IMG/VR virus record: IMGVR_UViG_3300029309_000006
Location: 1 to 64,000 of that record
Strand: one strand, 5' to 3'
Source: a virus
Length of the DNA stretch: 64,000 nt
Shown: positions 1 through 64,000 of the stretch, one piece after another
How positions within the stretch are numbered: the first letter of the stretch is position 1
How the letters are laid out: each line of letters begins with the position of its first letter
Notes under the pieces: model-generated
The model's database searches: none
What the model was told of the DNA's origin: nothing
What the model saw: the letters and a program-made list of their open reading frames with translations, nothing else
Made by a program: the position numbers and the translations under genes

Positions 1-290
1 ATGACCTAGGTTACGTAGGCATAAATGAAACGAGCCCTAGCAATAAATTACAAATTTCAGATAGTACAGTAGGAACAGATTCAACAGCAGATGATAGCAA
101 TTTTATAAAATTAACAAACAAAGATATTGGAACAGCAAATGAGGTATGGGGTTTAGGTTTTTCTAGCGAATCAGGTGGAACTGATTACTTAGGTGGCTTT
201 GTTCAAGCGTTAGGCAATTTCGCCAGTAACTTCAACACTTCTTTAATATTTGGAACTAGAGGAACCTCAGGGAATGCCACAGAAAGAATG
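1..290 (+). repeat. Direct repeat copy 1 (tail-fibre module)
   Basis: Matches 30327-30616: the first 167 nt are identical, with mismatches at 168, 178, 196, 222, 224 and 281. Confidence 0.97.
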
Positions 291-2360
291 AGGATAGATA
301 GCTCTGGAAACGTAGGAATTGGAGTGTCAAACCCACAAAATTTATTAAGCTTATCTAAAGCCGGTGGTGCTAATATAAGATTTGACAACCCTACCACTAA
401 TAGACATTTTGTAATTGGCGAAGGCGTTGGTTCACCTGATAAATTTTCATTTAGAGGTCTCGGTTACCGAAGCACCGATACAATGACAATTGATTTTACT
501 AATGATCGAGTTGGAATTAGTACTCATTCGCCTGGCAGAAAATTAACTGTAGCTGGTGATGTATCAGGAGATGCAAACAACTTACTTTTATCAAATGAAA
601 ATGATACTAATGGTGATACTGCTAGTATTGGATTTAGTATGCTTAGCAATAATACTTTTGTTAAGTCAGGTATTTTCTTTGAAAGAACAACTACTCAAGG
701 TAGAGGAAGTTTGCATTTAGCTGTTAATAATGAAGCTAATAGCAATAATGTTAGTAAAAGCGATGCAAAATTAACCATTGACACCTCAGGAAATTTATCT
801 CTTGCAACTGCAACATCTTTAGATTTTAATGTAGCTGATTTTGCACAAATTAGATTTAAAGAATCGGCAGCTATAACTATTGATTCAGACAATAATCAAT
901 CAAGTAGAAATTTTCAAATTAAAGATGGTAGTGGCTCAAGTTTATTAACAATATTAGATACAGGGGATGCAACTTTTGCAGGTAACGTAAAAATAGGAAC
1001 TTCAACAACTGGCACACCATCAACAAACGCGGATGATTTAGTTATAGACAAAGGAGCAACTGAATCAGGAATTACTTTAATTTCAACTAATGCTGCTACT
1101 TTAAGATTTGGTGATGCTGCTAATACTTCAATTGGTTTTATAGAATATAATCATAATTCAAATTATATGCGATTTGGCACTAATGCCGCAGAAAGAATGC
1201 GAATAAACAGTTCAGGAAACGTAGGAATTGGTGCTCAATCAGGCGGAACTTTAAATAATATACTACAAGTATCTTCGGGAACAAATGCGGATGGTATTAT
1301 ATTAACAGGTATTGGAGATAGCTCAGGTTTAGCAAATGGAAATTATAGAAGAATAGGTTTTAGATTTGATGAAACAGATGAAAGTTTTGAAAGTGAAATA
1401 AGATTTGTAGTTACAGATCAAAATGCCCACGGCGGTCAAATGCAATTTGTTACTGACAACTCATCTGGAACAAAATCAATAGCAATGACTATTGACAAAA
1501 ATCAAAACGTAGGAATTGGAACTACGATACCCTGGCTTCCCCTTATGATACAAAAAGCATCATCATCTACAAGTCAATCAGCAGATTCATCATTTCGATT
1601 ATGTTTAAGTAACTCTGACCAAACTAATAATAATTATGCTTTAATTTCTTTTATTGATGGTGATGGCAACCCAGGAAGTGCATATATGGGCTGTCAATAT
1701 GTTGACCATACTAATAATTATGGAGATATACTTTTTGGTACAAGAAGTGCATCAGGATTATCAGAAAAAAAGCGTATTACAAGTGCGGGATTCACTAAAG
1801 CAAAAACAGGTGGTAATTATTTTGGTGGTTCTTATCACGAATTTTGTAATAACAATAATGTAAGTGGAGATAGAGTTATGGTACTTGGAAATACAGGAGG
1901 TAGTGCTACAAATAATACCTCAAGTATTGCTTTAACTGTTGCTGATAATGCTAATGATAGATTAAAGATTTTTGGAAATGGTAATGTAGTAAATTTAAAT
2001 AATTCTTATGGTGCAAGTTCAGATATTAAATTAAAAGAAAACATAGTAGATGCTACTTCAAAATTAGATGACTTAATGAAGGTTAAGATTCGTAATTATA
2101 ATTTTATTGGAGATGATAAAAAACAAATTGGCGTAGTTGCTCAAGAATTAGAAGATATATTTCCTAATATGATTGATGAATCTATTGATTATGAATATAA
2201 AAAAATTAAAGATAAAGAGGGTAATATAACTGAAGAAAATATAGATTTAGGAACTACTACAAAATCAGTTAAATATTCCGTATTCGTTCCAATGTTAATA
2301 AAAGCAATACAAGAACTAAAAGCAGAAATTGAAACTTTAAAAACACAAATAAATAAATAA
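3..2360 (+). CDS. Tail fibre with C-terminal intramolecular chaperone (peptidase S74-like), 5'-truncated by the window
   Basis: Frame is open from position 3 (DLGYVGINETSP...) into ORF 288..2360. Repeated ERMRI/GNVGIG motifs, SDIKLKENI, GVVAQE and a C-terminal coiled coil. Confidence 0.9.
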   Translation, partial: DLGYVGINETSPSNKLQISDSTVGTDSTADDSNFIKLTNKDIGTANEVWGLGFSSESGGTDYLGGFVQALGNFASNFNTSLIFGTRGTSGNATERMRIDSSGNVGIGVSNPQNLLSLSKAGGANIRFDNPTTNRHFVIGEGVGSPDKFSFRGLGYRSTDTMTIDFTNDRVGISTHSPGRKLTVAGDVSGDANNLLLSNENDTNGDTASIGFSMLSNNTFVKSGIFFERTTTQGRGSLHLAVNNEANSNNVSKSDAKLTIDTSGNLSLATATSLDFNVADFAQIRFKESAAITIDSDNNQSSRNFQIKDGSGSSLLTILDTGDATFAGNVKIGTSTTGTPSTNADDLVIDKGATESGITLISTNAATLRFGDAANTSIGFIEYNHNSNYMRFGTNAAERMRINSSGNVGIGAQSGGTLNNILQVSSGTNADGIILTGIGDSSGLANGNYRRIGFRFDETDESFESEIRFVVTDQNAHGGQMQFVTDNSSGTKSIAMTIDKNQNVGIGTTIPWLPLMIQKASSSTSQSADSSFRLCLSNSDQTNNNYALISFIDGDGNPGSAYMGCQYVDHTNNYGDILFGTRSASGLSEKKRITSAGFTKAKTGGNYFGGSYHEFCNNNNVSGDRVMVLGNTGGSATNNTSSIALTVADNANDRLKIFGNGNVVNLNNSYGASSDIKLKENIVDATSKLDDLMKVKIRNYNFIGDDKKQIGVVAQELEDIFPNMIDESIDYEYKKIKDKEGNITEENIDLGTTTKSVKYSVFVPMLIKAIQELKAEIETLKTQINK

Positions 2361-2362
2361 TT

Positions 2363-2686
2363 ATGGCAAATACATACGAATGGCGAATAAACTGTTTAGA
2401 CACTAAAATTAAGCAAGATAAAAAAAGTAATGTAGTATATAACGTACATTGGTCTTACATAGCTAAGGATGATTCAGAAACGCCTTATATGGCAAGTTCT
2501 ATAGGTACTTATGGTGTAACTTATGATAAATCTAATTTTATTACATATTCTAAGCTTACAAAAGAAGATGTGGTAGGTTGGCTTGAAGCAGGGTTAGATG
2601 TAGATTCTATGAAAAAAAGTTTAGATAATCAAATTGAATTACAAAAAAATCCTGTCGATAATCATTTGAAGCCAAACTGGGATTAA
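2363..2686 (+). CDS. Tail-fibre-associated protein
   Basis: Follows the fibre gene. Motifs NVVYNVHW and VVGWLE; homologous to 37357..37713. Confidence 0.6.
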   Translation: MANTYEWRINCLDTKIKQDKKSNVVYNVHWSYIAKDDSETPYMASSIGTYGVTYDKSNFITYSKLTKEDVVGWLEAGLDVDSMKKSLDNQIELQKNPVDNHLKPNWD

Positions 2687-2712
2687 TTATATTTACATAA
2701 AAAATATATATT

Positions 2713-2961
2713 ATGAAAAATTTAGAAAAAAGCGAACACGATTACATAAAAGGTTTATTTGATGAAAATGCTAAAAACTATATGAGTATTGGTCAAGACC
2801 AAGAAAATATAAAAATATTAGAAGCAAGAATAAACAATACAATAAATAAAAATTTAGAGAACAAAAAAGACCTTGATAAATATTTAAAGAACTTAGAAAC
2901 TAAGTATGGCAAAATAAATATCAATATGCAAGATGGGTCTTATGAAGAAATAGAAGAATAA
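2713..2961 (+). CDS. Small coiled-coil protein
   Basis: C-terminal YGKININMQDGSY is homologous to 46443..46700 (YGSVNINLTDGTY). Confidence 0.6.
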   Translation: MKNLEKSEHDYIKGLFDENAKNYMSIGQDQENIKILEARINNTINKNLENKKDLDKYLKNLETKYGKININMQDGSYEEIEE

Positions 2962-3101
2962 TGGGATTAGCAGATATGAAGTTATATATTATTAATACAG
3001 TTGTCTTTGCTGTGACAATGACAGAGATCGAAACGTGGTTAAAAATTATTCTTCTTATCTGCACTATTATTTACACGATAATGAAAATAAAAAAAATGTA
3101 A
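2961..3101 (+). CDS. Small two-TM membrane protein, holin-like (46 aa, not in ORF track)
   Basis: MGLADMKLYIINTVVFAVTMTEIETWLKIILLICTIIYTIMKIKKM; fills the gap in the lysis region. Confidence 0.55.
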   Translation: MGLADMKLYIINTVVFAVTMTEIETWLKIILLICTIIYTIMKIKKM

Positions 3102-3102
3102 A

Positions 3103-3420
3103 ATGGCAACTAAGATAAGTGAAGATACTAACGTACAATTAGATTTAAAAACTATAGGATTAATTATAGGAGGTACTATATCTCTTGCAAGTATGTACTT
3201 TACTTTAAAATCTGACATTGATGCTTTAAATTCTAAAATAGAAAATTTTAGTGGAGATGAATTTGTACAAAAAATGGAATTTCAACTAAAGGATGAATTG
3301 ATTAGAGCAAACGTAATACAGATAGATAAAGCTACAAAAGATTTAAAAGAAGATATAGAAGAAAATAAAGAAGCGATAAAAATTAATTCAGAAAAAATTT
3401 ATGAAAACAAAAGAAGATGA
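3103..3420 (+). CDS. TM plus coiled-coil protein (lysis module)
   Basis: LDLKTIGLIIGG TM segment; paralogue of 4235..4519. Confidence 0.55.
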   Translation: MATKISEDTNVQLDLKTIGLIIGGTISLASMYFTLKSDIDALNSKIENFSGDEFVQKMEFQLKDELIRANVIQIDKATKDLKEDIEENKEAIKINSEKIYENKRR

Positions 3421-3764
3421 AACATTTAATATATGTCCTTTTTGTGTTATTTGCATTTGCAAAAACTAATGCACAAGACTTAACATTATTGCATATAAAT
3501 GCTAAGTGGAATGAAAGCAATAATTACAATTTAAGAGGAATAAAAGGTGCTAAAATACAAATGGCTTATTTAGAAGATCAAAGTTCTTCTATTAAATCAC
3601 AAATTAAATCTGTACCAACTATAATACTTTTAGATAAAAATGGCAAACCAAGAGGTCAATGGAAAGCAGGTTTAAGTTTTGTAATAACAGCAACACAGGA
3701 AGAAATACAAAATCGTATAAATGTAATTATGTTAGAAAACACAAGGCGTAGGTCAACAAATTAA
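3417..3764 (+). CDS. Secreted thioredoxin-like fold protein lacking CxxC
   Basis: Signal peptide ending TNA-Q; LHINAKWN and IKSVPTIILLDKNGK resemble the thioredoxin fold. Confidence 0.55.
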   Translation: MKHLIYVLFVLFAFAKTNAQDLTLLHINAKWNESNNYNLRGIKGAKIQMAYLEDQSSSIKSQIKSVPTIILLDKNGKPRGQWKAGLSFVITATQEEIQNRINVIMLENTRRRSTN

Positions 3765-3770
3765 TAAATT

Positions 3771-4235
3771 ATGATTAGTCAACATATATCAGAAAAAGAA
3801 GCAACTAAAAGCATTACTGCTTTACGTTTAGGTATTGACAACACCCCAAACGGAGATGCAATAAGTAATATGAAAGAGTTAGCAGAAAAAGTATTTGAAC
3901 CTCTTAGGGCTTGGGTAGGTGGTGCAATAAAGATAAATAGTTTTTATAGATCACCTGCATTAAACGAAGCTATTGGTGGCAGCAGTAGAAGCCAACATTG
4001 TAAAGGACAAGCTATGGATATTGATGACATTTACGGACACAAAACAAATGCAGAAATGTTTAAGTTTATTAAAGATGAACTTAATTATGACCAAATGATA
4101 TGGGAATTTGGAAACGAAGATAATCCTGACTGGGTTCACGTTTCATATGTAAGCGAAGATAAAAATAGAAATAGAATATTAAAAGCTGTTAGAGATGATG
4201 GTAAAACTAAATACATAGATATTACAAATAGCTAA
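3771..4235 (+). CDS. Endolysin, peptidase M15 family (Zn D-Ala-D-Ala-type)
   Basis: INSFYRS, SQHCKGQAMD, WVHVSY motifs. Confidence 0.9.
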   Translation: MISQHISEKEATKSITALRLGIDNTPNGDAISNMKELAEKVFEPLRAWVGGAIKINSFYRSPALNEAIGGSSRSQHCKGQAMDIDDIYGHKTNAEMFKFIKDELNYDQMIWEFGNEDNPDWVHVSYVSEDKNRNRILKAVRDDGKTKYIDITNS

Positions 4236-4519
4236 TGGGAATAGAGGAGAAAAAAATAGGATTAGATATAGATAGTGACGGAAAGCCTGATCTTAATTTA
4301 GATTTAAAAACATTAATACTTTTGATTGGTGGTATATCTTCATTGATATTTACATATACAACTTTACAATCAGATATAGAATCTGCAAAGCTTTTACCAC
4401 CACAACAAGACATATCTAAAGTAGAACAAAAGGTAGAATTTTTAGAAAACAAAATAGAAAACATAGAAAAACAACACGACAGAAGACTTGATAATATCGA
4501 GAAAAAAGTGTTTAAGTGA
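4235..4519 (+). CDS. TM plus coiled-coil protein (lysis module)
   Basis: DIDSDGKPD then LDLKTLILLIGG; paralogue of 3103..3420. Confidence 0.55.
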   Translation: MGIEEKKIGLDIDSDGKPDLNLDLKTLILLIGGISSLIFTYTTLQSDIESAKLLPPQQDISKVEQKVEFLENKIENIEKQHDRRLDNIEKKVFK

Positions 4520-4601
4520 GAGATTTATTTGACATATTGTTAAGTTTTTTAATTATAATGATTGCTTTATCTGTCACTATATTACCTTTAATGTTTCAAT
4601 T

Positions 4602-5009
4602 ATGAAAAATATATTAGCAAAAATATTTGGTGGTGCAGGTGGTGGCATAGCAAACTCTATAAGTGGTATAATAGATAAGCATACATTTAGTAAAGAAGAA
4701 AAAGCTAGGTTTGAAAAAGAAATGACAGAAGTGTTTATTAATGCAGAAGCAGATATGCAACAGAATGTTACTGAAAGGTGGAAAGCAGACCTTGAACACG
4801 GAAACACACTTACTAAATCAGTTAGACCTATAGTGCTTTTGTTTCTTATAATATCTACTGTGCTATTAGTATTTATAGATTCAGGAAGTATAAACTTTAA
4901 CGTAGAAGAAAAATGGACTGATCTATTACAGCTTGTACTAATTACAGTAATTGGTGCATACTTTGGTGGTCGTAGTATAGAAAAAGTAAAAAATGCCAAA
5001 AAAAATTAA
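4602..5009 (+). CDS. Holin (3TM GTA-type-like)
   Basis: RWKAD...LTKSVRP, two TM segments, AYFGGRS. Confidence 0.75.
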   Translation: MKNILAKIFGGAGGGIANSISGIIDKHTFSKEEKARFEKEMTEVFINAEADMQQNVTERWKADLEHGNTLTKSVRPIVLLFLIISTVLLVFIDSGSINFNVEEKWTDLLQLVLITVIGAYFGGRSIEKVKNAKKN

Positions 5010-5127
5010 CGTAAGTATATACAAATCCAATGCCAAAAAGCGTAAAGGCATACACGCTAAAAGCAAAAGCAGTAAATTAAAATCAAGCAAAAATTACTTA
5101 AAAAAATATAGAGGTCAAGGTAGATAA
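4993..5127 (+). CDS. Small basic protein (44 aa, not in ORF track)
   Basis: MPKKINVSIYKSNAKKRKGIHAKSKSSKLKSSKNYLKKYRGQGR. Confidence 0.55.
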   Translation: MPKKINVSIYKSNAKKRKGIHAKSKSSKLKSSKNYLKKYRGQGR

Positions 5128-5294
5128 TATTTTTTTTATATATTTGTTTTTGCTTATAGCTAAACTTCAAGAACCTAATAAAGTTGGACACTTGTTGGAA
5201 CAGGTACTACAAATTTTCTTTTTGTAGGCTTTTTCTTTTCTTTTTCTTTGCTTACTTTCTTTTTCTTTTCTTTTAATTATAATACATTTATAGT

Positions 5295-5699
5295 ATGAGA
5301 AAAATAACTCGTAAAGGACTTATTAAAAGACTAGATACTGTATTTTCAGAATACATAAGAAAGAAAAATGCAGATAGTAGAGGGTATGTTACCTGTATAA
5401 CATCAGGTCGTAAATACCACTACAGCGAAGTAGATGCAGGTCACTTTATATCACGTAAAGAAATGTCTACTAGGTGGCACGAAGACAATGTACACCCACA
5501 ATCAAGATACGATAACAGATACAGATACGGAAAGCAATATGAATACGGACTTGCACTAGATAATAAAAAAAAAGGTCTTGCTAAAAGACTATATAAACTA
5601 TCTAAACAAACTGTAAAGTATTCAGTAAACGACTTACAAGAATTACTAGATAAATACAAAAAACTATTGCACAACGAAAATAAAAGGTTATCTTTGTAG
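5295..5699 (+). CDS. NinG/Rap-like recombination endonuclease
   Basis: LDTVFSEYIR, GYVTCITSG, DAGHFISR, RWHEDNVHPQ. Confidence 0.85.
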   Translation: MRKITRKGLIKRLDTVFSEYIRKKNADSRGYVTCITSGRKYHYSEVDAGHFISRKEMSTRWHEDNVHPQSRYDNRYRYGKQYEYGLALDNKKKGLAKRLYKLSKQTVKYSVNDLQELLDKYKKLLHNENKRLSL

Positions 5700-5733
5700 A
5701 ACTTATCAATCTTTGATATAGTTGTTTTGTTTT

Positions 5734-5765
5734 AAGGGGAGAATTAATTTTTTCCCCTTTTTTTT
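5734..5765 (+). terminator. Rho-independent terminator
   Basis: AAGGGGA...TCCCCTT stem followed by a T-run. Confidence 0.75.
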
Positions 5766-5793
5766 GTTTATTAACATTTTTTAATTATATTTG
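5763..5793 (+). promoter_or_regulatory. Bacteroidota housekeeping-type promoter (-33/-7)
   Basis: TTTG (5763-66), 19-nt spacer, TATATTTG (5786-93) upstream of the early small ORFs. Confidence 0.7.
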
Positions 5794-5925
5794 TATAAAA
5801 CAAAACATTATGAATAAAGCAAATAAACAATTAATTAAAACTTTACTTAAATGCTACAAAGAAGGTAGTATAGATGCTAAACTTACAGCAGACACAATTT
5901 ATAGAATAATTAAAAACGAAACAAA

Positions 5926-6063
5926 ATGAATCACTTATTATATGTACCAGACCTACTATCACACGAATGTGTTATGTGTGGCAAACCAATGGAAGATGAA
6001 ACTTATCACAAACAAGGTGGTTACTGTTCATCAAGTTGTTTAACTACAGATATTGAATTATGA
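5926..6063 (+). CDS. Small Zn-ribbon protein (45 aa, not in ORF track)
   Basis: CVMCG...YCSSSC; lies between small ORFs 5810..5929 and 6060..6227. Confidence 0.55.
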   Translation: MNHLLYVPDLLSHECVMCGKPMEDETYHKQGGYCSSSCLTTDIEL

Positions 6064-6228
6064 ATATGCACTTATCAAAAGAAGATTTCAATAAAGAAAT
6101 TGTAAGACTAAACAACAGAATAGATTTTCTTTGTAAGCATATATCACAACAAGATAAAAAGATAGAAAATTTAGAAATAATTAATAAATTAGTAAAAAAT
6201 AAATACAAGAAACTAAACTCAATATAAA

Positions 6229-6636
6229 ATGAAACACAAAGCACAAATTAAAAAAATATACAAACAAGATAAACCACCATTTGGAGATGGTATCTTAACT
6301 TATAAAATAGAAACAACTAAACATACAGCTTATTATTATACTTCTAAAATATCTTTTAATGAAGGAGATGAAGTTGAATATGATTATCTCCAACAAAAAA
6401 ACGGAGACTATAAATTTAAAGATTTAAAAAAATCAAGTATGTTTAGCAACTATACAAAAGATAAAGATGTTGAATATATAAACAAACAAGACAATAAAGA
6501 AGATAATATACATTTTCAATCTGCAAGGAGAGACTTTGCAATACTAAATCAAGGCAGGGGTTTATCTGCACAAGAAATACACGAAGGTGGACTTGAGATA
6601 TATAAATTACACAAACAAATTAAAAATCAATTATAA
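6229..6636 (+). CDS. Hypothetical protein, possibly OB-fold ssDNA-binding
   Basis: FNEGDEVEY OB-like pattern; replication context. Confidence 0.4.
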   Translation: MKHKAQIKKIYKQDKPPFGDGILTYKIETTKHTAYYYTSKISFNEGDEVEYDYLQQKNGDYKFKDLKKSSMFSNYTKDKDVEYINKQDNKEDNIHFQSARRDFAILNQGRGLSAQEIHEGGLEIYKLHKQIKNQL

Positions 6637-6642
6637 ATAATT

Positions 6643-6978
6643 ATGGAAATAACAGGAACAATAAAACAAATAGGAGAAACTAAAACATTTGGAACAAAAA
6701 ACTTTGAAGTAAGAAAGTTACTTATAGAAACCAAAGAAAAATACCCACAAATGATTGAACTAGACTTTCAGAATAAAAATTGTTATGCACTAGACAATTA
6801 CGCTGTAAACGATGAAGTAAAAGTAGGTTTTAATTTAAGGGGTCGTGAATGGAAAAATAAAGAAGGAGAAACTAAATACTTTAATACAATCGTAGGTTGG
6901 AAGATTGACCTAAATGAAGAAGTTACTTTACAAGATCAAAACGCTGATAGAGAACCAGTAAGTGACTTACCCTTTTGA
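6643..6978 (+). CDS. ssDNA-binding protein (DUF3127-like)
   Basis: MEITGTI...YPQ...FNLRGREW...YFNTI; acidic DLPF tail. Confidence 0.8.
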   Translation: MEITGTIKQIGETKTFGTKNFEVRKLLIETKEKYPQMIELDFQNKNCYALDNYAVNDEVKVGFNLRGREWKNKEGETKYFNTIVGWKIDLNEEVTLQDQNADREPVSDLPF

Positions 6979-7193
6979 AAATAAAAACACCTAAATATTA
7001 TAACGGACTTAATAATTATACAGCTCGTGAAGTTGTAGAAAATTTTAGGTTAAACTATAATCTAGGTACAGCTTGTACATATATTCTAAGGGCGTTTAGT
7101 AAACATCCTGACCCAAAAGAAGATATACAAAAAGCAATAGATCATTTAAACTTTGAACTTGAAAGATTAAACAAAACAACTAATGTTAATTAA
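6975..7193 (+). CDS. DUF3310-like protein
   Basis: PKYY...NLGTACTYILRA...EDIQKAIDHL. Confidence 0.7.
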   Translation: MKIKTPKYYNGLNNYTAREVVENFRLNYNLGTACTYILRAFSKHPDPKEDIQKAIDHLNFELERLNKTTNVN

Positions 7194-8094
7194 TTTTGGA
7201 GATGAATTAGACAAAGTAGACCAAATAAGAAAAGGAATATTAAAAGAAGCTCCTAGAATTGGAATAGATGAAATTGACAATGTTATACGATTCAAAAGAA
7301 ATTTGACTTGTTTTGCAGGTCACGCCAACGTAGGTAAAACTTCTATTATTCTTTATTTTATGATGGTGTTTGCTCAAAAGCATAAAATTAAATTTCTTGT
7401 ATTTTCTTCTGAAAATGAGCCTTACTCAATTATAAGAAAACTTATAGAGTACAAGTCTGCTAAACCAATTAACAAAATATCTAAAACAGAATTACACAAA
7501 CACTCACAGTTTGTAAATAAACATTTTAAATTTATTGACTGCGAAAAGAATTATGATTACTTAGATTTATTATCTTTATGTGAAGTAATGTACGATCAAG
7601 GTCAATTTGATTGTCTTATAATAGACCCTATTAATAGTCTAAGAAAAAATAAAGGTATGATGAAATTTAGTAACGCTTATGAATATCTTTATGAAATGAT
7701 GACAGATTTTAGGATATTTGTAAAAAAGTATAATGTAGGTATGTGGCTTATTATGCACTCAGTAACAGAAGCATTTAGAAAAAGATACGGAGCTAATCAC
7801 GAATATGCAGGACACCCACTTCCACTAGCTATGTCAGATGTTGAAGGTGGTAATGTATATGGAAACAGAACAGATGATTTTTATACAATACATCGTTTAA
7901 CACAACACGAATCTAGGTGGATATATACAGAATTACATTGTAAGAAAATTAAAGACCACGATACAGGCACTAAACCTACAGGGTTTGACAGTCCACTAAT
8001 TTTAGAAAGCATAGCAAACAATGTAGGGTATAAGATGGGAGAACAAACAACAATCAACAAATCAGTAATAGAACAACTTAACTTTCCATTTTGA
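7183..8094 (+). CDS. DnaB-like (SF4) replicative helicase
   Basis: Walker A GHANVGKT, FSSEN, Walker B LIIDP, VEGG. Confidence 0.85.
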   Translation: MLINFGDELDKVDQIRKGILKEAPRIGIDEIDNVIRFKRNLTCFAGHANVGKTSIILYFMMVFAQKHKIKFLVFSSENEPYSIIRKLIEYKSAKPINKISKTELHKHSQFVNKHFKFIDCEKNYDYLDLLSLCEVMYDQGQFDCLIIDPINSLRKNKGMMKFSNAYEYLYEMMTDFRIFVKKYNVGMWLIMHSVTEAFRKRYGANHEYAGHPLPLAMSDVEGGNVYGNRTDDFYTIHRLTQHESRWIYTELHCKKIKDHDTGTKPTGFDSPLILESIANNVGYKMGEQTTINKSVIEQLNFPF

Positions 8095-8567
8095 AAACAC
8101 CAGTTGAAAAGGCATATCAAAGACACGACAAATGGATAGAGATTGTCAGGTCGTTTGGTGGTCTAAGAGAAACTGAGGTAGAAGACATTGTATCGGAACT
8201 TTATATATTACTTATTAGAAACACACAAAAGGGTGTAGACTTTTCTTTCAATGATGACATAAATTATTATTATTGTTATAGAATACTTAGAGGTTTATAC
8301 GTTGATCTTATAAGAAAAAAAATTAAAGTATCTTTTGTTACTTTAGACAATGTAAAGATTAGCGAGGAGAATACAGTCAATTATGAAGAAGTATTTGAAA
8401 AAATACAAAAAGCATTAAAGGAGATATACTGGTATGATCGCAAAGTTTATGAAATAGTAGATGATGGTATTTCTGTAAGTGAGCTGTCTCGTAAATCACA
8501 AATAAGTTATTACAGTCTTTACAATACTTTGAAGCGAGTAAAAACAAAATTAAAACAATTAATATGA
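8091..8567 (+). CDS. Phage ECF-like sigma factor / HTH regulator
   Basis: Region-2-like VEDIVSELYI; region-4-like HTH ISVSELSRKSQISYYSLYNTLKRVK. Confidence 0.65.
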   Translation: MKTPVEKAYQRHDKWIEIVRSFGGLRETEVEDIVSELYILLIRNTQKGVDFSFNDDINYYYCYRILRGLYVDLIRKKIKVSFVTLDNVKISEENTVNYEEVFEKIQKALKEIYWYDRKVYEIVDDGISVSELSRKSQISYYSLYNTLKRVKTKLKQLI

Positions 8568-8728
8568 GACTAGGAGACATAGTAGAAAAAATAATAAACA
8601 TAGTTACATTTGGTACAGGAAAAAAAATAGCTAAATGGATTGCCTATAAATTAGGATATGATGATTGTGGTTGTGATGATAGAAAAGAATTTTTAAATAA
8701 CATATCAAGAAATGGCAAAGCTAAGTAA
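8564..8728 (+). CDS. Small LGD...CGC protein (54 aa, not in ORF track)
   Basis: MRLGDIVEKII...DCGCDDRKEFLN; homologous to 45497..45655. Confidence 0.65.
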   Translation: MRLGDIVEKIINIVTFGTGKKIAKWIAYKLGYDDCGCDDRKEFLNNISRNGKAK

Positions 8729-8933
8729 AGAAGAATATAAACATTGGACAAACTTCAAGTCTGTAAATAGTAGTACAATAAATATAAGTGAACAAAAACT
8801 TATTGCTAACTTACACAGCAAATATTTTAATCATAAATATTATATACCTTGCTCTTGTAGTCCTAGAATTTGGAACGACTGGATTAAAGATATAAATACT
8901 ATATACGACAATGAAAATAGAAACAGTTCATAA
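8712..8933 (+). CDS. Hypothetical protein (PCSC motif)
   Basis: ORF track; overlaps neighbours in operon fashion. Confidence 0.6.
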   Translation: MAKLSKEEYKHWTNFKSVNSSTINISEQKLIANLHSKYFNHKYYIPCSCSPRIWNDWIKDINTIYDNENRNSS

Positions 8934-9324
8934 GTTTGAAAGAACAGTAGTTAGGTGGCTTAACGAATTTGAAGGATGGGATTTAAATTGGTGTGGTGGT
9001 AAATTTGAACATTACGACTGTAAAGGCAAAACAAAAAAAGGACACGACTGTGTAATAGAAATGAAGTTCAGAAAAAAATACTATAAAGAAAAGATGCTTG
9101 AAAAATATAAATACGATAAGCTAATGGAAATGGATTCAGAAATAGTTAAATTATATTTTGTATCAGACCCTAAAGGAACTTATTTGTATTGGCTTAATTA
9201 TTTAGAAGTACCAAAGATAAAAGAAATGTATTGCCCTGAGACATCGTTGTGGTCAAAGAAGAAAGTAAAGAAACAGGTTTACTTACTTACAGAAGATATG
9301 GCTAGTATAGTATATAAAGAATAA
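8911..9324 (+). CDS. PD-(D/E)xK nuclease-like protein
   Basis: HYDC...VIEMKFR. Confidence 0.6.
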   Translation: MKIETVHKFERTVVRWLNEFEGWDLNWCGGKFEHYDCKGKTKKGHDCVIEMKFRKKYYKEKMLEKYKYDKLMEMDSEIVKLYFVSDPKGTYLYWLNYLEVPKIKEMYCPETSLWSKKKVKKQVYLLTEDMASIVYKE

Positions 9325-9385
9325 TTATAATTTGTTAATAATTATTAGTATATTGCAAAAGACAAAACAAGAATTATTATCTTCT

Positions 9386-9637
9386 ATGAACGTTAAAGAA
9401 AAACAAAAATACGAAGCGTGTTTTAATTACATAGGCGAAGCTATGACTAAGGCATATGAAAGTGCTGATAAAAAAAGACGAAGTGAAATAAGCTCATATA
9501 TTAAATGCCTTAACAATATGTATGTTTATACAAACAACTTAGAAATAAAATTAATGATAAATGACACAAACAAAAATTCAACTTTTAGACGGAAAAGATT
9601 ACAACAAGAAAGACCTTTTGAAAAAAATGGTAGATGA
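9386..9637 (+). CDS. Hypothetical protein
   Basis: ORF 9332..9637 with a probable ATG start at 9386. Confidence 0.45.
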   Translation: MNVKEKQKYEACFNYIGEAMTKAYESADKKRRSEISSYIKCLNNMYVYTNNLEIKLMINDTNKNSTFRRKRLQQERPFEKNGR

Positions 9638-10340
9638 TAGTTTCTACTATGGAGAACTAAATCAATTAGCTTTAAGCAGTTCTTCTTTGAAATTATTATT
9701 ATCAAGTCCTAAAACTTACAAGTATGTTACTAAGTATGGTAATCCTGAAACACAACCATTAAGAGATGGCAGACTTGTACACCTTAGTATATTAGAACCT
9801 AGAAAATTTGAAGCTTTAAACTTTGTAGATGTATCGAGTAAAAACTCTAAAAAATACAGAGAAGCTAAATTAGAATTTGGAGAAGTATATACAAGATCAG
9901 AAAAAGAAAACGCTGAGAAAATAGCAGATGCTTTTTTAAAAAACGAACACGCTTTAAAAACAATTACAAACTGTGCTTTTGAAATACCATCAATAGGAAT
10001 AGTACAGGGCTACCCATTTAGAGGTAAAGCAGATGTACTTACAAATAATGGCATTGTAGATTTAAAAACTTCTACAGACATAAAAGGCTTTCCGTATGCT
10101 GCAAAAAAATACTCTTACGATGTACAATGTTATTTGTATTGCAAACTGTTTGATGTATCACACGAGCAATTTAAGTTTGTAGTGATAGACAAAGGTTCAC
10201 TTGACATTGCGATATGGAAATGTAGTAAAGAGTTCTACGAGGAGGGTAAAAGAAAAACAAAAGAAGCAATAGAAATATTTGAAAAGTTTTTTATAGAAGG
10301 TCAAGACATAGATAACTATATAATAGAAGGATTATTATGA
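9561..10340 (+). CDS. RecE/ExoVIII-like exonuclease (DUF3799-like PD-(D/E)xK)
   Basis: LSSSSLK, GRLVHLSILEP, RGKAD, VDLKTS, YDVQCYLY. Confidence 0.8.
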   Translation: MTQTKIQLLDGKDYNKKDLLKKMVDDSFYYGELNQLALSSSSLKLLLSSPKTYKYVTKYGNPETQPLRDGRLVHLSILEPRKFEALNFVDVSSKNSKKYREAKLEFGEVYTRSEKENAEKIADAFLKNEHALKTITNCAFEIPSIGIVQGYPFRGKADVLTNNGIVDLKTSTDIKGFPYAAKKYSYDVQCYLYCKLFDVSHEQFKFVVIDKGSLDIAIWKCSKEFYEEGKRKTKEAIEIFEKFFIEGQDIDNYIIEGLL

Positions 10341-11473
10341 TTAAAATTAAAAAAGAATTTAAAAGTTTAATACCAAATTTAACTAAAGAAGAATTTAAGC
10401 AATTAGAACAAAACTGTTTAGATGAAGGTATAAGAGAAAAAATACTTGTTTGGAATGGTTTTATTATTGATGGTCATAACAGATATGAGATTTCTTTAAA
10501 GTGGAATTTAGAAATACAAACAGAAACAAAACATTTTAAAGATGAAGAAGCTGTAAAGGAATGGATGATCTTAAACCAATTTGGTAGAAGAAATTTAAGT
10601 AACTATCAAAGAAGTGTTTTAGCATTACAACTTGAAGAAGTGTTTAGTAAAAAGGCTAAAGAAAATCAAGCTATACAATATAAAGGAAGTTCACTTTCGC
10701 AGAATTCTGCAGAAGTGAAACCAATAGAAACAAGAAACGAACTTGCAAAAGTAGCAAACGTATCACACGATACAATAGCTAAAGTAAAAAAAATACAAGC
10801 ACAAGCAAGTGAAGAAGTTAAAGCAAAACTATCTACTGGCGAAGTAAGTATAAATTCAGCTTTCCAAGATATTAAGAAAGAAGAAAAAAAGAAGAATAGG
10901 CTTGAAAAAATAGAGCAAATAAAACAAGAAATTTCTAAAGGTTTGAAAGCTCCAAATGGTTTATATGATGTAATATCTATTGATCCTCCTTGGGAATATT
11001 CAGAACGTGGAGGGAGTAGTCACAATTCATTTGATGCAGTAGGTAATCGAGCAGGTGTTGATTATCCTACTATGACAGTAGAAGAATTAAAAAAAATAAA
11101 TATTCCTGCTAAAAGCGATTGTGTTATGTTTTTGTGGACTACACACGCTTTTTTAAAAGATTCTTTTGATTTGTTAGATGCTTGGGGGTTTAATTATAAA
11201 GCTACTTTGGTGTGGGATAAAGTTAAAATGGGTATGGGTAGAAACATAAGGATGCAAGTAGAATTTTGTTTACTTGCTACCAAAGGAAAACCAATTTTAA
11301 ATGGTAGTGGAGAACGTGATATTATTACTGAACCTAGGAGAGAACACAGCAGAAAACCTGAAGCTTTTTACACTAAAGTTGATAATATGACTGTTGGTTA
11401 TAAATTAGATTATTTTGCAAGAGAACAAAGAAAAAATTGGTTTACATATGGAGCAGAAGTTGGAAAGTTTTAA
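10337..11473 (+). CDS. ParB-like N-domain fused to MT-A70 family N6-adenine methyltransferase
   Basis: IIDGHNR (ParB/Srx-like); DPPW, FLWTT, VWDK, EHSRKPE (MT-A70). Confidence 0.85.
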   Translation: MIKIKKEFKSLIPNLTKEEFKQLEQNCLDEGIREKILVWNGFIIDGHNRYEISLKWNLEIQTETKHFKDEEAVKEWMILNQFGRRNLSNYQRSVLALQLEEVFSKKAKENQAIQYKGSSLSQNSAEVKPIETRNELAKVANVSHDTIAKVKKIQAQASEEVKAKLSTGEVSINSAFQDIKKEEKKKNRLEKIEQIKQEISKGLKAPNGLYDVISIDPPWEYSERGGSSHNSFDAVGNRAGVDYPTMTVEELKKINIPAKSDCVMFLWTTHAFLKDSFDLLDAWGFNYKATLVWDKVKMGMGRNIRMQVEFCLLATKGKPILNGSGERDIITEPRREHSRKPEAFYTKVDNMTVGYKLDYFAREQRKNWFTYGAEVGKF

Positions 11474-11927
11474 AAAATTATTAGAATTTGGAGAAGAAGG
11501 AGAAAAAGAGGTCGCTTTAAAATTATTAAATAAAGGTTATACTGTTTTACCTTTATACCAATTTAATAAAGAACATTCTCCTTTCTTGCTTTCAAAACAA
11601 GGTAAAATAACTTTACCTGATTTAGATTGTTATAATGAGAATAAAGAAAGTATTTATATTGAAGTCAAAAGTAAAAGACAATGGAATATTACAAACGGAA
11701 TAATAGAAACAGGTTTTAATTTAAAACAATATAATGAATATAAAATAATACAAGACAAAACACAAAAAAAAGTTTTCATCGTATTCAATCATAAAGGAGA
11801 TCACGAAGGTTTTTATATTACAAGTTTAGACAATATTCATAGAATTTGGTATGGCAAAAATAAAAAAGGAGAAAAAAAATACAAACCACTTGTTTTCTAT
11901 AAAAAAAATAATTTAACAAAAATATAA
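11448..11927 (+). CDS. Putative PD-(D/E)xK endonuclease
   Basis: GEEGEKEV...LPDLD...IEVKSK; the ATG at 11448 overlaps the end of the MTase gene. Confidence 0.65.
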   Translation: MEQKLESFKKLLEFGEEGEKEVALKLLNKGYTVLPLYQFNKEHSPFLLSKQGKITLPDLDCYNENKESIYIEVKSKRQWNITNGIIETGFNLKQYNEYKIIQDKTQKKVFIVFNHKGDHEGFYITSLDNIHRIWYGKNKKGEKKYKPLVFYKKNNLTKI

Positions 11928-12341
11928 ATGATAAATAAAGAATTAAAAATAGCACAGCAAATAAATAGGTACACTCAATTAAACCTTTTTGAGAATACAA
12001 GAAAAAGAGAATATGTAGAAGCTAGATCATTACTTTGTGTAATACTCAATAAGTACTTTGATTATGGTTTAAACAAAATATCAAAGTTTTTTAAAGACAA
12101 TAATAAAACAATGCACCACGCTACAGTTCTTCATTTGATAAGATCGTTTGATGTATATAAAAAATACAACAAGAATTTAGATAATTGGTTAAAACAAATT
12201 GTAGATAAAATAGAGGGTGTAAGAAACGAACACAAAAGAACACTCATAAAACACAGAATAAAATATCTTACAAATAAAGACATAGACCAACTAGCAATAA
12301 GAACAGAAGATATGTATAACAAAGTTTTAGAAAACGAATAA
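11928..12341 (+). CDS. DnaA domain IV-like DNA-binding protein
   Basis: RKREYVEAR...HHATVLH resembles the DnaA C-terminal HTH. Confidence 0.65.
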   Translation: MINKELKIAQQINRYTQLNLFENTRKREYVEARSLLCVILNKYFDYGLNKISKFFKDNNKTMHHATVLHLIRSFDVYKKYNKNLDNWLKQIVDKIEGVRNEHKRTLIKHRIKYLTNKDIDQLAIRTEDMYNKVLENE

Positions 12342-12347
12342 CATTCA

Positions 12348-12373
12348 AAAATTAATATTATTTTTCGATATAT
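12348..12373 (+). promoter_or_regulatory. Unit A late-promoter motif copy 1 (AAAAT-N13-CGATATAT)
   Basis: Upstream of terS; one of five copies with identical spacing. Confidence 0.7.
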
Positions 12374-12413
12374 AGATATACAAAAGATTAATTAATTAAT
12401 TTATATTAATTCT

Positions 12414-12662
12414 ATGGATGGTAGAAAAAACAATGGAGGACACTCTACAAAAGGCAGAGCAGGTAGAAAACCAAAGACAGAAGAAATACAACTTATAGAA
12501 AAACTTACACCTTTAGAACCATTAGCTTTTGCAGCATTGAAAGAAGGATTGAAGAATAAAGACTTTAAGTTTGTACAACTTTATTATAATTATGTAGCAG
12601 GTAAACCAAAAGAAACAAAAGACATTCATATAAACGAAGATGTACCATTATTTATTGATTAA
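12414..12662 (+). CDS. Terminase small subunit (putative)
   Basis: Immediately upstream of terL; GRAGRKPK N-terminus. Confidence 0.6.
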   Translation: MDGRKNNGGHSTKGRAGRKPKTEEIQLIEKLTPLEPLAFAALKEGLKNKDFKFVQLYYNYVAGKPKETKDIHINEDVPLFID

Positions 12663-13828
12663 TGTTTAACCAAACAAAAGCTGTTAAAAGATTAAGAGAA
12701 TTAAACAATCGTATTCGTATTATTAGAGGAGGTTCATCAGCAGGTAAAACTATTGCTATTCTAATGATACTTATTGACTATGCAATTAAGAATCCTTACA
12801 AAGAAATAAGCGTAGTAGCAGAAAGTATTCCCCACTTACGTAGAGGTGCTTTAAAAGACTTTCTAAACATTCTAAAGGTAACGCTTAGGTACGATGAAAG
12901 AAAGTTTAACAAAAGTACCTTAAAATACGAATTTAGTAATGGTAGTTATATAGAGTTCTTTAGTACAGACCAACCTGATAGACTAAGAGGTGCAAGACGT
13001 ACAGACTTATTTATAAACGAATGTAACAATATAGACTTTGAATCTTATCAACAATTAGCAGTAAGAACATCAGGAGACATTTGGCTTGACTATAATCCTG
13101 CAAACTTATTTTGGGTAGACAAAGAACTTATAGGACAAAAAGATACAGACTTTATTACACTTACTTATAAAGACAATGAAAGCCTACCTGAATCTATAAT
13201 AAAAGAAATAGAGAAAGCAAAAATAAAAGCAAAGACAAGTACATACTGGTCTAACTGGTGGAAAGTATATGGTCTTGGAGAAATAGGAAGTTTGGAGGGT
13301 GTTTGTATTCCTGATTGGAAAAGCATTGATAATATTCCTTATGAAGCTAGATTACTTTGTGGAGGACTTGATTTCGGATTTGCTGTAGACCCTAGCTGTA
13401 TTATTTTTTTATACAAGTGGAACGAAGCATATATATTTGATGAAGTGCTTTATCGAAAAGGAATGTTAAACAGAGACATTAGTAGATTCTTAAAAGACAA
13501 TAACATCACCACCCACCTGTGGGCAGATTCAGCAGAACCAAAAAGTATAAGCGAGATAAGAGCTTACGGACATAAAATAGCAGGGGTTTCAAAAGGTAGA
13601 GATTCAGTAATATATGGTATTAACCTAATAAACCAAAACGAAATATATGTAACCTCCAAATCAAAAAACTTAATAAAAGAATTACAGGGTTATGTATGGG
13701 CAAAAGACAAAGAGGGTAACAACATTCAGAAACCTACAGGGTCGCATCCTGATTGTATTGATGCAGCTCGATATGCTTTAATGATGCAACTACAAAACCC
13801 CAACAGAGGTAAATATGCAATAAGATAA
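12662..13828 (+). CDS. terL: Terminase large subunit, PBSX family
   Basis: RGGSSAGKT, LFINE, DYNP, GLDFGF, ADSAEPK, DCIDAARYA. Confidence 0.92.
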   Translation: MFNQTKAVKRLRELNNRIRIIRGGSSAGKTIAILMILIDYAIKNPYKEISVVAESIPHLRRGALKDFLNILKVTLRYDERKFNKSTLKYEFSNGSYIEFFSTDQPDRLRGARRTDLFINECNNIDFESYQQLAVRTSGDIWLDYNPANLFWVDKELIGQKDTDFITLTYKDNESLPESIIKEIEKAKIKAKTSTYWSNWWKVYGLGEIGSLEGVCIPDWKSIDNIPYEARLLCGGLDFGFAVDPSCIIFLYKWNEAYIFDEVLYRKGMLNRDISRFLKDNNITTHLWADSAEPKSISEIRAYGHKIAGVSKGRDSVIYGINLINQNEIYVTSKSKNLIKELQGYVWAKDKEGNNIQKPTGSHPDCIDAARYALMMQLQNPNRGKYAIR

Positions 13829-13853
13829 ATAAATAAAAAAAAAGTTATTAAAT

Positions 13854-13884
13854 TTTGTTAATTAAATAAATAGTTGTATATTAG
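13854..13884 (+). promoter_or_regulatory. Bacteroidota-type promoter (near consensus)
   Basis: TTTG-N19-TATATTAG upstream of the small ORF at 13930. Confidence 0.5.
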
Positions 13885-13929
13885 CTATGTAATTAAAACA
13901 AAGTATAACTAAAAACAAAACAAAACAAA

Positions 13930-14034
13930 ATGATAAAGAAATTTTTACAACAAGACCCAAACAACTGGAAATGGCTAATCAGCTTTTATGCAGTTGCTTT
14001 ACTAATAACTATAATACTAACTTTACAAATATGA
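13930..14034 (+). CDS. 34-aa single-TM peptide (not in ORF track)
   Basis: MIKKFLQQDPNNWKWLISFYAVALLITIILTLQI. Confidence 0.5.
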   Translation: MIKKFLQQDPNNWKWLISFYAVALLITIILTLQI

Positions 14035-14195
14035 CAACAATGAGACAGTTTGGTGTTTTATTAAAAGATATGTTTACAAAACAAGATAAATACTTTTGGA
14101 TAAGAGTTGAAAGAAATCAAGAAACAAAAAAACAAAAAGAGAACTTTATTTATAAAACAATAGAATTATTACAAAACGAAATTAAAATAAAATAA
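14031..14195 (+). CDS. Hypothetical protein
   Basis: 3' part of ORF 13971..14195; the ATG at 14031 overlaps the previous stop. Confidence 0.5.
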   Translation: MTTMRQFGVLLKDMFTKQDKYFWIRVERNQETKKQKENFIYKTIELLQNEIKIK

Positions 14196-14196
14196 T

Positions 14197-14370
14197 ATGG
14201 CACACACACCCAACCCTATAGAAAGTAGACTACATAATGAAGGTAGAATACAACTAAAAGTAAAAGAAATAAAAGAAGCTATACACCTTTTAAAAGATCA
14301 CGGATATACAATTATTGATTTAGAAGGAAACTTTATTAAAAAGCATAGTGAGATAGATGTAGAGGAATAA
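14197..14370 (+). CDS. Hypothetical protein (57 aa, not in ORF track)
   Basis: MAHTPNPIESR...HGYTIIDLEGNFI. Confidence 0.5.
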   Translation: MAHTPNPIESRLHNEGRIQLKVKEIKEAIHLLKDHGYTIIDLEGNFIKKHSEIDVEE

Positions 14371-14392
14371 ATTTATTTTTTTTAATTGCACT

Positions 14393-14423
14393 AAAGAGCG
14401 ATCAGAAATGGTCGCTTTTTTTT
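14393..14423 (+). terminator. Rho-independent terminator
   Basis: AGCGATC-AGAAAT-GGTCGCT stem plus T-run. Confidence 0.75.
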
Positions 14424-14433
14424 GTTTATAACT

Positions 14434-14459
14434 AAAATGCTTGATTTATTTCGATATAT
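14434..14459 (+). promoter_or_regulatory. Unit A late-promoter motif copy 2
   Basis: AAAAT-N13-CGATATAT, 4 nt before the ATG at 14464. Confidence 0.7.
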
Positions 14460-14463
14460 ATAT

Positions 14464-15114
14464 ATGAAAGTAAAAATAAACGTGCCTAATGATTTGTCAG
14501 AAATCAAACTTTGGCAATATCAAAAGTTCTTGAAAATACAAAACGATAATACAGATGAACATTTTATAGCAGCAAAAATGATAGAAATATTTTGTCATAT
14601 AGAATCTAAAGATGTTTTTAAAATGAAAGCAAAAGATATAGCGAAAATAACTAACATAATTGCAGATGTATTTCAGAACAAACCTAAACTAAAGCAAAGA
14701 ATAAAATTAAACAATATTGATTATGGTTTTATACCTAATCTTGATGATATGAGTTTAGGTGAATATATAGATTTAGATACTTATATATCAAAGTGGGATG
14801 AGATTGAAAAAGCTATGGCAGTCCTTTATAGACCTGTTACTCAAACATACAAAGACAAATATAACATAGAGGAATATACAGCAAAAAATGCTGATAAATA
14901 TAAAGACATAACTTTAGATGTAGTATTTGGTAGCATTATTTTTTTTTACCATTTAGGGATAGACTTGTCGAGGGTTATGGCGAATTATTTGGAGGTCAAT
15001 CAGAAAATGAACTTAGCAGAGCAAAACAATTCGGTGAACGCTGGGGATGGTATCAATCAATTTTCGCTCTCTCTCAGGGAGATATTAGAAGATTTGAAAA
15101 TATCACTCAACTAA
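14464..15114 (+). CDS. Putative tail assembly chaperone (gpG-like, frame 0)
   Basis: Probable start at 14464 (MKVKINVP); contains the slippery T TTT TTT at 14940-14946. Confidence 0.6.
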   Translation: MKVKINVPNDLSEIKLWQYQKFLKIQNDNTDEHFIAAKMIEIFCHIESKDVFKMKAKDIAKITNIIADVFQNKPKLKQRIKLNNIDYGFIPNLDDMSLGEYIDLDTYISKWDEIEKAMAVLYRPVTQTYKDKYNIEEYTAKNADKYKDITLDVVFGSIIFFYHLGIDLSRVMANYLEVNQKMNLAEQNNSVNAGDGINQFSLSLREILEDLKISLN

Positions 15115-15200
15115 ATGTACATCAATGTTTAAACTTACTAACATTTATGAAAGAAAAAAGCGATTTAGAAGCACAAGAAATAAAAAGTAAATATAAATGA
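14940..15200 (+). CDS. -1 frameshift extension (gpGT-like C-terminus)
   Basis: The -1 frame is open from the slippery site for 86 codons: FFLPFRDRLVEGYGELF...FGERWGWYQSIFALSQGDIRRFENIT...; its stop overlaps the next ATG. Confidence 0.75.
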   Translation, partial: FFLPFRDRLVEGYGELFGGQSENELSRAKQFGERWGWYQSIFALSQGDIRRFENITQLNVHQCLNLLTFMKEKSDLEAQEIKSKYK

Positions 15201-15667
15201 GCAGTCAAGGTATAAGAGGTTTTTATCAAGTAACACAAACTATCAAAACAAGTTTGTTAAGTGACCCTAATGTAAATAGTGTAACAACTGGAGATATAAC
15301 AGAAATAGATTTATCTAAGCAAACAATATTCCCTTTATCACATATCATTGTAAATAGTGTGACAACACAAGAACAGGTGTTAGTGTTTAATGTTACTATT
15401 ATGGCTATGGATATTGTTAACGAAAACAAAGAAGACACAACAGATATTTTTACTGGCAATAACAATGAACAGGATGTATTGAATACTCAGCTTGGTGTTT
15501 TAAATAAAATAATAAACTTACTTCGCAGGGGTTCTTTATATACAACTAAATACCAATTAGATGGTGACCCAAGTTGTGAGCCTTTTTATGAAAGGTTTGA
15601 TAATCGTATGGCAGGTTGGGCAGCTACAATGGATATACTAATTGATAATGATTTAACTAATTGCTGA
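15197..15667 (+). CDS. Tail terminator/completion protein (putative)
   Basis: Size, acidic composition and context; FPLSHI, AGW motifs. Confidence 0.5.
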   Translation: MSSQGIRGFYQVTQTIKTSLLSDPNVNSVTTGDITEIDLSKQTIFPLSHIIVNSVTTQEQVLVFNVTIMAMDIVNENKEDTTDIFTGNNNEQDVLNTQLGVLNKIINLLRRGSLYTTKYQLDGDPSCEPFYERFDNRMAGWAATMDILIDNDLTNC

Positions 15668-16149
15668 TGGAGTACAACGAAACAAAAAAAATATTAAACA
15701 GTTTTGCAAAATATGTTATACAGCAATCAAGGAGTAATTTAACAAAACAAAATAAAAATGTAACTAAAAAATTATATAACTCTTTAGATTATGAGATATT
15801 GTCAGACAACTCAGGTATGATATTACAATTCATAATGGAAGAATATGGTTCATATCAAGATTTAGGAGTTTCAGGAACAAAAAAAAAATATGATACACCT
15901 TTTAAGTACACTAACAAAAGACCACCATCTAAAGCATTTGACAAGTGGACTGTACGTAAAGGTATAGCACCTAGAGAATCAGGCAAATTTGCAAAACGTA
16001 AAGGTCTTAATTATATAATAGCTAAATCAATATTTGAGCAAGGTATAAAGCCTAGCTTATTTTTTACAAAACCATTTGAGAAAAGATTTGAAACTTTACC
16101 AAATAATTTAATAGCATCATTTGTAAACGACTTTGAAAAACAATTATAA
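15667..16149 (+). CDS. Neck/tail completion protein (putative)
   Basis: Basic protein; LYNSL, YQDLGVSG, GIKPSLFF. Confidence 0.5.
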   Translation: MEYNETKKILNSFAKYVIQQSRSNLTKQNKNVTKKLYNSLDYEILSDNSGMILQFIMEEYGSYQDLGVSGTKKKYDTPFKYTNKRPPSKAFDKWTVRKGIAPRESGKFAKRKGLNYIIAKSIFEQGIKPSLFFTKPFEKRFETLPNNLIASFVNDFEKQL

Positions 16150-17264
16150 TGGCAATAGAAAAAATAAACATAAACAGCCCAGTATATTTAAAAATAGAAA
16201 ACAGTAGCCTTGCTTCTTGTACACTTACATTAGCTATATACACAGGTAATTTCAATGCAAGTCCAAGTATTACTTATGAACTTGTAAAGAACGAAGTTGG
16301 AAATAATAATTTTGTAATATTTGAAATAGGCGAACTTATAAAAGATTATATTACTTATTCATTCTCAGGTTCTTTTGGTAGTAATGGTGTTAATGTATGG
16401 GTACAAACAACAGCAACCCCTAATGATGGGAGTAGTAATTTACCTGCAATATCTACTATAATGTTAGCTTTTGATGGTGTAGGTTATTTTGAAGATGGCT
16501 TTACAATAACAAGTTCTACTAACAGCACGACAACACAAAGCCTAAATAGGTTTAAAGGAAGTGTTACAAAACTAATGAGTAACACAAAGATATTTAGAGA
16601 GAGTCAAGAAATATTACAAATACCTGTACTTGCAAACCTAAGTGTAAACTCAGGCTCAGATGTATTAGCAGGTGCAACAACAGTAAACTTTAAAAACGGA
16701 AACACAACAGTATCAAGTGTAACAGTACCAACAGGCGTATCATCTTCGGCAGGTGCAATAGCTTATGCTGCAAGTACCTCAGCAACACTTACAAGCGTAG
16801 ATATTGTTACAGGGGGTTCAACAGAAACAATTTTAGTAGAAGAACAACCTTGTAATAAGTTTACTAATATGCCTGTAGTTTTTGTTAACAAGTTAGGAGC
16901 ATTACAAAAGGTAAACTTCTTTTTAAAGTCTGTAGAAAGTGTAGCTGTACAAAGAGAAGAATTTAAATCAAATACACTTACAACTGGTGGTACATACTCG
17001 ATAAATGCGCACCAATATAAAAACAGAAACATAAACAGTAGGGAAACTATTATTTTAAATACAGGCTATGTAGATGACAGTTATAATTTAGTAATAGAAG
17101 AAATATTGACTTCTAATAGATGTTGGTTGTTTAAAGATAATTCTTATTTGCCAATCGTACCACAAGATAGTGGAGTAACATTCCAAACAAGCCTTAACGA
17201 TAAACTTGCAAATTATACAATGACATTTAAATATGCCTTTGATAAAATAAATACAATAAGATAA
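16149..17264 (+). CDS. Tail structural protein (distal-tail-like)
   Basis: Beta-rich; FVNKLG, LNTGYV; tail module context. Confidence 0.45.
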   Translation: MAIEKININSPVYLKIENSSLASCTLTLAIYTGNFNASPSITYELVKNEVGNNNFVIFEIGELIKDYITYSFSGSFGSNGVNVWVQTTATPNDGSSNLPAISTIMLAFDGVGYFEDGFTITSSTNSTTTQSLNRFKGSVTKLMSNTKIFRESQEILQIPVLANLSVNSGSDVLAGATTVNFKNGNTTVSSVTVPTGVSSSAGAIAYAASTSATLTSVDIVTGGSTETILVEEQPCNKFTNMPVVFVNKLGALQKVNFFLKSVESVAVQREEFKSNTLTTGGTYSINAHQYKNRNINSRETIILNTGYVDDSYNLVIEEILTSNRCWLFKDNSYLPIVPQDSGVTFQTSLNDKLANYTMTFKYAFDKINTIR

Positions 17265-19843
17265 TGAACAATTTAGCATTACTTATTCCTGACATAAAAA
17301 TAGACAATCCCAAGCCTGACCCAGATTTGTGGAATCTTACCACAATCAATTGGGAAAATGCCTTTAGGGTTTGGAATGAGATTAATCTAATAACAGACAT
17401 TGATTATCAAAGATTAGATTTATTTGACGATGAAGAAGTTTCGCTTACACAAACAATACAAGATGTTAGAGATATAGAAAAAATATTTACAGACTTTAGT
17501 AAATCATTTAGTTTACCTGCAAGTAGTAAAAACAATTTATTATTTAGACACTATTACAGAACAGACATTGTAGAAGATAGAGTAAGTGATGCAATATTCA
17601 ACGCTAATACAAAACTAAGAGCAATTATAGAACTAAACTACAAACGCTTTAAAAGTGGGTATATTGTATTAAATGGAGTAAAACTTAAAAACAATAGACC
17701 TGATAGTTATAATATTACATTCTTTGGAGAAACAGTTACATTAAAAGATAAACTAAAAGACAGAATATTATCAAGTTTAGACTTTTCATCTTTTGACCAC
17801 GCTTATAGTGTAGCAAATGTAAAACAAGGTGTAGGAAGTTTTGTTACTGCACTTGGAAATCAAACTGTATCTGTACCACATATTATATACCCTTTAATAT
17901 CTCATACACAGAGGTTTATATATGACACTACAGCAGGTGGTGTATTAACAAGTCAAGACAGATCAAGTACAACAAGGAATTTGTATTTCTCAGGTTCACA
18001 AGCAGATAGTGGTGGGTCAGGTGTAAACCAAAGATTAGGAAGCACAAAGGGTTTTATTTTTAATGATTTAAAACCTGCAATTAGGGTAATTGATGTTATA
18101 AGAATGATAGAGCAAGACCCTGATATTGATTTACAATTTAGTGATGACTTCTTTAAAGAAACAGGATTGTTTGCAGACTTGTATTTGTGGCTACACAGAA
18201 ACAAAGGCATTATAGGTATAACACCAAGTAATGAATCTAATGTCTCTAAAATAATATTAAACAATATTGGAAACTTCTCAGGCGATCTTACAACTTTCTT
18301 TGACCCTAGTCCGTTTGGTAGTTTCCCACAGTTTGATGGTGGTATTTTTAGATTTAGAACTGGTAGACAATTAAGTGGTCAAATAGGTGGTATTGATGAA
18401 ACAATGCAAATATCTTGGACTATAGTACCACAAACAGCAAGTGCAAAATTTACAGCTAAACTTAGGAAAGCAGGTACTGGAGAAATAATAAGCGAAATAC
18501 CATATACCCAAACAGGTAACTTAACACTTGTAGAAAACTTTGTAACAGAAAGCAGTACACAAGCCACGTTTGAACAACATAATGTAGAATTTGTTATTGA
18601 GACAACTGAAACAAGTTTAAACCTTACTTACACGCTTACATTTCAAAGAGATGTACAAGACTTAAATACAGGCTCAGTAACATCAAACTTAACAGCAGGT
18701 TTAGTAGAACCCAATAGTCTAGTAGAAACAATCTATGTAACTGACAATATTCCTGACATTGGTATATTACCATTTTTAACAGGTTTATTTAAAATGTTTA
18801 ATCTTACAGCATTTATTGAAGATGACCCAAGTAATGCAGACTTTGGAAAGGTAGTTGTTAAAACATTAGATAGTTTTTATGCCTCAGGTACAACTAGAGA
18901 CATTACAGACTTTGTAGATACCTCTGAGGGCGAATCAAACTTTAGTGTACCTTTTAATGATGTAGAATTTAAGTTTGCAGACCCATCAACATTTGGTGCT
19001 TTCTTTTTTGAAAAACTAAACAATAGACAACTTGGAAGTGTGAAAGCTAAAGATGCTTCAAATAGTGGTCGTGACCCAAGACTAAACAGGGGTCAAGATT
19101 ATAGAATAGAACTGCCTTTTGAGAAAATGTTTTTTGAGAAACTTAAAAACGTAGCAAATAGTGCTGAAACAACTATTGGGTTTGGATATTTTGTAGATGA
19201 TGACCAAAACCCTACTGTAAAAAATCCTTTAATGTTTTTTAAATCAAGCACAACAGGTACAGGCATACAAATGCAAGATGGTGCAAGTGCAGGTAATCCA
19301 AGTCAATTAACAACTTATAACAGACCCTCTAATTTTAGGGTAGGCACACAAAGCGTAAATATAGCTGTAAGTTCAGGAGAATCAAGTCCTGTAAGTTTTA
19401 GTTATGTAAATCCAAGTACATTTGCAACAGTATCAATTTCTGTAAGCCCTAATACAAATACAGACGTTAACCCTTTAGTTGCAGGTAGTTTACTTAGAAC
19501 ATCTGCTGTAACAAGCGAATCTAATATAACAACTACTTTTGCTACACTTACAACAGGTCAAACAATAAACTTTAGTAATGAGGTTGACCAATTTGTACCT
19601 ACAATAGACAACAATACTTTGTTTGGTAATTTCTACAAAAAGTATATTAGAGATGTATTCAGCTACAATAGAAGACTTGTAAAAGTAAATGCAATATTAC
19701 CACAGAAGTTTTTACTTAGGTATAAATTAAGTGATACTATTGTAATAAACAACACAGAATTTTATATAAATAAAATAAGCACAAACTTACAAACAGGTAA
19801 AAGCACTTTAGAGTTATTAACAAAAATTAATACAATATCATAA
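17264..19843 (+). CDS. Tail tip/hub structural protein
   Basis: LDLF...FTDFSKSFSLPAS N-terminus; FLTGLFKMFNL; adjacent to the tape measure gene. Confidence 0.5.
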   Translation: MNNLALLIPDIKIDNPKPDPDLWNLTTINWENAFRVWNEINLITDIDYQRLDLFDDEEVSLTQTIQDVRDIEKIFTDFSKSFSLPASSKNNLLFRHYYRTDIVEDRVSDAIFNANTKLRAIIELNYKRFKSGYIVLNGVKLKNNRPDSYNITFFGETVTLKDKLKDRILSSLDFSSFDHAYSVANVKQGVGSFVTALGNQTVSVPHIIYPLISHTQRFIYDTTAGGVLTSQDRSSTTRNLYFSGSQADSGGSGVNQRLGSTKGFIFNDLKPAIRVIDVIRMIEQDPDIDLQFSDDFFKETGLFADLYLWLHRNKGIIGITPSNESNVSKIILNNIGNFSGDLTTFFDPSPFGSFPQFDGGIFRFRTGRQLSGQIGGIDETMQISWTIVPQTASAKFTAKLRKAGTGEIISEIPYTQTGNLTLVENFVTESSTQATFEQHNVEFVIETTETSLNLTYTLTFQRDVQDLNTGSVTSNLTAGLVEPNSLVETIYVTDNIPDIGILPFLTGLFKMFNLTAFIEDDPSNADFGKVVVKTLDSFYASGTTRDITDFVDTSEGESNFSVPFNDVEFKFADPSTFGAFFFEKLNNRQLGSVKAKDASNSGRDPRLNRGQDYRIELPFEKMFFEKLKNVANSAETTIGFGYFVDDDQNPTVKNPLMFFKSSTTGTGIQMQDGASAGNPSQLTTYNRPSNFRVGTQSVNIAVSSGESSPVSFSYVNPSTFATVSISVSPNTNTDVNPLVAGSLLRTSAVTSESNITTTFATLTTGQTINFSNEVDQFVPTIDNNTLFGNFYKKYIRDVFSYNRRLVKVNAILPQKFLLRYKLSDTIVINNTEFYINKISTNLQTGKSTLELLTKINTIS

Positions 19844-19989
19844 TGTTACAGGGCATATTAGAACTTTTGGAAATGGCAAATGGCGAAACAGAGAACATTC
19901 GTATTGCACAAGGTAAATATAAATTACCAAATAGTTTTAAAGAGGGTTTTAAATTAATTAAAAATGAAATAAAATGGGCAAAGAAGTAA
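19843..19989 (+). CDS. Small hypothetical protein (48 aa, not in ORF track)
   Basis: MLQGILELLE...IRIAQGKYKLP; fills the gap with overlapping start and stop codons. Confidence 0.55.
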   Translation: MLQGILELLEMANGETENIRIAQGKYKLPNSFKEGFKLIKNEIKWAKK

Positions 19990-21911
19990 TAGTAGATGTA
20001 AAAATTACAACTAAACAAGCACAAGAAAATATTGATGAACTCAATAAGTCTCTGATGGCTCAAGAAGACCTAATAGAAAATCTTGAATCTGATCTTAGAG
20101 GGTTTGAGAAACAACTTAGTCAAACCTCAGGAAAAGAATTAGCAAGAAGAAGTGATTTAAATAAAAAAATAACTGAAACTAAAAACAGACTAAACGAGGA
20201 GAAAGCAGGTCTCAAACAAATTAACAAAGAGAGAAAAAGAGCCAACGATCAATTAAAAGATGCTTCTAAAAATACAAAAGACTATAGTGGAGTAATAGGA
20301 ATATTAGATCGCCAAACTGGTGGTCTTATAAGTAGCACCAAAGATTTTACAGGGTCTTTAAGTTCTGCAACTAAAGGAACAAAACTTCTAAGAGTTGCAT
20401 TACTAGCAGTTCCTTTTGTATTAATAGCTACAGCTATAGCATCAATAAGTGCTGCTCTAACATCATCGGAGGAGGGTCAAGACAAATTCACTAAGTTTTT
20501 TACACAAGTTAAAGTAGTAATAGGTAATGTTACCGATCTATTTGCAGATTTTGGTAGTGCATTACTTAAATTTTTTAGTGGAGATCTCAAAGGTGCAAGA
20601 GAGGAGTTTGATAAACTCAGAGAGGGTATCGCTAACTTCGGTGAGGAAACAAAAAAAGAAATAGAACTTGCAGGTAAATTATCAGATAAAAGAGCTAAGG
20701 CTAATAAACTTGAAAGACAATTACTTATAGATCGGGCAAAAGCAGATAGAAAATTTAATGAGTTAAGAGAGAAAGCAGCAGACAAAGAGAATGTATCAAT
20801 TAATGAAAGGATAGCTGCATTGAAAGAAGCAGGTCGTATTGAAGAAGAAATAACTTTAAAAGAAATAGAAGCAGCAAAACTTAGACTAGAAGCTAAAGAG
20901 ACTGAAAACTCTTTAAGTAAATCTACACAACAAGATTTAGATGAGGAAGCACAACTAAGAGCCAAAGTCATAGAGTTAGAATCTTCAAGGCTAAAAAAAC
21001 AAAAAACGTTAACAGCTGAGATTACAACTAATCTTAGAGAGCAAAAAGCAGAGGAGAAAAGATTAGAAGACGAAGCAAATGCAGCTAAAGATGAAGCTGA
21101 TGCAGCACAATTAGAAAAAGAAAAACAACTTGCAGAATTAAAAAAACAAATAAGAGATGCAGAAGCGAGTAGTGAAGATGATAGGAGAGCCTTAGAGCTT
21201 ATAAAAATTGATGAACAATTCCAAGCACTTATAGATAAAGCTAAAGAAAATAACCTTGCAACCCAAGAACTAGAGGATGCACAAAGACAAGCCAAAATAG
21301 ATAAACAAAAACATTTTGATGAAATAGATGAAAAAAGAGAAAAAGAGCATCAAGATAAAATATCTAGTATAAAAAATATAGAAATAGAAACAGAACAAAA
21401 AATTCAACAGGCTAAACTTAGTCTCGCATCACAAACTGGTAATTTGTTAACTCAACTAGCAGGTAAAAATAAAACTGCAGCTATTGCAGGTGTTCTGATA
21501 CAAAAGGCAGCAGCAGTTGGTCAAATAATATCAAATACTGGTATAGCGAACGCTAAGGCAGTAGCTGCAAGTCCAATAACTTTAGGTCAACCATTTGTAA
21601 CAATAAATTCGATAAGTGCTGGTCTATCAATTGCATCATCATTAGCAGAAACTCAAAAAGCAATACAACAAATAAGAAGTGCTGGACCAGGAGCAAGTTC
21701 TGGAACTGGCTCAGCAGGAGGTGGTTCCGTGAATATACCAACACCACAGGCACCTGCTTTTAATATAGTAGGAAGCGATACACAAAATCAATTGGCACAA
21801 ACTATAGCTGAGCAAACACAAAAACCTGTTAAGGCATTTGTAGTTGCAGGAGATGTATCTACAGCACAAAGTTTAGACAGAAACATAATACAAGAAAGTT
21901 CGCTTGGATAA
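19974..21911 (+). CDS. Tape measure protein
   Basis: Long alpha-helical/coiled-coil, Ala/Glu/Lys-rich, with hydrophobic segments. Confidence 0.75.
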   Translation: MGKEVIVDVKITTKQAQENIDELNKSLMAQEDLIENLESDLRGFEKQLSQTSGKELARRSDLNKKITETKNRLNEEKAGLKQINKERKRANDQLKDASKNTKDYSGVIGILDRQTGGLISSTKDFTGSLSSATKGTKLLRVALLAVPFVLIATAIASISAALTSSEEGQDKFTKFFTQVKVVIGNVTDLFADFGSALLKFFSGDLKGAREEFDKLREGIANFGEETKKEIELAGKLSDKRAKANKLERQLLIDRAKADRKFNELREKAADKENVSINERIAALKEAGRIEEEITLKEIEAAKLRLEAKETENSLSKSTQQDLDEEAQLRAKVIELESSRLKKQKTLTAEITTNLREQKAEEKRLEDEANAAKDEADAAQLEKEKQLAELKKQIRDAEASSEDDRRALELIKIDEQFQALIDKAKENNLATQELEDAQRQAKIDKQKHFDEIDEKREKEHQDKISSIKNIEIETEQKIQQAKLSLASQTGNLLTQLAGKNKTAAIAGVLIQKAAAVGQIISNTGIANAKAVAASPITLGQPFVTINSISAGLSIASSLAETQKAIQQIRSAGPGASSGTGSAGGGSVNIPTPQAPAFNIVGSDTQNQLAQTIAEQTQKPVKAFVVAGDVSTAQSLDRNIIQESSLG

Positions 21912-21913
21912 AC

Positions 21914-21939
21914 AAAATAAATAATAAAATACGATATAT
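21914..21939 (+). promoter_or_regulatory. Unit A late-promoter motif copy 3
   Basis: AAAAT-N13-CGATATAT before the ATG at 21944. Confidence 0.7.
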
Positions 21940-21943
21940 AATT

Positions 21944-23566
21944 ATGAAGATAGTAGAATTAATTTTAGATGACAACGAAGATTTAGCAGGAATAGAAGCT
22001 ATAAGCATTGTTGAAAATCCTGCAATAGAAGAAGACTTTGTAGCATTAAAGAATGAACAGGTTATACAACTTGCAGAAGTTGACAAAGAAAAGAAAATAC
22101 TATTAGGTGCTTTACTTGTACCCAATAAACCTATATATAGAAAAAATGCACAGGAAGAATATTATATATATTTTTCTAGGGAAACTGTAAGAAAAGCATC
22201 ACAGGTATATTTACAAAAAGGAAATCAAAACAATTCTACCTTAGAACACAAACATACATTATCAGGTCTTTCGCTAGTAGAATCTTGGATTGTAGAAGAC
22301 CCTAAAAAAGATAAAATAGCTTTATATGGTTTAGACTACCCAGTTGGTACTTGGGTAGGTGCTGTCAAAGTAAACAACGATAAAATTTGGGATGAATATG
22401 TAAAGACAGGCAAAGTAAAAGGGTTTAGTATTGAAGGATATTTTGCTGACAAAGCAGATAGACCACAAGACCAAACAATAAACGACCTTGCAGAAATAGA
22501 AGAAGAAGAAGCACAAGAACTTTTATCACAAGTAAAAGGAATAATAAGAAACGATAAAAGGTATAAACAAGGCAGAAGACTTATATTTGAGAGTTTTAGC
22601 GATTACCCTAATGCAGTAAAGAACAATGCAAAAAGAGGTATTGAATTAAACGACAAAGTAAACAATAAGTGTGCAACAGATGTTGGTAAAATAAGAGCAC
22701 AGCAGTTAGCAAATGGTAGACCTATAAGCGAACAAACAATAAAAAGGATGTATTCTTTTCTATCAAGAGCAGAGGAGTTTTATAACCCTGACAATAAAGA
22801 AGCGTGTGGAACTATATCATATTTACTTTGGGGAGGTCTAGCTGCAAAAAGATATGCAGAAAGTAAACTAAAAGAATTAGGTAAATTTAATTTCTTTAGT
22901 CAAAAAGTAAATGATGATTTTGCTATAATTAATGATAGGCTAGGATATGCAACAAGAGCAATGGCTGAAAAGATTGCAAAAGACATAGGTTGTAATGGTA
23001 TTCATACACACGATTTTGAAGATCAAATATGGTATATGCCTTGCGAGAAACACGCTTTAAATGAAGAAGAATTTAAAAAGTATAAATGTCCAAAAGGATA
23101 TTATAAAGATTATCAAAAACATAAGTGTGTAAAAAAAAAAGATAACTATGCAGAGATAGGAGAAAGAGGAGGTATAAGAAAAAGCCCAAAAGCTCCAAAG
23201 TCAGGAACACCAAATCCAAACCCTAAAGGACAAGGTACAGCAAAAGGAGATGCAAGTACAAGCAGGGGTGCAAAAGTATCACAAAAAGATTTAGCATCAT
23301 TACAGAAAAAGTCTGATGACTTTAACGAAAGGTATAAAAGCAAACTAGGATATGGTGTAACAGTAGGACAATTAAAGGCAGTATTTCAAAGGGGTCTCGG
23401 TGCTTTTAACGTATCACACAGTCCAAGAATACAATCTCCTACAGCTTGGGCACAAGCACGAGTAAATGCCTATTTATATTTAGTTAGAAACGGAAGACCT
23501 CAGAACCCTAAATACACAGGTGACTTTGATCTTCTACCAAAAGGACACCCAAAAAGTAATAAATGA
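21944..23566 (+). CDS. Prohead protease (XkdF-like) with extra C-terminal domains
   Basis: AISIVENPAIE, TLEH, VESW, GTW, VKGFSIEG. Confidence 0.8.
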   Translation: MKIVELILDDNEDLAGIEAISIVENPAIEEDFVALKNEQVIQLAEVDKEKKILLGALLVPNKPIYRKNAQEEYYIYFSRETVRKASQVYLQKGNQNNSTLEHKHTLSGLSLVESWIVEDPKKDKIALYGLDYPVGTWVGAVKVNNDKIWDEYVKTGKVKGFSIEGYFADKADRPQDQTINDLAEIEEEEAQELLSQVKGIIRNDKRYKQGRRLIFESFSDYPNAVKNNAKRGIELNDKVNNKCATDVGKIRAQQLANGRPISEQTIKRMYSFLSRAEEFYNPDNKEACGTISYLLWGGLAAKRYAESKLKELGKFNFFSQKVNDDFAIINDRLGYATRAMAEKIAKDIGCNGIHTHDFEDQIWYMPCEKHALNEEEFKKYKCPKGYYKDYQKHKCVKKKDNYAEIGERGGIRKSPKAPKSGTPNPNPKGQGTAKGDASTSRGAKVSQKDLASLQKKSDDFNERYKSKLGYGVTVGQLKAVFQRGLGAFNVSHSPRIQSPTAWAQARVNAYLYLVRNGRPQNPKYTGDFDLLPKGHPKSNK

Positions 23567-23712
23567 TAAACAGAGACTACATACCAAGCTATTCAAGCCC
23601 AAAAGGTGGGCGTAGGGCGTGTTTATGCAAAGATGAACTAACTTATAAAATAGAATGTTGTACAGGCGAATTACACGCTCAAGGCATAGGAAATATTACA
23701 AGAATAACCTAA
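23563..23712 (+). CDS. Small Cys-rich protein (49 aa, not in ORF track)
   Basis: SPKGGRRACLCKD...ECCTGELHAQGIG. Confidence 0.6.
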   Translation: MINRDYIPSYSSPKGGRRACLCKDELTYKIECCTGELHAQGIGNITRIT

Positions 23713-23718
23713 AAATGC

Positions 23719-23744
23719 AAAATTAATTTTAAAATCCGATATAT
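23719..23744 (+). promoter_or_regulatory. Unit A late-promoter motif copy 4
   Basis: AAAAT-N13-CGATATAT before the ATG at 23749. Confidence 0.7.
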
Positions 23745-23748
23745 TATT

Positions 23749-24339
23749 ATGAAAGCTACAGAAATGTTAAATCAAGTAAAAAATCTATTAGGAGTAGAGC
23801 TGACTGACATACAGTTGGCAGAACTCAAATTACAAAACGGAACAGTGATAGAAGCTGAAAGTTTTGAAACAGGTAAAGAAGTTTTTATTAAAACTGAAGA
23901 TGAAAATGTTGCACTTCCAGTTGGAGAATACGAACTAGAAGATAATCAAATCTTAGTTGTTGAAGAAGAAGGTGTTATTAAAGAAATTAAAGCACAAGAA
24001 GAAAAAGAAGATGAAGAAGAAGACAAAGAAGAAATGAGATATGTAACTAGAGAGGAGTTCAGAAAAGAAATGGACGAACTAAAAGATATGGTACAAAAGA
24101 TGATGAAGCCTGAAGACAAAGAAGAAATGTCAGCAGAAGAAGTGTCTTTAGCTGTAACAGAAGTTTTAAATAAAGAAGCAGAAGAAAAAGAAATTCTAAA
24201 AGAAGAATTATCTAAACCTGCATCTGAACCTATTAAACATAATCCAGAGCAAGAAAAAACTGTGAACAGATTTAAGTTTGCTCAAAACAGAAATAAATCT
24301 ACTCTAGACAGAGTAATGGAAACTTTAAGTAATAAATAA
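23749..24339 (+). CDS. Head scaffolding protein (putative)
   Basis: Acidic and helical; lies between the protease and MCP. Confidence 0.6.
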   Translation: MKATEMLNQVKNLLGVELTDIQLAELKLQNGTVIEAESFETGKEVFIKTEDENVALPVGEYELEDNQILVVEEEGVIKEIKAQEEKEDEEEDKEEMRYVTREEFRKEMDELKDMVQKMMKPEDKEEMSAEEVSLAVTEVLNKEAEEKEILKEELSKPASEPIKHNPEQEKTVNRFKFAQNRNKSTLDRVMETLSNK

Positions 24340-24358
24340 ATAAATAAAAATAATAATT

Positions 24359-24775
24359 ATGGCAGTATTAACTCACGTTAGTGACGATGTAATGAGAATT
24401 TTCGATGATTACGAAACAGTAACAGCATCAGGCTCACTAAGTCTTGCAGATTCAGGAAAAGTATTTAAGATTTCTGGAACTGGATATACATTAACATTAC
24501 CTGCACCTACAGCAGGTTGGAAAGCAAAGTTTATTGTATCAGCAGCATTTTCAACTGATTTCGTTGTACAAACACCTGCAGATAACAGAGATGTTATGAA
24601 TGGTGGAGTGATTGTTAACGGAGCAATCGTTGAAGCAGATGCAGTAGATAGAGTAACATTTGAAGATGACGCTGAAAGCATTGGCGATCACATTGAAATT
24701 CATTCTGATGGTACAAACTACTATTTGAGTGGAAACGGAAATGCAGCATCTTCTATAACAGTTGGAGAATTATAA
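24359..24775 (+). CDS. Capsid decoration-like protein
   Basis: ADSGK...LTLPAP...GD..I.SDGTNYY beta-rich pattern; directly upstream of the MCP. Confidence 0.45.
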   Translation: MAVLTHVSDDVMRIFDDYETVTASGSLSLADSGKVFKISGTGYTLTLPAPTAGWKAKFIVSAAFSTDFVVQTPADNRDVMNGGVIVNGAIVEADAVDRVTFEDDAESIGDHIEIHSDGTNYYLSGNGNAASSITVGEL

Positions 24776-24799
24776 TAATTAAATAAATAAAAAAAAGAT

Positions 24800-25696
24800 A
24801 TGGCTACTACTACTTCAATTACTACTTCTTACCAAGGGGAATTTGCAGGTGATTACATCGCTGCAGCACTTCTTTCAGGGGTGACTTTATCACAAGGAGG
24901 AGTAACAATAAAACCAAATATTAAATTTAAAGAGGTTTTGAAAAAACTCTCAATGGATTCAATTCTAAAGGATGCTTCCTGTGACTTTGACCCATCGAGT
25001 AACGTAACTTTAACTGAAAGGATTCTACAACCAGAAGAATTTCAAGTTAACTTACAATTATGTAAAAAAGATTTCAGACAAGATTGGGAAGCTAACTCAA
25101 TGGGATTCAGTCAATATGACAATCTACCGAGTAAGTTTTCAGACTTTTTAATTGCACAAGTTGCAGCTAAAGTTGCTGAAAAAGTAGAACAAAACATTTG
25201 GCAGGGTGCTACTGCAAATGCAGGAGAATTTAACGGATTCCAAGCATTACTTGCAGCAGACGGAGACGTTGTTGATGTTTCAGGTACTACACTTTCGGCT
25301 TCAAACATCGTTGCTGAGATTTCAAAAGTTGTTGATGCAATTCCTAGCGGGGTCTATAATAAAGAAGATTTAAAAATCTATATTCCTACAAGTGCTGCTA
25401 AGTTTTATATTCAAGCACAAGCAGCTTTAGGTTATAGAGAACTATATAACGTAGGTAAAACTGAAATGAATTTCCAAGGTATTCCATTATTTACTGCACC
25501 TGGATTAGGAGCAGATAAAATGGTTGCAGCACAATCAAGCAATCTTTACTTCGGTACAGGTCTATTAAATGACTGGCAAGAAGTTAAGCTTATTGATATG
25601 GCTGATATTGACGGAAGTCAAAATGTAAGAGTTGTACTAAGAGGATCTGCAGGTGTAAATCACGGAATAGGTGCAGATATAGTACTTTATTCTTAA
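24800..25696 (+). CDS. Major capsid protein (unit A)
   Basis: Highly biased codon use; YQGEFAG, LTERILQP, NLYFGT; followed by a terminator. Confidence 0.75.
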   Translation: MATTTSITTSYQGEFAGDYIAAALLSGVTLSQGGVTIKPNIKFKEVLKKLSMDSILKDASCDFDPSSNVTLTERILQPEEFQVNLQLCKKDFRQDWEANSMGFSQYDNLPSKFSDFLIAQVAAKVAEKVEQNIWQGATANAGEFNGFQALLAADGDVVDVSGTTLSASNIVAEISKVVDAIPSGVYNKEDLKIYIPTSAAKFYIQAQAALGYRELYNVGKTEMNFQGIPLFTAPGLGADKMVAAQSSNLYFGTGLLNDWQEVKLIDMADIDGSQNVRVVLRGSAGVNHGIGADIVLYS

Positions 25697-25710
25697 TAAT
25701 TGTTTAACAT

Positions 25711-25748
25711 AAAAGGGTAGGTGGGTTTTACCTACTTACCTTTTTTTT
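25711..25748 (+). terminator. Rho-independent terminator
   Basis: GGTAGGTGGG-TTTTA-CCTACTTACC plus T-run. Confidence 0.8.
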
Positions 25749-25762
25749 AAAAATATATATAT

Positions 25763-26287
25763 ATGGCGTGTACACTTACAAAAGGGCGTGAACTACCTTG
25801 CAAATCAGGGGTTGGTGGAATAAAAAGTATAACATTTGCTGACTTTAATACTTTAGGAGCTTTAACTGTTGCAAATGACATAATTACTGATTTCGGTGGA
25901 AGTCCTACATTTATGAAGTTTGATGTAAAGGGTAATTCTACAATGGACACTACTGTAACATCATCAAGAGAAAACGGAACTACTTTTTATGAAACAACAG
26001 TAGTAATGAATTTAATCTTCCAAGAGGAAAAAACACAAGCAGAAATTAAATTACTTGCTGTTTCAAGACCTCATATTATAGTAGAAGATTATAACGGAAA
26101 CTTTAGACTTGTTGGAAAAGATCACGGATGCGAATTAACAACTGGGACATTTTCAAATGGAGCTGCGATGGGAGACCTTTATGGCTACTCACTTACATTT
26201 GTTTCACAAGAAACAGAAGCACCTGACTTTGTTGCTACAGCAGCTTACAATGCTGAAAGTCAAGGAACACAAATTGACGTAAATTAA
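25763..26287 (+). CDS. Major tail (tube) protein
   Basis: MAC.LT.GR..PC...VGGI, SRENGTTFY, GYSLTF. Confidence 0.65.
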   Translation: MACTLTKGRELPCKSGVGGIKSITFADFNTLGALTVANDIITDFGGSPTFMKFDVKGNSTMDTTVTSSRENGTTFYETTVVMNLIFQEEKTQAEIKLLAVSRPHIIVEDYNGNFRLVGKDHGCELTTGTFSNGAAMGDLYGYSLTFVSQETEAPDFVATAAYNAESQGTQIDVN

Positions 26288-26310
26288 GAATAGTTTGTTC
26301 TTGTTATTGG

Positions 26311-26340
26311 AAAAGGGGGTTTTATACCTCCTTTTTTTTT
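26311..26340 (+). terminator. Rho-independent terminator
   Basis: AAAAGGGGGT-TTTAT-ACCTCCTTTT plus T-run. Confidence 0.75.
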
Positions 26341-26350
26341 GCTTTATTAC

Positions 26351-26376
26351 AAAATCACTATATTATTTCGATATAT
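26351..26376 (+). promoter_or_regulatory. Unit A late-promoter motif copy 5
   Basis: AAAAT-N13-CGATATAT before the ATG at 26381. Confidence 0.7.
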
Positions 26377-26380
26377 TAAT

Positions 26381-26746
26381 ATGAAAGTATTGACTACAAG
26401 TAGTTCAGCACAAACTTTAGATGTAGTTCCTAGAACTTATATTTCTAGCTATACAATGAAACTTAGAGATACAAGCAAAAATAAAGAAGTATTTAGTTCA
26501 TCTGTAACTGGAATTACAAATGGTAATTTTAAAAGAATATCTGCAACTATAAGCCCTATATTAAAAGAGGGTAGGTATTATGATTTAACTTTACTAAATG
26601 GAGCTACAGTAGTATATAGAGATAAAATATTTTGCACAGATCAAACTATAAATCAGAACAACAATGATTATTACGAAATAAATTCAGGTCAATATACTTT
26701 TGATGAAACAGCAGGGTCACACGATAACGATTATATAATAGTATGA
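26381..26746 (+). CDS. Structural protein (hypothetical)
   Basis: Probable ATG start at 26381 within ORF 26339..26746. Confidence 0.55.
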   Translation: MKVLTTSSSAQTLDVVPRTYISSYTMKLRDTSKNKEVFSSSVTGITNGNFKRISATISPILKEGRYYDLTLLNGATVVYRDKIFCTDQTINQNNNDYYEINSGQYTFDETAGSHDNDYIIV

Positions 26747-28482
26747 ACGATTTAAGAGTTTTAAATTTAAGCAGTTACACAACACCAAAAGTAACAGAAC
26801 AAAAAAATAGAGATTGGATTGGGTATGGAGAGGATAACAATTACTTTAAATATCTAATTGACAGATACAACGGAAGTCCTACCAATAACGCTATTATAAA
26901 CGCTGTTTCTGCGATGATCTATGGTAAAGGATTAGATGCTACCGATTCAAATAAAAAGCCTGAACAGTACGCTAAAATGGTTTCTTTGTTTAACAAGGAC
27001 TGCACAAGAAAACTTTGTTACGATTTAAAACTTATGGGTCAATGTTCAATGCAAGTAATATATTCAAAGGATAGAAAAACAATAGCACAGATAGAACACT
27101 TTCCTGTAGAAACATTAAGAGCAGAAAAAGCAAATGAAAAAGGAGATATAGAAGCTTATTATTATTTTTCAGATTGGTCTAATTTTAAATCTACAAGTAA
27201 AGCAAAAAGAATACCTGCTTTTGGAATGAGTAAGGAATCTATAGAAATACTTTATGTTAAACCTTATAGAGCAGGATTTTATTATTATAGTCCAGTAGAC
27301 TACCAAGGTGGCTTACAATATAGCGAACTAGAAGAAGAAGTAGGAAACTTCCATTTAAATAATATTATGAATGGTATGTCTCCAAGTATGTTAATTAATT
27401 TTAACAATGGTACACCAACAGAAGAAGAAAGAGAAAGAATAGAACATCGTATAATGCAAAAGTTTTCAGGCAGTAGTAATGCAGGTAAATTTATATTAGC
27501 ATTTAACGACAATGCAGATACAGCAGCAAGTATAGACCCAGTACAATTATCAGATGCACACCAACAATATCAGTTTCTAAGTGAAGAAAGTACAAGAAAG
27601 ATAATGGTATCTCACAGAATTGTATCTCCAATGCTTATAGGTATTAAAGATCAATCAGGACTTGGAAACAATGCTGATGAATTAAAAACAGCATCTATAT
27701 TACTTGACAATACAGTTATTAGACCTTTTCAGCATTTGCTTATAGAAGCATTTGACCAAATATTAGCTTATAATAAAATATCGCTTAACCTATACTTTAA
27801 AACTTTACAACCATTAGAATTTACAGACCTAACAAATGTAGAAGATGAAGAAACTAAAGAAGAAGAAACAGGTGTAAAATTAAGTGAAGATGTATGTAAT
27901 CATAATCATTTTAATTTAAGCGAAGATGAAATGACTACAATAGCAGATGATATTATTTCAAAAGGAGAAGATATAGGGGATGATTGGGAGTTGTTAAATG
28001 AAACACCTGCTCTAAATGATGAAACTGAAATAAAAGATTATTTTGAGTTTGCAAGGGTTGTAAGTGGAGATGCAAGAAAAAAAGACGAACAAGACACAAG
28101 TCTATTTAGAATAAGGTATAAATATACAGCAGGAAGATCAACCAAAGGAGAATCTAGGGAATTTTGTAAAAAAATGTTAGCTGCAAATAAAGTTTACAGA
28201 ATGGAAGATTTAGATAAACAAAGTACAGCAAATAGTGAACTTGCAGCAAAAGGCGAAAACAGCTACAATATCTGGCTTTTTAAGGGCGGAGTGAACTGCT
28301 CCCATTATTGGATGCGACAAATATATCTTAAAAAAGGTAACAAAAAAATATCAGTAGGCAGAGCAAGAAGTATAATAAGTGCTTTACCTAGAAACGAAAG
28401 AAAAGATGCAAGGTTTGAAACAAACCCACCTGAGGTTTCTCAAATAGCATCAGCAAGAAATAATTATTGGAGAAAAAATTAA
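26743..28482 (+). CDS. Portal protein with C-terminal MuF-like extension
   Basis: YGEDNNY, SPTNNAII, GSSNAGK, LGNNADE; C-terminal FKGGVNCSHYW. Confidence 0.7.
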   Translation: MNDLRVLNLSSYTTPKVTEQKNRDWIGYGEDNNYFKYLIDRYNGSPTNNAIINAVSAMIYGKGLDATDSNKKPEQYAKMVSLFNKDCTRKLCYDLKLMGQCSMQVIYSKDRKTIAQIEHFPVETLRAEKANEKGDIEAYYYFSDWSNFKSTSKAKRIPAFGMSKESIEILYVKPYRAGFYYYSPVDYQGGLQYSELEEEVGNFHLNNIMNGMSPSMLINFNNGTPTEEERERIEHRIMQKFSGSSNAGKFILAFNDNADTAASIDPVQLSDAHQQYQFLSEESTRKIMVSHRIVSPMLIGIKDQSGLGNNADELKTASILLDNTVIRPFQHLLIEAFDQILAYNKISLNLYFKTLQPLEFTDLTNVEDEETKEEETGVKLSEDVCNHNHFNLSEDEMTTIADDIISKGEDIGDDWELLNETPALNDETEIKDYFEFARVVSGDARKKDEQDTSLFRIRYKYTAGRSTKGESREFCKKMLAANKVYRMEDLDKQSTANSELAAKGENSYNIWLFKGGVNCSHYWMRQIYLKKGNKKISVGRARSIISALPRNERKDARFETNPPEVSQIASARNNYWRKN

Positions 28483-28483
28483 A

Positions 28484-28993
28484 ATGGCAACAGCATTATT
28501 CATAAAACCGATTGACTTAAAAAGAAACTCTATAATAGACGGAAACGTAGATGTTGACCACTTCCTTGGCTTTCTAAAGATCGCACAGGAAATTCACATT
28601 AGAAACTATCTAGGAACGGATTTATACAATAAAATAAGCACAGACATAATTGGTACTGGTGGAGCATCGCTAACAGGTAATTATTTAAACCTTGTAAACG
28701 ACTATATACAGCCTATGCTTATACACTTTGCTATGGTTGATTATTTGCCTTTTGCAAGTTACAGGCTTAAAAATGGTGGACTTAGTAAACCAACAAGTGA
28801 AAACAGCGAATCTGTTACAAAAGAAGAAGTGGACTATTTAGTACAAAAACACAGAAATATAGCAGAATATTATACAACAAGATTTATAGACTATATGAGT
28901 TTTAATCAAAGTTTATTTCCTGAGTATAATACTAATACAAATGATGATATTCATCCTGATAAAGATGCTCTATTCAATGGTTGGGTATTATGA
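28484..28993 (+). CDS. Head-tail adaptor protein
   Basis: AQEIHIRNYLGTDLY, FPEY; downstream of the portal gene. Confidence 0.6.
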   Translation: MATALFIKPIDLKRNSIIDGNVDVDHFLGFLKIAQEIHIRNYLGTDLYNKISTDIIGTGGASLTGNYLNLVNDYIQPMLIHFAMVDYLPFASYRLKNGGLSKPTSENSESVTKEEVDYLVQKHRNIAEYYTTRFIDYMSFNQSLFPEYNTNTNDDIHPDKDALFNGWVL

Positions 28994-29047
28994 AGTATAA
29001 AGTAAAGAAAAAAAATATTGACAAATTATTAACATATTTAAAGAGTA

Positions 29048-32000
29048 ATGGCAACATTAACAAACACACAAATATCGGTAACGTATGTAGGGTTATTAAA
29101 GACAAGTGCTAGTACAGTACTAAGTTCTACTGCTCAACAAATTACTGATGGTTCAGGCAATAATAGTATTTTATTTCTATCTACAGCAGGAGTTGGAATA
29201 GGTGGTGCTGCTAGTGCAGGTAAAGAATTTGAAGTTACAGGTAACGCTAAAATTACAGGAGACCTTATAGTAGATAACATAAAGATAGATGCCAATACTA
29301 TTTCTGCTGAAACTGGTGTTGTTACTCTAGCAGATGGTGCTATTGCTACAACTCAAAGTGCAAGTGATAATTCTACTAAAATTGCTACGACTGCATATGT
29401 AGATGCTCAGGTTACTGCTCAGGACTTAGATTTTAGTGGTACATCAGGCACAGGTTCAGTTGATTTAGATTCTCAAACATTTGCTGTAGTAGGTACTGCT
29501 AATGAAATTGAAACATCTGCAGGTAGCCAACAGTTACAAATAGGACTTCCCAATGATGTGACAATAAGTAATAAATTAACTGTTAATACTAACTTAGAAA
29601 TAGAAGATAATCACATTAACCAAACGACTGGTCAACTTAAAATAGAATCAGCAGATAGTATAGTATTAGATGCTACTGGTGATATTGTTTTTAAAGATAA
29701 TAATCAACAGTTTGCAAAGTTTGTAAACACTAATGGTATTTTATCAATTGAATCTACCCTAAAAAAACAAGCAAGTTTTGCTGACACAGGAGTTGAATTA
29801 TATGCAAATGATGTTAAAAAATTAGAAACCGAAGATGCAGGAGTTACAATAATTGGTGCTTTAAATGTTGATAGTGTGACTTCTACAGGTGGTGCAACTT
29901 TTGGAGGAACAGTAACTACTTCACAAATAACTAGCAGTGGTAATTTTACTATTGATTCAGCATTACAAATTATACTTGATGGTGCTGATGATGGTTCAAT
30001 ACAATTAAAAGATGATGGCACTCTATATGGTCTTATATATTCAACTTCAGATGACTTTTATATTAAATCAACAGTTTCTGATGGAGATATTATTTTTCAG
30101 GGTAATGATGGGGGTGTAGGTAAAACAGTTTTAACGTTGGATATGTCTGAAAATGGCAATGCAACTTTTGCAGGTGAGGTAAAATTGCAGTCAAGTAATG
30201 CTTTTACAACATTAAGAACTGGTAATGATTTTGGTTGGAGTATATATGCTAATTCAAGTAATTTTTTAACTTTTGGAACTGGAGCAGCAGCTAATACAAA
30301 AGCAACAGATTGGGTGACCATTCGAGATGACCTAGGTTACGTAGGCATAAATGAAACGAGCCCTAGCAATAAATTACAAATTTCAGATAGTACAGTAGGA
30401 ACAGATTCAACAGCAGATGATAGCAATTTTATAAAATTAACAAACAAAGATATTGGAACAGCAAATGAGGTATGGGGTTTAGGTTTTTCTAGCAAATCAG
30501 GTGCAACTGATTACTTAGGTGCCTTTGTTCAAGCGTTAGGCAATTTCACTAGTAACTTCAACACTTCTTTAATATTTGGAACTAGAGGAACCTCAGGGAA
30601 TGCCACCGAAAGAATGCGAATTAACAGTTCTGGAAAAGTAGGAATCGGAGAAACAGCACCTGCCGCTAAACTAGATGTTAAAGTTGCTTCAAATGAACAT
30701 TTTTTAGTTAGTGATTCTTTATCTACTGTATCATTAAAAGCTACTAATGATGCCGCTGCTGCTTACGTTCCAATGTCAATTAATGGTTCAGCTTTAACTA
30801 TAAATGCTGATTCTGGTGGAAACGTCGGGATTGGAACTGCTTCGCCTGGTTATAGACTTTCAGTAGCTAATGCATCAACTAGAATTGTATCAATAAATTA
30901 TCAAGATAGTATAAATACAATTATGTCTCATGCGGGTTCACCTAATTATGGTTTAGAAGCATTAACTATTAGAGGAGATTATATAGCTTTTTATACAGAT
31001 TATGACGTTAGTCATTATCAAGGTGTTGAAAGAATGCGTATAACATCTGCAGGACAAGTTAATATACATCCTATAAACGATACAAGTGAGACACTTAGAG
31101 TTTTTAGAGGTACTGGTGCATTTGCTTCTCAATCAATTTCTATTGATGCAAAAAGTGGTGATGCAAATATTAGATTACTTGCAACTGATACTGCAAGGTC
31201 AACTGTATTTTATAGGTCATCAGATGGAGGTAGTAATTTTACAGAAAGTATGCGTATAGGCAGTAATGGAAATATTGCTCAAGCAAATACAAGTCCAATA
31301 GCTGACCCTTTTGTCAATGGTGCAGAACAATGGATGACTTACCAAATTGGAAAAGCAGGAGTATTAGGTGCATACAAAAATAATAATGAAAGTATGTTTG
31401 GTTTTAATACATATTTTTCAGCACCAAGTGGAGTAAATAAAGCAATAGTTTCTGGTTTAGATGGAACTGCAACAAGATATTATGCTGATAGAATTACATT
31501 TAATACTTTAACAAGTTCTGGAACTACTCAAACGCAAACAGAAAGAATGCGTATTACATCTGGGGGTAACATTAACATAGGTTCTGGTGGTTTAACACAA
31601 ACTGCATATCAATTAAGAGTAGATTCTGATTTTGATAATGGTATTTATTTGAGTGCAGCTTCAGGAAACGATAGTGCATTGTATATTGATAATGGAGCTG
31701 GAACTGCAGAATTATTTATAGTTAGAGGAGATGGAAATATAAAAATACCTGGAATTGGTGTTACTACTGGTGCTACTGCTGTTGGAGTAGATTCAAGTGG
31801 TTTTATTAGAAAGTTATCATCATCAAAAAGATATAAAAAAGATATTGAGTCAATTGATATAGGTTTAGATTTTATAAATTCTTTAAGTCCAGTTAAGTTT
31901 AAAATGAAAGAAGATGATGTTGAAAGTGTTGGATTAATTGCTGAAGATATGATTGACAATAGGTTTGTTACATATTCACAAATTGATATGAAAGATGAAT

Positions 32001-32107
32001 CTAAAGGTTTGCAAGTCGAGGGGGTTAATTATCAAGCACTAATAGCACCATTAATTAAATCAATCCAAGAACTAAAAGCAGAAATAGAATTATTGAAAAG
32101 TAAATAA
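29048..32107 (+). CDS. Tail fibre with S74-like chaperone (spans the A/B junction)
   Basis: DNSTKIATTAYV, ERMRI/GNVGIG repeats, SSKRYKKDI, GLIAED, coiled coil. Confidence 0.88.
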   Translation: MATLTNTQISVTYVGLLKTSASTVLSSTAQQITDGSGNNSILFLSTAGVGIGGAASAGKEFEVTGNAKITGDLIVDNIKIDANTISAETGVVTLADGAIATTQSASDNSTKIATTAYVDAQVTAQDLDFSGTSGTGSVDLDSQTFAVVGTANEIETSAGSQQLQIGLPNDVTISNKLTVNTNLEIEDNHINQTTGQLKIESADSIVLDATGDIVFKDNNQQFAKFVNTNGILSIESTLKKQASFADTGVELYANDVKKLETEDAGVTIIGALNVDSVTSTGGATFGGTVTTSQITSSGNFTIDSALQIILDGADDGSIQLKDDGTLYGLIYSTSDDFYIKSTVSDGDIIFQGNDGGVGKTVLTLDMSENGNATFAGEVKLQSSNAFTTLRTGNDFGWSIYANSSNFLTFGTGAAANTKATDWVTIRDDLGYVGINETSPSNKLQISDSTVGTDSTADDSNFIKLTNKDIGTANEVWGLGFSSKSGATDYLGAFVQALGNFTSNFNTSLIFGTRGTSGNATERMRINSSGKVGIGETAPAAKLDVKVASNEHFLVSDSLSTVSLKATNDAAAAYVPMSINGSALTINADSGGNVGIGTASPGYRLSVANASTRIVSINYQDSINTIMSHAGSPNYGLEALTIRGDYIAFYTDYDVSHYQGVERMRITSAGQVNIHPINDTSETLRVFRGTGAFASQSISIDAKSGDANIRLLATDTARSTVFYRSSDGGSNFTESMRIGSNGNIAQANTSPIADPFVNGAEQWMTYQIGKAGVLGAYKNNNESMFGFNTYFSAPSGVNKAIVSGLDGTATRYYADRITFNTLTSSGTTQTQTERMRITSGGNINIGSGGLTQTAYQLRVDSDFDNGIYLSAASGNDSALYIDNGAGTAELFIVRGDGNIKIPGIGVTTGATAVGVDSSGFIRKLSSSKRYKKDIESIDIGLDFINSLSPVKFKMKEDDVESVGLIAEDMIDNRFVTYSQIDMKDESKGLQVEGVNYQALIAPLIKSIQELKAEIELLKSK
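30327..30616 (+). repeat. Direct repeat copy 2 (tail-fibre module)
   Basis: 284/290 identical to 1-290. Identity ends at GAAAGAATG (ERM motif). Confidence 0.97.
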
Positions 32108-34522
32108 ATGGCAAATTTATCTAATATTAATGATTTATTTGAGGTTGAAAGTACTGGTGCTATTAAATTCAGTAATCAATCAGGTACTTCTGGGCAAGTA
32201 TTAAAATCAAATGGTAATGCAGCTCCAACGTGGGTAAATGCTTCAACTGTTATAGGTGGACCATATTTACCTTTAACAGGTGGTACGCTTACAGGTAATT
32301 TAGCAATAAACGGTTCTAATAGTTTAACAGTTGGTGGAGCTTTATCAGGAAGCACTGCAACCTTTTCAGGTAACGTAGGAATTGGAGTTGCTGCTCATGG
32401 TACCGCTTCTTTAAATATTACAAACGCCAATCAACATATACGATTAAATAATGGCTCAGAACTTGGAGTTATATCTCTTTTATCAACTGGTGAATTAGAT
32501 ATTTGGGGACATGGCACTAATGAAACAATTAATTTTAGAACTGGAACTGGAAGTGGTACTGTTGCTTTAGATATAACTGGAGTTAACTCAACTTTTGCAG
32601 GAAACGTAGGAATAGGTCGTTCTCCAGTGGCTTATGGTTCTTTTAAGGTTTTAAATTTAGCAGGTTCTTCAGGTGCAATACAAAAATTAATACACACAGG
32701 AAATACTGTTGAATTACAATCTTTTGCATCAGCTTCAGTTGGCGCTATTGGTACAGCGACAAATCATTCTTTATTGTTAACAACAGGTGACGTAACTGCT
32801 TTAACCATAGATACACATCAACAGATTTCATTAAACGGAGTAGGTGGAAGTGATGGATTCACTGTGCCTTTTTACAATGACCCAGGCTACAGTAATATGA
32901 CAGCAGGTGGGTTTGGCATATTGTTTAGAAATAATTATGATTCTTATGTAACCAATAATGCTTATTATGTTGCCGATCCTGGTGGACAATGGAGATCAAA
33001 ATACACCACTAGAGCTGCAAGTGTTTTATCAATGCTAGATGGTAAATTTGGCTTTTCTACCGCAGCTGCAAATACAACTTCTCCTTATGGGCTTGCTTTT
33101 AGTGAGGTCATGACTATTTTACAAAACGGAAACGTAGGAATTGGAACTACTAACCCTATATTATATAGTAGTGGGTGGGGAAAAGCTTTGGGAATAAAAG
33201 CAGCAAGCGGATATGCCGTAATACAAGTTGCTGGTAGTAATGGAAATGGAGGAGAGGTAGACTTAGGAGATGCTTCTATACGTCACGCTGCTATTGCTTC
33301 TTTAACTGGCTCTAAATTGGCATTTTATACTAACGGTTCAAATTCTGGGTCTACTGTCTTACAAAGAATGACTATTGACGGTTCTGGAAAAGTAGGAATC
33401 GGAACGGCTTCGCCTGTGGCTAAATTTCATGTATCAGGTGATACTGGCGGTACTGATTCAATAGCAAGATTTCAAAACACAAATTCAGCTAAAGTTACAA
33501 AAATACAATTATTAGATAGTTCAGGTACTGTAGGAGATGCTCTTATAGCGTACGATCATTCAAATGCAAGTTCAGGTTTACATTATTTAGGAATGGGTGT
33601 TAATAATATCACAACTTTAGTTATAAACAATAATGACAATGTAGGAATCGGGACGACTTCACCTAATAAAAAATTAACAGTATATGGCGGTAATGATAAT
33701 GGTATATGGATAGATAGTCAAGGTGCTCAATATACTTCATTAGCTTTTGGTAACAATGGAACTGAAAAAGCTAATATAGCGTGGGATAATACCAATGGAT
33801 ATACTAATATAAGCACTTATTCAAATGGTCATTTAGCTATGTCTACAGGTGGTTCAATAAATGCATTTCTTAACTCTAGTGGTAATTTTGGAATAGGGCT
33901 TACAATTCCTAGTGCTAAATTACATGTTCAAGGAAAAGTAAAAATTAATAGTGCTACAGCACCTGCAGGTAATGCAGAATTAAACATAGGCTACGTAGGT
34001 GGCGGAGAAACTAGGTCAATAGATATACATGGTGGCTGGACTGGAAATGAAAGTAAATCAATAACTTTTACACACGGTACTTCGCTTGCTGACATAGTTG
34101 GTCAAATTAATGTTCAACATACTAGTCCAGGTTCTAGAATAAGATGGGGAAAATTATTCCATAGTGGTAATTCTAGCACTTATACAATGACATTGACATC
34201 AACATCAACAACAACAGCAGATCTAACTGTCGCGGGCAATATAACTGCTTCAGCCGATGTAGTAGCTTATTCTGATAAACGATTAAAATCAAATATAAAA
34301 ACACTTGACGGGTCAAAAGTATTAAAAATGCGTGGTGTGTCATTTGATAAAGAAGGCCAAAAAGGTAGTGGGGTTATAGCTCAAGAGTTAGAAAAAATTG
34401 CACCTGAGTTAGTAAATAATGATAATGAATATAAAGGAGTTGCATATGGTAATTTAACTGGTTATCTTATTGAAGCTATAAAAGAATTAGAAGCTAGAGT
34501 AAAAGAATTAGAAAACAAATAA
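32108..34522 (+). CDS. Tail fibre with S74-like chaperone
   Basis: YLPLTGGTLTG, multiple GNVGIGTT.P, SDKRLKSNI, GVIAQE. Confidence 0.88.
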   Translation: MANLSNINDLFEVESTGAIKFSNQSGTSGQVLKSNGNAAPTWVNASTVIGGPYLPLTGGTLTGNLAINGSNSLTVGGALSGSTATFSGNVGIGVAAHGTASLNITNANQHIRLNNGSELGVISLLSTGELDIWGHGTNETINFRTGTGSGTVALDITGVNSTFAGNVGIGRSPVAYGSFKVLNLAGSSGAIQKLIHTGNTVELQSFASASVGAIGTATNHSLLLTTGDVTALTIDTHQQISLNGVGGSDGFTVPFYNDPGYSNMTAGGFGILFRNNYDSYVTNNAYYVADPGGQWRSKYTTRAASVLSMLDGKFGFSTAAANTTSPYGLAFSEVMTILQNGNVGIGTTNPILYSSGWGKALGIKAASGYAVIQVAGSNGNGGEVDLGDASIRHAAIASLTGSKLAFYTNGSNSGSTVLQRMTIDGSGKVGIGTASPVAKFHVSGDTGGTDSIARFQNTNSAKVTKIQLLDSSGTVGDALIAYDHSNASSGLHYLGMGVNNITTLVINNNDNVGIGTTSPNKKLTVYGGNDNGIWIDSQGAQYTSLAFGNNGTEKANIAWDNTNGYTNISTYSNGHLAMSTGGSINAFLNSSGNFGIGLTIPSAKLHVQGKVKINSATAPAGNAELNIGYVGGGETRSIDIHGGWTGNESKSITFTHGTSLADIVGQINVQHTSPGSRIRWGKLFHSGNSSTYTMTLTSTSTTTADLTVAGNITASADVVAYSDKRLKSNIKTLDGSKVLKMRGVSFDKEGQKGSGVIAQELEKIAPELVNNDNEYKGVAYGNLTGYLIEAIKELEARVKELENK

Positions 34523-34523
34523 T

Positions 34524-36848
34524 ATGGCATTATTACATGAAATAAATAACGGATCAGAAAGATTTTCAGTAGACGAAGTAGGAGCAGTAAAAATAAACAA
34601 TGCTTTTACTTTACCCACTGTAGCAGGTGTAAATGGTTATGTGTTAACATCAAATGGTTCTGGTGCTTCTGCTTGGCAAGCATCTACAGGAGGAGTTGGT
34701 GGCGCTGGTACTGGTCAAAAAGTAGCAAAGTTTGCTGGAACAGGTACTTCATCTACTCTAGGAGATGGCCCAATAACTTTTTCAACTAATGATTCAGCTT
34801 TTGCAGGTGCAATAGCAACATCTGGTAATATAACAGCTACTGCATCGAACGCTACAATTTCAGCTGCTGAAAGCGGTGGTGCTACAACAAAAATAATGGG
34901 TGCTAGTGTGGGTAGAGTTGGTACATCTAGTAATCATAACCTTGAAATTTTATCAAATAACACAGCAGCAATAACCATAGACACTTCACAAAACGCAACT
35001 TTTGCAGGGAATATTTCAACAACAGGTGATATAAATATTAACGGGGGAACGAGTTACAATGATAAAAGTAATCTTTATCTGTCTAATGGTAGGACTTTAA
35101 TACAATCTGATATTGTAAATGCAACCGCTAACGGTGACACAAGTTTAGATTTTCAAACAAGAAGCGCAGGTTCATTAGCTTCAGCTATGTTTATTGATGA
35201 ATTTAGAAAAATAGGAATCGGAACTACTTCGCCTGATTGGGCTTTAGATATTGAAGCTGTAAGCACTGGAGTTCAATTGCAAATAGGTAGAACTACTACT
35301 AGTGCAGGCTCTACTTGGATGGGTTCTGATTCAAATGGCTTTCATTTAGGCGTTGGGGCGTATGGTGGTGGAAACTCTGTTTCTGATCCTAATGGTTTTA
35401 CTGTAGATACTTCTGGAAACGTTGGAATTAAAACAACTCCTAGTACTAGGCTACATGTGTCTGGAAGTTTTGATCCTGATGATGCACTGGGATATGCTTT
35501 AATCGAAAACACTAGTACAGCTGGCGCATCTGCTGAAAACTCAGCTATTAATGTTAAAAATTATCGTGGCACTTCTCAATTTATGCAGTGGGAAGGAAAT
35601 GGATTAAGGATTGGTAGTAGAATTTTAACTAATAGCGGCGTAGGTGATGTTTATTTTACAGCTGGAGCAGATAGTGTTAAAATGGTTGTAAAAGCTGGCG
35701 GAAACGTAGGAATCGGAACCACAAACCCTAATTTTAAACTTCACTTAGCAAGTACTGGTGCTGATACTCTTTTACGACTTGAAAATACTACTACTAATAG
35801 ATACCCTAATCTAAGATTCACAGCGGCAGGTGCAGAATATGACATAGGTGTTGGAGGTACTGGAACAGCAACAGGGTATGTACATAATTTTTATATTTAC
35901 GACATAACTAATTCTGCGCCTCGTATTACTTTAACTCAAGCAGGAAACGTAGGAATAGGAACAACTGTGCCTAACGCTAGGTTAGAAGTTTTAACCTCTA
36001 CTGCAGGGTTTAGCAGTATTATTAGAAACACAAACGCAAATAATGACTCTAATGGGTTATTAGTTAAAGCTGGTACTCAAGGTACTGAATATGCTCTTAA
36101 AGTTAGTAACACTAATGATACTCAAAACTTTATGTCTATAAAAGGAAGTGGAAACGTAGGAATTGGAACAACTTCACCTTCTTCTACTTTTCAAATTGGT
36201 GGTGGAACTGCTAATGTTTTACAAAAAATACATGGTAGTGGAACAGCTGGTATTCAAATATTTACAAATTCACCCTCTACTGGTACTAAAATAGCCTCTT
36301 TAGAACAATATTTTTCAAACGAAGGGTTTTTAGGGTTGTATTATAATGGTAGTCAAACAGTTAGATTTAGAGCAAATGGCAAATCTTTTATTAATGGAGG
36401 GTTTGTAGGAATCGGAACAACAAATCCTTATTATGAGTTAGAAGTTCAAGGGCAAGGATATTTTAGCTCACATTTATATGCACACTGTTTAGGTGTTGGA
36501 GCAGCTACACCAAATTCTTTAGGAGTTATCAGAGCAGCTGGAGATGTTATTGCATATTATTCATCAGACAAAAGGTTAAAAGATAATATTGTAAAAATAG
36601 AAAAGCCTTTAGAAAAGCTTGATAAAATTAACGGATATGAGTTTGATTGGAATAACAAACAAGAGCTTTATAAAGGACATGACATAGGAGTTGTTGCTCA
36701 AGAAGTAGAACAAGTATATCCAGAACTAGTAGAGACTCGCAAAAGTGGATATAAAGCTGTTAAATATGAAAAATTAGTACCTTTACTTGTAGAAAGTATA
36801 AAAGAATTAAAAACTGAAATAGAACAACTTAAAAAACAAATTAAATAA
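34524..36848 (+). CDS. Tail fibre with S74-like chaperone
   Basis: Multiple GNVGIGTT.P, SDKRLKDNI, GVVAQE. Confidence 0.88.
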   Translation: MALLHEINNGSERFSVDEVGAVKINNAFTLPTVAGVNGYVLTSNGSGASAWQASTGGVGGAGTGQKVAKFAGTGTSSTLGDGPITFSTNDSAFAGAIATSGNITATASNATISAAESGGATTKIMGASVGRVGTSSNHNLEILSNNTAAITIDTSQNATFAGNISTTGDININGGTSYNDKSNLYLSNGRTLIQSDIVNATANGDTSLDFQTRSAGSLASAMFIDEFRKIGIGTTSPDWALDIEAVSTGVQLQIGRTTTSAGSTWMGSDSNGFHLGVGAYGGGNSVSDPNGFTVDTSGNVGIKTTPSTRLHVSGSFDPDDALGYALIENTSTAGASAENSAINVKNYRGTSQFMQWEGNGLRIGSRILTNSGVGDVYFTAGADSVKMVVKAGGNVGIGTTNPNFKLHLASTGADTLLRLENTTTNRYPNLRFTAAGAEYDIGVGGTGTATGYVHNFYIYDITNSAPRITLTQAGNVGIGTTVPNARLEVLTSTAGFSSIIRNTNANNDSNGLLVKAGTQGTEYALKVSNTNDTQNFMSIKGSGNVGIGTTSPSSTFQIGGGTANVLQKIHGSGTAGIQIFTNSPSTGTKIASLEQYFSNEGFLGLYYNGSQTVRFRANGKSFINGGFVGIGTTNPYYELEVQGQGYFSSHLYAHCLGVGAATPNSLGVIRAAGDVIAYYSSDKRLKDNIVKIEKPLEKLDKINGYEFDWNNKQELYKGHDIGVVAQEVEQVYPELVETRKSGYKAVKYEKLVPLLVESIKELKTEIEQLKKQIK

Positions 36849-37333
36849 TGGCATTACCAAGTTCAGGACAAATAAGTGCAAGTCAAATAAACGCAGAGGT
36901 ACCGGGTAGATCAGCTACAGCTCAAGCTCCTTTGTCTGGAACTAGCTCTACTCCACAAGCAGGGTCATTAGTAAAGTTATACGCTACAGCTTCACCACCT
37001 GTAAATCAATCAGCTCCACACGCGTATTCTGAGTTTTATGGAAGAAGCTTTGTGTCTTTAACAAGTTTTTTAGTTGGAGCGGGTATAGTAGAAAGTGGTA
37101 ATACTGCGTGTAGTACACTAGGTTCTTCTTTTACATATTATCATGACGGAAGTGGAACTTATCCTGCTGTAGGAGATAAAGTGTATACTAATTCTAGTGG
37201 AACAACTCCGGCATCAGGAGGCACAGGAACAAACTATGCTGTATTTGCAGCTGGACCACCAGCACCACCAGTTAGATATTTTAGACTAACAGGAAGTACA
37301 GGAACTGTACAAGCAACAAGTACATGTCCTTAA
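36848..37333 (+). CDS. Fibre-tip/adhesin-like protein
   Basis: MALPSSGQIS...SEFYG N-terminus; C-domain shared with the end of 58364..62389. Confidence 0.55.
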   Translation: MALPSSGQISASQINAEVPGRSATAQAPLSGTSSTPQAGSLVKLYATASPPVNQSAPHAYSEFYGRSFVSLTSFLVGAGIVESGNTACSTLGSSFTYYHDGSGTYPAVGDKVYTNSSGTTPASGGTGTNYAVFAAGPPAPPVRYFRLTGSTGTVQATSTCP

Positions 37334-37356
37334 TTAATAAATTAAAACAATAAAAA

Positions 37357-37713
37357 ATGGCAATAACTTATAAATGGATAATTAACCAAATGAACGCACA
37401 TATCCAAGCCGAAGGCGAAGATAATGTAATATATACAGTACACTGGACTTATTTAGGTTCTGAAGAACACGAAGGTAAAACATACAGCGCTTCACAAATA
37501 GGTGCGCAAGGTTTTACTTATGTAGCTGGAGAACCTTTTGTACCATATGCTGATACAGAAGATTTTGAAAAAGTAGTAATAGGATGGCTTGAAGATGTTT
37601 TAGATGTACCAGCAATGGCTAAGTCTCTAGAAGATAATATTAAACTACAAATTACACCTGTAAATGAAGATTTATACTTTACATGGCAAAATCCAACACC
37701 ACCAGCAGAATAG
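37357..37713 (+). CDS. Tail-fibre-associated protein
   Basis: Homologous to 2363..2686. Confidence 0.6.
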   Translation: MAITYKWIINQMNAHIQAEGEDNVIYTVHWTYLGSEEHEGKTYSASQIGAQGFTYVAGEPFVPYADTEDFEKVVIGWLEDVLDVPAMAKSLEDNIKLQITPVNEDLYFTWQNPTPPAE

Positions 37714-37714
37714 T

Positions 37715-37749
37715 GTAAGTTTTTAAAAAAACAAGTGATACTATAATAT
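37715..37749 (+). promoter_or_regulatory. Unit B promoter-like motif GTAAGT-N14-GTGATA
   Basis: Second copy with the same spacing at 62375-62400. Confidence 0.5.
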
Positions 37750-37806
37750 AACCTATATTGCTTTGCAATATAACCAAAATATGTTTAACCTTTAAAACCA
37801 ATAAAA

Positions 37807-38115
37807 ATGACTTATTTTTATTATAAAACCAACACTTGGGGTAACTCCGACCAACAAGTGTCCGAAGATACCAGAAATACCTGGGAATTTTTTGCTAAAA
37901 AGAAAAACTGGAGAATTGTACAACTTCCTAATGGTTATTATCAAACAGAGTGTCAAAGCTTAACTGCTGATAACAAACCTAGTGGTGAATGGACTGATAT
38001 TACTAGAAGAGAAACTATTGAAGCAGCCGAAGCTGCAATCGACGCTAGTATTGAACATTATCAAAAACGTTTAGAATACGCTAAAGGTCCTAAAGTTGTA
38101 AAAACATTTAAATAA
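37807..38115 (+). CDS. Hypothetical protein
   Basis: NWRIVQLPNGYYQTE, TRRETIE; upstream of groEL. Confidence 0.65.
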   Translation: MTYFYYKTNTWGNSDQQVSEDTRNTWEFFAKKKNWRIVQLPNGYYQTECQSLTADNKPSGEWTDITRRETIEAAEAAIDASIEHYQKRLEYAKGPKVVKTFK

Positions 38116-38137
38116 TCAAATAAAATTAAATCAAATT

Positions 38138-39697
38138 ATGTCAAACGCGATTGTTAAAAATCTGAACTTTGGTTCGGATGCTAGAGACAAAGTGTTTGCC
38201 GGTATTACAAAACTTACACAAGCTGTTAGCTCCACATTAGGAGCTAGCGGTAAGTGTGTTATGCTTGAAAACAATACTGGTAAACCTATTATAACCAAAG
38301 ATGGAGTTACTGTAGCTGAGTCAATAACGTTGTTAGATCCTGTAGAAAACATGGGCGCAACGTTACTAAAAGAAGCAGCTAGCAAAACAGTAAAAGAAGC
38401 TGGAGATGGTACTACAACAGCAACAGTACTAGCTCATGCTATTTTAAAAGAAGCTTATAGTTTACATGTAGAAGAAGATGTAAGAACAATAAAAGAAGGT
38501 ATAAAAAAAGCAACTAAAAACGTAATAAAATATTTAGAATCAATATCTATACCTGTAGATGGTGATATGATAGATCAAGTTGCAACTATATCAACAAATA
38601 ATGATGCTAAGCTTGGAAAAATAATAGCTGATGCTTTTAGAGCAGCTGGTAATAACGGAGTCGTTATGTTAGAGCCAACTGACTTACCTCAAACCACGTA
38701 TGAACTGATTGACGGAGTTCCTTATGAAAGAGGTTTAAAAAATATACATTTTGTAACTAATCAAGATAAAAAAACTTCTGAACTAGATAAACCTTTGGTT
38801 TTGTTAGTTGAATCAGAAGTTGAAAATGTAAGAAAAATACAAAGTGTTTTAGAGTATGCTATAAAGCATAATAGATCTTTGCTTATTATAGCAGATGTAG
38901 ACAAACAAGTAATGTCTGCTTTAGCTATGAATAAAATAAAAGGTAATATAAAAGTAAATGTAATTGATGCACCTATTTATGGTGTAAGTAAAAAAGAAAC
39001 ATTAGATGATTTAGCTTTACTTACGGGTGCAACTATTATAAATGAGGATTTAGGAGACGATATAGATTTAATTGGGCCTGAACATTTAGGTGAGTGTTTA
39101 AAAAGTGTTACAGATCAAAACGAAACTATATTACAACTAGAAAAAACCTCAGATGCTGTAAAAGAAGTAATCGCTGAGCTAGAAATAAAACTAACTAAAA
39201 CTAAAGATCCTAATATGGTTATTAAGTTAGAAAAAAGATTAGCTAGGTTATCGGCAAAAGTAGCCATTGTTAAAGTTGGTGCAAATTCAGAAGTAGAATT
39301 AAAAGAAAAACAAGCTAGAGTTGAAGATGCTATATGCGCTACCAAAGCTGCTATAAAACAAGGTATTGTTTCAGGCGGTGGTATTGCTCTTTTAAATGCA
39401 GTTGAAAATGTGTCAGCTTCTTCACCAGGAGAAGAAATATTATTAAGAGCTATAGAAGCTCCATTTAATACTATTTTACAAAATGCAGGTATTCATGAAT
39501 CAAGAGTTAATGCTGCAGCTGGAGAAGGATTAGACGTGGTTACAGGACAAAATGTAAATATGATAGAGCAAGGTATTGTAGATCCTTTGCTTGTTACAAA
39601 AAGTGCTTTACAAAATGCTTCATCAGTAGCAACTACAATATTATCTACTGATTGTGTTATTAACAATTTAAGAGTTGGTGATGAAAGCAATAGGTAA
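38138..39697 (+). CDS. groEL: Phage chaperonin GroEL
   Basis: ITKDGVTVA, AGDGTTTATVLA, GIVSGGGIAL, GIVDP; no GGM tail. Confidence 0.97.
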   Translation: MSNAIVKNLNFGSDARDKVFAGITKLTQAVSSTLGASGKCVMLENNTGKPIITKDGVTVAESITLLDPVENMGATLLKEAASKTVKEAGDGTTTATVLAHAILKEAYSLHVEEDVRTIKEGIKKATKNVIKYLESISIPVDGDMIDQVATISTNNDAKLGKIIADAFRAAGNNGVVMLEPTDLPQTTYELIDGVPYERGLKNIHFVTNQDKKTSELDKPLVLLVESEVENVRKIQSVLEYAIKHNRSLLIIADVDKQVMSALAMNKIKGNIKVNVIDAPIYGVSKKETLDDLALLTGATIINEDLGDDIDLIGPEHLGECLKSVTDQNETILQLEKTSDAVKEVIAELEIKLTKTKDPNMVIKLEKRLARLSAKVAIVKVGANSEVELKEKQARVEDAICATKAAIKQGIVSGGGIALLNAVENVSASSPGEEILLRAIEAPFNTILQNAGIHESRVNAAAGEGLDVVTGQNVNMIEQGIVDPLLVTKSALQNASSVATTILSTDCVINNLRVGDESNR

Positions 39698-39941
39698 AAA
39701 CTTAGTAGTTAGTTTAGTAAAACAAGGTATTGCTAAAACTAAAGGTGGTTTGTTATTAGGAGAAAAACAAAGAGAAGATACAAGATACACAGAAGGTGTT
39801 GTAGTGTCTGTAGGTAATGATGTTGTTGGAATAAAAGCAAACGATGTTATTTATTTTGATAAAAATAATGCACACCAAATAGAAGTTAAAAAAGAAATAT
39901 ACACTGTTGTTAATATGAGTAGTGTAGTTATTGTGTTGTGA
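39681..39941 (+). CDS. groES: Co-chaperonin GroES
   Basis: KTKGGLLL, GVVVSVG; adjacent to groEL. Confidence 0.88.
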   Translation: MKAIGKNLVVSLVKQGIAKTKGGLLLGEKQREDTRYTEGVVVSVGNDVVGIKANDVIYFDKNNAHQIEVKKEIYTVVNMSSVVIVL

Positions 39942-40399
39942 GAATAGAGCCAAGTGACATTAGAAAGTTAAACTTATTAAAACATTATAGGGTTATACGA
40001 AAATGGGCTTGTAAAAATCACAACTTAAATGATGCAGATTTAGAACTACTTATTTATTTAGACTGTATAGAATTATTTACTAAGCACGATTTTAAAATCG
40101 GTACTTATGCTTATAGCTGGGACAACAGGCGCTGGAACAGATTACTTAAAGAAGGTTGGATAACGGTTTGGAGAATTAGAAACAGGACAACCCAAAAGTA
40201 TAATATCTATAAAGTTTCATTTAAGTGTAAACAGCTAATAAGTAGAATGTACCGTATTATGCTTGGTAAAGAAGATATACCTACAAGCACTCATAGAAAT
40301 AAAATAATGAAAGGTAAAACTTATATGGACAAGGTTTTGCAAACATCGATTAAACATGCTAACAAAGATAAAAACAATAATTATGGCAAAAAAATCTAA
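39938..40399 (+). CDS. Hypothetical protein, possible winged HTH
   Basis: LNDADLELLIYL...RLLKEGWI. Confidence 0.45.
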   Translation: MRIEPSDIRKLNLLKHYRVIRKWACKNHNLNDADLELLIYLDCIELFTKHDFKIGTYAYSWDNRRWNRLLKEGWITVWRIRNRTTQKYNIYKVSFKCKQLISRMYRIMLGKEDIPTSTHRNKIMKGKTYMDKVLQTSIKHANKDKNNNYGKKI

Positions 40400-40483
40400 A
40401 AAAGAAGAAGTAAAAGAAGTTTCTTCTATCGACAAAAAAATAGCTAAACTAGAAGCAGTTATAAAAAAGCTAAAAGCTAAAAA

Positions 40484-40984
40484 ATGAGCGATAAACAAAA
40501 ATTAAAAAAAATATCTGCTGAATTAAAAAAAGCTGTTAAAATGCACACTAGTCAGCACGAAAGACTAGATAAAATGGCAAAAGGGCCAAGTATGATGATA
40601 CCTAATGTAGCTGGCAGTTTAAAAAACAATATGAAAGTTCAAGAAATAGGTAATAATCTTTTTCAAGGTGAACAGCTTGCAGAGCAAATGCAACAACGTA
40701 GAACAGATGATCCTGTAATGCCTCCAACGCCAGATCAAATGGCGCCTTTGTATATGGATAAAACTAAATACAAAGCTGTTAACGTTCAAGACTTACAAGA
40801 TATGGGCGCGGTAAAGTCTGATAAAAAAGGCCAATATGTTGTAAACGAAAATCCAAAATCAGTAAGAGATACTTTAAGATTTCCAAAAGGTACTAGGCAT
40901 TATTCAGGTAAGAAATATGTAACAGGTCAGTTAATAGATGAATCTGATTTTGAAGATATTATAAAAAAAGTAAATAAATCATAA
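40484..40984 (+). CDS. Hypothetical protein
   Basis: ORF track. Confidence 0.6.
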   Translation: MSDKQKLKKISAELKKAVKMHTSQHERLDKMAKGPSMMIPNVAGSLKNNMKVQEIGNNLFQGEQLAEQMQQRRTDDPVMPPTPDQMAPLYMDKTKYKAVNVQDLQDMGAVKSDKKGQYVVNENPKSVRDTLRFPKGTRHYSGKKYVTGQLIDESDFEDIIKKVNKS

Positions 40985-41164
40985 ATTATGGCAAAAAATC
41001 CAGGACAAACAGGAGCTGATGCAGTATGGGGTGGACCTCATACACCATCAAATTTAAAAAAAGGTAATCCAAGATATGGTATGGATCCTATGCAGGTGTT
41101 AAAAGCTGATACACCTTATAAGGCTGGACCTATAACACAGCTGGCTAAGTAAAAACTCACTATA

Positions 41165-41629
41165 ATGAGTGATAGAATAAGTGAACATATATCGCTTAAG
41201 GAAGCTATTAAATCACACACTGCTACTCGGTTAGGTATTGAAAATATTCCCAGAGAGCAAGATTTAATAAATATGAAAACTATTGCTGAAAAAGTTTTTG
41301 AACCTCTACGTAAGTTTGTAGGTGGTCCAATAGCTATAAATAGTTTCTATCGCTCACCAAAATTAAACTCTGCTATCGGCGGAAGCACATCCTCTCAACA
41401 TTGCATTGGTTGTGCTATTGATATTGACGATACTTACGGACATGCTTCTAATGCTGAAATGTTTAATTGGATTAAAGCTAATTTAGATTACGATCAGATG
41501 ATATGGGAGTTTGGTACAGAAACAAATCCAAATTGGGTTCATGTAAGCTACGTTTCTGAAGAAGCAAATAGAAATAGATGTTTAGAAGCTTATAAAGAAA
41601 AAGGTAAAACTAAATACAAAGTAATATAA
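41165..41629 (+). CDS. Endolysin, peptidase M15 family
   Basis: INSFYRS, SQHC, WVHVSY; close homologue of 3771..4235. Confidence 0.9.
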   Translation: MSDRISEHISLKEAIKSHTATRLGIENIPREQDLINMKTIAEKVFEPLRKFVGGPIAINSFYRSPKLNSAIGGSTSSQHCIGCAIDIDDTYGHASNAEMFNWIKANLDYDQMIWEFGTETNPNWVHVSYVSEEANRNRCLEAYKEKGKTKYKVI

Positions 41630-41799
41630 TGGCAATAAAAGCAAAAGAAACACCTTTAGAAGGTAAAATTAGTCCAGCTTGTAAAACTGCTGCAAAGAAA
41701 AAATTTAAAGTATGGCCAAGTGCTTATGCTTCTGGTTGGGGAGTAAGATGTACTAAAGCTGGTGGACCTGGTAAAATGGGTAAATCAAAAAAGAAGTAA
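41629..41799 (+). CDS. Small basic protein (56 aa, not in ORF track)
   Basis: ACKTAAKKKFKVWPSAYASGWGVRC. Confidence 0.6.
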   Translation: MAIKAKETPLEGKISPACKTAAKKKFKVWPSAYASGWGVRCTKAGGPGKMGKSKKK

Positions 41800-42041
41800 T
41801 GGCTAAAAAAAGACCAGAGTGGAAAGACAGTAAATATGCTGATGCAAAAGGTAAGTTTAAAGATTTATCTTGTGATGCTCTTGCTAGTTGGCTTATTAAA
41901 AGTAGAAAAGGTAATAAAAAAGCTATTGTAGGTAGTTTAAATCAGCAAATAGTTTTTAATCGTAAAAAAAATCCTAGCTATGCTAGCAAAATGAAATGTG
42001 CTAGAAATAAAGCTATGAAAAAACTAGGCAAAGATGCCTAA
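41799..42041 (+). CDS. Small basic protein
   Basis: ORF track; Lys-rich. Confidence 0.6.
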   Translation: MAKKRPEWKDSKYADAKGKFKDLSCDALASWLIKSRKGNKKAIVGSLNQQIVFNRKKNPSYASKMKCARNKAMKKLGKDA

Positions 42042-42194
42042 AGCTTATAGAGGAGTTTTAAAAGCCCGAATAAATAAATTATATGGAGGTGATGTGACTT
42101 GTGGTAAAGTGAAAAAACTAAAGTCACGACCAGGAGCTACAAAAAGAGACGTGCAGTTGGCTAACTGGTTTATCAATATGCACGGCTGTAAAAG

Positions 42195-42758
42195 ATGAAT
42201 ATATTTGATGATTTTAATTTAATTAAATTTAAAAATCAAAAACCACCAACTGATAATTCTTTAACAACTTTAAAAGAAATAAAAGAAATTGATAACTTAA
42301 AAATAGATGTAAGTTTTGTTAAGTATTATGACGAAGTTTATGACGTTTTTAAAAAGATAATAGAAAAAAATGGTTATGAGTTTCCTTCTGATTTAGTTAA
42401 GTATTTAATAAATAACAGTAGAGAAACAATATTAAATTTAAAAAATTATCATAAAAGATCAAGACCTAACGAAATAGCTAAAAACTATAATATAAACTTA
42501 GATGTTGTAGATTTAAAATCTGCTAAAACAAAAGCTTACCCTTCAGGTCACTCAGCTCAAGCTGAATTAATAGGATTAGTATTAAGTGATATATATCCTA
42601 ACTTAAGATCTCAAATAATGAAAGAAGCTAACAATATATCTTTAAGTAGAAATATAGGTAGATTACATTACGCTTCTGATAGCCAAAACGGTTTAGATTT
42701 AGGTAAAGCAATGTATCAACATTATAAAACAAAAGCAAATGCCTTATATACAAAATAA
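42195..42758 (+). CDS. PAP2/haloperoxidase-superfamily phosphatase
   Basis: K..HKRSRP, YPSGHS, SR...RLHYASD. Confidence 0.8.
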   Translation: MNIFDDFNLIKFKNQKPPTDNSLTTLKEIKEIDNLKIDVSFVKYYDEVYDVFKKIIEKNGYEFPSDLVKYLINNSRETILNLKNYHKRSRPNEIAKNYNINLDVVDLKSAKTKAYPSGHSAQAELIGLVLSDIYPNLRSQIMKEANNISLSRNIGRLHYASDSQNGLDLGKAMYQHYKTKANALYTK

Positions 42759-43095
42759 TCCACTGTCATGCTGGCAAGGTTATAAAAGAAAACCTGGTAC
42801 AAAAGAGTTTTCAAAAGGTAGTTGCGTAAAAGTTTCTGATTCACCGGCTACAAAACAAAAAGGAGGAGGCACAACAAAAACCTGTTTACCTGCTTCTAAA
42901 ATAAAAAGCATGTCTAAAGAAAAAAGAAAAGAATTAGTAAATGCTAAAAAATCTGCCGGTGCTAAAGGTAAATATAAAAGATCATCAAAAACAAATGTAA
43001 AAGGTGCTAGAAAAAAAGGTGCTACATTAAGAGACTGGTTTGAAAAAGAAGACTGGAGAAGAGTTGATGATCCTAGTAAAAAATGCGGAGAATAA
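42739..43095 (+). CDS. Small basic Cys-containing protein
   Basis: CWQGYKR, CLP, LRDWFEKEDW. Confidence 0.6.
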   Translation: MPYIQNNPLSCWQGYKRKPGTKEFSKGSCVKVSDSPATKQKGGGTTKTCLPASKIKSMSKEKRKELVNAKKSAGAKGKYKRSSKTNVKGARKKGATLRDWFEKEDWRRVDDPSKKCGE

Positions 43096-43097
43096 TT

Positions 43098-43385
43098 ATG
43101 GCTAGTAAATCACCAAACAATATAAAAGAAAAAGCTTACGAAAAGCAAAATCGCGCAATGCGGGCTAAACATAAAAGAGAAACAGGAAAAACTCTTGGAA
43201 CTAGACAAACATCTGGGACAGGTAAACGTAGAGTTTCTTTTGCATGTAGGTTTGCTGGTATGGCTGGAGCATTAAAAGATGCTAAAGGTGAACCAACTAA
43301 ACTTAAAATGGCTCTTAAAAAATGGGGTTTTGGTAGTAAAGAAGCTGCTAGAAACTTTTGTAATAAAAACAAAAATAAAAAATAA
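43098..43385 (+). CDS. Small basic protein
   Basis: RRVSFACRFAGM...LKMALKKWG. Confidence 0.6.
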   Translation: MASKSPNNIKEKAYEKQNRAMRAKHKRETGKTLGTRQTSGTGKRRVSFACRFAGMAGALKDAKGEPTKLKMALKKWGFGSKEAARNFCNKNKNKK

Positions 43386-43391
43386 AAAAAA

Positions 43392-43910
43392 ATGATTAGA
43401 AATTATTACACAGAAGCTTATAGTTCTGCAGTGGTGCCATCAGTAAGTGATACACTGCTTATAGACGGAAGAACTAAAAGCACTACACCTCAAGGTGCTT
43501 GGAAACAATACAATTTATATGTTGGTGACTCCCCAGCTACATTACCTGTAACTACAACTACAGATAATACAGCTGTTAACAACTCTACAGCGGTTGGTTT
43601 AAAATCACCTAATCCACTTATAAAAGCTGGTATGATAGTAAAAGGTGCAGGTTTACCAGACGCTGGCTTAACAATTGCAGCTGTTGTAGATGCTAGCAAC
43701 TATACTTTATCTCAAGCAGATACTATAGCCGCTGATGCTACATTAACATACACATACGCTGCTAGTTCAAAATTAAAAGTATTAACTGTAAATAATGAAA
43801 CTGTAACGTTTCACAATCCAGTTAAAGGAGAAATACTACCAGTAAGCGTAGTACAAGTGTTTGCCACAGGCACGGAAGGTGGCGTAGAAAATTTAGTTGC
43901 ATTAAGTTAA
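43392..43910 (+). CDS. Structural protein with inserted beta-domain
   Basis: LYVG...ILPVSVVQVFATGT core with an IKAGMIV insert. Confidence 0.55.
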   Translation: MIRNYYTEAYSSAVVPSVSDTLLIDGRTKSTTPQGAWKQYNLYVGDSPATLPVTTTTDNTAVNNSTAVGLKSPNPLIKAGMIVKGAGLPDAGLTIAAVVDASNYTLSQADTIAADATLTYTYAASSKLKVLTVNNETVTFHNPVKGEILPVSVVQVFATGTEGGVENLVALS

Positions 43911-43920
43911 AAATATAGTT

Positions 43921-44295
43921 ATGCCAAATCCAAAGAAAAAAGCAGCAAAGTATTTAAAGTCTATTAAAAAAGATCCTAAAAGAGAACAAAAATTAGATTC
44001 AATACAAAAAAGATATTATAAGCAATTTGATCAATTTGACATGGGTAGTAAAGTTGATGGTGGAGAAAAAGATTTTGATAAAAATTATAATATATTAAAA
44101 AAAGCCGGTAAAGATACTATATTCGGTATGAAACAACCATTAAAAAAAGAAAAAATGGATAAAAATTTAAAAAAAGAAGCAAAATACGATGCTAAAGAAG
44201 CATACAATAAAAATCTATCTGGTAAAGCAAGATTACATTATTTAGAAAATAATATTGCTGACAGATCATGGATGTCAAAACATTCTAAATCTTAA
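43921..44295 (+). CDS. Hypothetical basic protein
   Basis: ORF track; ARLHYLEN. Confidence 0.55.
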   Translation: MPNPKKKAAKYLKSIKKDPKREQKLDSIQKRYYKQFDQFDMGSKVDGGEKDFDKNYNILKKAGKDTIFGMKQPLKKEKMDKNLKKEAKYDAKEAYNKNLSGKARLHYLENNIADRSWMSKHSKS

Positions 44296-44299
44296 AATC

Positions 44300-45142
44300 A
44301 TGTTGTTTAAAAAAACAAGAGAAGAAAGGATAGCTAAAAGACAAAACAGAAGAACTTCAAGAATTGATAAAAGAGAAAAATTAAGAGAAACTAGATTTAA
44401 AGCAAGAGATCATAATAAAGAAAAAGAGTACAAAGAAAAAAGAGGTACTGATGTAGGTAACTTTGTTAGAAGATTAGATAAAGTTTTTTTACAATCTAAT
44501 CCTAGTAGTTCTGATCACAAACAAAACCTTGTAGATACAGCTGTAGATTCAGATTATATTGCAAGGCAGCAGGCGCTTACAGATAATTTCAATCAACAAT
44601 TAGAAGAATTAAAAAGCTATAAAGTTCCAAAAGTTTTTCAAGATATAGACCACACAACAGTAAAATTATCAGATCCAACTTCTAAAACACCAGCATCAAA
44701 ATTAAAAAACCCAATAAAAAAATATAGTAAAATGGCAGAATCAGCAAAACAAGAAAAAAAGAACTTAATGAAAGACATGCCTGTCGACGAAAGAGCAGGT
44801 ATGACTATGAAAAAAGGTATGTTTCAAATGAAAAAAGGACCTTTTCAAATGAAACCAGGAACTTCAAAAAGAGGTCCCTTAGATAAACAACTAAAAGGTA
44901 ATCAACACAAATTACCAGATCATTTAAAGAAAGCAATAGAAGCTGCTCCTGAAATGAAAGATCCAATGAAAATGAAAGAGCCTATGAAAATGAAAGATCC
45001 GATGAAGATGAAGGATCCGATGAAGATGAAAGATCCTATGAAGATGAAAGATCCAATGCAAATGCAAAATCCTCCTTTAAAAGCTTATGGCAAAAAACCT
45101 TTAAAAATGAAGGAGCCAATGAAAATGAAATATAAACAGTAG
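44300..45142 (+). CDS. Basic Met/Lys-rich protein with MKDPMK repeats
   Basis: Probable start at 44300, with a possible second start at 44732. Confidence 0.55.
   Translation: MLFKKTREERIAKRQNRRTSRIDKREKLRETRFKARDHNKEKEYKEKRGTDVGNFVRRLDKVFLQSNPSSSDHKQNLVDTAVDSDYIARQQALTDNFNQQLEELKSYKVPKVFQDIDHTTVKLSDPTSKTPASKLKNPIKKYSKMAESAKQEKKNLMKDMPVDERAGMTMKKGMFQMKKGPFQMKPGTSKRGPLDKQLKGNQHKLPDHLKKAIEAAPEMKDPMKMKEPMKMKDPMKMKDPMKMKDPMKMKDPMQMQNPPLKAYGKKPLKMKEPMKMKYKQ
44954..45061 (+). repeat. 18-bp tandem repeat x6 (ATGAARGAKCCDATGMAR) encoding MKDPMK
   Basis: Six consecutive units with mostly third-position variation. Confidence 0.92.
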
Positions 45143-45209
45143 AGTCTGTAAAAAACTCACCCATAAATACATTAACAACAATCATTAACAAAAATCAAAA
45201 ATCAAAGTT

Positions 45210-45497
45210 ATGGCAAAATTTATCGAAGTTCATTCATCTGGCTCAGGCCTTAATGGTGGGAACGTATTAATCGGAGTAGACAACATCGTAGGTGTTGACG
45301 CAGCTCTAGGAACATCAACAATTATTAAATTTAACGGAGGTGTAATTGATGAGTGTACAATTACTCACACAAGCACAGGTACAACTCCGTCTGTAAGAGA
45401 TGCTATTAATTATGCATTAACAGCTAATCCAGGAGGAGTAAAAGCAAAAGTACAGCTTCCTACAGGAATTACAGTTTCAGACGTTGTTTGGTCGTAA
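45210..45497 (+). CDS. Small structural-type protein
   Basis: MAKFI...ALTANPGG; biased codon use. Confidence 0.55.
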   Translation: MAKFIEVHSSGSGLNGGNVLIGVDNIVGVDAALGTSTIIKFNGGVIDECTITHTSTGTTPSVRDAINYALTANPGGVKAKVQLPTGITVSDVVWS

Positions 45498-45655
45498 TGA
45501 AATCTAGAGGCTTAGGAGACAGTATTGAAAAAGTAACCAAAGCAACTGGTATTAAAAAGTTGGTTGACACAGTATCACAGGGTTTAAATATACCCTGTGG
45601 CTGTGAAGGCCGAAAAACTTTTTTAAATAAAATGTTTCCTTATAAACAAAATTAA
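45497..45655 (+). CDS. Small LGD...CGC protein (52 aa, not in ORF track)
   Basis: MKSRGLGDSIEK...PCGCEGRKTFLN. Confidence 0.65.
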   Translation: MKSRGLGDSIEKVTKATGIKKLVDTVSQGLNIPCGCEGRKTFLNKMFPYKQN

Positions 45656-45969
45656 TGGCTTTTAAAATAAAACAACCTTTCCCTATAGACAACACTCCAG
45701 TTTATAATGTTCCATTAGAAGACGGTGTAGTTGGTAAAGCTGATAAAAATGGAGCTATTTTAGTTGATAAAGATGTTAATAGCCCTATTGAACGTAAAGA
45801 AGTTATCAAACATGAAATGGTACACATAGATCAAATGAAAAGAGGTGATCTTAGTTATGACGATAAAAATGTGTATTGGAAAGGTAAAGTTTACTCAAGA
45901 TCTAAAATGAATGAAGGAGCTAAAAGTCTTCCTTGGGAAAAAGAAGCTTGGAGTGTATATAAAAAATAA
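45655..45969 (+). CDS. Small Zn metallopeptidase-like protein
   Basis: HEMVH (HExxH) and PWEKEA. Confidence 0.65.
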   Translation: MAFKIKQPFPIDNTPVYNVPLEDGVVGKADKNGAILVDKDVNSPIERKEVIKHEMVHIDQMKRGDLSYDDKNVYWKGKVYSRSKMNEGAKSLPWEKEAWSVYKK

Positions 45970-45974
45970 ACAAT

Positions 45975-46427
45975 ATGTCAAAACCTAAAAAAAAATTTAA
46001 AGAAACGAAGGTTGGAAAATTCCTTCTAGGTAAATCCGGTATTATAAATGTAATAGGAGATATATTGCCTGACAAAGGTGCACTAGGTATGGTTAAAAAC
46101 TTAATAGACAAAGATCAAGACCTACCACCTCAGGACAAAGAAACAGCTCTTAAATTATTAGAGCAAGATATAATAGAAATGCAAGAAATATCAAAACGTT
46201 GGGACAGCGATATGAAATCAGATAGTTGGCTAAGTAAAAATACAAGGCCTATGACTTTAATATTCCTAACAGTATCTCTTGTTGTTTTTATATTACTAGA
46301 TGGGTTTGATATTTCATTTGGAATTGATTCTGGATGGATAGACCTTTTAAAATCCCTTTTGATAACCGTTTATGTTGCCTATTTTGGTTCTCGAGGGGCT
46401 GAAAAATTTAAATCAATAGGCAAATAA
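45975..46427 (+). CDS. Holin (3TM-like)
   Basis: RWDSD..SDSWLSKNTRP, TM segments, AYFGSRG. Confidence 0.75.
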   Translation: MSKPKKKFKETKVGKFLLGKSGIINVIGDILPDKGALGMVKNLIDKDQDLPPQDKETALKLLEQDIIEMQEISKRWDSDMKSDSWLSKNTRPMTLIFLTVSLVVFILLDGFDISFGIDSGWIDLLKSLLITVYVAYFGSRGAEKFKSIGK

Positions 46428-46442
46428 TTAAATTAAATTAAA

Positions 46443-46700
46443 ATGAGTGAACCAAACAAAATCAAAGAAGACCAATTAAAAAAGATTCAAGACTTTCAAA
46501 AAGAGTTAAATCAACTTTTAAATGAAACAGGTATCTTAGAAGTCCAAAAAACCGCAGTATTAGCGAAATTTCATGAGGTTAATAAATCTACTGAAGAGTT
46601 TAAAAAAGAACTTGAAGAAGAGTATGGATCAGTAAATATTAATTTAACTGATGGTACATATACACCAATTGAAAAAGAAGAGGATAAAAAAGAAGAATAA
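46443..46700 (+). CDS. Small coiled-coil protein
   Basis: Homologous to 2713..2961. Confidence 0.6.
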   Translation: MSEPNKIKEDQLKKIQDFQKELNQLLNETGILEVQKTAVLAKFHEVNKSTEEFKKELEEEYGSVNINLTDGTYTPIEKEEDKKEE

Positions 46701-46927
46701 TGTCGTCAGTTATCAGAAAAATCAGTATCGGTTCTGATTACAAAACCGATGCAATGCATTATTCTGTTGGTCAGTCTGTTTATGGTGGTCATGTAATATC
46801 CCATATAATATCTGAACAAAAAGACAATTCTTATAACATTTTTATCAAAAAAAACAATGAGGTATTGCCGTGGAAGAAATTTAATTCTAACATGGCAATA
46901 TCCGTTGAATATGATTTAGAATATTAA
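46700..46927 (+). CDS. Hypothetical protein
   Basis: IRKISIG.DYK..AMHY; tight operon packing. Confidence 0.65.
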   Translation: MSSVIRKISIGSDYKTDAMHYSVGQSVYGGHVISHIISEQKDNSYNIFIKKNNEVLPWKKFNSNMAISVEYDLEY

Positions 46928-47532
46928 TGAACAGCTTGTTTGATTTTATTGTTGAGCCTTATGGTCAGCGATATAATAATAAAATTAAGTTAGGTGACAA
47001 AAGCTTAATAATTAACACAAAGCTAGAAAGTTTTAAATCTGTTAATAATATAGCAAAAGTAGTTGCTATACCTTTAGCTTATAAAACAGTTGTAAAACAA
47101 GGTGATTTAATTATGATTCATCATAATGTTTTTAGAAGGTTTTATGATATTAGAGGTGACGAAAAAAATAGTAGATCATTTTTTAAAGATAACTTATATT
47201 TTGTTCAGCCAGATCAAATATATTTATATAAAAATAATAAAAAATGGAAAGCTTTTGGTAATAGGTGTTTTATTGCACCCTTAAAAAACAAAGATGAAAT
47301 AAACGCTTCTTTGGAACAAAGGCTTGTTGGTATACTAAAATACGGTAATAATGCGTTAGAAGCGCTAGGAATAACCGAGGGAGACGTTGTAGGTTATACT
47401 CCATACGGAGAATATGATTTTATTGTTGATAACAAGCGTCTTTACTGTATGAAATCTAATGATATTGTAATTAAATATGAACGTCAAGGAAACGAAGAAG
47501 AATATAATCCAAGCTGGGCAAAAAGCAGTTGA
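46927..47532 (+). CDS. Tandem GroES-like protein
   Basis: Two repeats of the pattern FI.P...G/AKV...(K/E)GD.V, resembling the Cpn10 fold. Confidence 0.5.
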   Translation: MNSLFDFIVEPYGQRYNNKIKLGDKSLIINTKLESFKSVNNIAKVVAIPLAYKTVVKQGDLIMIHHNVFRRFYDIRGDEKNSRSFFKDNLYFVQPDQIYLYKNNKKWKAFGNRCFIAPLKNKDEINASLEQRLVGILKYGNNALEALGITEGDVVGYTPYGEYDFIVDNKRLYCMKSNDIVIKYERQGNEEEYNPSWAKSS

Positions 47533-47749
47533 TGAGTTAATTAAGGTTGCAAAAGAACCTATAGTGGATTCAGAAGATGATATATCTGCTGACAGACTAA
47601 AAAATGCAGCTGCTACTAAAAAACTAGCTATATTTGATGCTTTTGAAATATTGACACGTATTGAAGAAGAAAAAAATATTTTAGAAAACAAACCTACAGA
47701 AAAAAAAGAAAACACTTTTAGTGGATTTGCTGAAAGAAGATCTAAGTAA
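47477..47749 (+). CDS. Terminase small subunit (putative)
   Basis: Helical protein directly upstream of terL. Confidence 0.45.
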   Translation: MNVKETKKNIIQAGQKAVDELIKVAKEPIVDSEDDISADRLKNAAATKKLAIFDAFEILTRIEEEKNILENKPTEKKENTFSGFAERRSK

Positions 47750-49971
47750 TGTATAAACAAACATTATATAAAATAGTAGAACCTATTAAAGACCATTTAA
47801 TAAAAAGTTTTAATAAAAACAAAAAATGGGAATATGGATATAATAAAGATTATGATATTATAGTTATATCTAAAACTGGTAAAATAGGTGAAATATACGA
47901 AATACAAAACCTACGAATAGCTTTACCTTTACAAGAAAAAGTATACAAAAGATCTAATAAAAAGCTAGAACAATACTGGGAAGTATTTAAACATAGGCCA
48001 GAGTTAAAAAAAATAAAAACTATATTTGACTGGAAAGCATATCCCGACACATTTAAAAAAGATTTACACGGTTACATAGATGAAGAATTTAGAAGAAGGG
48101 AAGAAGGCTTTTGGTTTTACAACAAAGGTGTTCCTACATATATTACTGGTACTCACTACATGTATTTGCAGTGGTCAAAGATTGATGTTGGGCAAGCAGA
48201 ATTTAGGGAAGCAAACAGATTATTCTTTATATTCTGGGAAGCTTGCAAAGCAGACGCACGATCATACGGGATGTGTTATCTTAAGAATAGACGTTCAGGA
48301 TTCTCTTTTATGGCGTCAGGCGAAACTGTTAACATGGCCACAATATCAAGCGATGCTAGATTCGGTGTCTTATCAAAGTCAGGGGCTGATGCTAAAAAAA
48401 TGTTTACAGACAAGATCGTACCAATATCGGTCAACTACCCGTTCTTCTTTAAACCAATACAAGACGGGATGGATAGGCCGAAAACAGAACTTGCTTATAG
48501 AGTACCGGCGTCGAGATTCACTCGTAAAAAAATGGATAACAACGAGAAGCTTGAGGAAATTATCGGACTCGACACAACGATCGATTGGAAAAACACAGGA
48601 GACAATTCGTATGACGGGGAAAAACTCGCGCTATTGGTTCATGATGAAGCGGGTAAATGGGAAAAGCCAGAAAATATACTCAACAACTGGAGGGTCACAA
48701 AAACAACGTTAAGATTAGGTAGTAGAATTATCGGTAAATGCATGATGGGATCTACCTCTAATGCTTTAGATAAAGGAGGTAGAAACTATAAAAAAATATA
48801 TTATGACTCAGATGTTACCAAAAGAAACCGCAATGGACAGACTAGCTCAGGATTATATTCTTTGTTCATACCTATGGAATGGAACTACGAAGGATACATT
48901 GATGCTTATGGACACCCTGTCTTTGAAACTCCAGAACAAGGAGTTAAAGGAATCGATGGTCAAAAGATTGAAATCGGTGTCATTGAGCACTGGGATAATG
49001 AAGTAGAAGGCCTTAAGAACGATCCAGACGCACTTAATGAATTATATAGACAGTTTCCACGTACTGAAAAACACGCGTTCAGAGATGAAACTAAAAAATC
49101 TTTGTTTAATTTAACTAAAATTTACGAACAAATTGATTATAACGAAGATTTAAAAAGACAAGGTGTAATAACTCAAGGTAATTTTCAATGGGAAGATGGG
49201 ATTAAAGATACAAGCGTTAGATTTTTTCCTAATAAAAACGGAAGGTTTTTAATTTCATGGGTACCTGATGTACATCAACAAAATAGATATATTGTAAAAA
49301 ATGGAAAAAAATACCCGGCTAATGAGCATATGGGTGCGTTTGGTTGTGATAGTTACGATATATCAGGAACGGTAGACGGTAGAGGATCTAAAGGTTCTCT
49401 TCATGGTTTAACAAAATTTACTATGGATAATTGTCCACCTAATTTATTTTTTTTAGAATATGTTGCTAGGCCTCAAACTGCTGAAACTTTTTTTGAAGAT
49501 GTTTTAATGGCTTTGTATTTTTATGGCATGCCATTATTAGCAGAAAATAATAAACCTAGATTATTATATTATTTAAAAAGAAGAGGTTATAGAGGTTACT
49601 CTATGAATAGGCCAGATAAAACATTATATAAATTATCTGTTGCTGAAAAAGAAATAGGTGGAATACCTAATTCAAGCGAAGATATAAAACAAGCGCACGC
49701 TGCAGCTATTGAATCTTATATTGAAAGTTTTGTAGGTTACAACAACGAACAATATGGAACAATGTATTTTCAAAGAACATTAGAAGATTGGGCTGCTTTC
49801 GATATAAACAATAGAACAAAACATGATGCTTCAATAAGTTCAGGTTTAGCTATTATGGCTTGTAATAAAAATAAATACAGACCAGTTGCTGAAATTATAA
49901 AAGAAAAAGTAAATTTAAATTTTTCTAAATATGATAACAGAGGTTATAAATCAAAAATAATTAATAAATGA
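47749..49971 (+). CDS. terL: Terminase large subunit (unit B)
   Basis: KNRRSGFS, LLVHDEAGKW, MGSTSN, GCDSYD, LAENN, HDASIS. Confidence 0.85.
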   Translation: MYKQTLYKIVEPIKDHLIKSFNKNKKWEYGYNKDYDIIVISKTGKIGEIYEIQNLRIALPLQEKVYKRSNKKLEQYWEVFKHRPELKKIKTIFDWKAYPDTFKKDLHGYIDEEFRRREEGFWFYNKGVPTYITGTHYMYLQWSKIDVGQAEFREANRLFFIFWEACKADARSYGMCYLKNRRSGFSFMASGETVNMATISSDARFGVLSKSGADAKKMFTDKIVPISVNYPFFFKPIQDGMDRPKTELAYRVPASRFTRKKMDNNEKLEEIIGLDTTIDWKNTGDNSYDGEKLALLVHDEAGKWEKPENILNNWRVTKTTLRLGSRIIGKCMMGSTSNALDKGGRNYKKIYYDSDVTKRNRNGQTSSGLYSLFIPMEWNYEGYIDAYGHPVFETPEQGVKGIDGQKIEIGVIEHWDNEVEGLKNDPDALNELYRQFPRTEKHAFRDETKKSLFNLTKIYEQIDYNEDLKRQGVITQGNFQWEDGIKDTSVRFFPNKNGRFLISWVPDVHQQNRYIVKNGKKYPANEHMGAFGCDSYDISGTVDGRGSKGSLHGLTKFTMDNCPPNLFFLEYVARPQTAETFFEDVLMALYFYGMPLLAENNKPRLLYYLKRRGYRGYSMNRPDKTLYKLSVAEKEIGGIPNSSEDIKQAHAAAIESYIESFVGYNNEQYGTMYFQRTLEDWAAFDINNRTKHDASISSGLAIMACNKNKYRPVAEIIKEKVNLNFSKYDNRGYKSKIINK
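48080..48712 (+). CDS. Candidate overlapping gene in the +1 frame of terL (210 aa, signal-peptide-like N-terminus)
   Basis: Stop-free for 210 codons; terL codons shift locally to CTT/CTC/ATC/GTC. Confidence 0.5.
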   Translation: MKNLEEGKKAFGFTTKVFLHILLVLTTCICSGQRLMLGKQNLGKQTDYSLYSGKLAKQTHDHTGCVILRIDVQDSLLWRQAKLLTWPQYQAMLDSVSYQSQGLMLKKCLQTRSYQYRSTTRSSLNQYKTGWIGRKQNLLIEYRRRDSLVKKWITTRSLRKLSDSTQRSIGKTQETIRMTGKNSRYWFMMKRVNGKSQKIYSTTGGSQKQR

Positions 49972-52349
49972 TTGAAACAAGTACTTATAGTTCGTTTCCA
50001 AGTCAGGTGGTACCTCTCGCGGAAAAGCTTAGTTTAGAGTATGGGCTTAAAGTTGGACAAGCCATTGAATATGAATGGTTTAGAGGCGGTAAAGTTAATA
50101 TGGGTAAATGGCAAACTGGCTATCAAAACTTTAATAGACTAAGACTATATGCTAGAGGAGAACAATCTGTACAAAAATATAAAGATGAATTATCAATAAA
50201 TGGTGATTTATCTTATTTAAATTTAGACTGGAAACCTGTACCTATTATACCAAAATTTGTTGACATAGTAGTAAACGGTATATCTTCAAAAGATTATGAA
50301 ATAAAAGCTTTTGCTCAAGATCCTTTTTCTACTAAACAAAGAACTAATTATGCAAACTCTTTGATGAGAGATATGATGAGTAAACCTTTGTTAGATAACA
50401 TACAACAAAATTTAGGAGTAAATATATATAGCTCTCTAGATCCAGATAATTTACCACAAAGTAAAGAAGAGCTTGAAGTACATATGCAGCTTAATTATAA
50501 ACAGTCTATAGAAATAGCTGAAGAAGAAGTAATTAACAATGTTTTAGATTTTAATAAGTATAATTTAACTAACAAGAGAGTTGTTGAAGATATAGTTACT
50601 ATAGGTATTGGAGCAGTAAAAACAAGTTTTAATAAATCAGAAGGAGTTGTAATTGATTATGTAAACCCAGCAAATTTAGTTTGGTCTTATACAAATGATC
50701 CTAATTTTCAAGATATATATTATGTAGGTGAAATAAAATCTATAACAATAGCTGAGCTTAAAAAAGAGTTTCCTAATCTTACTAACGAAGAACTTAAAAT
50801 GATACAAAAATATCCTGGTAGAGAAGGATATTTAAGAGGGCCTTATAATAAAGACTTAGTTCAAGTTTTGTATTTTGAATATAAAACATATATAGATCAA
50901 GTATTTAAAATAAAACAAACAGAACAAGGTTTAGAAAAAGCATTAGAAAAGCCTGACTTTTTTAATCCCCCACCTAGCGATAATTTCGACAGAGTATCAA
51001 GATCTATAGAAGTTTTATTTAGTGGTGCTAAAGTTTTAGGAGTACAACAAATGTTAAGATGGGAAATGTGTAAAAACATGACTAGACCTAAAAGTGATTT
51101 AACAAAGGTTAACATGAATTACAACATGGTAGCTCCTCATATGTATCAAGGTAGAATTGATTCACTTGTAAACCGTATAACTGGTTTTGCTGACATGATA
51201 CAATTAACTTCATTAAAATTACAACAAGTAATTGCTAGGATGGTGCCAGATGGTGTTTTTGTAGATGTAGATGGTTTAGCTGAAGTTGATTTAGGTAATG
51301 GAACTAACTACAACCCGCAAGAAGCATTAAACATGTATTTTCAAACGGGTAGTATAGTTGGTAGATCTTTAACTCAAGATGGTGATCCTAATAGAGGTAA
51401 AGTTCCTATTCAAGAACTACAAACTTCTAGTGCTAACGGTAAAATAGGTTCTTTAATAAATACTTATCAGTATTATTTACAAATGATTAGAGATGTAACC
51501 GGGTTAAATGAAGCAAGAGATGGTAGTTTACCAGATAAAAATGCTTTAGTTGGTTTACAAAAAATGGCTGCAAACGCGTCAAACACGGCAACTAAACATA
51601 TACTAAACGGAGCTTTATATTTAACACTAAGAACTTGTGAAAATATTTCATTAAGAATATCTGATATGTTAGACTTTGCTTTAACAAATGATTCACTAAA
51701 AGCTAGTATAGGTAAATTTAATGTAGCTACTCTTAATGAAATGGATGATTTACATTTGTATGATTTTGGTGTTTTTTTAGAATTAGAACCTGAAGAAGAA
51801 GAAAAAGCAATGCTTGAGCAAAATATTCAAATGGCTCTTCAGCAAAATCAAATATTTCTTGAAGACGCTATTGACATTAGAGAAATTAAAAACTTACAAT
51901 TAGCAAATCAAGTATTAAAATATAAACGAGTTAAAAAACAAAAAGCAGATCAAGAAGCACAAATGGCCAATATACAGGCTCAAACAGAATCTAATAGTAG
52001 ATCTGCGGAAAATGCAGCTATGGCTGATGTGCAAAAAGCTCAGGCATTATCTGAAACAGAAGTTCAAATAGAAAAAGCTAAATCAGATTTTGAAATACAA
52101 AGAATGCAAACAGAAGCTCAAATACAAAAAGAAATAATGGCTAAAAAATTTGAGTATGATATGAAGCTTAAAGATGCAGAATTAAAATCTCAAACAACAA
52201 AAGAAAAACAAATAGAAGATCGTAAAGACGAAAGAACTAGAATACAAGCTAGTCAACAGTCTCAATTAATAAATCAAAGACAAAATGATTTACTACCAAC
52301 TGATTTTGAAATGCAATCAGTTAATAAAGAAATAGAAGAAATTTCTTAA
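49968..52349 (+). CDS. Portal protein (unit B)
   Basis: Follows terL; PVPIIPKFVDIVVNG, TGLNEARDG; C-terminal Q-rich coiled coil (barrel). Confidence 0.8.
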   Translation: MIETSTYSSFPSQVVPLAEKLSLEYGLKVGQAIEYEWFRGGKVNMGKWQTGYQNFNRLRLYARGEQSVQKYKDELSINGDLSYLNLDWKPVPIIPKFVDIVVNGISSKDYEIKAFAQDPFSTKQRTNYANSLMRDMMSKPLLDNIQQNLGVNIYSSLDPDNLPQSKEELEVHMQLNYKQSIEIAEEEVINNVLDFNKYNLTNKRVVEDIVTIGIGAVKTSFNKSEGVVIDYVNPANLVWSYTNDPNFQDIYYVGEIKSITIAELKKEFPNLTNEELKMIQKYPGREGYLRGPYNKDLVQVLYFEYKTYIDQVFKIKQTEQGLEKALEKPDFFNPPPSDNFDRVSRSIEVLFSGAKVLGVQQMLRWEMCKNMTRPKSDLTKVNMNYNMVAPHMYQGRIDSLVNRITGFADMIQLTSLKLQQVIARMVPDGVFVDVDGLAEVDLGNGTNYNPQEALNMYFQTGSIVGRSLTQDGDPNRGKVPIQELQTSSANGKIGSLINTYQYYLQMIRDVTGLNEARDGSLPDKNALVGLQKMAANASNTATKHILNGALYLTLRTCENISLRISDMLDFALTNDSLKASIGKFNVATLNEMDDLHLYDFGVFLELEPEEEEKAMLEQNIQMALQQNQIFLEDAIDIREIKNLQLANQVLKYKRVKKQKADQEAQMANIQAQTESNSRSAENAAMADVQKAQALSETEVQIEKAKSDFEIQRMQTEAQIQKEIMAKKFEYDMKLKDAELKSQTTKEKQIEDRKDERTRIQASQQSQLINQRQNDLLPTDFEMQSVNKEIEEIS

Positions 52350-52374
52350 TTATTAATTTTTATTATATTATATT

Positions 52375-53574
52375 ATGTCAGAAATACAAGAAAAAGCTGG
52401 AAAGCTTAAGGTTAAAAAACCTAAAAAACTAGTTAAAACAGATGAGCCTATAAAAGTAGATTTATCTAAAAAAGTTGAAACAACAGAAGAATTAAAAGAA
52501 CAAACAGATGCCGTTCAAACACAAAAGACAGATGATAGCGATGCTATTGTCAAGAAGCCCGAAGACAGTAGCGACAGCAAAGAAGTGGCTGAAGAAGTAC
52601 GGCCCGCCGAAGAAGAAGTAAAACCTATTATTGAAGAAATAGTTGAAGAAAAAGAAAAAGAAGAAGAAATAATAGAAATAGGCGAAAAAATGGAAACACA
52701 AGATAAACCAGAAGCGGTTATATCTCAAGATGTTCCAAAAGAAAATATAACTACGTTGCCAGAAAACATTGTTAAAGTTGTAGACTTTATGAATGAAACT
52801 GGAGGCACATTAGAAGATTATGTAAGATTAAATCATGATTATTCTAACGTAGACAATGATACTTTATTAAGAGAGTATTATAAACAAACGAAATCACATT
52901 TAAATCAAGAAGAAATTAATTTCTTAATAGAAGATAATTTTGGATGGGATGAAGATGTAGATGAACCGCGAGCAGTGCGTAAAGCAAAGCTTGCGTATAA
53001 AGAAGAAGTTGCAAAAGCTAAACAGCATTTAGAAGGTTTAAAGAGTAAGTATTATCAGGAAATCAAGTTGAAGCCCGGTGTTACTCAAGAACAACAAAAA
53101 GCTGTAGACTTTTTCAACCGCTACAACGAAGAACAACAAGTAGCTAAACAACAACATAAAACATTTATAGACAACACTAAAAGTTATTTTGGTCCCGAGT
53201 TCAAAGGTTTTGATTTTTCGGTTGGAGAAAAAAAGTTTAGATATGGAATTAAAAATGTAAACGATGTTGCTGATAGTCAGTCAAATATTTCTAACACCAT
53301 TAAGAAGTTCTTAGATAACGAAGGAAATGTTAAAGACGTTAAAGGTTATCATAAAGCTATGTATGCCGCTAATAATGCTGACACAATAGCGCAACACTTT
53401 TATGAGCAAGGTAAAGCTGATGCTGTAAAAGATATTGCTGCTAAATCTAAAAACGTTAGTACAGATTCAAGAGCAACTGCTCCAGAAGATGTATTTGTTG
53501 GAGGTTTAAAAGTCAGAGCTGTAAGTGGTATGGATTCTTCAAAATTAAAAATCAAAACACGTAAATTTAACTAA
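52375..53574 (+). CDS. Scaffolding protein (putative)
   Basis: Very acidic N-half; HFYEQGKADA; upstream of the MCP. Confidence 0.6.
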   Translation: MSEIQEKAGKLKVKKPKKLVKTDEPIKVDLSKKVETTEELKEQTDAVQTQKTDDSDAIVKKPEDSSDSKEVAEEVRPAEEEVKPIIEEIVEEKEKEEEIIEIGEKMETQDKPEAVISQDVPKENITTLPENIVKVVDFMNETGGTLEDYVRLNHDYSNVDNDTLLREYYKQTKSHLNQEEINFLIEDNFGWDEDVDEPRAVRKAKLAYKEEVAKAKQHLEGLKSKYYQEIKLKPGVTQEQQKAVDFFNRYNEEQQVAKQQHKTFIDNTKSYFGPEFKGFDFSVGEKKFRYGIKNVNDVADSQSNISNTIKKFLDNEGNVKDVKGYHKAMYAANNADTIAQHFYEQGKADAVKDIAAKSKNVSTDSRATAPEDVFVGGLKVRAVSGMDSSKLKIKTRKFN

Positions 53575-53590
53575 AAATTTTTAAATTATT

Positions 53591-55045
53591 ATGGGATCAA
53601 TTAATCCAGTTTTCGGGGCGATCGTACCGTCTCCAAAACAACAAACTTTGCAAAATAATTATTTGGCTTTCAATGGTGGAGCAAATGATTTCGCTCAACA
53701 ATATCTTCCTGAGATATATGAGCAAGAAGTTGAAAGATATGGTAATAGAACCTTATCTGGATTCTTAAGAATGGTTGGCGCTGAAATGCCAATGACATCT
53801 GACCAAGTAATTTGGTCTGAACAAAACAGATTACACATATCTTATGATGGTGTAAACTTAGTCGGCCCAGGTGCTGCTACTGACATTTTCAACGTACCAA
53901 CAAACGCTGGAACTATACAAAATGCTGTTGCACCTAACGATACTATAGTTGTTATGAACCCTACTACAGGAGTAACAATTAAAGGTATTGTTGGAGCAGT
54001 TGCTGCTGGAGCTGGTAATACTACTAACCTAACTTGTTATCCTTTTTCACAAAATGACTGGGATGCTTTAGGTATTAATAATAGTGGATTAAAGCTATTT
54101 GTTTATGGTTCTTTATTTGCTAAAGGAACTGGAAGTGGAAGTTTTTCTATTGAGCCACAATTTACTCAATTTTCAAACCAGCCAATCATCATCAAAGATA
54201 GATATGCTATCAATGGATCTGATATGGCACAAATTGGTTGGGTAGAAGTTGCTACAGAAGACGGAACATCTGGTTACTTATGGTATTTAAAATCTGAGTC
54301 TGAAACAAGATTAAGATTTGATGACTATTTAGAAATGGCAATGATTGAATCAGAAAAAGCTGCTGCTGCTGCAGGTAAAAACTTTGCTGCTCAAGCTGCA
54401 AACGTTCCAGGCTTCTCTGCTTCTATTAATGCACATGGTTCTGAAGGTTTATTTGCTGCTATTGAAGCAAGAGGTAACGTATTTAGCGGATTCGCTGGAG
54501 CAACAGGTATCTCTGACTTTGACTCAGTACTTAAAAACCTTGACACACAAGGAGCTATTGAAGAAAACATGTTATTCTTGAATAGAGATATGGATTTAGA
54601 ATTTGATGACATGCTAGCACAAATTTCATCTGGATTATCAGGTGGAGTTGCTTATGGTTTGTTTGAAAACTCTGAAGATATGGCTTTAAATTTAGGTTTC
54701 TCTGGATTTAGAAGAGGTTCTTATGACTTCTATAAAACTAGCTGGAAATACTTAAATGATGCTTCAACAAGAGGTGCTGTTGCTGTAAATAACATCGACG
54801 GTGTCTTAATACCTGCTGGAACTTCAACTGTTTATGACCAAATTTTAGGTACAAACATTAGAAGACCTTTCTTGCACGTAAGATATAGAGCTTCACAATC
54901 TGACGATAGAAGATATAAAAACTGGGTTACTGGTACTGCTGGTGGCGCGTTTACATCTGAAATCGATGAGATGGTTGTTAACTTCTTATCTGAAAGATGT
55001 CTTGTTGTACAAGCTGCGAATAATTTCGTATTATTCAAAAACTAA
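53591..55045 (+). CDS. Major capsid protein (unit B)
   Basis: QQYLPEIYE, WSEQNRL, GFRRGSYDF, LSERC; biased codons; followed by a terminator. Confidence 0.8.
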   Translation: MGSINPVFGAIVPSPKQQTLQNNYLAFNGGANDFAQQYLPEIYEQEVERYGNRTLSGFLRMVGAEMPMTSDQVIWSEQNRLHISYDGVNLVGPGAATDIFNVPTNAGTIQNAVAPNDTIVVMNPTTGVTIKGIVGAVAAGAGNTTNLTCYPFSQNDWDALGINNSGLKLFVYGSLFAKGTGSGSFSIEPQFTQFSNQPIIIKDRYAINGSDMAQIGWVEVATEDGTSGYLWYLKSESETRLRFDDYLEMAMIESEKAAAAAGKNFAAQAANVPGFSASINAHGSEGLFAAIEARGNVFSGFAGATGISDFDSVLKNLDTQGAIEENMLFLNRDMDLEFDDMLAQISSGLSGGVAYGLFENSEDMALNLGFSGFRRGSYDFYKTSWKYLNDASTRGAVAVNNIDGVLIPAGTSTVYDQILGTNIRRPFLHVRYRASQSDDRRYKNWVTGTAGGAFTSEIDEMVVNFLSERCLVVQAANNFVLFKN

Positions 55046-55057
55046 GATTACTTATTA

Positions 55058-55097
55058 AAAGCACAGGGGCCTTCGGGTCCCTAGGCTTTTATTTTTT
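55058..55097 (+). terminator. Rho-independent terminator
   Basis: AGGGGCC-TTCG-GGTCCCT stem with a UUCG loop, then a T-rich tail. Confidence 0.8.
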
Positions 55098-55115
55098 ATT
55101 AAATTATATTATATC

Positions 55116-55889
55116 ATGGCAAAATTAAAAACAAAAGAAGCTCCAGCTAAAACAGGCTGGGAAATCAAGGATAGAACTTATTTTTTATTACATAATGAGT
55201 CTCCTTTAACATACAGACTATCATCAAGACATTCAACAAGGTATCCTTTACTATGGTTTGATGAAGTAAAAAATGAACAAAGAGAATTAAGATATGCAAC
55301 TAATCAAAACTCACCATTTGTAGATGAACAAAAAGGTGAGGCTACAATGGGGCATATAGTCTTTGAAAACGGGGTTTTAAACGTACCCAAAGAACAACAA
55401 AACTTACAAAAGCTTTTATCATTATATCACCCAAGAAAAGAAGCTACATATACAGAGTTTGAACCTACAGTTCAAGCAGAAACTGAAGTTGATAAATTAG
55501 AAGCTGAAATAAACGCTTTAATGGTAGCTAAAGAAATAGATATAGATCATGCTGAAGCTATATTACGAGTTGAAAAAGGATCATCTGTTTCTTCTATGAC
55601 TTCAAAAGAAATAAAAAGAGATTTACTTTTGATGGCTAAGAAAAACCCATCAAGCTTTATGTCTATTGTAAATGATGAAAATGTAGGTTTAAGAAATACT
55701 GCTATCAGAGCAACTGAACAAAACATAATTAAGCTTTCTCAAGATCAAAGAAGTTTCCATTGGGGATCAAATGATAGAAAACTTATGACTGTTCCTTTTG
55801 ATGAAAATCCATATTCAGCTTTAGCTGCTTGGTTTAAAACCGATGAAGGTGTTCAAGTTTTTAAAACGATAGAGAAAAAGTTACAATAA
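55116..55889 (+). CDS. Conserved hypothetical/structural protein
   Basis: RELRYATNQ.SPF.DEQ. Confidence 0.6.
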   Translation: MAKLKTKEAPAKTGWEIKDRTYFLLHNESPLTYRLSSRHSTRYPLLWFDEVKNEQRELRYATNQNSPFVDEQKGEATMGHIVFENGVLNVPKEQQNLQKLLSLYHPRKEATYTEFEPTVQAETEVDKLEAEINALMVAKEIDIDHAEAILRVEKGSSVSSMTSKEIKRDLLLMAKKNPSSFMSIVNDENVGLRNTAIRATEQNIIKLSQDQRSFHWGSNDRKLMTVPFDENPYSALAAWFKTDEGVQVFKTIEKKLQ

Positions 55890-55955
55890 CGTGTAACTAT
55901 AATTATAGTGAAGGGTCACTACGTGGCCCTAATCACTACAACTTAAAATATTAAA

Positions 55956-56930
55956 ATGGCAATAAACGTAAACACTGTATATCAAACCGTTTTATTAATA
56001 CTAAACAAAGAACAAAGAGGTTATATGACGCCTTTAGAGTTTAATAAAATAGGTGGACAATCTCAATTAGAAATATTTGAAACATATTTCGATACTTTAA
56101 ACCAACAGTTACGTGTGCCTCAACCTAGCGCTGATTACGCTGATAGAGTTATAAATCTTGACGAAAAAATATCTATATTTAAAGATCACGGAAACGCTAC
56201 ATCAATATCTTCAAGTAACGTTTTTAACTTACCCGAACAATTAGGACATAACAGCGGTAAAGCTTCTGTTATAGGGATGGTAACTGCTCCAACTGCTACA
56301 GCTGGCGGCACAACTCAATATGCTATTGGAAATAATGCTAATGGTATAACTGTTACTTCTGCTCAAATTCAAGATGGTGTTGTTGAAGTGTTTGGTGATG
56401 GTAGACTTATAAGCCCATCAGAATATAATATAAGTGGTTTAAATATAAATTTTCATTCACAACCTATAACTGGTTTAACATTATTAGTAAATTATTATCC
56501 TAAACAATTTTACAGATTAGGACAGGTTTTATTTCAAGTAGGTGCTTTACCTACAGAAGAGCTACAAAGAGTTGATAGAGGCGAGCTATATCACTTATTA
56601 AGCTCTAATTTAACTAAACCTACAACTACTAATCCAATTTACACTTACGAAAACAACCAAATAACAGTTTATCCAGCTAGTATTACTAATGGATTATCTG
56701 TAAGCTATATAAGAAAACCTATACCTCCAGTATGGAATTACAGCTCTGGATCTAACAATTCATATGTTTTCAACGCAAGCACTTCTTTTAATTTTGAATT
56801 ACACCCAGCAGAACAAACAGAGTTAATATTAAAAATATTATTATATGCTGGAGTTGTTGTAAAAAATCCTGAAATAATTCAAGTTGCTGCATCACAGATA
56901 CAACAAGAAAATATAAATCAAAAAAGTTAA
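55956..56930 (+). CDS. Head-tail adaptor/tail tubular protein (putative)
   Basis: NKEQRGYMTP.EFN, YIRKP..P.W, FELHP.E. Confidence 0.55.
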   Translation: MAINVNTVYQTVLLILNKEQRGYMTPLEFNKIGGQSQLEIFETYFDTLNQQLRVPQPSADYADRVINLDEKISIFKDHGNATSISSSNVFNLPEQLGHNSGKASVIGMVTAPTATAGGTTQYAIGNNANGITVTSAQIQDGVVEVFGDGRLISPSEYNISGLNINFHSQPITGLTLLVNYYPKQFYRLGQVLFQVGALPTEELQRVDRGELYHLLSSNLTKPTTTNPIYTYENNQITVYPASITNGLSVSYIRKPIPPVWNYSSGSNNSYVFNASTSFNFELHPAEQTELILKILLYAGVVVKNPEIIQVAASQIQQENINQKS

Positions 56931-56936
56931 TAAACT

Positions 56937-58361
56937 ATGCCTATACCTAATGGTGGTTTAATCACCGAAACTAATAGACAGTATTACGCTGGTGCTCAGC
57001 AGTTTACAATAACATCAACAGGTGTTGGACAGACTTTTACTAGTACATTTGATACAAGTTTAGTTTTTGGTAATTCTGATCCTGCTACTAATGATTATAA
57101 TTTAAACAATTTTAAAATATTTACTAGTCCTGACGCTAATAATTGGACAGAGTTAAACCCAACTTCTGCTATAGCTTCTACAACTGGTACAAATACAGCT
57201 GCACCTGTTAACGTAGGTAATCCAACAAGTATTCCTTTAACTGTTACTAATGCAAACATTTTAAAAGACATGGTTGTTGTAGATGCTAACACAGGTGTAT
57301 TATACGGAACAGTATTAGTAGATCTTCCTGTTGGAAACACTAACGTAAGCTGTAGTATAACAACTCAAATACCACCTTCTACATCATTAAGGTTTCAATT
57401 TGCAAGCCCTTGGACAGAAGCAAATAATATAGTAACTGTTAATGCAAAATTAACATCTGGTAATTATTTAAAAATACAATTAAACGAAGATACTGTTTGG
57501 GATTCACATGGTAGTTATGAGTATGTTAAAATTGAAGATATAGTTAATAACTTTTTAATAGCTTATGTTGGCCAAGGTAAACTTATTCCAAGTGTAAATA
57601 GAAATGATGTTATATTTCACGTTAAAAGAGGTTTACAAGAGTTTAGTTATGATACTTTAAAAAGTGTTAGATCACAAGAATTAACAGTTCCGCCTAATTT
57701 ATCTATAATAATGCCACAAGACTACGTTAACTACGTTAGACTTTCGTTTATAGATACTCAAGGAGTACAACACACGATTTACCCTGCAAATAAGTTAACA
57801 TTAAGACCTTATGCAACCCCGCTGCAAGACAGCGAAGGTGTTCCAACACAAGACAGTGTTAACACTAATTTACAAGGCACTTCAAGAACAACTAAAGCTT
57901 GGGACGAAAATAATCCTAAAAATATTAGTGGCGCTTATATAAATGATTACGAAATAGCAGATGTATATTGGAAAACTTATTATGATGGTGCTTTAGGTCA
58001 AAGATATGGTTTAAACCCTGAAACAAGCCAAAGAAACGGTTGGTTTATAATAGATGATAGAAAAGGTGTTTTTGCTTTTTCAAATGATTTAAAAGAAAAA
58101 CTAATAATATTAGAATATATATCAGACGGTAATGCTTATGGTTTAGATCAAAGAATACCAAAAATGGCTGAAGAAGCTTTATATGCACATGTTTTATATT
58201 CTATATTGTCAACAAGCGTTGGTGTACAAGAATATATAGTTCAAAGGTTTAAAAAAGAAAAAAGTGCTAAATTAAGAAATGCTAAAATTAGATTATCAAA
58301 CATTAAACTTGACCAAATAGTTCAGGTTATGAGAAATAAATCTAAATGGATTAAATATTAA
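56937..58361 (+). CDS. Tail ring/structural protein
   Basis: KRGLQEFSYD, PQDYVNYV, ILEYISDG, RNAKIRLSN. Confidence 0.55.
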   Translation: MPIPNGGLITETNRQYYAGAQQFTITSTGVGQTFTSTFDTSLVFGNSDPATNDYNLNNFKIFTSPDANNWTELNPTSAIASTTGTNTAAPVNVGNPTSIPLTVTNANILKDMVVVDANTGVLYGTVLVDLPVGNTNVSCSITTQIPPSTSLRFQFASPWTEANNIVTVNAKLTSGNYLKIQLNEDTVWDSHGSYEYVKIEDIVNNFLIAYVGQGKLIPSVNRNDVIFHVKRGLQEFSYDTLKSVRSQELTVPPNLSIIMPQDYVNYVRLSFIDTQGVQHTIYPANKLTLRPYATPLQDSEGVPTQDSVNTNLQGTSRTTKAWDENNPKNISGAYINDYEIADVYWKTYYDGALGQRYGLNPETSQRNGWFIIDDRKGVFAFSNDLKEKLIILEYISDGNAYGLDQRIPKMAEEALYAHVLYSILSTSVGVQEYIVQRFKKEKSAKLRNAKIRLSNIKLDQIVQVMRNKSKWIKY

Positions 58362-58363
58362 AT

Positions 58364-61300
58364 ATGGCTGAAATAAAAAATAGTTTCTTAAAGTCCAAGA
58401 TGAATAAAGACTTGGACGATAGGTTAATACCTAACGGTGAATATCGCGATGCGCAGAATATATCTGTAGGTAAATCAGAAGCCGATGATATAGGTGCTCT
58501 TGAAACTATTAGAGGTAATGAATTAGTTTTAGATTTTGGATTAAGTCATACCGATGTAGAAGTTATAGGCTACAAAAGTATTGATTCAAGAAATATTATA
58601 GTAGTTTATTTAACTAATAATACAGATCATTACATATATAGTTATACACCTGGCCAAAATAATGCAACGCTTTTAGTTACAGGATCTTTTTTAAATTTTT
58701 CAAAAGATAGTCCTATAACAGGTATAAATATTATAGAAAGCTTATTGTTTTGGACAGACAACAGAAATCAACCTAGAAAAATTAATTTAGATTTAACGGC
58801 AAACGGAACATATTATACTGAAGAAAACCACATTTCAGTAGCTAAATATAATCCTTATCAACCAATAAGCTTATTAAAAAAAATAAGTAAAACAACAACT
58901 TCAACAAGTCCTACATCTACATTATTAATAGCTGATACTAGTGGAATAGAAAAAGGTATGGCTGTTGTAGAATATGGAAACGCTGCTATAGAACCTCAAG
59001 ACTATATATATGTAACAAATATAGTTGCAAACACTTCTGTTACTTTAAGCTCATCAGTTACAGGTGTAGCTAGCGGAGATACAATACACTTCTTGTCTAC
59101 GACTATGACTGGAGAAGAAATAACTTTTAATTTTAACAATGGAAGCCCTGCTACATGGCCTGGAGATCCTGATTTTTTAGAAACAAAATTTGTAAGATTA
59201 AGCTATAGGTTTGAGTTTGATGATGGAGAATATTCTTTAATGGCTCCGTTTACTCAAATAGCATTTATACCTAAACAAAAAGGTTATTTTTTAGAAGGTC
59301 AAGAAAAAGATTCATTTAGAAGTACTGTAGTTGATTTTATGGAAAATGGTGTACAAAATATAGAACTACTTATTCCTTTTCCAGACACATTAAATAAAGT
59401 TCAACCATCAGTAGGAGCTTCTTACAAAATAAAAGCATTAGATATACTTTATAAAGAGTCAGATTCTACAGCTGTAAAAGTGGTAGATACTATTGATTAT
59501 GATGATGCAGATGAAGCTGGTAATAATTGGACAGCTACTAGCACTACAAATATTTACACTTACAATTATCAATCAAGAAAACCATTTAGAACTTTACCTT
59601 CTGCTCAAACAACTAGAGTTTATGACAAAGTACCTGTTAAAGCTTTAGCTCAAGAAAGTTCAGGTAATAGAATTATATATGGTAATTTTTTAGATAAATA
59701 TAGTCCACCTGCTTTTTTAAACTATATAGTAGGCGTTGGTCCTAAATCTCAAACTATAGATTATTATAACTGGGTTGAATATCCTAATCACTCTGTTAAG
59801 CAAAACAGAAACTATCAAGTTGGTTTTGTTTTAATAGATAAGTTTGGTAGACAATCAGATGTTGTGTTATCACAAGTTAAAACAGCAACAACCACTACAG
59901 ATGGTGTTGTGTATGGTGGTGATACAATATATAGCCCTTATAATACTAGTGCAAATCAAGGATCTATAAGAAACTGGTTTGGAGATGCTTTAAAAATAGA
60001 TTTACGCGAACCAATAACTTCAGTTGTTAATTCTTCACAAGGAACTCCTGGTTTATATGCTGTACAAATAGGAGACGGGTATAATACTTTTCAATCATCA
60101 GCAAGTGACCAACCAACTATTTCAGGAAATACTTACGTTTTTAAGTTAGCTGCTAACCAAACAGATATTCCAGCTTTAAACTCAAGCTTAGAAGGAGAAT
60201 TTACAGACTATGTAAAAGTAACAAACGTACAGGTAAACACTCCTACTGCTGGAAAATATACAATTACAACAGATGGACAAGTAAGCTCTAATTATTTACA
60301 ACAATTACCTTCAGGTCCTGATGTAAAATATTCTTACAATATAAACTCTAAAGGCTGGTATTCTTATAAAATAGTAGTAAAACAAACAGAGCAAGATTAC
60401 TATAATGTTTATTTACCTGGTATTTTAGCTGGTTATCCTGGCCAACCATTACCTACAACAACAACTGAAAACCAAGCCTCAAATAGTTTTTATTTAAATT
60501 TAGGTGGAGGAACAAAAGACAATGATTTAATACAAGTAGGCATGGTTGCCACGAGTGATGATCCTGCTGAAATAGTAGATAACCCAACAATTGTTACAAA
60601 AAAAGATGCCTCTAACTATACATTTAGCACAACGCAAAGCATAGGCGTAGATGAGTTATTTTTTTACAGGATGCCAGGAGATTTAGCTTTATTTCCAAGC
60701 GATGAAGTAGGTAAAACAGCTAATATAGTACTTTTAAATGACAATATAAATAAAGTTCCGAGAGATTTAGTTGAAATAGGCCCTGAACAAAGACAATTTA
60801 GAAGTTCTGTTAAGCTTTACGGTAGAGTGTCTAACGATTTTATTGAAAGCAATAGACAATATTATCCAGGAATTAATAATCATTTAGCTATTAGTATTTC
60901 TACAGCTAGTGATTCAAACTTTAAACAAGAAACTATTTTAGATCAAAACTATCAAAGTTTATATCAATTTGATACTAACCCTTTAATAGCTAGATTAGAA
61001 GTAAACACAGAGCTTTCAACAATAGCAACATCTTCTAACTCACCAGCAGCAGGCGCAGCACAAAACTTAACTATATCAAGCGCTCCAACAGTTCCAGTTG
61101 AAGTTGGTATGATAGTAACCTGTAACGGAGGAGACTCAACAGGTATAGCAGTAGGTACTGTTTATGGAGTAGTAACAGCTATAATAAGTGATACTTCTTT
61201 TACATGTGATTTGTCTGTAGGTCCTAATGGTAACCCTAGTTTAAAGTTTATTAAAACAATAGGTTCTCCTAATGGTAGATCTAGAGTACAAGATTTTACT

Positions 61301-62389
61301 TTAATGAAACCAACTTTAGCTATATATGAAACAGAAGCTACAGAATCTTTGTTAGATATATTTTGGGAAACAACTAGTGTAGGCTTAATATCTACATTAA
61401 ACGATGCTGTAAACACAAGTTATGAAGGCGCTACAGGTTGGTCATCTCATAATTCTTCAGCTTTTACTGAAGCAATGTCTGGTAATTTTTTAACTGGATT
61501 ATCGCCTGTAGATCAGCTAGGTAATAACTTAACTAACACTTCTTCTTCTGCTTTAACAGCATTAGATGGTGCTGGAAATGATGTTTCAAATCAGTTTTCA
61601 ATAACAAGAATAGGTGGTTCGCCTCCATATACATATAACATAGCAAAAGTAGGTGATAATTTTGTTTACAACGAAAATGCTAGCTTAAGAACTTATACGC
61701 TTTCTGCTTCAATAACAAACTTAGCTAACAATGTTGTATCAGGAGCTTTAAACATAAACGTTTCTTTACAAAATGTTCAACCTGTTATAAATGGTGGTGT
61801 TGCTTTATCACCAATAACAAATGTAAACCAAGCTTTTACAGGAGCTTTAACTACTATAACTGGTGTAAACGGTGCTGCTAATGCCACATTAAAATTACAA
61901 GAATTAAAGTTTAGTATATCTGCAGGTAACTCAGGTAATTATTTTAGTATAAATGAAACAACAGGTGTTTTATCAAAAATAAATGGAACATCAAACTCAG
62001 TAGGAACACATAATTTAACTATAAAACTAGAAGATGCTAATGGTAATACTTCTAGTGGTTCGTTAAGTGCTACAGCTACTCAACAAATTGTTGTAAACTC
62101 CAGTATTATTGGTAATGCTTTTACTGCTTCTGATCCAGGTGTTTTTAATCAAACTTGTAATATTAATGGAGCTGTAAATGCTACATGTGGAACTGTTACA
62201 TATTATAACCAAACTAGTTTATCTCCTAGCCTTAATGATATAATAAGAACTGGCCCTAATGGTGCTAGCTCACCTTTAGCATCTGCAGGATATTATTCAT
62301 ATGCTTGTGGTCAAACAGGTGTTGGAAACAGAAGGTTCTTTAGAATAGCTGGAAATGATGGTAAAATAACACAGGTAAGTACTTGTTAA
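58364..62389 (+). CDS. Tail stabilisation/nozzle-like protein with Ig/cadherin-like C-terminal domains
   Basis: MNKDLDDRL.P.GEYRDA.N, LLFWTDN.NQPRKIN, GNRIIYGN; ISAGNSGNYFSINETTG cadherin-like. Confidence 0.6.
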   Translation: MAEIKNSFLKSKMNKDLDDRLIPNGEYRDAQNISVGKSEADDIGALETIRGNELVLDFGLSHTDVEVIGYKSIDSRNIIVVYLTNNTDHYIYSYTPGQNNATLLVTGSFLNFSKDSPITGINIIESLLFWTDNRNQPRKINLDLTANGTYYTEENHISVAKYNPYQPISLLKKISKTTTSTSPTSTLLIADTSGIEKGMAVVEYGNAAIEPQDYIYVTNIVANTSVTLSSSVTGVASGDTIHFLSTTMTGEEITFNFNNGSPATWPGDPDFLETKFVRLSYRFEFDDGEYSLMAPFTQIAFIPKQKGYFLEGQEKDSFRSTVVDFMENGVQNIELLIPFPDTLNKVQPSVGASYKIKALDILYKESDSTAVKVVDTIDYDDADEAGNNWTATSTTNIYTYNYQSRKPFRTLPSAQTTRVYDKVPVKALAQESSGNRIIYGNFLDKYSPPAFLNYIVGVGPKSQTIDYYNWVEYPNHSVKQNRNYQVGFVLIDKFGRQSDVVLSQVKTATTTTDGVVYGGDTIYSPYNTSANQGSIRNWFGDALKIDLREPITSVVNSSQGTPGLYAVQIGDGYNTFQSSASDQPTISGNTYVFKLAANQTDIPALNSSLEGEFTDYVKVTNVQVNTPTAGKYTITTDGQVSSNYLQQLPSGPDVKYSYNINSKGWYSYKIVVKQTEQDYYNVYLPGILAGYPGQPLPTTTTENQASNSFYLNLGGGTKDNDLIQVGMVATSDDPAEIVDNPTIVTKKDASNYTFSTTQSIGVDELFFYRMPGDLALFPSDEVGKTANIVLLNDNINKVPRDLVEIGPEQRQFRSSVKLYGRVSNDFIESNRQYYPGINNHLAISISTASDSNFKQETILDQNYQSLYQFDTNPLIARLEVNTELSTIATSSNSPAAGAAQNLTISSAPTVPVEVGMIVTCNGGDSTGIAVGTVYGVVTAIISDTSFTCDLSVGPNGNPSLKFIKTIGSPNGRSRVQDFTLMKPTLAIYETEATESLLDIFWETTSVGLISTLNDAVNTSYEGATGWSSHNSSAFTEAMSGNFLTGLSPVDQLGNNLTNTSSSALTALDGAGNDVSNQFSITRIGGSPPYTYNIAKVGDNFVYNENASLRTYTLSASITNLANNVVSGALNINVSLQNVQPVINGGVALSPITNVNQAFTGALTTITGVNGAANATLKLQELKFSISAGNSGNYFSINETTGVLSKINGTSNSVGTHNLTIKLEDANGNTSSGSLSATATQQIVVNSSIIGNAFTASDPGVFNQTCNINGAVNATCGTVTYYNQTSLSPSLNDIIRTGPNGASSPLASAGYYSYACGQTGVGNRRFFRIAGNDGKITQVSTC

Positions 62390-62400
62390 AATAAGTGATA
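62375..62400 (+). promoter_or_regulatory. Unit B promoter-like motif copy 2
   Basis: GTAAGT-N14-GTGATA before the ATG at 62408. Confidence 0.5.
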
Positions 62401-62407
62401 ATAAAAT

Positions 62408-63988
62408 ATGGCTGTAATAGAAGTAAAATACTTTAATACTTTTTTAATTAAAAAGATAGCTAATGTTGTTGCTGCAAGCCCGCAGCCTACAGCACCGTTT
62501 GCTGATGTTCCAGGCTCTTATAGTGCTAATACTGTTGAAGACTGGTATGTAGAAGAATCAAGGATAAAAGGTGGTTATAATAACACTACTGTTGACTTTG
62601 GTGTTAAGGCTTATTTAGATGAAGAACATCCTCTTCAACAACATAGATTTAACACGTTAATATATTCTGGAATATATAATTCAAGAACAGGTGTAAACAA
62701 TACTAATCAATTTTCTGTAGCAGAAGACATTACAAGATCTGTAGATCCTGTAAACGGAAGTATTCAAAAGCTATATGCAGAAGATACTAACTTAATAATT
62801 TTTCAAGAAGATAAAGTAAGTAGAGCTTTAATAGATAAAGATGCTATTTATTCAGCAGAAGGCAACGCAACAGTTACTTCAGCTAGATTAGTAATAGGTC
62901 AAATAGTTCCTTACGCTGGAGAATATGGTATAAGTACTGATCCATTTAGTTTTGCTGTTTATGGTTATAGAAAATATTTTACAGACAAAAAAAGAGGATG
63001 CGTACTAAGGCTTTCTAGTGGAGGAGATATTATAGAAATATCTGGTTATGGTATGCATGATTTTTTTAGAGATGAATTAAAAGATGCTACAAGAATAGTT
63101 GGTGGTTGGGATTCATATACTAAAAACTACGTTTTATCTTTACAGAACACACAATATAGAACTGGAACTGGTCAAGTTGCTCAAACAAACAATGATGTAA
63201 CTAATACTGGCAATAACGTGCCTTTAATACTTAACGCTGGTAACACTAATATAGTTCCAGGTATGCGTATATATTCTTATACACCGAGTGGTCAAGTAAC
63301 TGGAACTTTATACGGAGAAGTTGTTTCTGTAATACAAACAACCAACCCTGCTAAATTTACTTGTAATATAGGTACTGAAATACCTGGTAATCAACCAGTT
63401 ATATTTTGGACTCAAACAGGTGGTTTTAAAACATTATCATTTGATGAAAGTGTTTTAGGTTGGACTAGCTTTTATAGCTATGAACCTGTTTTTATAACTA
63501 GCCTAGTAAGTGATTTTTACAGTTTTTATAACACTAGAATATACAAGCAAAATACCGGTAATTATGGCCAATATTATGGTATTTGTTATGACTCAGATGT
63601 TACTGTAGTTTTAAACAGTGATCCATCTTTAGTAAAAAACTTTAAAACTCTTAATTATGAAGGTGATGATGGTTGGCAAGTTGAATCTATGGTCGCTAGT
63701 TCAGGTGATACTATATTCCCTATACCTAGATATACTTTTCAACAAACACTAATAGATTTAGAAAATAGTATGTTTTCTACATCATTTAAGAAAAAAGAAA
63801 ACAAATACTTTGCAAATTTAATAAATAATTCAACTGTAACAGAAGGTGAAATTATATTTGGCCAAGACTCTTCTGGTATTAAAGGGTTTTTCTCTACAGT
63901 GGTACTAAAATTAAACAATGTGAATTACAAAACAATAAAAAAAGAATTATTTGCGGTGTCTAGTGATGTCGTAGAATCATCGTATTAA
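62408..63988 (+). CDS. Tail stabilisation protein (beta-propeller-like)
   Basis: EESRI.GG.N, GSIQKL, YAGEYGIS.DP, KNFKTLNYEG, KKENKYF. Confidence 0.6.
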   Translation: MAVIEVKYFNTFLIKKIANVVAASPQPTAPFADVPGSYSANTVEDWYVEESRIKGGYNNTTVDFGVKAYLDEEHPLQQHRFNTLIYSGIYNSRTGVNNTNQFSVAEDITRSVDPVNGSIQKLYAEDTNLIIFQEDKVSRALIDKDAIYSAEGNATVTSARLVIGQIVPYAGEYGISTDPFSFAVYGYRKYFTDKKRGCVLRLSSGGDIIEISGYGMHDFFRDELKDATRIVGGWDSYTKNYVLSLQNTQYRTGTGQVAQTNNDVTNTGNNVPLILNAGNTNIVPGMRIYSYTPSGQVTGTLYGEVVSVIQTTNPAKFTCNIGTEIPGNQPVIFWTQTGGFKTLSFDESVLGWTSFYSYEPVFITSLVSDFYSFYNTRIYKQNTGNYGQYYGICYDSDVTVVLNSDPSLVKNFKTLNYEGDDGWQVESMVASSGDTIFPIPRYTFQQTLIDLENSMFSTSFKKKENKYFANLINNSTVTEGEIIFGQDSSGIKGFFSTVVLKLNNVNYKTIKKELFAVSSDVVESSY

Positions 63989-64000
63989 TAAATTAATTAT

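Follow-up and report, generated by a model that had tools for sequence, protein, structure and literature searches.

Mosaic tail-fibre genes of marine phages with segment junctions at capping-loop linkers

The window analysed here covers positions 1 to 64,000 (64,000 nucleotides) of the 95.7-kb viral record IMGVR_UViG_3300029309_000006. All features described below lie on its plus strand, including four tail-fibre reading frames that a sequence-only reading had assigned to a single element. Instead, the record wrongly joins two marine phages, a 30.3-kb phage (A) and a roughly 65-kb phage (B), at a shared 290-nt module (module R). The phage A copy of module R (1..290), bounded by a GYVGIN linker on the left and the ERM|R linker on the right, and the phage B copy (30327..30616) differ at 6 of 290 bases (98% identical). 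From base 291 on there are 10 differences in 40 bases, so that identity stops directly after GAAAGAATG, exactly at a linker as that reading had proposed for this module. Contig depth in run X3 is 104 over 29048-30326 vs 22-27 downstream, no CATG occurs up to 30928, and the frame at 3..2360 continues in frame from 29048-30326. Each R copy carries its own variants at its own depth in Logan contigs, those of 1..290 at phage-A depth. Since the record is mis-joined at module R, the gene at 29048-32107 is a chimera created by assembly. Phages A and B are themselves unrelated, as are their virion genes.

With the mis-join resolved, phage A has one fibre gene, represented by its N-terminal 426 codons (29048..30326, fused in the record to phage B sequence) and its C-terminal 785 codons (3..2360, cut by the record start; Peptidase_S74 e-value = 2e-10, tail-fibre PHROGs; S74 domain at about 2019-2171). 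Phage B contributes the C-terminal part of a fibre gene (30617..32107, S74 domain at about 31820-31954), TF2 (32108..34522, 804 aa, S74 domain at about 34271-34414) and TF3 (34524..36848, 774 aa, S74 domain at about 36564-36731), the latter two also matching tail-fibre PHROGs. Peptidase_S74 (Pfam PF13884), assigned on a C-terminal match over the gathering score, ends all four reading frames (33.7-58.9 bits vs a cut-off of 22), and S-D/S-K-R-L/Y-K-like sites visible in the translations are candidate autoproteolysis sites. The best PDB sequence matches of all fibres are the Bdellovibrio MAT fibres (8OND, e-value = 4.5e-6; 8OJN; 8OML), with TF3 residues 283-490 matching the Bd2133 fibre (8OND, e-value = 4.5e-6).

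Conserved motifs alternate with variable segments in these genes. We aligned 22 instances of a recurrent V-G-(I)-G/N-small-x-x-P-x-x-x-L motif, three of which align with the three Bd2133 motifs in 8OND. According to Caulton et al. 2024 (PMC10769870), the motif V-G-G/N-pi-x-x-P-x-x-x-L forms capping loops on trimeric beta-helix segments. Judged by its sequence, the linker is first of all this known structural motif, the capping loop of S74-ending trimeric beta-helix fibres. The modules between linkers had been read as unrelated, but several pairs share 30-37% identity across 57-100 aa and the modules are copies of a single shaft unit that have diverged.

Every shaft segment is bounded by linkers, which recur up to six times within a gene. 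The C-terminal part of the phage A gene contains GYVGINETSP (9..38), ERMRIDSS-GNVGIGVSNP at the 3' end of module R (282..335), DRVGISTHSP (504..533), an ATFAG-type linker (969..982) and ERMRINSS-GNVGIG (1191..1244) that form the left and right ends of a module common to six contigs, and QNVGIGTTIP (1503..1532). Its N-terminal part holds the degenerate AGVGIGGAAS (29186..29215) and an ATFAG-type linker (30161..30174). On the phage B side, GYVGINETSP recurs within module R (30335..30364), followed by ERMRINSS-GKVGIGETAP (30608..30661), GNVGIGTASP (30818..30847), ERMRITSAGQVNI (31028..31066, where matches to contigs L129 and L130 stop and one to L216 begins) and ERMRITSGGNINIG (31541..31579, where a 94% match to L124 begins). 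TF2, mosaic relative to the marine phage contig L204, carries ATFSG-GNVGIG (32357..32398, where a 95% N-terminal L204 match stops), STFAG-GNVGIG (32588..32629), GNVGIGTTNP (33128..33157), GKVGIGTASP (33386..33415), DNVGIGTTSP (33635..33664, where a 98% L204 match begins) and GNFGIGLTIP (33881..33910, where that match stops). In TF3 we located an ATFAG-type linker (34995..35008), RKIGIGTTSP (35205..35234), GNVGIKTTPS (35415..35444), GNVGIGTTNP (35700..35729) and GNVGIGTTVP (35943..35972) as the left and right ends of a module also found inside the TF2-like gene of L204, GNVGIGTTSP (36150..36179) and GFVGIGTTNP (36399..36428).

At the DNA level, the 11-mer AACGTAGGAAT is present in 9 copies vs 0.05 expected, at all of the previously listed positions 309, 1218, 1506, 32372, 32603, 33131, 35703, 35946 and 36153, and the GTAGGAATCGG variants were likewise confirmed at 30638, 33392, 33641 and 36405. 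The ERMR word GAAAGAATGCG (1191, 30608, 31028 and 31541) and the ATFAG-type word GCAACTTTTGCAGG (969, 30161 and 34995) recur as described, with their last sites corrected from 31542 and 34996. At least 14 nt are shared exactly and in register by 35 of 231 linker pairs, vs 6.6 pairs with random back-translation of the same peptides. Because linkers of one gene pool are spelled alike, modules that are otherwise dissimilar have 11-23 nt of exact identity in common. Matches of this length lie at or under the usual minimum for efficient homologous recombination.

The GNVGIG linker was proposed not to be freely recoded, and its codons indeed depart from background. AACGTAGGAAT occupies 9 of the 14 NVGI sites vs 0.66 expected from fibre-gene codon usage (p = 2e-9) and remains in excess under dipeptide-context frequencies (p = 1e-8); protein conservation does not explain this excess. 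Across the 22 linkers, AAC encodes 11 of 14 Asn residues (background 28-37%), GGA the central Gly in 19 of 22 linkers (27-36%) and ATC the Ile in 6 of 22 (3-6%), and the codon frequencies of the same dipeptides elsewhere in the genome fail to account for this bias. Within the linker, the wobble positions of Ile and of the two Thr codons show no homogenisation (pair identity 0.28-0.35 vs 0.41-0.47 expected), which counts against exchange keeping the spelling uniform, as gene-conversion tracts should span those sites too. For identical residues immediately outside the motif, codon identity is no higher than expected. The two putative major capsid genes also moderately favour AAC, ATC/ATT and GGA, so part of the linker codon bias could be translational. 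The linker favours GTA whereas the capsid genes favour GTT, and IGVVAQE, a conserved S74-domain motif, is written in mixed codons.

We also compared linker spelling in 115 other phage loci, where each genome has its own spelling and within-locus codon identity between linker copies is 0.51-0.80 vs 0.31-0.54 expected. In these phages the Gly codon depends on its position in the motif (p = 3.5e-9 in locus L085 and 2e-4 in L115), the three Gly positions of one motif favouring three different codons, and is therefore not a product of codon optimisation. The rare codons ACG and GGG are enriched in other dialects, and in 76 of 115 loci the third codon positions of the motif have a higher GC content than their genes, partly via NNC codons. 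The spelling of this record is more frequent in contigs that have modules in common with it (2.9 vs 1.4 of 5 positions), and the same linker spelling is common to the unrelated phages A and B.

DNA matches to other marine phage contigs, which are metagenome assemblies and may in some cases be chimeric like this record, are module-sized and 80-98% identical. Rather than being randomly spread, as would have spoken against crossover at linkers, 18 of 25 distinct match ends (at least 80% identity) fall in linker zones that make up 14% of the genes (p = 8e-11). Among the other phages alone, 26 of 61 ends fall in linker zones vs 7.3 expected (p = 2e-9), with a peak no more than 15 nt from the linker. 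In module R and in L204, junctions lie only a few bases from the identical stretch. L204 illustrates this: a neighbouring gene is 99.6% identical to this record, while its TF2 orthologue is in order about 97% identical, unalignable, 100% identical, occupied by a TF3 module and again unalignable, with each switch at a linker, so that one gene holds a TF2 module adjoining a TF3 module. In phage B, 30617..32107 matches L124 at 94% identity starting from the ERMR linker at 31535. The sequence-only reading had suggested that modules move within and between unrelated phages, and the 290-nt module does occur in the 30-kb phage as well as in the 65-kb phage. The comparisons show that segments were exchanged repeatedly, between related phages as well as unrelated phages of one community, inside the linker. 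Breakpoints in linkers are also expected from random recombination in which only junctions at structural boundaries survive.

Variation in phage receptor-binding proteins also arises from diversity-generating retroelements and from invertase switches (Mu Gin, P1 Cin); the former need a reverse transcriptase and a template repeat and the latter a serine invertase and inverted sites. In agreement with the proposal that shuffling proceeds by neither route, the record has no RVT_1 match and no PF00239 (serine invertase/resolvase) match. We rejected a retroelement on this ground and on the differences between the R copies, which are A/G, C/G and T/C and not adenine-specific. An invertase-driven switch (Gin/Cin/shufflon) was likewise rejected, with no PF00239 match and all fibre genes on one strand. 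The nucleases suggested as helpers do exist: phage A encodes an exonuclease VIII (RecE-like; 9561..10340, phrog_412, e-value = 1.4e-32) and a NinG/Rap-like junction endonuclease (5295..5699, phrog_5034, e-value = 2.6e-21), along with a single-strand DNA-binding protein (6643..6978, phrog_4932, e-value = 1e-31), and a RecE-like exonuclease is present in phage B as well. We regard the two phage A nucleases as candidate helpers only. Phage Rad52-like recombinases are described as carrying out relaxed homologous recombination (De Paepe et al. 2014, PMC3945230), which, as presented there, offers exchange across diverged DNA through short identical stretches. Unlike in those systems, only the exonuclease partner was seen here, no Rad52-like, RecT or Erf annealing protein was identified, and neither exonuclease gene has an identified annealing protein adjoining it.

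We think it probable that fibre modules are exchanged at the capping loop via shared linker DNA and that exchange keeps the spelling uniform, with no dedicated device involved. The fibres would be trimeric beta-helix shafts that end in an S74 chaperone domain able to cleave itself off, and each shaft a chain of 60-100-residue segments opening with a capping loop of the form ...ERM[RT]I-x3-G-N-V-G-I-G-T-x-x-P-x-x-K-L-x-V. Since every segment would start and end in the same register, it could be replaced without breaking the trimer. During co-infection, homology-dependent or 'relaxed' recombination may start in the shared linker stretches, possibly by single-strand annealing once the RecE-like exonuclease of both phages has resected the DNA, and repeated exchange would in turn maintain the uniform spelling, as in concerted evolution. 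That the DNA identity of the linkers causes the exchange, and that the nucleases take part in it, we infer.

Structure could instead account for the pattern by itself, if illegitimate recombination were random, only capping-loop junctions folded and codon uniformity reflected translational selection at a critical turn of a conserved protein motif. The motif is a known structural element, its Ile and Thr wobble sites are free, its third positions tend to be GC-rich and the highly expressed capsid genes share the AAC, ATC/ATT and GGA preference; however, the position-specific Gly codons and enriched ACG and GGG of other phages, the GTA of the linker against the GTT of the capsid genes, the mixed codons of IGVVAQE and the closeness of junctions to the identical stretch make this explanation unlikely. 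It seems to us decidedly unlikely that the linker DNA itself is selected as a community-wide recombination adapter, such that unrelated phages of one habitat share a capping-loop codon dialect that lets shaft and receptor-binding segments move among them, a linker-recognising nuclease might take part and the raised wobble GC might trace biased gene conversion; if it were true, synonymous sites would encode the evolvability of fibres.

A programmed generator, with frequent shuffling within a population driven by a nuclease or recombinase specific for the linker DNA, would fit the position-specific base conservation, which resembles a recognition site, and the exonucleases and NinG/Rap nuclease. 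Yet spelling differs per phage lineage, RVT_1 and resolvase/invertase matches are absent from the record, the nucleases are common general recombination genes and Logan contigs of three samples show a single dominant module order for phage B, so we consider such a device very improbable; the data describe evolutionary mosaicism of a gene family and no dedicated switching system. We give equally little credence to assemblers having produced the duplicated module and mosaic relatives by jumping between fibre genes at repeats, even though this record is itself mis-joined at the 290-nt module and short-sided linker-to-linker joints are abundant in Logan contigs. An assembler jumps only where genomes truly share sequence, so that a module found between unlike flanks is genuinely shared in either case; moreover, the R copies keep their own variants and depths, linker identities of at most 23 nt are shorter than the final assembly k-mers, and independent Logan contigs confirm the phage B module order, spanning most of its linkers without any difference. 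Recent tandem duplication within each gene would make linkers alike in DNA, and the segments are homologous, at 30-37% identity in several pairs. At that protein identity synonymous sites are saturated, the codon identity of residues outside the motif contradicts recency and the spelling is common to two unrelated phages, which leaves this origin hardly credible.

The principle of fibre exchange at conserved motifs is already known, and our case is a well-documented new example. T-even fibre and adhesin genes carry His boxes in gp37 and glycine-rich motifs in gp38 (Tetart et al. 1996/1998, as summarised in Trojet et al. 2011, PMC3157838), and similarly have short conserved motifs between variable segments with junctions in or next to the motifs. 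The motif differs, however, and the fold here is a trimeric beta-helix shaft with an S74 chaperone whereas gp38 is a monomeric polyglycine sandwich; our evidence, drawn from uncultured marine phages, is comparative and not from crosses, and it adds a codon-level test and sharing between unrelated phages. In E. coli phage tailspikes, conserved DNA motifs flank the receptor-binding domains (Pas et al. 2023, PMC10408124). For Klebsiella phage receptor-binding proteins, 'putative recombination hotspots' have been reported (bioRxiv 10.64898/2026.05.12.724579). Like our linkers, these are short stretches more conserved than their surroundings and proposed for exchange across taxonomic borders, but they lie at the boundary of N-terminal anchor and receptor-binding domain, one or two per gene, rather than iterated along the shaft. 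The Bdellovibrio bacteriovorus MAT fibres (PMC10769870; 8OND, 8OJN, 8OML) share the capping-loop motif, beta-helix segments and S74 chaperone (the last in the S74 subgroup), but are bacterial surface proteins and not virion fibres, and Caulton et al. treated the motif structurally, without DNA-level conservation or breakpoints.

Phage host range is set by fibres, and this case offers a clean, quantified instance of natural module exchange at defined junctions that extends to 30-kb and 65-kb phages with unrelated virion genes. Naming the capping loop of S74-type beta-helix fibres as the junction is useful for interpreting fibre genes from metagenomes and for deciding where to splice engineered chimeric fibres. 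Shared modules also carry a warning, as they lead assemblers to merge separate phages into a single 'complete' genome. Finally, there is a signal in the junction's synonymous sites, each lineage having its own spelling.

Four fibre frames, each with a C-terminal Peptidase_S74 (S74) chaperone domain and matches to tail-fibre PHROGs, lie at 3-2360, 29048-32107 (as written in the record), 32108-34522 (TF2) and 34524-36848 (TF3). Searching for repeats and scanning all six frames for the motif identified 22 independent linkers, the recurrent short motifs that bound the fibre segments, with the form x-x-[VIF]-G-I-x followed by T-x-x-P-x-x-K-L-x-V and often preceded by ERM[RT]I; A-T-F-A-G is a second recurrent junction type. 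In word counts, AACGTAGGAAT occurs in nine copies against 0.05 expected, GAAAGAATGCG in four and GCAACTTTTGCAGG in three, and all three recur as the sequence-only reading had described, although two of its coordinates were off by one base. A megablast search of GenBank phages returned no match to 29048-36848, which therefore has no cultured relative, and a full-text literature search on 'GNVGIG' found no paper. The best solved-structure matches of all fibres were the mosaic adhesive trimer (MAT) fibres of Bdellovibrio (8OND, E 4.5e-6; 8OJN; 8OML), and three TF3 linkers line up with three Bd2133 motifs. The same motif forms 'capping loops' at the edges of intertwined trimeric beta-helix segments and is common to phage S74 proteins and MyRF (Caulton et al. 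2024, PMC10769870). By this sequence similarity to solved MAT fibres, the inter-linker segments are probably shaft units of one fold; they had been described as unrelated modules, but several pairs are 30-37% identical over 57-100 residues.

The four frames had been read as genes of one element. Instead, the 'complete' 95.7-kb record strings together two phages, one of 30.3 kb and one of ~65 kb, at a common 290-nt fibre module, and the frames are split between the two. The record holds two terminase/portal sets (12662/26743 and 47749/49968). The second set has a relative in a complete genome of 66,248 bp, bounded by terminal repeats, which encodes a 75% identical terminase and lacks the first portal. 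From CheckV estimates on fragments related to each set, the genome sizes come to about 31.6 kb and 64.5 kb. No copy of the tetranucleotide CATG lies in 1-30326, where 81 would be expected, but the remainder has 99, the earliest at 30929; the first part and the rest hold 0 versus 55 copies of GGCC, 1 versus 30 of CCGG and 1 versus 49 of GCGC. Avoidance of all four words in the first part only suggests different restriction pressure or different hosts. Logan contigs from run X3, an independent sample, fall from a depth of 104 before the second repeat copy to 22-27 after it, and the variant letters of the first copy travel at the higher depth; a further sample (run X4) contains the downstream fibres and almost nothing of 29094-30281. 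Because of the paired terminase/portal sets, the tetranucleotide switch, the depths, the variants and a join of 30326 to base 1 that is in frame, we treat the first part as circular and separate from the second. Phage A thus has a circular genome of 30,326 bp and a single fibre gene encoding about 1212 aa. Phage B, of ~65 kb, carries the fibre gene ending at 32107, TF2, TF3 and two fibre-like genes outside the window; the assembly has fused pieces of both phages into the chimeric frame 29048-32107. A closed form of phage B in which 95752 meets 30327 was rejected because the join produces a frameshift, so that part of a phage B gene must be missing from the record. Beyond the window, at 95313-95752, another fibre gene starts with MANLSNINNKF, as TF2 does, and is cut off by the end of the record precisely at a junction-like G-G-A-L-T-F sequence.

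Since the record represents two phages, the repeated stretch (module R, 1-290 and 30327-30616) is common to two unrelated, co-occurring phages at 98% identity, with six base differences. At its 3' end identity stops at a linker, the copies diverging immediately after GAAAGAATG as had been noticed from the sequence alone; its 5' end coincides with a linker and also with the contig start.

The DNA of the linkers is more uniform than the protein requires. Asn is written AAC in 11 of 14 linkers (28% in the fibre-gene background), the central Gly is GGA in 19/22 (36%), Val is GTA in 15/20 (47%) and Ile is ATC in 6/22 (3%). As proposed, this usage departs from background: 9 of 14 NVGI sites share one 11-mer where 0.66 would be expected (p about 2e-9). 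Exact in-register identity of at least 14 nt is found in 35 of 231 linker pairs, with a longest run of 23 nt, compared to 6.6 pairs if those peptides are back-translated with randomly drawn synonymous codons. A bias from codon context was rejected as an explanation, as the same dipeptides use ordinary codons elsewhere in the genome (AAC in 37% of Asn before Val, GGA in 25% of Gly before Ile, ATC in 6% of Ile before Gly). Recent duplication was likewise excluded because identical residues neighbouring the motif show no excess codon identity. The uniformity is position-specific, with free variation at the wobble positions of the Ile codon and the next two Thr codons.

Related loci fetched from IMG/VR and compared with blastn gave matches of 80-98% identity that are module-sized (190-310 nt) and bounded by linkers. 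The module at 967-1231 is common to six contigs, and linker-to-linker matches cover 30852-31042, 31028-31251, 32357-32609, 33638-33897 and 35700-35965; a match to one locus (L124) at 31535-32119 begins at the ERMR linker, is 94% identical, and is preceded by dissimilar sequence. Match ends pile up on the linkers as predicted: 18 of 25 distinct ends fall in linker zones, which make up 14% of the genes (p 8e-11), and 21 of 25 lie within 15 nt of a linker. The clearest single locus is L204, in which the gene beside the TF2 orthologue is 99.6% identical to phage B. The orthologue itself keeps about 97% identity up to an ATFSG linker and is then unalignable, returns to 100% identity between the linkers at 33635 and 33881, and continues with the TF3 segment 35700-35943 before diverging until the last 17 residues. 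Rate variation cannot give such a pattern, so segments of this gene were replaced.

Logan contigs also contain linker-to-linker joints (for instance 31563 to 33386, 31054 to 35212, and 32609 to 34989 at depth 803), which we rejected as alternative module orders of the phage since their sides span only 20-30 nt; they stem from other fibre genes and show that linker DNA is common in these samples. In two samples (depth 50 and 90, above phage B) contigs run from the TF2 end through 11 other letters into the gene that follows TF3, and a relative more abundant than phage B seems to lack TF3 (34524 to 36848); the shorter side of this joint spans only 29 nt.

The spelling of 220 GNVGIGT sites in 115 other viral loci is particular to each genome, with a between-copy codon identity within a locus of 0.51-0.80 against 0.31-0.54 expected. 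Linker codons are thus both non-background and lineage-specific. The record's spelling is commoner in contigs that share modules with it than in other contigs. When these other loci were compared all-against-all, 26 of 61 distinct match ends fell in linker windows versus 7.3 expected (p 2e-9), with a peak within 15 nt of a linker. The main rival explanation combines a translational codon bias with junctions filtered by protein folding alone. Free wobble at Ile and Thr favours it, as does the moderate preference of capsid genes for AAC, ATC and GGA, but the GTA preference of the linker and its position-specific Gly codons count against it. In several genomes the three Gly positions carry three different codons (L085, p 3.5e-9), which excludes simple codon optimisation and suggests that the DNA itself has been inherited or exchanged; overall we consider folding and translation alone an unlikely account. 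Across the loci L004-L123 from IMG/VR, the third positions of GNVGIGT are GC-richer than the locus's own genes in 76 of 115 cases (mean 0.46 vs 0.31), and the motif is enriched in rare codons, ACG and GGG among them, even at 37-38% genome GC. The putative major capsid genes (phage A, 24800-25696; phage B, 53591-55045) themselves stand out in codon use, with 16-29% ATC and 16-18% ATA among Ile codons, compared to 4% and 62% overall.

Taken as sequence comparisons, these data show module exchange with junctions in the linker, both between relatives and between unrelated phages. Stretches of 11-23 nt identity may serve as starting points for homology-dependent or relaxed recombination, and repeated exchange could in turn keep the linkers uniform. 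Candidate enzymes are exonuclease VIII-like proteins in phage A (9561-10340) and phage B (record positions 82628-83359), and a NinG/Rap-like nuclease and an SSB in phage A. No annealing protein was recognised, and none of the small ORFs next to the exonuclease gene of phage A (8091-8567, 8911-9324 and 9332-9637) has a PHROG match. Neither a reverse transcriptase nor a serine invertase was found in the record, in line with the earlier proposal, though the linkers do not amount to the dedicated shuffling system it envisaged. Fibre recombination at conserved motifs is established for T-even gp37/gp38 (PMC3157838), and the same principle has been proposed to apply to conserved stretches of DNA on either side of the receptor-binding domains of tailspikes (PMC10408124). 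The present linkers follow this principle in marine S74-type fibres and add exchange between two unrelated phages together with a codon-level test.

Several other features of the two phages were observed. No tRNA genes were found within the window. Adjoining the RecE-like exonuclease of phage A is a ParB-like nuclease domain fused to a DNA methyltransferase (10337-11473). The phage A terminase large subunit (12662-13828) is short, at 388 aa, and aligns with positions 275-598 of a profile that has 807; its N-terminal part may be encoded separately or be very divergent. A conserved intergenic motif (...TTATTTCGATATAT..ATATGAAAGTA) stands ahead of phage A gene blocks at 12343-12379, 14416-14472 and 26333-26389 and may have a regulatory role, for example as a promoter. 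In phage B, a gene at 38138-39697 codes for a GroEL-like chaperonin (phrog_5725, E 1e-132).

What the first reader, a model, noticed from the sequence alone, without database searches (positions are those of the whole stretch)
1..30932. Complete CATG avoidance in unit A that ends abruptly at the junction
Seen in a manual scan: no CATG between 1 and 30928 (His before G is always CAC-G), then CATG at 30929 and many thereafter (e.g. ~32510, 33110, 33428, 34028, 37142). A rough composition-based expectation is tens of sites in 30 kb. GGCC also appears absent from A, and GATCC is nearly absent (Asp-Pro coded GAC-CCN), while both are common in B. Established: CATG is a type II restriction target (NlaIII; FatI from Flavobacterium aquatile). 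Inference: A and B evolved under different restriction regimes, with A avoiding sites and B tolerating or modifying them. This independently places the switch between 30327 and 30929.
Basis: partly seen in the sequence, partly recalled or inferred. Interest (0 to 1): 0.7.

Follow-up and report, generated by a model that had tools for sequence, protein, structure and literature searches.

The report
CATG-free phage fused to CATG-tolerant phage
The record holds two different marine phage genomes joined at a short shared repeat, most likely by the assembler; the first has removed every CATG restriction site by silent codon changes, a known defence-evasion habit, and the second keeps its sites and probably modifies its cytosines.

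Summary
CATG occurs 0 times in 1-30928, against 53-83 expected (P below 1e-23). It occurs 99 times in the rest of the 95.7-kb record. GGCC is also absent from A. The GATCC point is weak.

The abrupt end arises because the record holds two phage genomes.
- A is 30,326 bp and closes on itself.
- B is about 65.4 kb.
- They are joined through a 167-nt exact repeat inside tail-fibre genes, and the record begins exactly at that repeat.
- Each unit has its own terminase, portal, capsid and lysis genes.
- Complete relatives measure 30-33 kb and 64-69 kb.
- Contig depths put A:B at about 2:1 in one sample and 4.6:1 in another. An assembly chimera is therefore far likelier than a cointegrate.

The purge is lineage-wide: 80 A-type loci hold 72 CATG against about 1,800 expected. 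It is made by silent codon choice. It also occurs in the unrelated cultured Flavobacterium phages FpV9 (1/133) and elemoF (0/124), which points to host restriction.

B carries no methylase. It does carry a homologue of T4 dCMP hydroxymethylase. B strongly avoids only GATATC and, more mildly, GGATG, and the enzymes for both still cut hydroxymethyl-C DNA.

This is a new member of a known kind. This scan has already noted CATG purges in other phages and giant viruses.

The parts
1..30326 (+). Unit A. It is a complete small phage genome that closes on itself (30326 joins 1), with 0 CATG and 0 GGCC.
   Evidence: A has its own endolysin, holin, NinG, SSB, primase/helicase, exonuclease, methylase, terminase, portal, protease and capsid-like genes. 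In relatives G011, G001 and G003 the genes at A's end and at A's start flank a single fibre gene.
1..167 (+). First copy of the 167-nt exact repeat. The record begins exactly here. The similarity runs on to 324 at 96% identity overall.
   Evidence: Self-BLAST and alignment A1.
30327..30493 (+). Second copy of the exact repeat. This is the true A-to-B switch. From 30494 the sequence follows B's version, with 14 differences up to 30650.
   Evidence: Logan contigs coming from A stop at 30370 in two runs. At 30494-30550 A-type letters have depth 32 of a total 48.9, which leaves about 17 for B-type letters, in run X1.
29048..32107 (+). Hybrid tail-fibre ORF of 1019 aa as written in the record: an A-type N-terminus, the shared module and a B-type C-terminus.
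   Evidence: Residues 1-95 are 74-77% identical to fibre N-termini of A-type genomes. Joining 30326 to 1 keeps the frame (coordinates).
30929..30932 (.). First CATG of the record.
30494..64000 (+). Unit B, which continues to 95,752 in the record. It is a podophage-like genome of about 65 kb with near-normal CATG, GGCC and GATC but no GATATC.
   Evidence: B has its own GroEL, endolysin, terminase, portal and capsid genes. Ribonucleotide reductase, MazG, primase-helicase, ERF, sigma factor and ligase genes lie beyond the window.
10337..11473 (+). A's ParB-like plus MT-A70 adenine methyltransferase. Its specificity is unknown. It evidently does not protect CATG.
   Evidence: PHROG 359, E 3e-49. 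Pfam MT-A70, E 1.9e-22.
12662..13828 (+). A's large terminase, used to collect A-type relatives.
47749..49971 (+). B's large terminase, used to collect B-type relatives.

Best explanation
The record is two phage genomes in one contig.

Unit A (1-30326) is a complete small phage of a marine Flavobacteriia-type host. It is about 30.3 kb and closes on itself. Unit B (30494-95752) is an unrelated phage of about 65 kb. Both carry a nearly identical tail-fibre module. The assembler most probably walked from A into B through its 167-nt exact core, so the join is an artefact and not one molecule.

CATG is absent from A because A's lineage has long been selected against that word. Silent codon choices removed it in all three reading-frame positions, along with many other Type II restriction words. 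The most likely selective agent is CATG-cutting Type II restriction in its hosts; this step is inferred.

B keeps CATG, GGCC, GCGC, CCGG and GATC. This is probably because it replaces cytosine with a 5-substituted cytosine, made by its homologue of T4 dCMP hydroxymethylase. That would block most Type II enzymes; this step is also inferred. B's lineage has had to purge only GATATC and, partly, GGATG, and the enzymes for both still cut hydroxymethyl-C DNA.
For: Two genomes:
- Each unit has its own terminase, portal, capsid-like protein, endolysin, primase/helicase and exonuclease.
- The terminases belong to different phage groups.
- Complete A-type relatives are 30.3-32.9 kb, one with terminal repeats. 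Complete B-type relatives are 64.5-68.9 kb, two with terminal repeats. 30.3 + 65.4 = 95.7 kb.
- The record starts exactly at the 167-nt exact repeat.
- In three A-type genomes the A-end genes and A-start genes flank one fibre gene, with nothing between.

Separate molecules:
- Exact-match Logan contigs have depth 23-38 (A) against 15-17 (B) in run X1, and 104-113 against 18-31 in run X3.
- In X1 the A-type letters of the module have depth 32 of a total 48.9, which leaves about 17 for the B-type letters.

Purge:
- A has 0 CATG against 53-83 expected, and 34 +/- 4 under codon shuffling.
- The codon-context rules hold in all three frames.
- 80 A-type loci (813 kb) hold 72 against about 1,811 expected. 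B-type loci hold 1,675 against 1,926.
- The terminal-repeat genome G004 has 0 against 68.
- On a quick terminase tree the purge spans both deep branches, is relaxed in two small clades, and GGCC is tolerated in one clade.

Host-side driver:
- FpV9 has 1 against 133 and shares only terminase and SSB with A.
- elemoF has 0 against 124 and is of B's terminase group.
- No NlaIII/IceA or PvuII-like nuclease occurs in A or in four A-type genomes.

B's modification:
- The gene matches Pfam PF00303 at E 1.5e-27.
- Its best solved relative is T4 dCMP hydroxymethylase 1B49, E 3e-17. The catalytic Cys and the cytosine-specifying Asp are kept.
- The Asp is conserved in B-type genomes G006-G008 and the gene is absent from A-type genomes.
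- The nearest cultured homologues are annotated as deoxycytidylate 5-hydroxymethyltransferase.
- A MazG-like gene lies next to it.
- No methylase was found in B.
- 5hmC DNA resists NlaIII, FatI, HaeIII, HhaI, HpaII and MboI, but EcoRV, FokI and BtsCI cut it completely (PMC7653180 Table S1).
- B has 0 GATATC against 15 expected, and GGATG at 0.56-0.61 of expectation.
Against: - No read or long molecule was examined across the junction. A rare real cointegrate cannot be excluded.
- Contig depths are k-mer means per contig, not read counts.
- The host is unknown and no CATG-specific nuclease was tied to it.
- The NlaIII/IceA family occurs in only 3-4 of 301 genomes of a family sample centred on a Flavobacteriaceae-labelled MAG. 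DNA from that sample has only mild CATG depletion, ratio 0.75.
- The link between the hydroxymethylase gene and CATG tolerance is not clean. Four cultured Cellulophaga/Tenacibaculum phages and one uncultured freshwater genome of B's terminase group lack the gene yet keep CATG at 0.65-0.82. B might therefore simply meet hosts without CATG restriction.
- B's lineage also shows about 0.5 depletion of GAATTC, GGATCC and GGTACC. Their enzymes do not cut 5hmC DNA in the published table.
- No nucleotide kinase for the modified dCMP was identified.
Confidence: 0.72

Rival explanations
1. The record is a real cointegrate. Circular A recombined with B through the shared fibre module in a single crossover, giving one 95.7-kb molecule with hybrid fibre genes at both joints.
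For: The topology fits a single crossover: repeat, A, repeat, B. The hybrid fibre ORF 29048-32107 is intact. The module is clearly used for recombination among fibre genes, as shown by the Logan joint 33141 to 30363.
Against: - The A:B depth ratio differs between samples, about 2:1 against about 4.6:1.
- The record's 3' end does not join its 5' end in frame.
- By inference from relatives' genome sizes, a 95.7-kb molecule fits neither a 30-33-kb nor a 64-69-kb capsid.
- A second IMG/VR record, G005, joins two A-type genomes in the same way, which suggests an assembler habit.
Confidence: 0.06
2. A lacks CATG because it carries its own CATG-cutting nuclease without a methylase. It would use the nuclease against host or rival DNA and spare itself by having no sites.
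For: Earlier notes of this scan describe such cases in other CATG-free phages. Those notes are unchecked leads. Several early ORFs of A have no recognisable family. The purge is total.
Against: - No NlaIII/IceA (PF05315) or PvuII-like (PF09225) gene occurs in A or in four near-complete A-type genomes. The PvuII control rang nowhere, so that half of the test is weak.
- FpV9 and elemoF purge CATG too but share almost no genes with A.
- A also avoids dozens of other words.
- The purge is relaxed in two small clades.
Confidence: 0.05
3. B keeps CATG not because its DNA is modified but because its hosts lack CATG restriction. On this view A and B infect different hosts despite the shared fibre module.
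For: Four cultured Cellulophaga/Tenacibaculum phages and one uncultured freshwater genome of B's terminase group have no thymidylate-synthase-family gene and still keep CATG at 0.65-0.82. CATG nucleases of the NlaIII family are rare in the family sample.
Against: - A and B share 167 identical nucleotides in a receptor-binding gene and occur together in the same samples.
- All four genomes that carry the gene show almost no palindrome depletion except GATATC. Relatives without the gene deplete GATC, GAATTC and others.
- The gene keeps the catalytic and cytosine-specifying residues.
Confidence: 0.2
4. The absence of CATG is a by-product of composition, codon usage or avoidance of out-of-frame ATG, and not of selection on the DNA word.
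For: A is AT-rich (31% G+C) and CATG is mildly low in most genomes, including B (0.64-0.87) and the host-family DNA (0.75).
Against: - Markov and synonymous-shuffle expectations are 34-62.
- AATG, GATG, TATG and CATA/C/T are normal.
- Codon choice changes only where CATG would arise.
Confidence: 0.01

Closest known systems
Restriction-site (short palindrome) avoidance in virulent phages. From my own knowledge, examples are staphylococcal phage K without GATC and Bacillus phages without GGCC. Earlier notes of this scan cite surveys by Rusinov et al. 2018 (PMC6286503), which I did not read.
   Same: A 4-base Type II recognition word is removed completely from a whole phage genome by silent changes. 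Many other such words are depleted, and the pattern is lineage-specific.
   Different: The word is CATG and the hosts are Flavobacteriia-type. The purge is documented across 80 uncultured marine loci plus two cultured Flavobacterium phage groups. I found no paper that reports this. The host enzyme is not identified.
T4-type cytosine replacement: dCMP hydroxymethylase gp42 (PDB 1B49/1B5D) with dCTPase gp56.
   Same: B's 222-aa protein is a thymidylate-synthase-family enzyme. T4 gp42 is its best solved match. It has the catalytic Cys and Asp in place of Asn, and a MazG-type pyrophosphatase lies next to it. B's word usage resembles what 5hmC DNA would allow.
   Different: Only about 30-35% of the sequence aligns like gp42. 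No kinase or glucosyltransferase was found. The product could be 5-hydroxymethyl-, 5-methyl- or a further modified cytosine. Nothing was measured.
Chimeric metagenome contigs that join co-occurring genomes through a shared repeat.
   Same: The join lies in an exact repeat of about read length. The contig begins at the repeat. Its length is the sum of two complete genomes, and depth differs on the two sides.
   Different: The shared repeat is not a mobile element or an rRNA gene. It is a tail-fibre module exchanged between unrelated phages, which is itself a hint of a common host.
Orphan phage restriction nucleases with self-avoidance: NlaIII/IceA1-like or PvuII-like, as noted earlier in this scan on other phages.
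   Same: The genome is free of CATG.
   Different: No such gene occurs in A or its relatives.

Membership tests
Restriction-site avoidance in phages | The word is far below expectation under Markov and codon-preserving null models. | tested here: met
   0 against 53-62 (Markov) and 34.4 +/- 4.0 (synonymous shuffle). It is the top outlier among all 4-6-mers.
Restriction-site avoidance in phages | The word is a known Type II recognition sequence. | tested here: met
   NlaIII, FatI and CviAII are listed with the site CATG in PMC7653180 Table S1.
Restriction-site avoidance in phages | The depletion is made by silent codon choice in every frame, and neighbouring words are unaffected. | tested here: met
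   His-CAC is used only before G. No C-ending codon precedes Met. No NCA codon precedes TGN. NATG and CATN words are normal.
Restriction-site avoidance in phages | The depletion is heritable along the phage lineage and varies between clades and hosts. | tested here: met
   80 relatives have a ratio of 0.04. The terminase tree has a GGCC-tolerant clade and two CATG-relaxed clades. Cultured Flavobacterium phages purge CATG and Cellulophaga phages do not.
Restriction-site avoidance in phages | The host carries a nuclease that cuts the avoided word. | tested here: inconclusive
   The host is unknown. PF05315 occurs in 3-4 of 301 family genomes. The one carrier sampled with a strong hit has CATG 5 against 43 expected. 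The other sampled genomes lie at 0.63-0.95 (pooled 0.75). Other CATG nuclease families could not be searched.
Assembly chimera of two genomes | Two complete, non-homologous sets of essential phage genes are present. | tested here: met
Assembly chimera of two genomes | The join lies at an exact repeat, and the contig end coincides with the repeat. | tested here: met
   1-167 equals 30327-30493. Logan contigs break at 30370.
Assembly chimera of two genomes | The two sides have different abundance, with a ratio that varies between samples. | tested here: met
   X1 has 23-38 against 15-17. X3 has 104-113 against 18-31. These are contig k-mer depths.
Assembly chimera of two genomes | No read pair or long read links the two unique sides. 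| not testable with these tools
   Only Logan contigs were available, not raw reads.
dCMP hydroxymethylase (T4 gp42 type) | The protein has a thymidylate-synthase fold with the catalytic cysteine. | tested here: met
   PF00303 at E 1.5e-27. Cys aligns with the T4 catalytic Cys in the 1B49 alignment.
dCMP hydroxymethylase (T4 gp42 type) | Asp replaces Asn at the base-specifying position. | tested here: met
   GFCND aligns with T4 GFRND. The Asp is invariant in four B-type genomes.
dCMP hydroxymethylase (T4 gp42 type) | Partner enzymes are present: a dCTPase and a kinase for the modified nucleotide. | tested here: inconclusive
   A MazG-like gene is adjacent. No kinase was recognised.
dCMP hydroxymethylase (T4 gp42 type) | Modified cytosine is present in virion DNA. 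| not testable with these tools
   This needs mass spectrometry or modification-aware sequencing.
Orphan phage CATG nuclease with self-avoidance | The CATG-free genome carries an NlaIII/IceA-like or PvuII-like nuclease gene. | tested here: not met
   No match at E up to 1 in the record or in four A-type genomes.

The most novel reading that the evidence does not exclude
A and B attack the same marine host and meet the same restriction enzymes with opposite strategies. A erases the sites. B modifies its cytosines and erases only the few sites whose enzymes ignore the modification (GATATC, GGATG). Comparing the two word lists would then give both the host's restriction repertoire and the chemistry of B's modification from sequence alone.
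Probability: 0.4. Interest if true: 0.5.

Novelty: new member of a known kind. Interest (0 to 1): 0.35.

Why it matters
- A public virus record rated 100% complete is in fact two genomes, and a second record (G005) has the same fault. A sharp step in restriction-word usage is a cheap way to detect such chimeras.
- The complete CATG purge spans a widespread group of uncultured marine phages and two cultured Flavobacterium phage groups. It points to a strong, so far unnamed CATG restriction activity in part of the Flavobacteriaceae, which could help assign hosts.
- The pair A and B share a receptor module but differ in strategy. They offer a natural comparison of site erasure with base modification. 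The cultured phages elemoF and FpV9 make the restriction side testable at the bench.

Tried and rejected
- Megablast of both halves against cultured phages found nothing.
- The first request for sequencing runs failed and was repeated.
- I used B's ribonucleotide reductase to reach host genomes. It returned only B-type phage contigs mis-binned in MAGs, so it gave no host DNA.
- I tried to show that B's two ends are adjacent in B-type genomes, using the flanking genes. The genes were too divergent for a conclusion.
- Logan contigs: no listed contig covers 30370-30830 in the source run. The A-to-B path could therefore be neither confirmed nor denied from them.
- I expected phages of B's terminase group without the thymidylate-synthase-type gene to purge CATG. 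This held for elemoF but not for Cellulophaga phi19:3, phi38:1, Calle_1, Tenacibaculum Gundel_1 or MW202828. I dropped the simple correlation.
- Own-nuclease idea: PF05315 and PF09225 are absent.
- I looked for a widespread NlaIII-type enzyme in the host family. It occurs in only 3-4 of 301 genomes.
- Literature searches for CATG avoidance or CATG restriction in Flavobacteriia and their phages found nothing relevant.
- The careful terminase tree did not finish, so the quick tree with SH-aLRT support was used.
- The FpV9 genome was not searched for a thymidylate-synthase gene.

Full report
**1. The observation**

The window has 59 CATG, all at or after 30929, and 29 GGCC, all at or after 34355. 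GATCC occurs once before 30.9 kb and 28 times after it.

The window is the first 64 kb of a 95,752-bp IMG/VR virus record. CATG continues through the rest of the record, 99 sites in all, none before 30929.

Expected CATG in the first 30.3-30.9 kb:
- 54 by a second-order Markov model and 83 by base composition
- 62 with both strands pooled
- 34.4 +/- 4.0 (minimum 24) in 200 shuffles of synonymous codons among A's own ORFs

The probability of zero lies between 3e-24 and 1e-36. In an unbiased scan of all 4-6-mers, CATG is the most depleted word, z = -7.8.

The codon pattern confirms selection on the DNA word in all three frames:
- His before a G-starting codon is CAC 28 times and CAT never. Elsewhere it is CAT 62 and CAC 39.
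- None of the 146 codons before Met ends in C.
- None of the 146 codons before TGY/TGG ends in CA.

AATG, GATG, TATG and CATA/C/T are normal.

GGCC (0 against 8.5-10) is also truly absent. GATCC/GGATC (2 against about 7) is marginal and is not a property of A's relatives.

**2. Why the pattern ends abruptly: two genomes in one record**

The repeat:
- Positions 1-324 repeat 30327-30650 at 96% identity.
- The first 167 nt are identical and the first mismatch is at 168/30494.
- The record therefore starts exactly at an exact repeat. Joining 30326 to 1 keeps the reading frame of the tail-fibre ORF that begins at 29048 (coordinates).

Duplicate gene sets:
- A (1-30326) has an endolysin, holin, NinG, SSB, primase/helicase, exonuclease, ParB/MT-A70 methylase, large terminase, portal, prohead protease and a capsid-like protein.
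- B has GroEL, an M15 endolysin, a 740-aa terminase, a 793-aa portal and a 484-aa capsid-size protein.
- Beyond the window B also has ribonucleotide reductase, MazG, primase-helicase, an exonuclease, ERF, a sigma factor, a ligase and DenV.
- The two terminases belong to different groups. A's is 48% identical to those of Flavobacterium psychrophilum phages. B's is 45-64% identical to those of Elemovirus, Cellulophaga phages and a spring-water podophage.

Sizes of relatives:
- IMG/VR relatives of A's terminase (81-97% identity) lie on contigs that top out at 29-33 kb. One is 32,880 bp with direct terminal repeats.
- Relatives of B's terminase reach 64.5-68.9 kb, two of them with terminal repeats.
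- 30.3 + 65.4 kb gives the record's length.

Synteny: in three A-type genomes (G011, G001, G003) the genes at A's 3' end and those at A's 5' end flank a single fibre gene.

**3. Chimera or cointegrate?**

The stretch occurs in marine metagenome runs. Only Logan contigs were available.

Exact-match contigs give these k-mer depths:

| Run | A side | B side |
|---|---|---|
| X1 (possible source) | 23-38 | 15-17 |
| X3 | 104-113 | 18-31 |

- A-side contigs end at 30370 in both runs, as expected for a branch inside the repeat.
- At 30494-30550, run X1 holds the A-type letters at depth 32 of a total 48.9, which leaves about 17 for the B-type letters.
- An A:B ratio that changes from about 2 to about 4.6 between samples means separate molecules.
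- By inference from the sizes above, a 95.7-kb fusion would fit neither capsid class.
- A second record, G005 (53,010 bp, rated complete), is two A-type genomes joined head to tail. This is the same kind of error.

I put an assembly chimera at about 0.9 and a real cointegrate at about 0.06. Read pairs were not available to settle it.

**4. The purge is a lineage trait**

- The 80 A-type loci (813 kb, many samples) hold 72 CATG against about 1,811 expected, a ratio of 0.04. The 80 B-type loci (898 kb) hold 1,675 against 1,926, a ratio of 0.87.
- G004 has 0 against 68, and G005 has 0 against 105.
- On a quick terminase tree the purge covers both deep branches. It is relaxed (25-50% of expectation) in two small clades. 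GGCC is absent everywhere except one well-supported clade of 20 rows, where it is at or above expectation.
- The A lineage also depletes many other Type II words:

| Word | Observed/expected |
|---|---|
| GGWCC | 0.07 |
| GGTACC | 0.04 |
| GAGCTC | 0.09 |
| GATATC | 0.16 |
| CACTG | 0.17 |
| GTATAC | 0.21 |
| AAGCTT | 0.22 |
| TGATCA | 0.22 |
| GAGTC | 0.26 |
| CTGCAG | 0.26 |
| GATC | 0.53 |

**5. What drives the purge**

Evidence for a host-side pressure in part of the Flavobacteriaceae:
- FpV9 of F. psychrophilum has 1 CATG against 133 expected. It shares only terminase and SSB with A.
- Elemovirus elemoF of Flavobacterium sp. BAL314 has 0 against 124, 0 GGCC and 0 CCGG.
- Three gene-poorly-related phage groups with the same purge argue for a host-side pressure and against a phage gene.
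- Accordingly, no NlaIII/IceA (PF05315) or PvuII-like (PF09225) nuclease occurs in the record or in four A-type genomes. Earlier notes of this scan prompted that test.
- The pressure is not universal. Cellulophaga phages phi19:3, phi38:1 and Calle_1, Tenacibaculum phage Gundel_1 and MW202828 keep CATG at 0.65-0.82.

The enzyme itself is unidentified:
- PF05315 occurs in only 3-4 of 301 genomes of a family sample centred on a Flavobacteriaceae-labelled MAG.
- DNA from 16 of those genomes has a pooled CATG ratio of 0.75. The exception is one PF05315 carrier, at 0.12.
- From my own memory, two CATG-specific enzymes (FatI, FaeI) come from Flavobacterium aquatile. The paper library did not let me confirm this.

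**6. Why B keeps its sites**

- It is a thymidylate-synthase-family protein, PF00303 at E 1.5e-27.
- Its best solved relatives are T4 dCMP hydroxymethylase (1B49, E 3e-17) and CMP hydroxymethylase MilA. They rank ahead of true thymidylate synthases.
- The alignment keeps the catalytic Cys and shows GFCND opposite T4's GFRND. That is Asp where thymidylate synthases have Asn.
- Orthologues with the same Asp occur in B-type genomes G006-G008 and not in A-type genomes.
- The nearest cultured homologues (Bacteroides phages, 49% identity) are annotated as deoxycytidylate 5-hydroxymethyltransferase.
- A MazG-type pyrophosphatase gene lies beside it.
- No DNA methylase was found in B.

Published digests of 5hmC DNA (T4gt; PMC7653180, Table S1):
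- Resistant to NlaIII, FatI, HaeIII, HhaI, HpaII, MboI/Sau3AI, AlwI and BamHI
- Cut completely by EcoRV, FokI, BtsCI, TaqI and NdeI

B's word usage matches in its main features:
- Nearly all words lie at 0.9-1.1.
- GATATC is 0 against 15 in B and 0.25 in B's relatives.
- GGATG is at 0.56-0.61.
- All four genomes that carry the gene have GATATC as their consistently depleted 6-base palindrome, with at most one other.

The match is imperfect:
- GAATTC, GGATCC and GGTACC are at about 0.5.
- The simple rule 'no gene, therefore purge' fails for the Cellulophaga group.

I put the modification step at about 0.6. The main rival is that B's hosts simply lack CATG restriction. Against that rival stands the shared fibre module: 167 identical nucleotides in a receptor-binding gene, in phages that co-occur in the same samples. 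Inside that module the B copy even carries ACTAGT at 30548 where the A copy reads GCCAGT.

**7. Verdict**

- The abruptness is an artefact of two genomes joined in one record.
- The biology is a clear, lineage-wide example of restriction-site avoidance, which is a well-known phenomenon. This scan has already noted it for CATG in other phages and giant viruses.
- It is paired here with a probable cytosine-modifying neighbour.
- I rate it a new member of a known kind, of moderate interest.

Noticed in passing
IMG/VR record G005 (L221-L223), 53,010 bp: This record is rated 100% complete but consists of two A-type genomes, 70-93% alike, joined head to tail. It is a second chimera of the same kind. 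CATG is 0 against 105 expected.
   Followed up: partly
L183-L216 (genome-contig hits): B-type phage contigs with ribonucleotide reductase 80-94% identical sit in MAG bins labelled Aliivibrio, Nitrosomonadales, Thiothrix, Nitrospirae and others. One Flavobacteriaceae MAG contig of 117 kb holds two copies 56 kb apart, possibly a concatemer.
   Followed up: no
window 62408-63988: This 526-aa B protein carries a crAss-like muzzle protein C-terminal domain (PF25729, E 8.6e-11).
   Followed up: no
window 30548 versus 222: Inside the shared fibre module the B copy has ACTAGT where the A copy reads GCCAGT. A's copy lacks a restriction-type word even within near-identical sequence.
   Followed up: partly
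window 44960-45050: Five GATCC sites come from a tandem KDPMKM peptide repeat in ORF 44255-45142. This inflates B's GATCC count.
   Followed up: partly
window 33141 and 30363 (Logan contigs): A contig in run X4 (depth 246) joins 33141 to 30363 with 14 other letters between. Another fibre gene in another strain therefore uses the same module, which suggests that the module is a recombination linker among fibre genes.
   Followed up: no
A-type loci L043-L087 (one clade of 20 rows): GGCC occurs at up to three times expectation (for example 42 against 14), while all other A-type clades have none. This is unexplained.
   Followed up: partly
Cultured and complete Flavobacteriaceae phage genomes: GATATC is strongly depleted in most of the phage genomes examined, whether or not they carry the hydroxymethylase-type gene. 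The exceptions are phi38:1, Calle_1 and MW202828, and the depletion is mild in G004 (3/9). MW202828 has GATC 0 against 191 and CCGG 0 against 26. G004 has GATC 0 against 70.
   Followed up: partly
G271 (L248, L226): One genome of the family sample (centred on a Flavobacteriaceae-labelled MAG) carries an NlaIII/IceA-family gene (E 8e-65). Its own CATG is 5 against 43 expected in a 20-kb sample.
   Followed up: no
window 38138-39697: B encodes a full-length GroEL-type chaperonin, as the cultured Elemovirus phages do.
   Followed up: no

Follow-up and report, generated by a model that had tools for sequence, protein, structure and literature searches.

The 95,752-bp IMG/VR virus record IMGVR_UViG_3300029309_000006 is very probably an inter-genome assembly chimera of two phages, here called A and B, which were misjoined in a fibre segment that they share. 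The join between A and B is an artefact and the shared fibre module alone is real biology. The window analysed here is a stretch of 64,000 nucleotides, bases 1-64000 of the record, and its base 1 is therefore also a contig end. Genome A (30,326 bp) comes first in the record and is followed by the genome B part (65,426 bp). The record, which is classed as linear, is a single gap-free contig free of Ns and has a CheckV completeness of 100%, a figure that in this 95.7-kb record does not test concatenation. An earlier note, made from the DNA letters of the window, had left two explanations standing: a real Campbell-type cointegrate, or misassembly through an identical stretch. The misassembly half of that alternative holds up, while the cointegrate (phage inside phage) does not. 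The choice between them is based on the bases at the left end, the missing part of the B fibre, the lack of the hybrid join in relatives and other assemblies, and a step in depth. The coordinates of the relevant features are collected in Table 1.

The case bears on database hygiene, as a publicly available virus record with a completeness rating of 100% in all likelihood holds two genomes. If used unsplit, the record would distort analyses of genome size, taxonomy, host prediction and gene sharing. It also supplies a hybrid fibre protein which is found nowhere else.

Table 1. Features of genomes A and B in the window (positions are those of the record).
Feature	Position	Strand	Remarks
Genome A	1..30326	+	complete, circularly closed, ~30.3 kb, siphovirus-like; opened inside the fibre gene in the record
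A-specific bases	1..14	+	code ..DLGY; duplicate 30327-30340; precede module copy 1
A fibre, C-terminal 785 aa	3..2360	+	ORF open at the 5' end (record start)
Shared module copy 1, A allele	15..290	+	~92-aa unit between two GxVGI-type linkers
A large terminase (TerL)	12662..13828	+	phrog_2, E 2e-40; 81% identical in G010
A portal	26743..28482	+	phrog_33693, E 8e-126
A fibre N-terminal, A-specific, virion-proximal part	29048..30340	+	depth follows A
Hybrid ORF (A head, module, B tip)	29048..32107	+	1019 aa; artefact of the misjoin
Genome B	30341..64000	+	podovirus-like, ~65.7 kb when whole; continues to record base 95752
Shared module copy 2, B allele	30341..30616	+	first 153 nt (30341-30493) identical to copy 1; misjoin site
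B fibre distal, B-specific part	30617..32107	+	identical to P0002 residues 352-845
B large terminase (TerL)	47749..49971	+	phrog_6681, E 8e-164
B portal	49968..52349	+	phrog_6547, E 2e-148
B head protein	53591..55045		PHROGs; head proteins from 53591

Separate relatives of genomes A and B

The earlier note had recognised two non-homologous sets of packaging and head genes in the window. PHROGs agrees, placing the TerL and portal proteins of A and B in different families. Among the relatives of the A portal in IMG/VR, none of the best 80 of 588 confirmed ones is on a contig longer than 33.7 kb. Five relatives of A, 29.5-33.7 kb in size, have CheckV completeness of 91-100%, and an A-type TerL is present in each.

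Several of these relatives also bear on the closed 30,326-bp genome which the earlier note had proposed for A, and they confirm it by running through the join of 30326 to 1 unbroken. Three close relatives, L006, L007, and L008, come from different samples and are 82-90% identical at the nucleotide level; in these the homologues of 22-29.3 kb are followed by the fibre gene and then by the homologues of 2304-8359 without interruption. In the contig G010 (29,453 bp) the circle is opened elsewhere, at about 14-17 kb of A, and the join lies in the interior of the contig. Of the cultured phages, Nonlabens (Persicivirga) P12024S and P12024L (35.7 kb) come closest to A, with a portal that is 36% identical across 97% of its length, a distant kinship from which no genus or family membership is claimed. 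They resemble A in their small genome, and their host belongs to Flavobacteriaceae.

The longest contigs with relatives of the B TerL are of 64.5, 65.8, and 68.9 kb. G001 (64,532 bp) and G002 (65,842 bp) have 127-nt direct terminal repeats, are rated 100% complete, and are collinear with the record from 32 to 95.7 kb. Both are without A genes; the one gene with a counterpart in A encodes the endolysin, and B has a copy of its own. In G001 the fibre genes lie about 6 kb from the homologues of 90.6 kb, and this gap leaves no space for a 30-kb insert. Among cultured phages, the closest to B are the Flavobacterium phages vB_FspP_elemo (~60 kb) and the podoviruses of Cellulophaga, Tenacibaculum, and Maribacter. 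They have a similar genome size and gene order, and their identity to the B TerL (45% over 95% of the protein) marks a distant kinship. The nearest record of all is an uncultured Caudoviricetes genome of 60.9 kb (64% identity).

By analogy with the cultured relatives of both phages, A and B may have a common host in Flavobacteriaceae. The two phages are found together in the same samples, with marine Flavobacteriaceae as their likely hosts.

Fibre genes and the repeat at the join

The fibre as written in the record was read in the earlier note as having an A-type N-terminus and a B-type C-terminus, which comparison with the true fibres of A (P0004) and B (P0002) bears out. In a search among ~15 billion proteins the hybrid (P0001) formed a group of 1 member on 1 contig, which is the source record itself. 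When 29048..30326 is instead joined to 1..2360, a single open frame of exactly 1212 aa results; the earlier note had given an in-frame fibre of about that length. This closed A fibre has 0 differences over 1212 aa to the public protein P0004 (1212 aa; JGI and ENA; 6 contigs). The A fibre has therefore been assembled elsewhere as one gene.

The true B fibre, P0002, is 845 aa long and is found in ENA on 4 contigs, the longest of 64,589 bp. In order, it has the B head, ~110 residues that are missing from the record, the module, and the B tip. At the 3' end of the record, the open ORF (95313-95752) is identical to the first 146 aa of P0002 (146/146), and there the B fibre gene breaks off ~330 nt short of the module. 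These ~330 nt (~110 codons, P0002 residues 148-257) are the part of the B fibre that the record lacks. Between P0002 and residues 432-1019 of the hybrid there are four differences, all of which are in the module, and in each of them P0002 has the residue of the A copy. The distal parts of the two fibres differ, with 20-44% identity between the A and B tips, and the B distal part contains a C-terminal Peptidase_S74 intramolecular chaperone domain (PF13884 match). A further protein, P0003, is a mosaic: its head, module allele, and tip are of the B type, and its middle is A-like but diverged (64-82% identity). Related-locus searches with P0004 and P0002 returned diverged fibres only. Exact matches to the junction of A head and module allele and to the last 30 bases of the record were absent from the viral contigs searched, as were matches to a 24-mer of the module from the metagenome contigs; these blanks carry no weight, since such searches may leave out near-identical records.

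Two smaller observations concern the same genes. The longest contig bearing P0004 is 38,484 bp, which is longer than A; it may be a wrap-around of A or a further chimera. The last 7 bases of the record (TAACTTT) were considered as an overlap with 30267-30273 and rejected as a chance match, as P0002 has ~110 codons between these points.

At the join, the 290-bp repeat described in the earlier note (30327-30616 against 1-290) and its identical stretch of 167 bp were both reproduced. Bases 1-167 have an exact copy in the second repeat, 6 differences are spread across 1-290 (97.9% identity), and identity is 95.7% when bases 1-324 are compared with 30327-30650. The true shared module starts at 15 and 30341 (VGINETSP...), as opposed to 1 and 30327 in the earlier note. 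The residues just before VGINETSP are ..DDLGY in A but ..NSSGN in the B fibres P0002 and P0003. Defined in this way, the module is 276 nt long and ~98% identical in A and B, and within it P0002 and P0004 agree exactly over 94 aa. Across the fibre genes of A and B, the GxVGI-type linker motif is found 14 times (repeat family D1).

Depth and composition across the join

Depth was taken as per-contig k-mer means from Logan contigs, in samples which contain several related strains. In run X3 the depth of A is 104-116 and that of B 18-27, and in run X1 the values are 23-26 and 16-17. In run X4 the A fibre head is at 0.04-0.5 and B at 4-7. In run X5, from a different study, the A-type phage is at 7-17 and B at ~0-3. 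The A:B depth ratio is ~4.3, ~1.4, and ~0 in three runs. A step in coverage at about 30.5 kb, which the earlier note had named, together with a lack of spanning reads, as the mark of an assembly chimera, is seen in the Logan contig k-mer depth: at the join the k-mer depth falls from 104 to 27 (X3) and from 23 to 17 (X1).

Within the module, k-mer depth roughly equals that of A plus that of B, and positions 30494-30550 show both alleles. The unitig of the A head stops at 30370 (X1 and X3) and a B-tip unitig begins at 30577, in both cases exactly 30 bases from the branch points (30340/30341 and 30607). An offset of 30 bases from a branch point is expected for Logan, where k = 31. Unitig breaks at k-1 from the module edges mean that both continuations co-exist in the samples.

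The two genomes also differ sharply in their palindromic tetranucleotides. A has no CATG against 52.8 expected, and B has 99; the first one in the record stands at 30929, shortly after the module. GGCC is found 0 times in A and 55 times in B, and GCGC 1 time in A and 50 times in B. This contrast reflects different histories of restriction-site avoidance, as in separate replicons.

Alternative explanations

A real Campbell-type cointegrate would have A inserted in the B fibre gene by homologous recombination at the module, from which it could be excised. The arrangement of two direct module copies flanking the entire A genome is compatible with this, and A/B fibre recombination does occur in nature, as seen in the B variant with A-type module residues and in the mosaic P0003. 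However, the left junction of a cointegrate should read B head, module, A tip, while the record begins with the 14 A-specific bases. The earlier note had proposed to look for supporting B-type sequence upstream of the window; the window starts at the contig end, and those first 14 bases are what stands there. All of the partner sequence should also persist in a cointegrate, but ~330 nt of the B head are lost. The depths of A and B are unequal and depend on the run, with each phage occurring almost or wholly without the other, and both gene sets together were found in none of the 160 relatives listed. A 96-kb molecule would moreover be larger than the genomes of all relatives with either type of capsid, and might for this reason be hard to package. 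We consider a cointegrate highly improbable, and we give no more credence to the hybrid fibre being genuine, as an allele in an A-type phage with an acquired B tip, and the misjoin being located further downstream. Tips have been swapped among these phages (P0003 being an example), which would make such an allele conceivable. Nevertheless, the B tip of the record is followed directly by B genes (from 32108) in the same order as in the B relatives, and the depth of the tip equals that of B and not that of the A head; X4 has the tip but lacks the A head. The hybrid protein is also on no other of the contigs behind the ~15 billion proteins searched.

That the record could come from a single phage with a genuine genome of 95.7 kb and two sets of structural genes is scarcely credible. 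Its CheckV value of 100% and its gap-free contig are what such a genome would give, but A and B have separate relatives, their true fibres are found elsewhere, and the depth steps between them. The ends of the record do not join in frame (95752 to either 1 or 30327), and the halves differ sharply in restriction-site avoidance. There is also a small chance, only slightly above negligible, that real A::B recombinants (either a cointegrate or an A-type phage with a B tip) arise at low frequency in co-infected cells and that the contig mirrors one of them by chance. If so, they would be intermediate forms in the recombination through which the module stays ~98% identical in A and B.

Probable origin of the chimera

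An assembly chimera misjoined in the module agrees with the length of the repeat. Repeats of such length are beyond short reads without spanning pairs. At 153 nt, the identical stretch surpasses the end overlaps of sister IMG/VR records (127 nt), so a de Bruijn graph with k of at most 127 would merge A and B here. The exact path that we infer would have begun in A, 14 nt before the module. The assembler would then have gone once round the A circle and back into the module, and would have left it on the B branch. From there the path would have continued through B and ended at a break inside the B fibre head.

Virome benchmarks document chimeric contigs, with more of them when the reads are shorter (PMC4247695). 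The chimeric contigs reported from viral metagenomes (PMC4247695) are similar to the present one in that a contig made of several genomes is joined at a common stretch. However, most of the reported chimeras combine closely related strains, whereas A and B are unrelated phages of different morphotype lineages, each of which is nearly whole and placed end to end with the other.

Exchange of the fibre module

The module is carried by P0002 and P0003, which have B heads, and by P0004, which has an A head, all in independent assemblies. Its presence in independent assemblies of both lineages means that the module itself is not an artefact. The same three proteins support the earlier note's view that a ~98%-identical module across morphotypes implies recent exchange. 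The sequences point to horizontal transfer of the module between a siphovirus-like and a podovirus-like phage, probably recent in view of its near-identity. This likeness would reflect recent homologous recombination during co-infection of a common host. Fibre exchange is still under way, as the allelic variants P0002 and P0003 show.

Exchange of fibre modules among unrelated phages is a known phenomenon and the module shared by A and B is a new instance of it. The fibre mosaics of the P2/Mu/lambda type, attributed to Haggard-Ljungquist et al. in 1992, are reportedly the classic case. A marine case, in which distant phages have host-recognition modules in common, is that of the Alteromonas schitovirus A5 and the myovirus V22 (PMC10579305). 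In all of these, as in A and B, a near-identical fibre segment is found amid otherwise unrelated genes, which argues for horizontal exchange within a common host range. Fibres with C-terminal intramolecular chaperone domains (PF13884) are another point of likeness. Unlike in A5/V22 and the P2/Mu/lambda type, A and B share one internal repeat unit of ~92 aa and not a whole receptor-binding module with its chaperone. The A/B pair agrees with what is known of modular fibre evolution and offers a concrete case for its study.

Outside the module, A and B have three small stretches in common, two of them at ~70% identity and one of 66 nt at 85%. An M15 endolysin and its neighbouring small genes are common to both phages, most of them ~70% identical, which fits a common host pool.

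Fibre linkers and a mosaic fibre

The D1 family of GxVGI-type linkers is built on a 49-nt motif coding ..GNVGIGT..P, with 14 copies spread over positions 288-36180 of the window. The motif is present in all four fibre genes across A (the siphovirus-like genome) and B (the podovirus-like genome), and its conservation is at the DNA level. The fibre module shared by the two genomes is bounded exactly by two D1-type linkers. P0003, a fibre protein from a 5,498-bp JGI contig, has a B head followed by the B allele of the module, an A-like middle (64-82% identity) and a B tip (100% identical). P0003 is a natural mosaic fibre, and its make-up suggests that shuffling at GxVGI linkers is real.

Genes common to A and B

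Both genomes encode an M15 peptidase endolysin (see table). Small genes near the A copy also match B at record positions 73338-74238 (3084-3722 at 71% and 4251-4315 at 85%). The counterparts of the A block 3084-4315 are divided in B between two far-apart sites, 41177-41621 and record 73338-74238.

Features of A and B, in window positions
Feature	Genome	Position	Detail
M15 peptidase endolysin	A	3771-4235	70% nucleotide identity to B copy
M15 peptidase endolysin	B	41165-41629	matching stretch 41177-41621; 70% nucleotide identity to A copy
AT-rich motif	A	14416-14472	
AT-rich motif	A	26333-26389	
Palindrome, grouped with the AT-rich motif	A	12358-12429	
GroEL-type chaperonin	B	38138-39697	PF00118, E 1e-57
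GroES-like co-chaperonin	B	46927-47532	phrog_13932

Features of the individual genomes

Tetranucleotide counts were compared between window positions 1-30326 (A) and record positions 30327-95752 (B). CATG is absent from A (53 expected) but occurs 99 times in B, GGCC is likewise absent from A (8 expected) against 55 occurrences in B, and GCGC is found once in A (9.5 expected) and 50 times in B. Restriction-site avoidance is strong and selective, and is confined to A.

Intergenic regions upstream of gene blocks in A repeatedly carry a conserved motif that is rich in AT (T-run ... ATTTCGATATAT ... ATGAAAGTA) and may act as a promoter or regulatory site.

In B, the ORF at 44255-45142 carries seven tandem 18-nt units (44939-45133) coding (K/E)DPMKM-like hexapeptides. 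A giant ORF of 2380 aa lies downstream of the structural genes, past the window (record 65813-72952).

Completeness rating

CheckV rated the chimeric 95.7-kb record as 100% complete; CheckV completeness is thus no guard against two genomes concatenated end-to-end.

Follow-up and report, generated by a model that had tools for sequence, protein, structure and literature searches.

A conserved open reading frame nested in the +1 frame of the terminase large-subunit gene of uncultured marine podophages and its probably membrane-targeted product

Gene E of phage phiX174 is a same-strand gene that lies wholly nested in the +1 frame of the essential gene D and that originated by overprinting. Its 91-aa product carries a hydrophobic helix at its N-terminus and, after it, a basic C-terminal region, and it works at the cell envelope; E is the sole lysis gene of this 5.4-kb ssDNA phage. 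Genes for exported proteins that are nested out of frame, are expressed late and lie beside the terminase genes are also found in lambda (Rz1 in Rz) and in T7 (18.7 in 18.5), the gene order in T7 being holin, terS, 18.5/18.7, terL. Within the terL gene of the podovirus T7 itself (gene 19, 37370-39130), two same-strand +1 ORFs, 19.2 and 19.3, are annotated as hypothetical at 38016-38273 and 38553-38726. A full-text literature search returned neither a description of a comparable terL-nested gene nor one of 19.2 and 19.3.

In this study, we investigated an ORF nested in the terL gene of an uncultured marine podophage, using a window of 64,000 nt (the whole stretch of DNA that was analysed, from IMG/VR record IMGVR_UViG_3300029309_000006). 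The terL gene (47749..49971, plus strand, 740 aa) was assigned through its match to phrog_6681 (E 8e-164) and by tblastn, which returned terminase large subunits annotated in phages of Flavobacterium, Cellulophaga and Tenacibaculum; the portal gene follows next, at 49968. An earlier note had proposed that a gene is hidden in 210 stop-free codons of the +1 frame, where terL switches to CTT, CTC, ATC and GTC codons and the local GC content rises, and both observations were borne out. The ORF list places an ORF of 210 codons plus TAA at 48080..48712 (plus strand, +1 frame of terL), with a product of 210 aa that begins MKNLEEGKKAFGFTTKVFLHILLVLTTCICSGQ; its stop-to-stop run is exactly 210 codons, and a TAG in the same frame immediately precedes the ATG start (48077..48082, plus strand). 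The longest of the other +1 runs in terL measures 78 codons, and the +2 frame contains 105 stops. GC3 is 0.41 in 48080-48712 vs 0.18 in the remainder of terL, and the local G+C content is 0.41-0.42 vs about 0.29. Leucine is encoded by CTT or CTC at 6 of 12 positions in the nested region vs 3 of 35 outside it, isoleucine by ATC at 3 of 11 vs 3 of 41, and valine by GTC at 3 of 9 vs 2 of 21. We are fairly confident that this ORF is a real, selected overprinted gene, which would have originated de novo within its clade and would specify an internally initiated, envelope-directed accessory product.

The nested frame is conserved well beyond the window. In a comparison of 81 terL homologues with 64-88% amino-acid identity, it is open at the same alignment columns in 57, with a TerL identity of 74-88%, over its full length in 21 and over the first ~150 codons in 36. 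Synonymous sites are saturated among these homologues, and 34 ORF-bearing lineages differ from each other at at least 40% of the four-fold sites outside the ORF. In 58/58 ORF-bearing sequences, an ATG follows the upstream stop and precedes the hydrophobic core, at alignment column 108 in 43 and at column 112 or 113 in 27. In 23 close homologues, stops are scattered through the nested frame, and these represent repeated loss of the gene, which has been lost or shortened at least seven times. The gene is dispensable, as the frame is lost in 23 close relatives and shortened in 36. The frame is closed in all four cultured relatives (0/4 open) and in all 80 terL genes of the sister clade (0/80 open), where the core holds 2-11 stops. 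The scattered stops that the earlier note would have taken as evidence against a gene are thus absent from 57 of the 81 homologues but present in the 23 close ones and in the outgroup. A profile search with the nested protein returned 157 cluster representatives, all compatible with a location inside terL, the genomic location being deduced from chimeric terL/+1 gene calls; in representatives that also match TerL, the junction falls at the coordinates expected of the nested ORF. No stand-alone copy was present among the 157 representatives, and the search found no homologue outside terL.

The N-terminus of the nested product has a layout like that of a targeting signal. A net positive n-region (aa 1-16, MKNLEEGKKAFGFTTK; 48080..48127, plus strand, as are the features below), with a mean net charge of +2.4 over 58 sequences, is followed by a hydrophobic core (aa 17-27, VFLHILLVLTT; 48128..48160) and a c-region (aa 28-32, C-I-C-S-G; 48161..48175), which in most relatives reads C-T-C-S-G and contains a possible signal-peptidase I site. 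The core is 11-14 residues long, precedes T-C-S or C-S-G and is kept in 58/58 sequences. The Kyte-Doolittle mean of the core is 2.6 in ORF-bearing vs 0.87 in ORF-less sequences; over 19 residues, the hydrophobicity maximum has a mean of 2.33 and is never below 1.67, and the same 19-residue scan found no second comparable segment. The arrangement is similar to that of a Sec signal peptide or of a signal anchor at the N-terminus. The two more specific assignments of the earlier note have to be withdrawn. A Bacteroidota signal peptide with Gln at +1 would require a residue that follows C-S-G in only 13 of 58 sequences, the window included; Pro is usual (30), and Ala and Leu occur in 5 each. With Pro in 30/58, a cut at C-S-G would be blocked. 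A lipoprotein signal of the canonical PROSITE PS51257 type occurs in 0/58, as the residue preceding both conserved cysteines is Thr or Ile and the pattern [LVI..][ASTVI..][AGS]-C is hence absent.

This segment also bears the clearest mark of synonymous constraint. Seven consecutive terL codons (columns 130-136) hold their third position at T, or at C at two two-codon residues, which keeps the N-terminal core of the +1 product hydrophobic; third-base T is found in 42-56 of 58 ORF-bearing sequences at these columns, where ORF-less sequences have a mixture of A and T, and its frequency there is 0.91, compared with 0.49 in the rest of these genes and 0.55 in the relatives that lack the ORF. In the c-region, Tyr at column 140 is TAC in 52/58, Leu at column 141 is TTG or CTG in 55/58 and Gln at column 142 is CAG in 49/58, so that Thr, Cys and Ser, respectively, are kept in the +1 frame. 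The invariant Cys and Trp of the nested product are forced by terL Met codons and are uninformative. Synonymous heterozygosity over columns 126-142 is 0.23-0.26 vs 0.45-0.50. The suppressed synonymous variation that the earlier note had anticipated for the ORF is therefore present over the hydrophobic and c-region segment but not over the rest, where four-fold divergence in terL is as high as elsewhere; average pairwise four-fold divergence showed no constraint, and only a site-wise analysis revealed any. As synonymous sites are unsuppressed over most of the ORF, residue identity is barely constrained outside the N-terminal segment.

Away from that segment, the constraint is on composition. 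The middle region (aa 33-152; 48176..48535) is polar, basic and predicted to be disordered, and together with the N-terminus it forms a ~150-codon core that is open in 58/58 ORF-bearing sequences. Here, terL Pro, Ser and Thr codons shun third-base T, which avoids Leu in the +1 frame; CCT at column 232, for example, is present in 2/58 ORF-bearing sequences vs 16/23 others. The C-terminal tail (aa 153-210; 48536..48709), rich in Arg, Ser, Thr, Gly and Pro, is open in only 22/58 and shortened in the others. Its GC3 is 0.59-0.60 in full-length lineages vs 0.22-0.25 in ORF-less lineages, the JSD of codon usage between full-length and other sequences is 0.23-0.26 there and ~0.05 outside, and hydrophobic residues make up 16% of the tail vs 40% in a virtual translation of ORF-less sequences. 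Selection thus acts on protein properties, namely a hydrophobic N-terminal core and a polar and basic remainder. AlphaFold2, run with a 44-sequence alignment, gave a pLDDT of 38.8 and modelled an N-terminal helix at residues 2-38 only, followed by disorder, with pLDDT below 50 in the middle region. Searches of Pfam, PHROGs, PADLOC and the ESM Atlas with the nested protein returned no match. A lone helix followed by disorder is typical of overprinted proteins (Willis and Masel, bioRxiv 10.1101/229690; Pavesi et al., PMC6195259). The nested gene probably specifies a basic and disordered protein that is targeted to the membrane and that owes its origin to overprinting de novo.

We propose that the gene first appeared, de novo, in the common ancestor of an uncultured marine podophage clade whose nearest cultured relatives infect Flavobacteriaceae, and that ribosomes probably translate it by initiating internally at the nested AUG on the late terL mRNA. 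The product would consist of a positive n-region, the hydrophobic core with T-C-S-G, and then a polar, basic, disordered chain of 120-180 residues; late in infection it would reach the host cytoplasmic membrane or periplasm and would there play an accessory, non-essential role, for example in lysis timing, envelope disruption or exclusion. We infer its translation, membrane targeting and topology from sequence, and the topology is uncertain, since the strongly basic chain right after the core is a poor fit to efficient Sec export. Our best guess is a non-essential late protein that acts at the cell envelope, and any lysis-related role is a guess that we hold to be doubtful. The product does not qualify as a holin: it has no PHROG match, and the phage has a separate holin (45975-46427, phrog_3427, E 2.5e-18). 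Nor does it have the features of a spanin: it lacks a lipobox and any PHROG or Pfam match, and Pro, Gly, Ser and Thr abound in its post-core region, which is modelled as disordered rather than as the helical coiled coil of an i-spanin. Elsewhere in the genome, the spanin-like candidates are a lipoprotein, a transmembrane protein and a protein with a weak Rz-like match. PADLOC defence and exclusion models, searched with four members of the family at E up to 1, returned 0 families.

A selected and translated product might instead work away from the envelope, with the helix serving as a protein-protein or capsid-targeting element and the basic chain binding DNA or TerL, for instance as an internal virion protein or an accessory to packaging. 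The mean net charge after the core, +12.6 (with 39 K+R vs 11 D+E in the protein of the window), would suit such a role, and by the positive-inside rule the basic chain would lie in the cytoplasm. In addition, the nested gene is co-transcribed with packaging genes, and overlapping pairs often encode proteins that interact, according to a section heading in Pavesi et al. (PMC6195259). However, the conserved succession of n-region, core and small-residue c-region is the layout of a targeting signal, this targeting-like segment is the sole part under clear synonymous constraint, and no nucleic-acid-binding family or fold was matched, so that we regard a non-envelope product as improbable.

It is very unlikely, in our judgement, that the frame is untranslated and a by-product of locally G+C-rich terL codon choice that has some other cause, for example mRNA structure, the speed of translation across the ATPase domain, a pac-like DNA site or recombination with a G+C-richer phage. 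The raised local GC3 speaks for it, as a higher GC3 cuts +1 stops, and so do the weak constraint on residue identity in the +1 product and the frequent loss of the frame. However, the open frame is neither a chance nor a composition effect. Whole-gene synonymous shuffling reached at least 210 codons in 0/20000 trials (maximum 184), and shuffling the region of the window sequence alone with its own codon usage kept gave 5.5 expected stops and a stop-free frame in 0/2000 (P0 <=0.0005). Even when local codon usage is kept, 3-5 stops are expected (P0 0.004-0.014 per sequence), and with the codon usage of the rest of the gene 6.7 are expected in the first 150 codons (P0 ~3e-5). Sister-clade genes with a GC3 of 0.55-0.66 throughout still hold stops, 2-5 of them in the core and 5-10 when the full stretch is counted. 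Clearing of stops is limited to the +1 frame, which has 0 over 150 codons vs 14.6 in the +2 frame and 6-14 in the antisense frames; column 179 is CTT or CTC and never TTA, and column 133 is ATT or ATC and never ATA, in 58/58 ORF-bearing sequences. Codon usage diverges between ORF-bearing and ORF-less sequences by 0.133 inside the ORF and 0.043 outside (label-permutation maximum 0.044). Furthermore, the run of third-position T lowers GC3 yet is conserved, and the rise in GC3 ends where each lineage's own ORF ends, its boundary shifting with the stop codon. Together with the open frame in 57 of 81 homologues and the core-preserving codons, this supports the central proposal of the earlier note, namely that an overlapping gene under selection specifies an exported or membrane protein. 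A second +1 run in terL, at 48803-49006, looks conserved even in distant phages; it was scored as a by-product and rejected as an overlapping gene, as its P0 is 0.17-0.47 and the terL amino-acid sequence accounts for the run.

A programmed +1 frameshift that fuses the TerL N-terminus (~110 aa) to the +1 polypeptide is hardly credible. In its favour, many homologues have a +1 frame that stays open ahead of the ATG, as far as columns 56-102, A-runs lie just upstream of the nested ORF and the public gene calls P0046, P0082 and P0118 join TerL residues 1-114 to the nested protein. Against it, the +1 stop directly before the ATG in the window and ~14 relatives would terminate an upstream shift, we saw no conserved slippery site, and a targeting signal must be N-terminal. 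Chimeras are also found at numerous other junctions and in either direction, which is what assembly indels would produce, and a shift of the common -1 type would lead into the other frame.

We found no internal promoter that is conserved; a TAnnTTTG-like motif at 48021, 52 nt upstream, was rejected as one because it occurs in only 10/58 ORF-bearing relatives. Contigs identical to 48087-48412 are present in one metatranscriptome library, for which terL mRNA and DNA carry-over are also possible sources, and reads from four runs show the phage in DNA of marine origin and in a single RNA library.

Nested genes are routinely overlooked in phage annotation, and the host gene here, terL, is the most used phage marker gene. 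The clade is common in marine metagenomes, with more than 600 IMG/VR matches, and the phage of the window recurs in several marine studies; our findings add an unannotated, probably membrane-targeted protein to these phages and explain the chimeric, frameshifted terL gene calls in public data. They also mean that codon and GC patterns in the terL genes of these phages are not neutral. Full-length, truncated and decayed versions coexist in close relatives and the sister clade never had the gene, which makes the family a rare natural series for the birth, growth and death of an overprinted gene. It may be, though we put this forward only tentatively, that the family captures a de novo gene at several life stages (birth, extension by a basic Arg/Ser/Thr tail and at least seven independent truncations or losses) and that this gene specifies a late phage effector of Flavobacteriia, envelope-directed and of a new kind; in the same tentative reading, the effector would, for example, time lysis or disrupt the outer membrane and would be unrelated to holins, spanins and known exclusion proteins. 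Stop mutations that spare TerL would allow a direct test of the nested gene.

Compared with the systems described at the outset, the product of 150-210 aa differs from phiX174 E in that it is dispensable and has no sequence similarity to it, with a conjectural role in lysis, and its host genome is that of a ~65-kb dsDNA podophage with its own holin. Whereas o-spanins are small lipoproteins with a canonical lipobox, this is found in 0/58 of the nested terL products, and whereas embedded o-spanin genes sit in the i-spanin gene, the gene described here sits in terL and has no PHROG spanin match. T7 19.2 and 19.3 were rejected as counterparts, as their products of 85 and 57 aa have an unlike architecture that lacks the n-region, core and basic tail; the T7 terminase also belongs to a different family. 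There is also a likeness to overprinted viral proteins in general, which, as characterized in PMC6195259 and bioRxiv 10.1101/229690, are clade-restricted, free of homologues, biased in composition and predicted to be disordered. Most proven overprinted cases come from small RNA or ssDNA viruses, whereas here a nested gene of 633 nt lies in a large tailed phage and is accompanied by many natural loss and truncation variants.

Within terL, the terminase large subunit gene of the window (47749-49971, + strand, 740 codons; phrog_6681, E 8e-164; the portal gene is next), there is an ORF of exactly 210 codons that runs from ATG to TAA at 48080-48712 (+), in the frame one base downstream of the terL frame, as the earlier note had read it. 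We think it probable that this is a genuine coding sequence under selection, and that its product is a basic, disordered protein targeted to the membrane. A TAG is found immediately 5' of the ATG in the +1 frame, which outside the nested ORF contains 40 stops and has a second-longest run of 78 codons; the +2 frame contains 105 stops. The codon switch reported for terL was also recovered: CTT/CTC, ATC and GTC cluster in the nested-ORF stretch, where GC3 is 0.41 as compared with 0.18 in the remaining terL, and G+C climbs locally to 0.42. The virus record has 95,752 bases, and the closest cultured relatives of its TerL belong to podophages of Flavobacterium, Cellulophaga, Tenacibaculum and Maribacter (31-45% identity).

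Chance does not readily produce such a run. When terL codons were shuffled synonymously over the whole gene, a 210-codon run was obtained in 0/20000 trials, the longest being 184 codons. A shuffle limited to the nested-ORF region, which is conservative because the codon usage that it keeps may already be ORF-shaped, gave 5.5 expected stops for the window and no stop-free outcome in 2000 trials. With codons sampled according to how each gene uses them outside this region, 6.7 stops were expected in the first 150 codons (P0 3e-5). A second +1 run of 67-89 codons, at 48803-49006 (+), is open in almost every homologue, and distant cultured phages have one at about the same position. By the same codon-sampling procedure only 0.65-1.1 stops were expected there (P0 0.17-0.47), and we rejected it as a second nested gene since the terL amino-acid sequence accounts for it; the method therefore passes over runs that are explained by the terL protein sequence alone.

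The codon alignment contained the window, 80 IMG/VR loci with a TerL 74-88% identical to that of the window, and GenBank MW202828 (64%). Stops scattered through the frame in close homologues would speak against the gene. The +1 frame is stop-free over the same alignment columns in 58 of the 82 sequences, window counted (ORF-bearing). In 22 the whole 205-216 codons are open (full-length), and in 36 the first ~150 codons, the core, are open and stops are confined to the tail. The other 24, outgroup included, do have such scattered stops, at least three in the core, and the 23 ingroup sequences among them (ORF-less) average 5.4. Both flanks of the open block are stop-dense in every aligned sequence, and the clearance of stops is restricted to the +1 frame, the mean number over the 150 core codons of ORF-bearing sequences being 0 in +1, 14.6 in +2 and 6-14 in the three antisense frames. 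Outside the ORF, a median of 53% of four-fold sites differ between ORF-bearing sequences and 34 ORF-bearing lineages differ from one another at 40% or more of them; the open frame has therefore been retained through saturating synonymous change.

Composition follows the ORF as well. GC3 is 0.40-0.60 over columns 120-335 in full-length lineages and then falls to 0.21, is elevated only to about column 287 in truncated lineages and remains at 0.15-0.30 in ORF-less ones. High GC3 alone does not produce the open frame: the 80 terL genes of a sister clade, with 62-66% identity to the window, include some whose GC3 is 0.55-0.66 throughout, and all 80 are closed, with 2-11 core stops and a longest +1 run of at most 110 codons. 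The frame is closed as well in Elemovirus, Baltivirus phi19:3, Callevirus phi38:1 and Tenacibaculum phage Gundel_1. After loss of the ORF GC3 returns to the AT-rich baseline, implying that selection maintains the raised GC3 where the ORF survives.

The suppressed synonymous variation anticipated by the earlier note was seen only in part: averaged across the nested ORF the synonymous sites of terL show no slowing, whereas at the hydrophobic core of the product synonymous codon heterozygosity is 0.23-0.26 (ORF-less sequences 0.45-0.50, whole gene 0.43). Columns 130-136 (terL P-T-Y-I-T-G-T) have T as third base in 42-56 of the 58 ORF-bearing sequences and a mixture of A and T in ORF-less ones; the T fraction is 0.91, as compared with 0.49 at the four-fold codons in other parts of these genes and with 0.55 in the ORF-less set. 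Because each third base of a terL codon serves as second base in the +1 frame, this T run yields the hydrophobic core LLILLVL, with a Kyte-Doolittle mean of 2.6 versus 0.87 in the ORF-less virtual translation. Immediately after it TAC, TTG/CTG and CAG are favoured (52, 55 and 49 of 58), so that T-C-S is retained ahead of an invariant Gly. Past the hydrophobic core, Pro/Ser/Thr codons shun third-base T, which would yield Leu: CCT at column 232 occurs in 2/58 ORF-bearing but 16/23 ORF-less sequences, and TCT at column 228 in 1/58 and 10/23, respectively. Stop-prone codons are swapped out throughout the ORF; the Leu at column 179 is CTT or CTC in all 58 and TTA in 18/23 ORF-less sequences, and the Ile at column 133 is ATT or ATC and never ATA in the ORF-bearing set. 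Codon-usage divergence between the two classes is 0.133 within the core and 0.043 downstream, with label permutations never exceeding 0.044, a comparison that is partly circular at stop-prone sites, given that stops were used to assign the classes; this circularity does not touch the effects at the hydrophobic core and at polar sites. In full-length lineages the tail contains 16% Leu+Ile+Val+Met+Phe, versus 40% in ORF-less virtual translations, and is enriched in Arg, Ser, Thr, Gly and Pro.

Elsewhere in terL, at 48862-48906 (codons ~372-386), synonymous sites are near-fixed in ORF-bearing and ORF-less homologues alike (TTG TTC ATA CCT ATG GAA TGG AAC TAC GAA GGA TAC). This stretch may be a nucleotide-level element, though its heterozygosity of 0.167, the lowest in terL, could reflect ascertainment bias as the search pattern MEWNYEGY falls within it.

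In 58/58 ORF-bearing sequences an ATG follows the upstream stop and precedes the hydrophobic core. Each of their predicted products has a single segment, at the N-terminus, that exceeds the customary threshold for hydrophobicity over 19 residues (mean 2.33, minimum 1.67). The average charge is +2.4 in the n-region and +12.6 in the chain after the hydrophobic core, and the window's protein has 39 Lys+Arg and 11 Asp+Glu. Such an arrangement would point to a Sec signal peptide or signal anchor, but a chain this basic behind the hydrophobic core makes the topology uncertain. The selected overlapping gene for a membrane or exported protein that had been proposed is supported by the open frame and the conserved hydrophobic-core codons, with targeting predicted from the layout. 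The more specific suggestions, a lipoprotein signal or Gln at +1, fail for the family: a canonical lipobox is present in 0/58 products, and the residue after C-S-G is Gln in 13/58 and Pro in 30/58. AlphaFold2 (44 homologues) modelled the N-terminal helix alone (residues 2-38, pLDDT 50-67; remainder <50), and Cys28, Cys108 and Trp131 are uninformative on function because terL Met codons force these invariant residues.

The nested protein had no match in Pfam, PHROGs, PADLOC or the ESM Atlas. A word-based search recovered 32 predicted proteins, all unnamed, that share its layout, and scanning 1.84 billion cluster representatives with a profile yielded 157, 84 of them below 1e-30. Among 143 new representatives examined no stand-alone copy was found, and 41 match TerL as well, with junctions that fit an inter-frame shift (e.g. 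TerL 1-114 then nested residue 3 onward). These 41 (P0046, P0051, P0060 and 38 others) are chimeric TerL/+1 calls, presumably caused by assembly indels, and such calls in public protein collections are a hazard for terL-based phylogenies and annotation. In TerL trees the ORF-bearing state is distributed across the entire ingroup and the ORF-less state arises 7-10 times, versus ~21 with shuffled labels. As the sister clade is closed too, the ORF probably arose once, at the base of the clade, and was afterwards truncated or lost repeatedly. Marine metagenomes of independent studies contain stretches identical to the window, including a 696-nt contig spanning the whole ORF, and one metatranscriptome library has two contigs identical to stretches inside the ORF; these identities show presence in the samples, not translation.

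An upstream Bacteroidota-type TAnnTTTG promoter motif was rejected, being present in only 10/58 ORF-bearing sequences, and since it is not conserved the simplest reading is internal initiation on the late terL mRNA, by which the nested ORF would be translated as in other nested phage genes. That the product instead arises by a programmed +1 frameshift from terL is unlikely, given the +1 stop directly before the ATG in the window and ~14 relatives. The terL-bearing unit has a holin at 45975-46427 (phrog_3427, E 2.5e-18), and beyond the window (record 72955-73939) a canonical lipoprotein of 124 aa, a transmembrane protein of 99 aa and a weak Rz-like spanin match (phrog_739, E 7.5e-4) form a possible spanin cluster. 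With these of its own, the phage would need the nested protein at most as a lysis accessory, and we regard any lysis-related role as doubtful; its frequent loss argues for a conditional role. Just upstream of terL, 46927-47532 encodes a 201-aa protein that matches a PHROG co-chaperonin GroES family (phrog_13932, E 2.7e-27). The other phage unit has its own holin at 4602-5009 (phrog_3427, E 8e-24) and a 272-codon antisense ORF at 20477-21295 (-) inside the 645-codon ORF 19974-21911.

Overprinting is an established process (PMC6195259; bioRxiv 10.1101/229690). Our literature search found no description of a terL-nested gene of this kind. The closest analogues are phiX174 E and the embedded o-spanins, the latter defined by a lipobox that the nested protein lacks. 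T7 genes 19.2 and 19.3 occupy the same kind of site, inside a podovirus terL and in its +1 frame. All of these are unrelated to the nested gene in sequence. The nested gene is unusual in its length, in its host gene and in its many natural loss variants.
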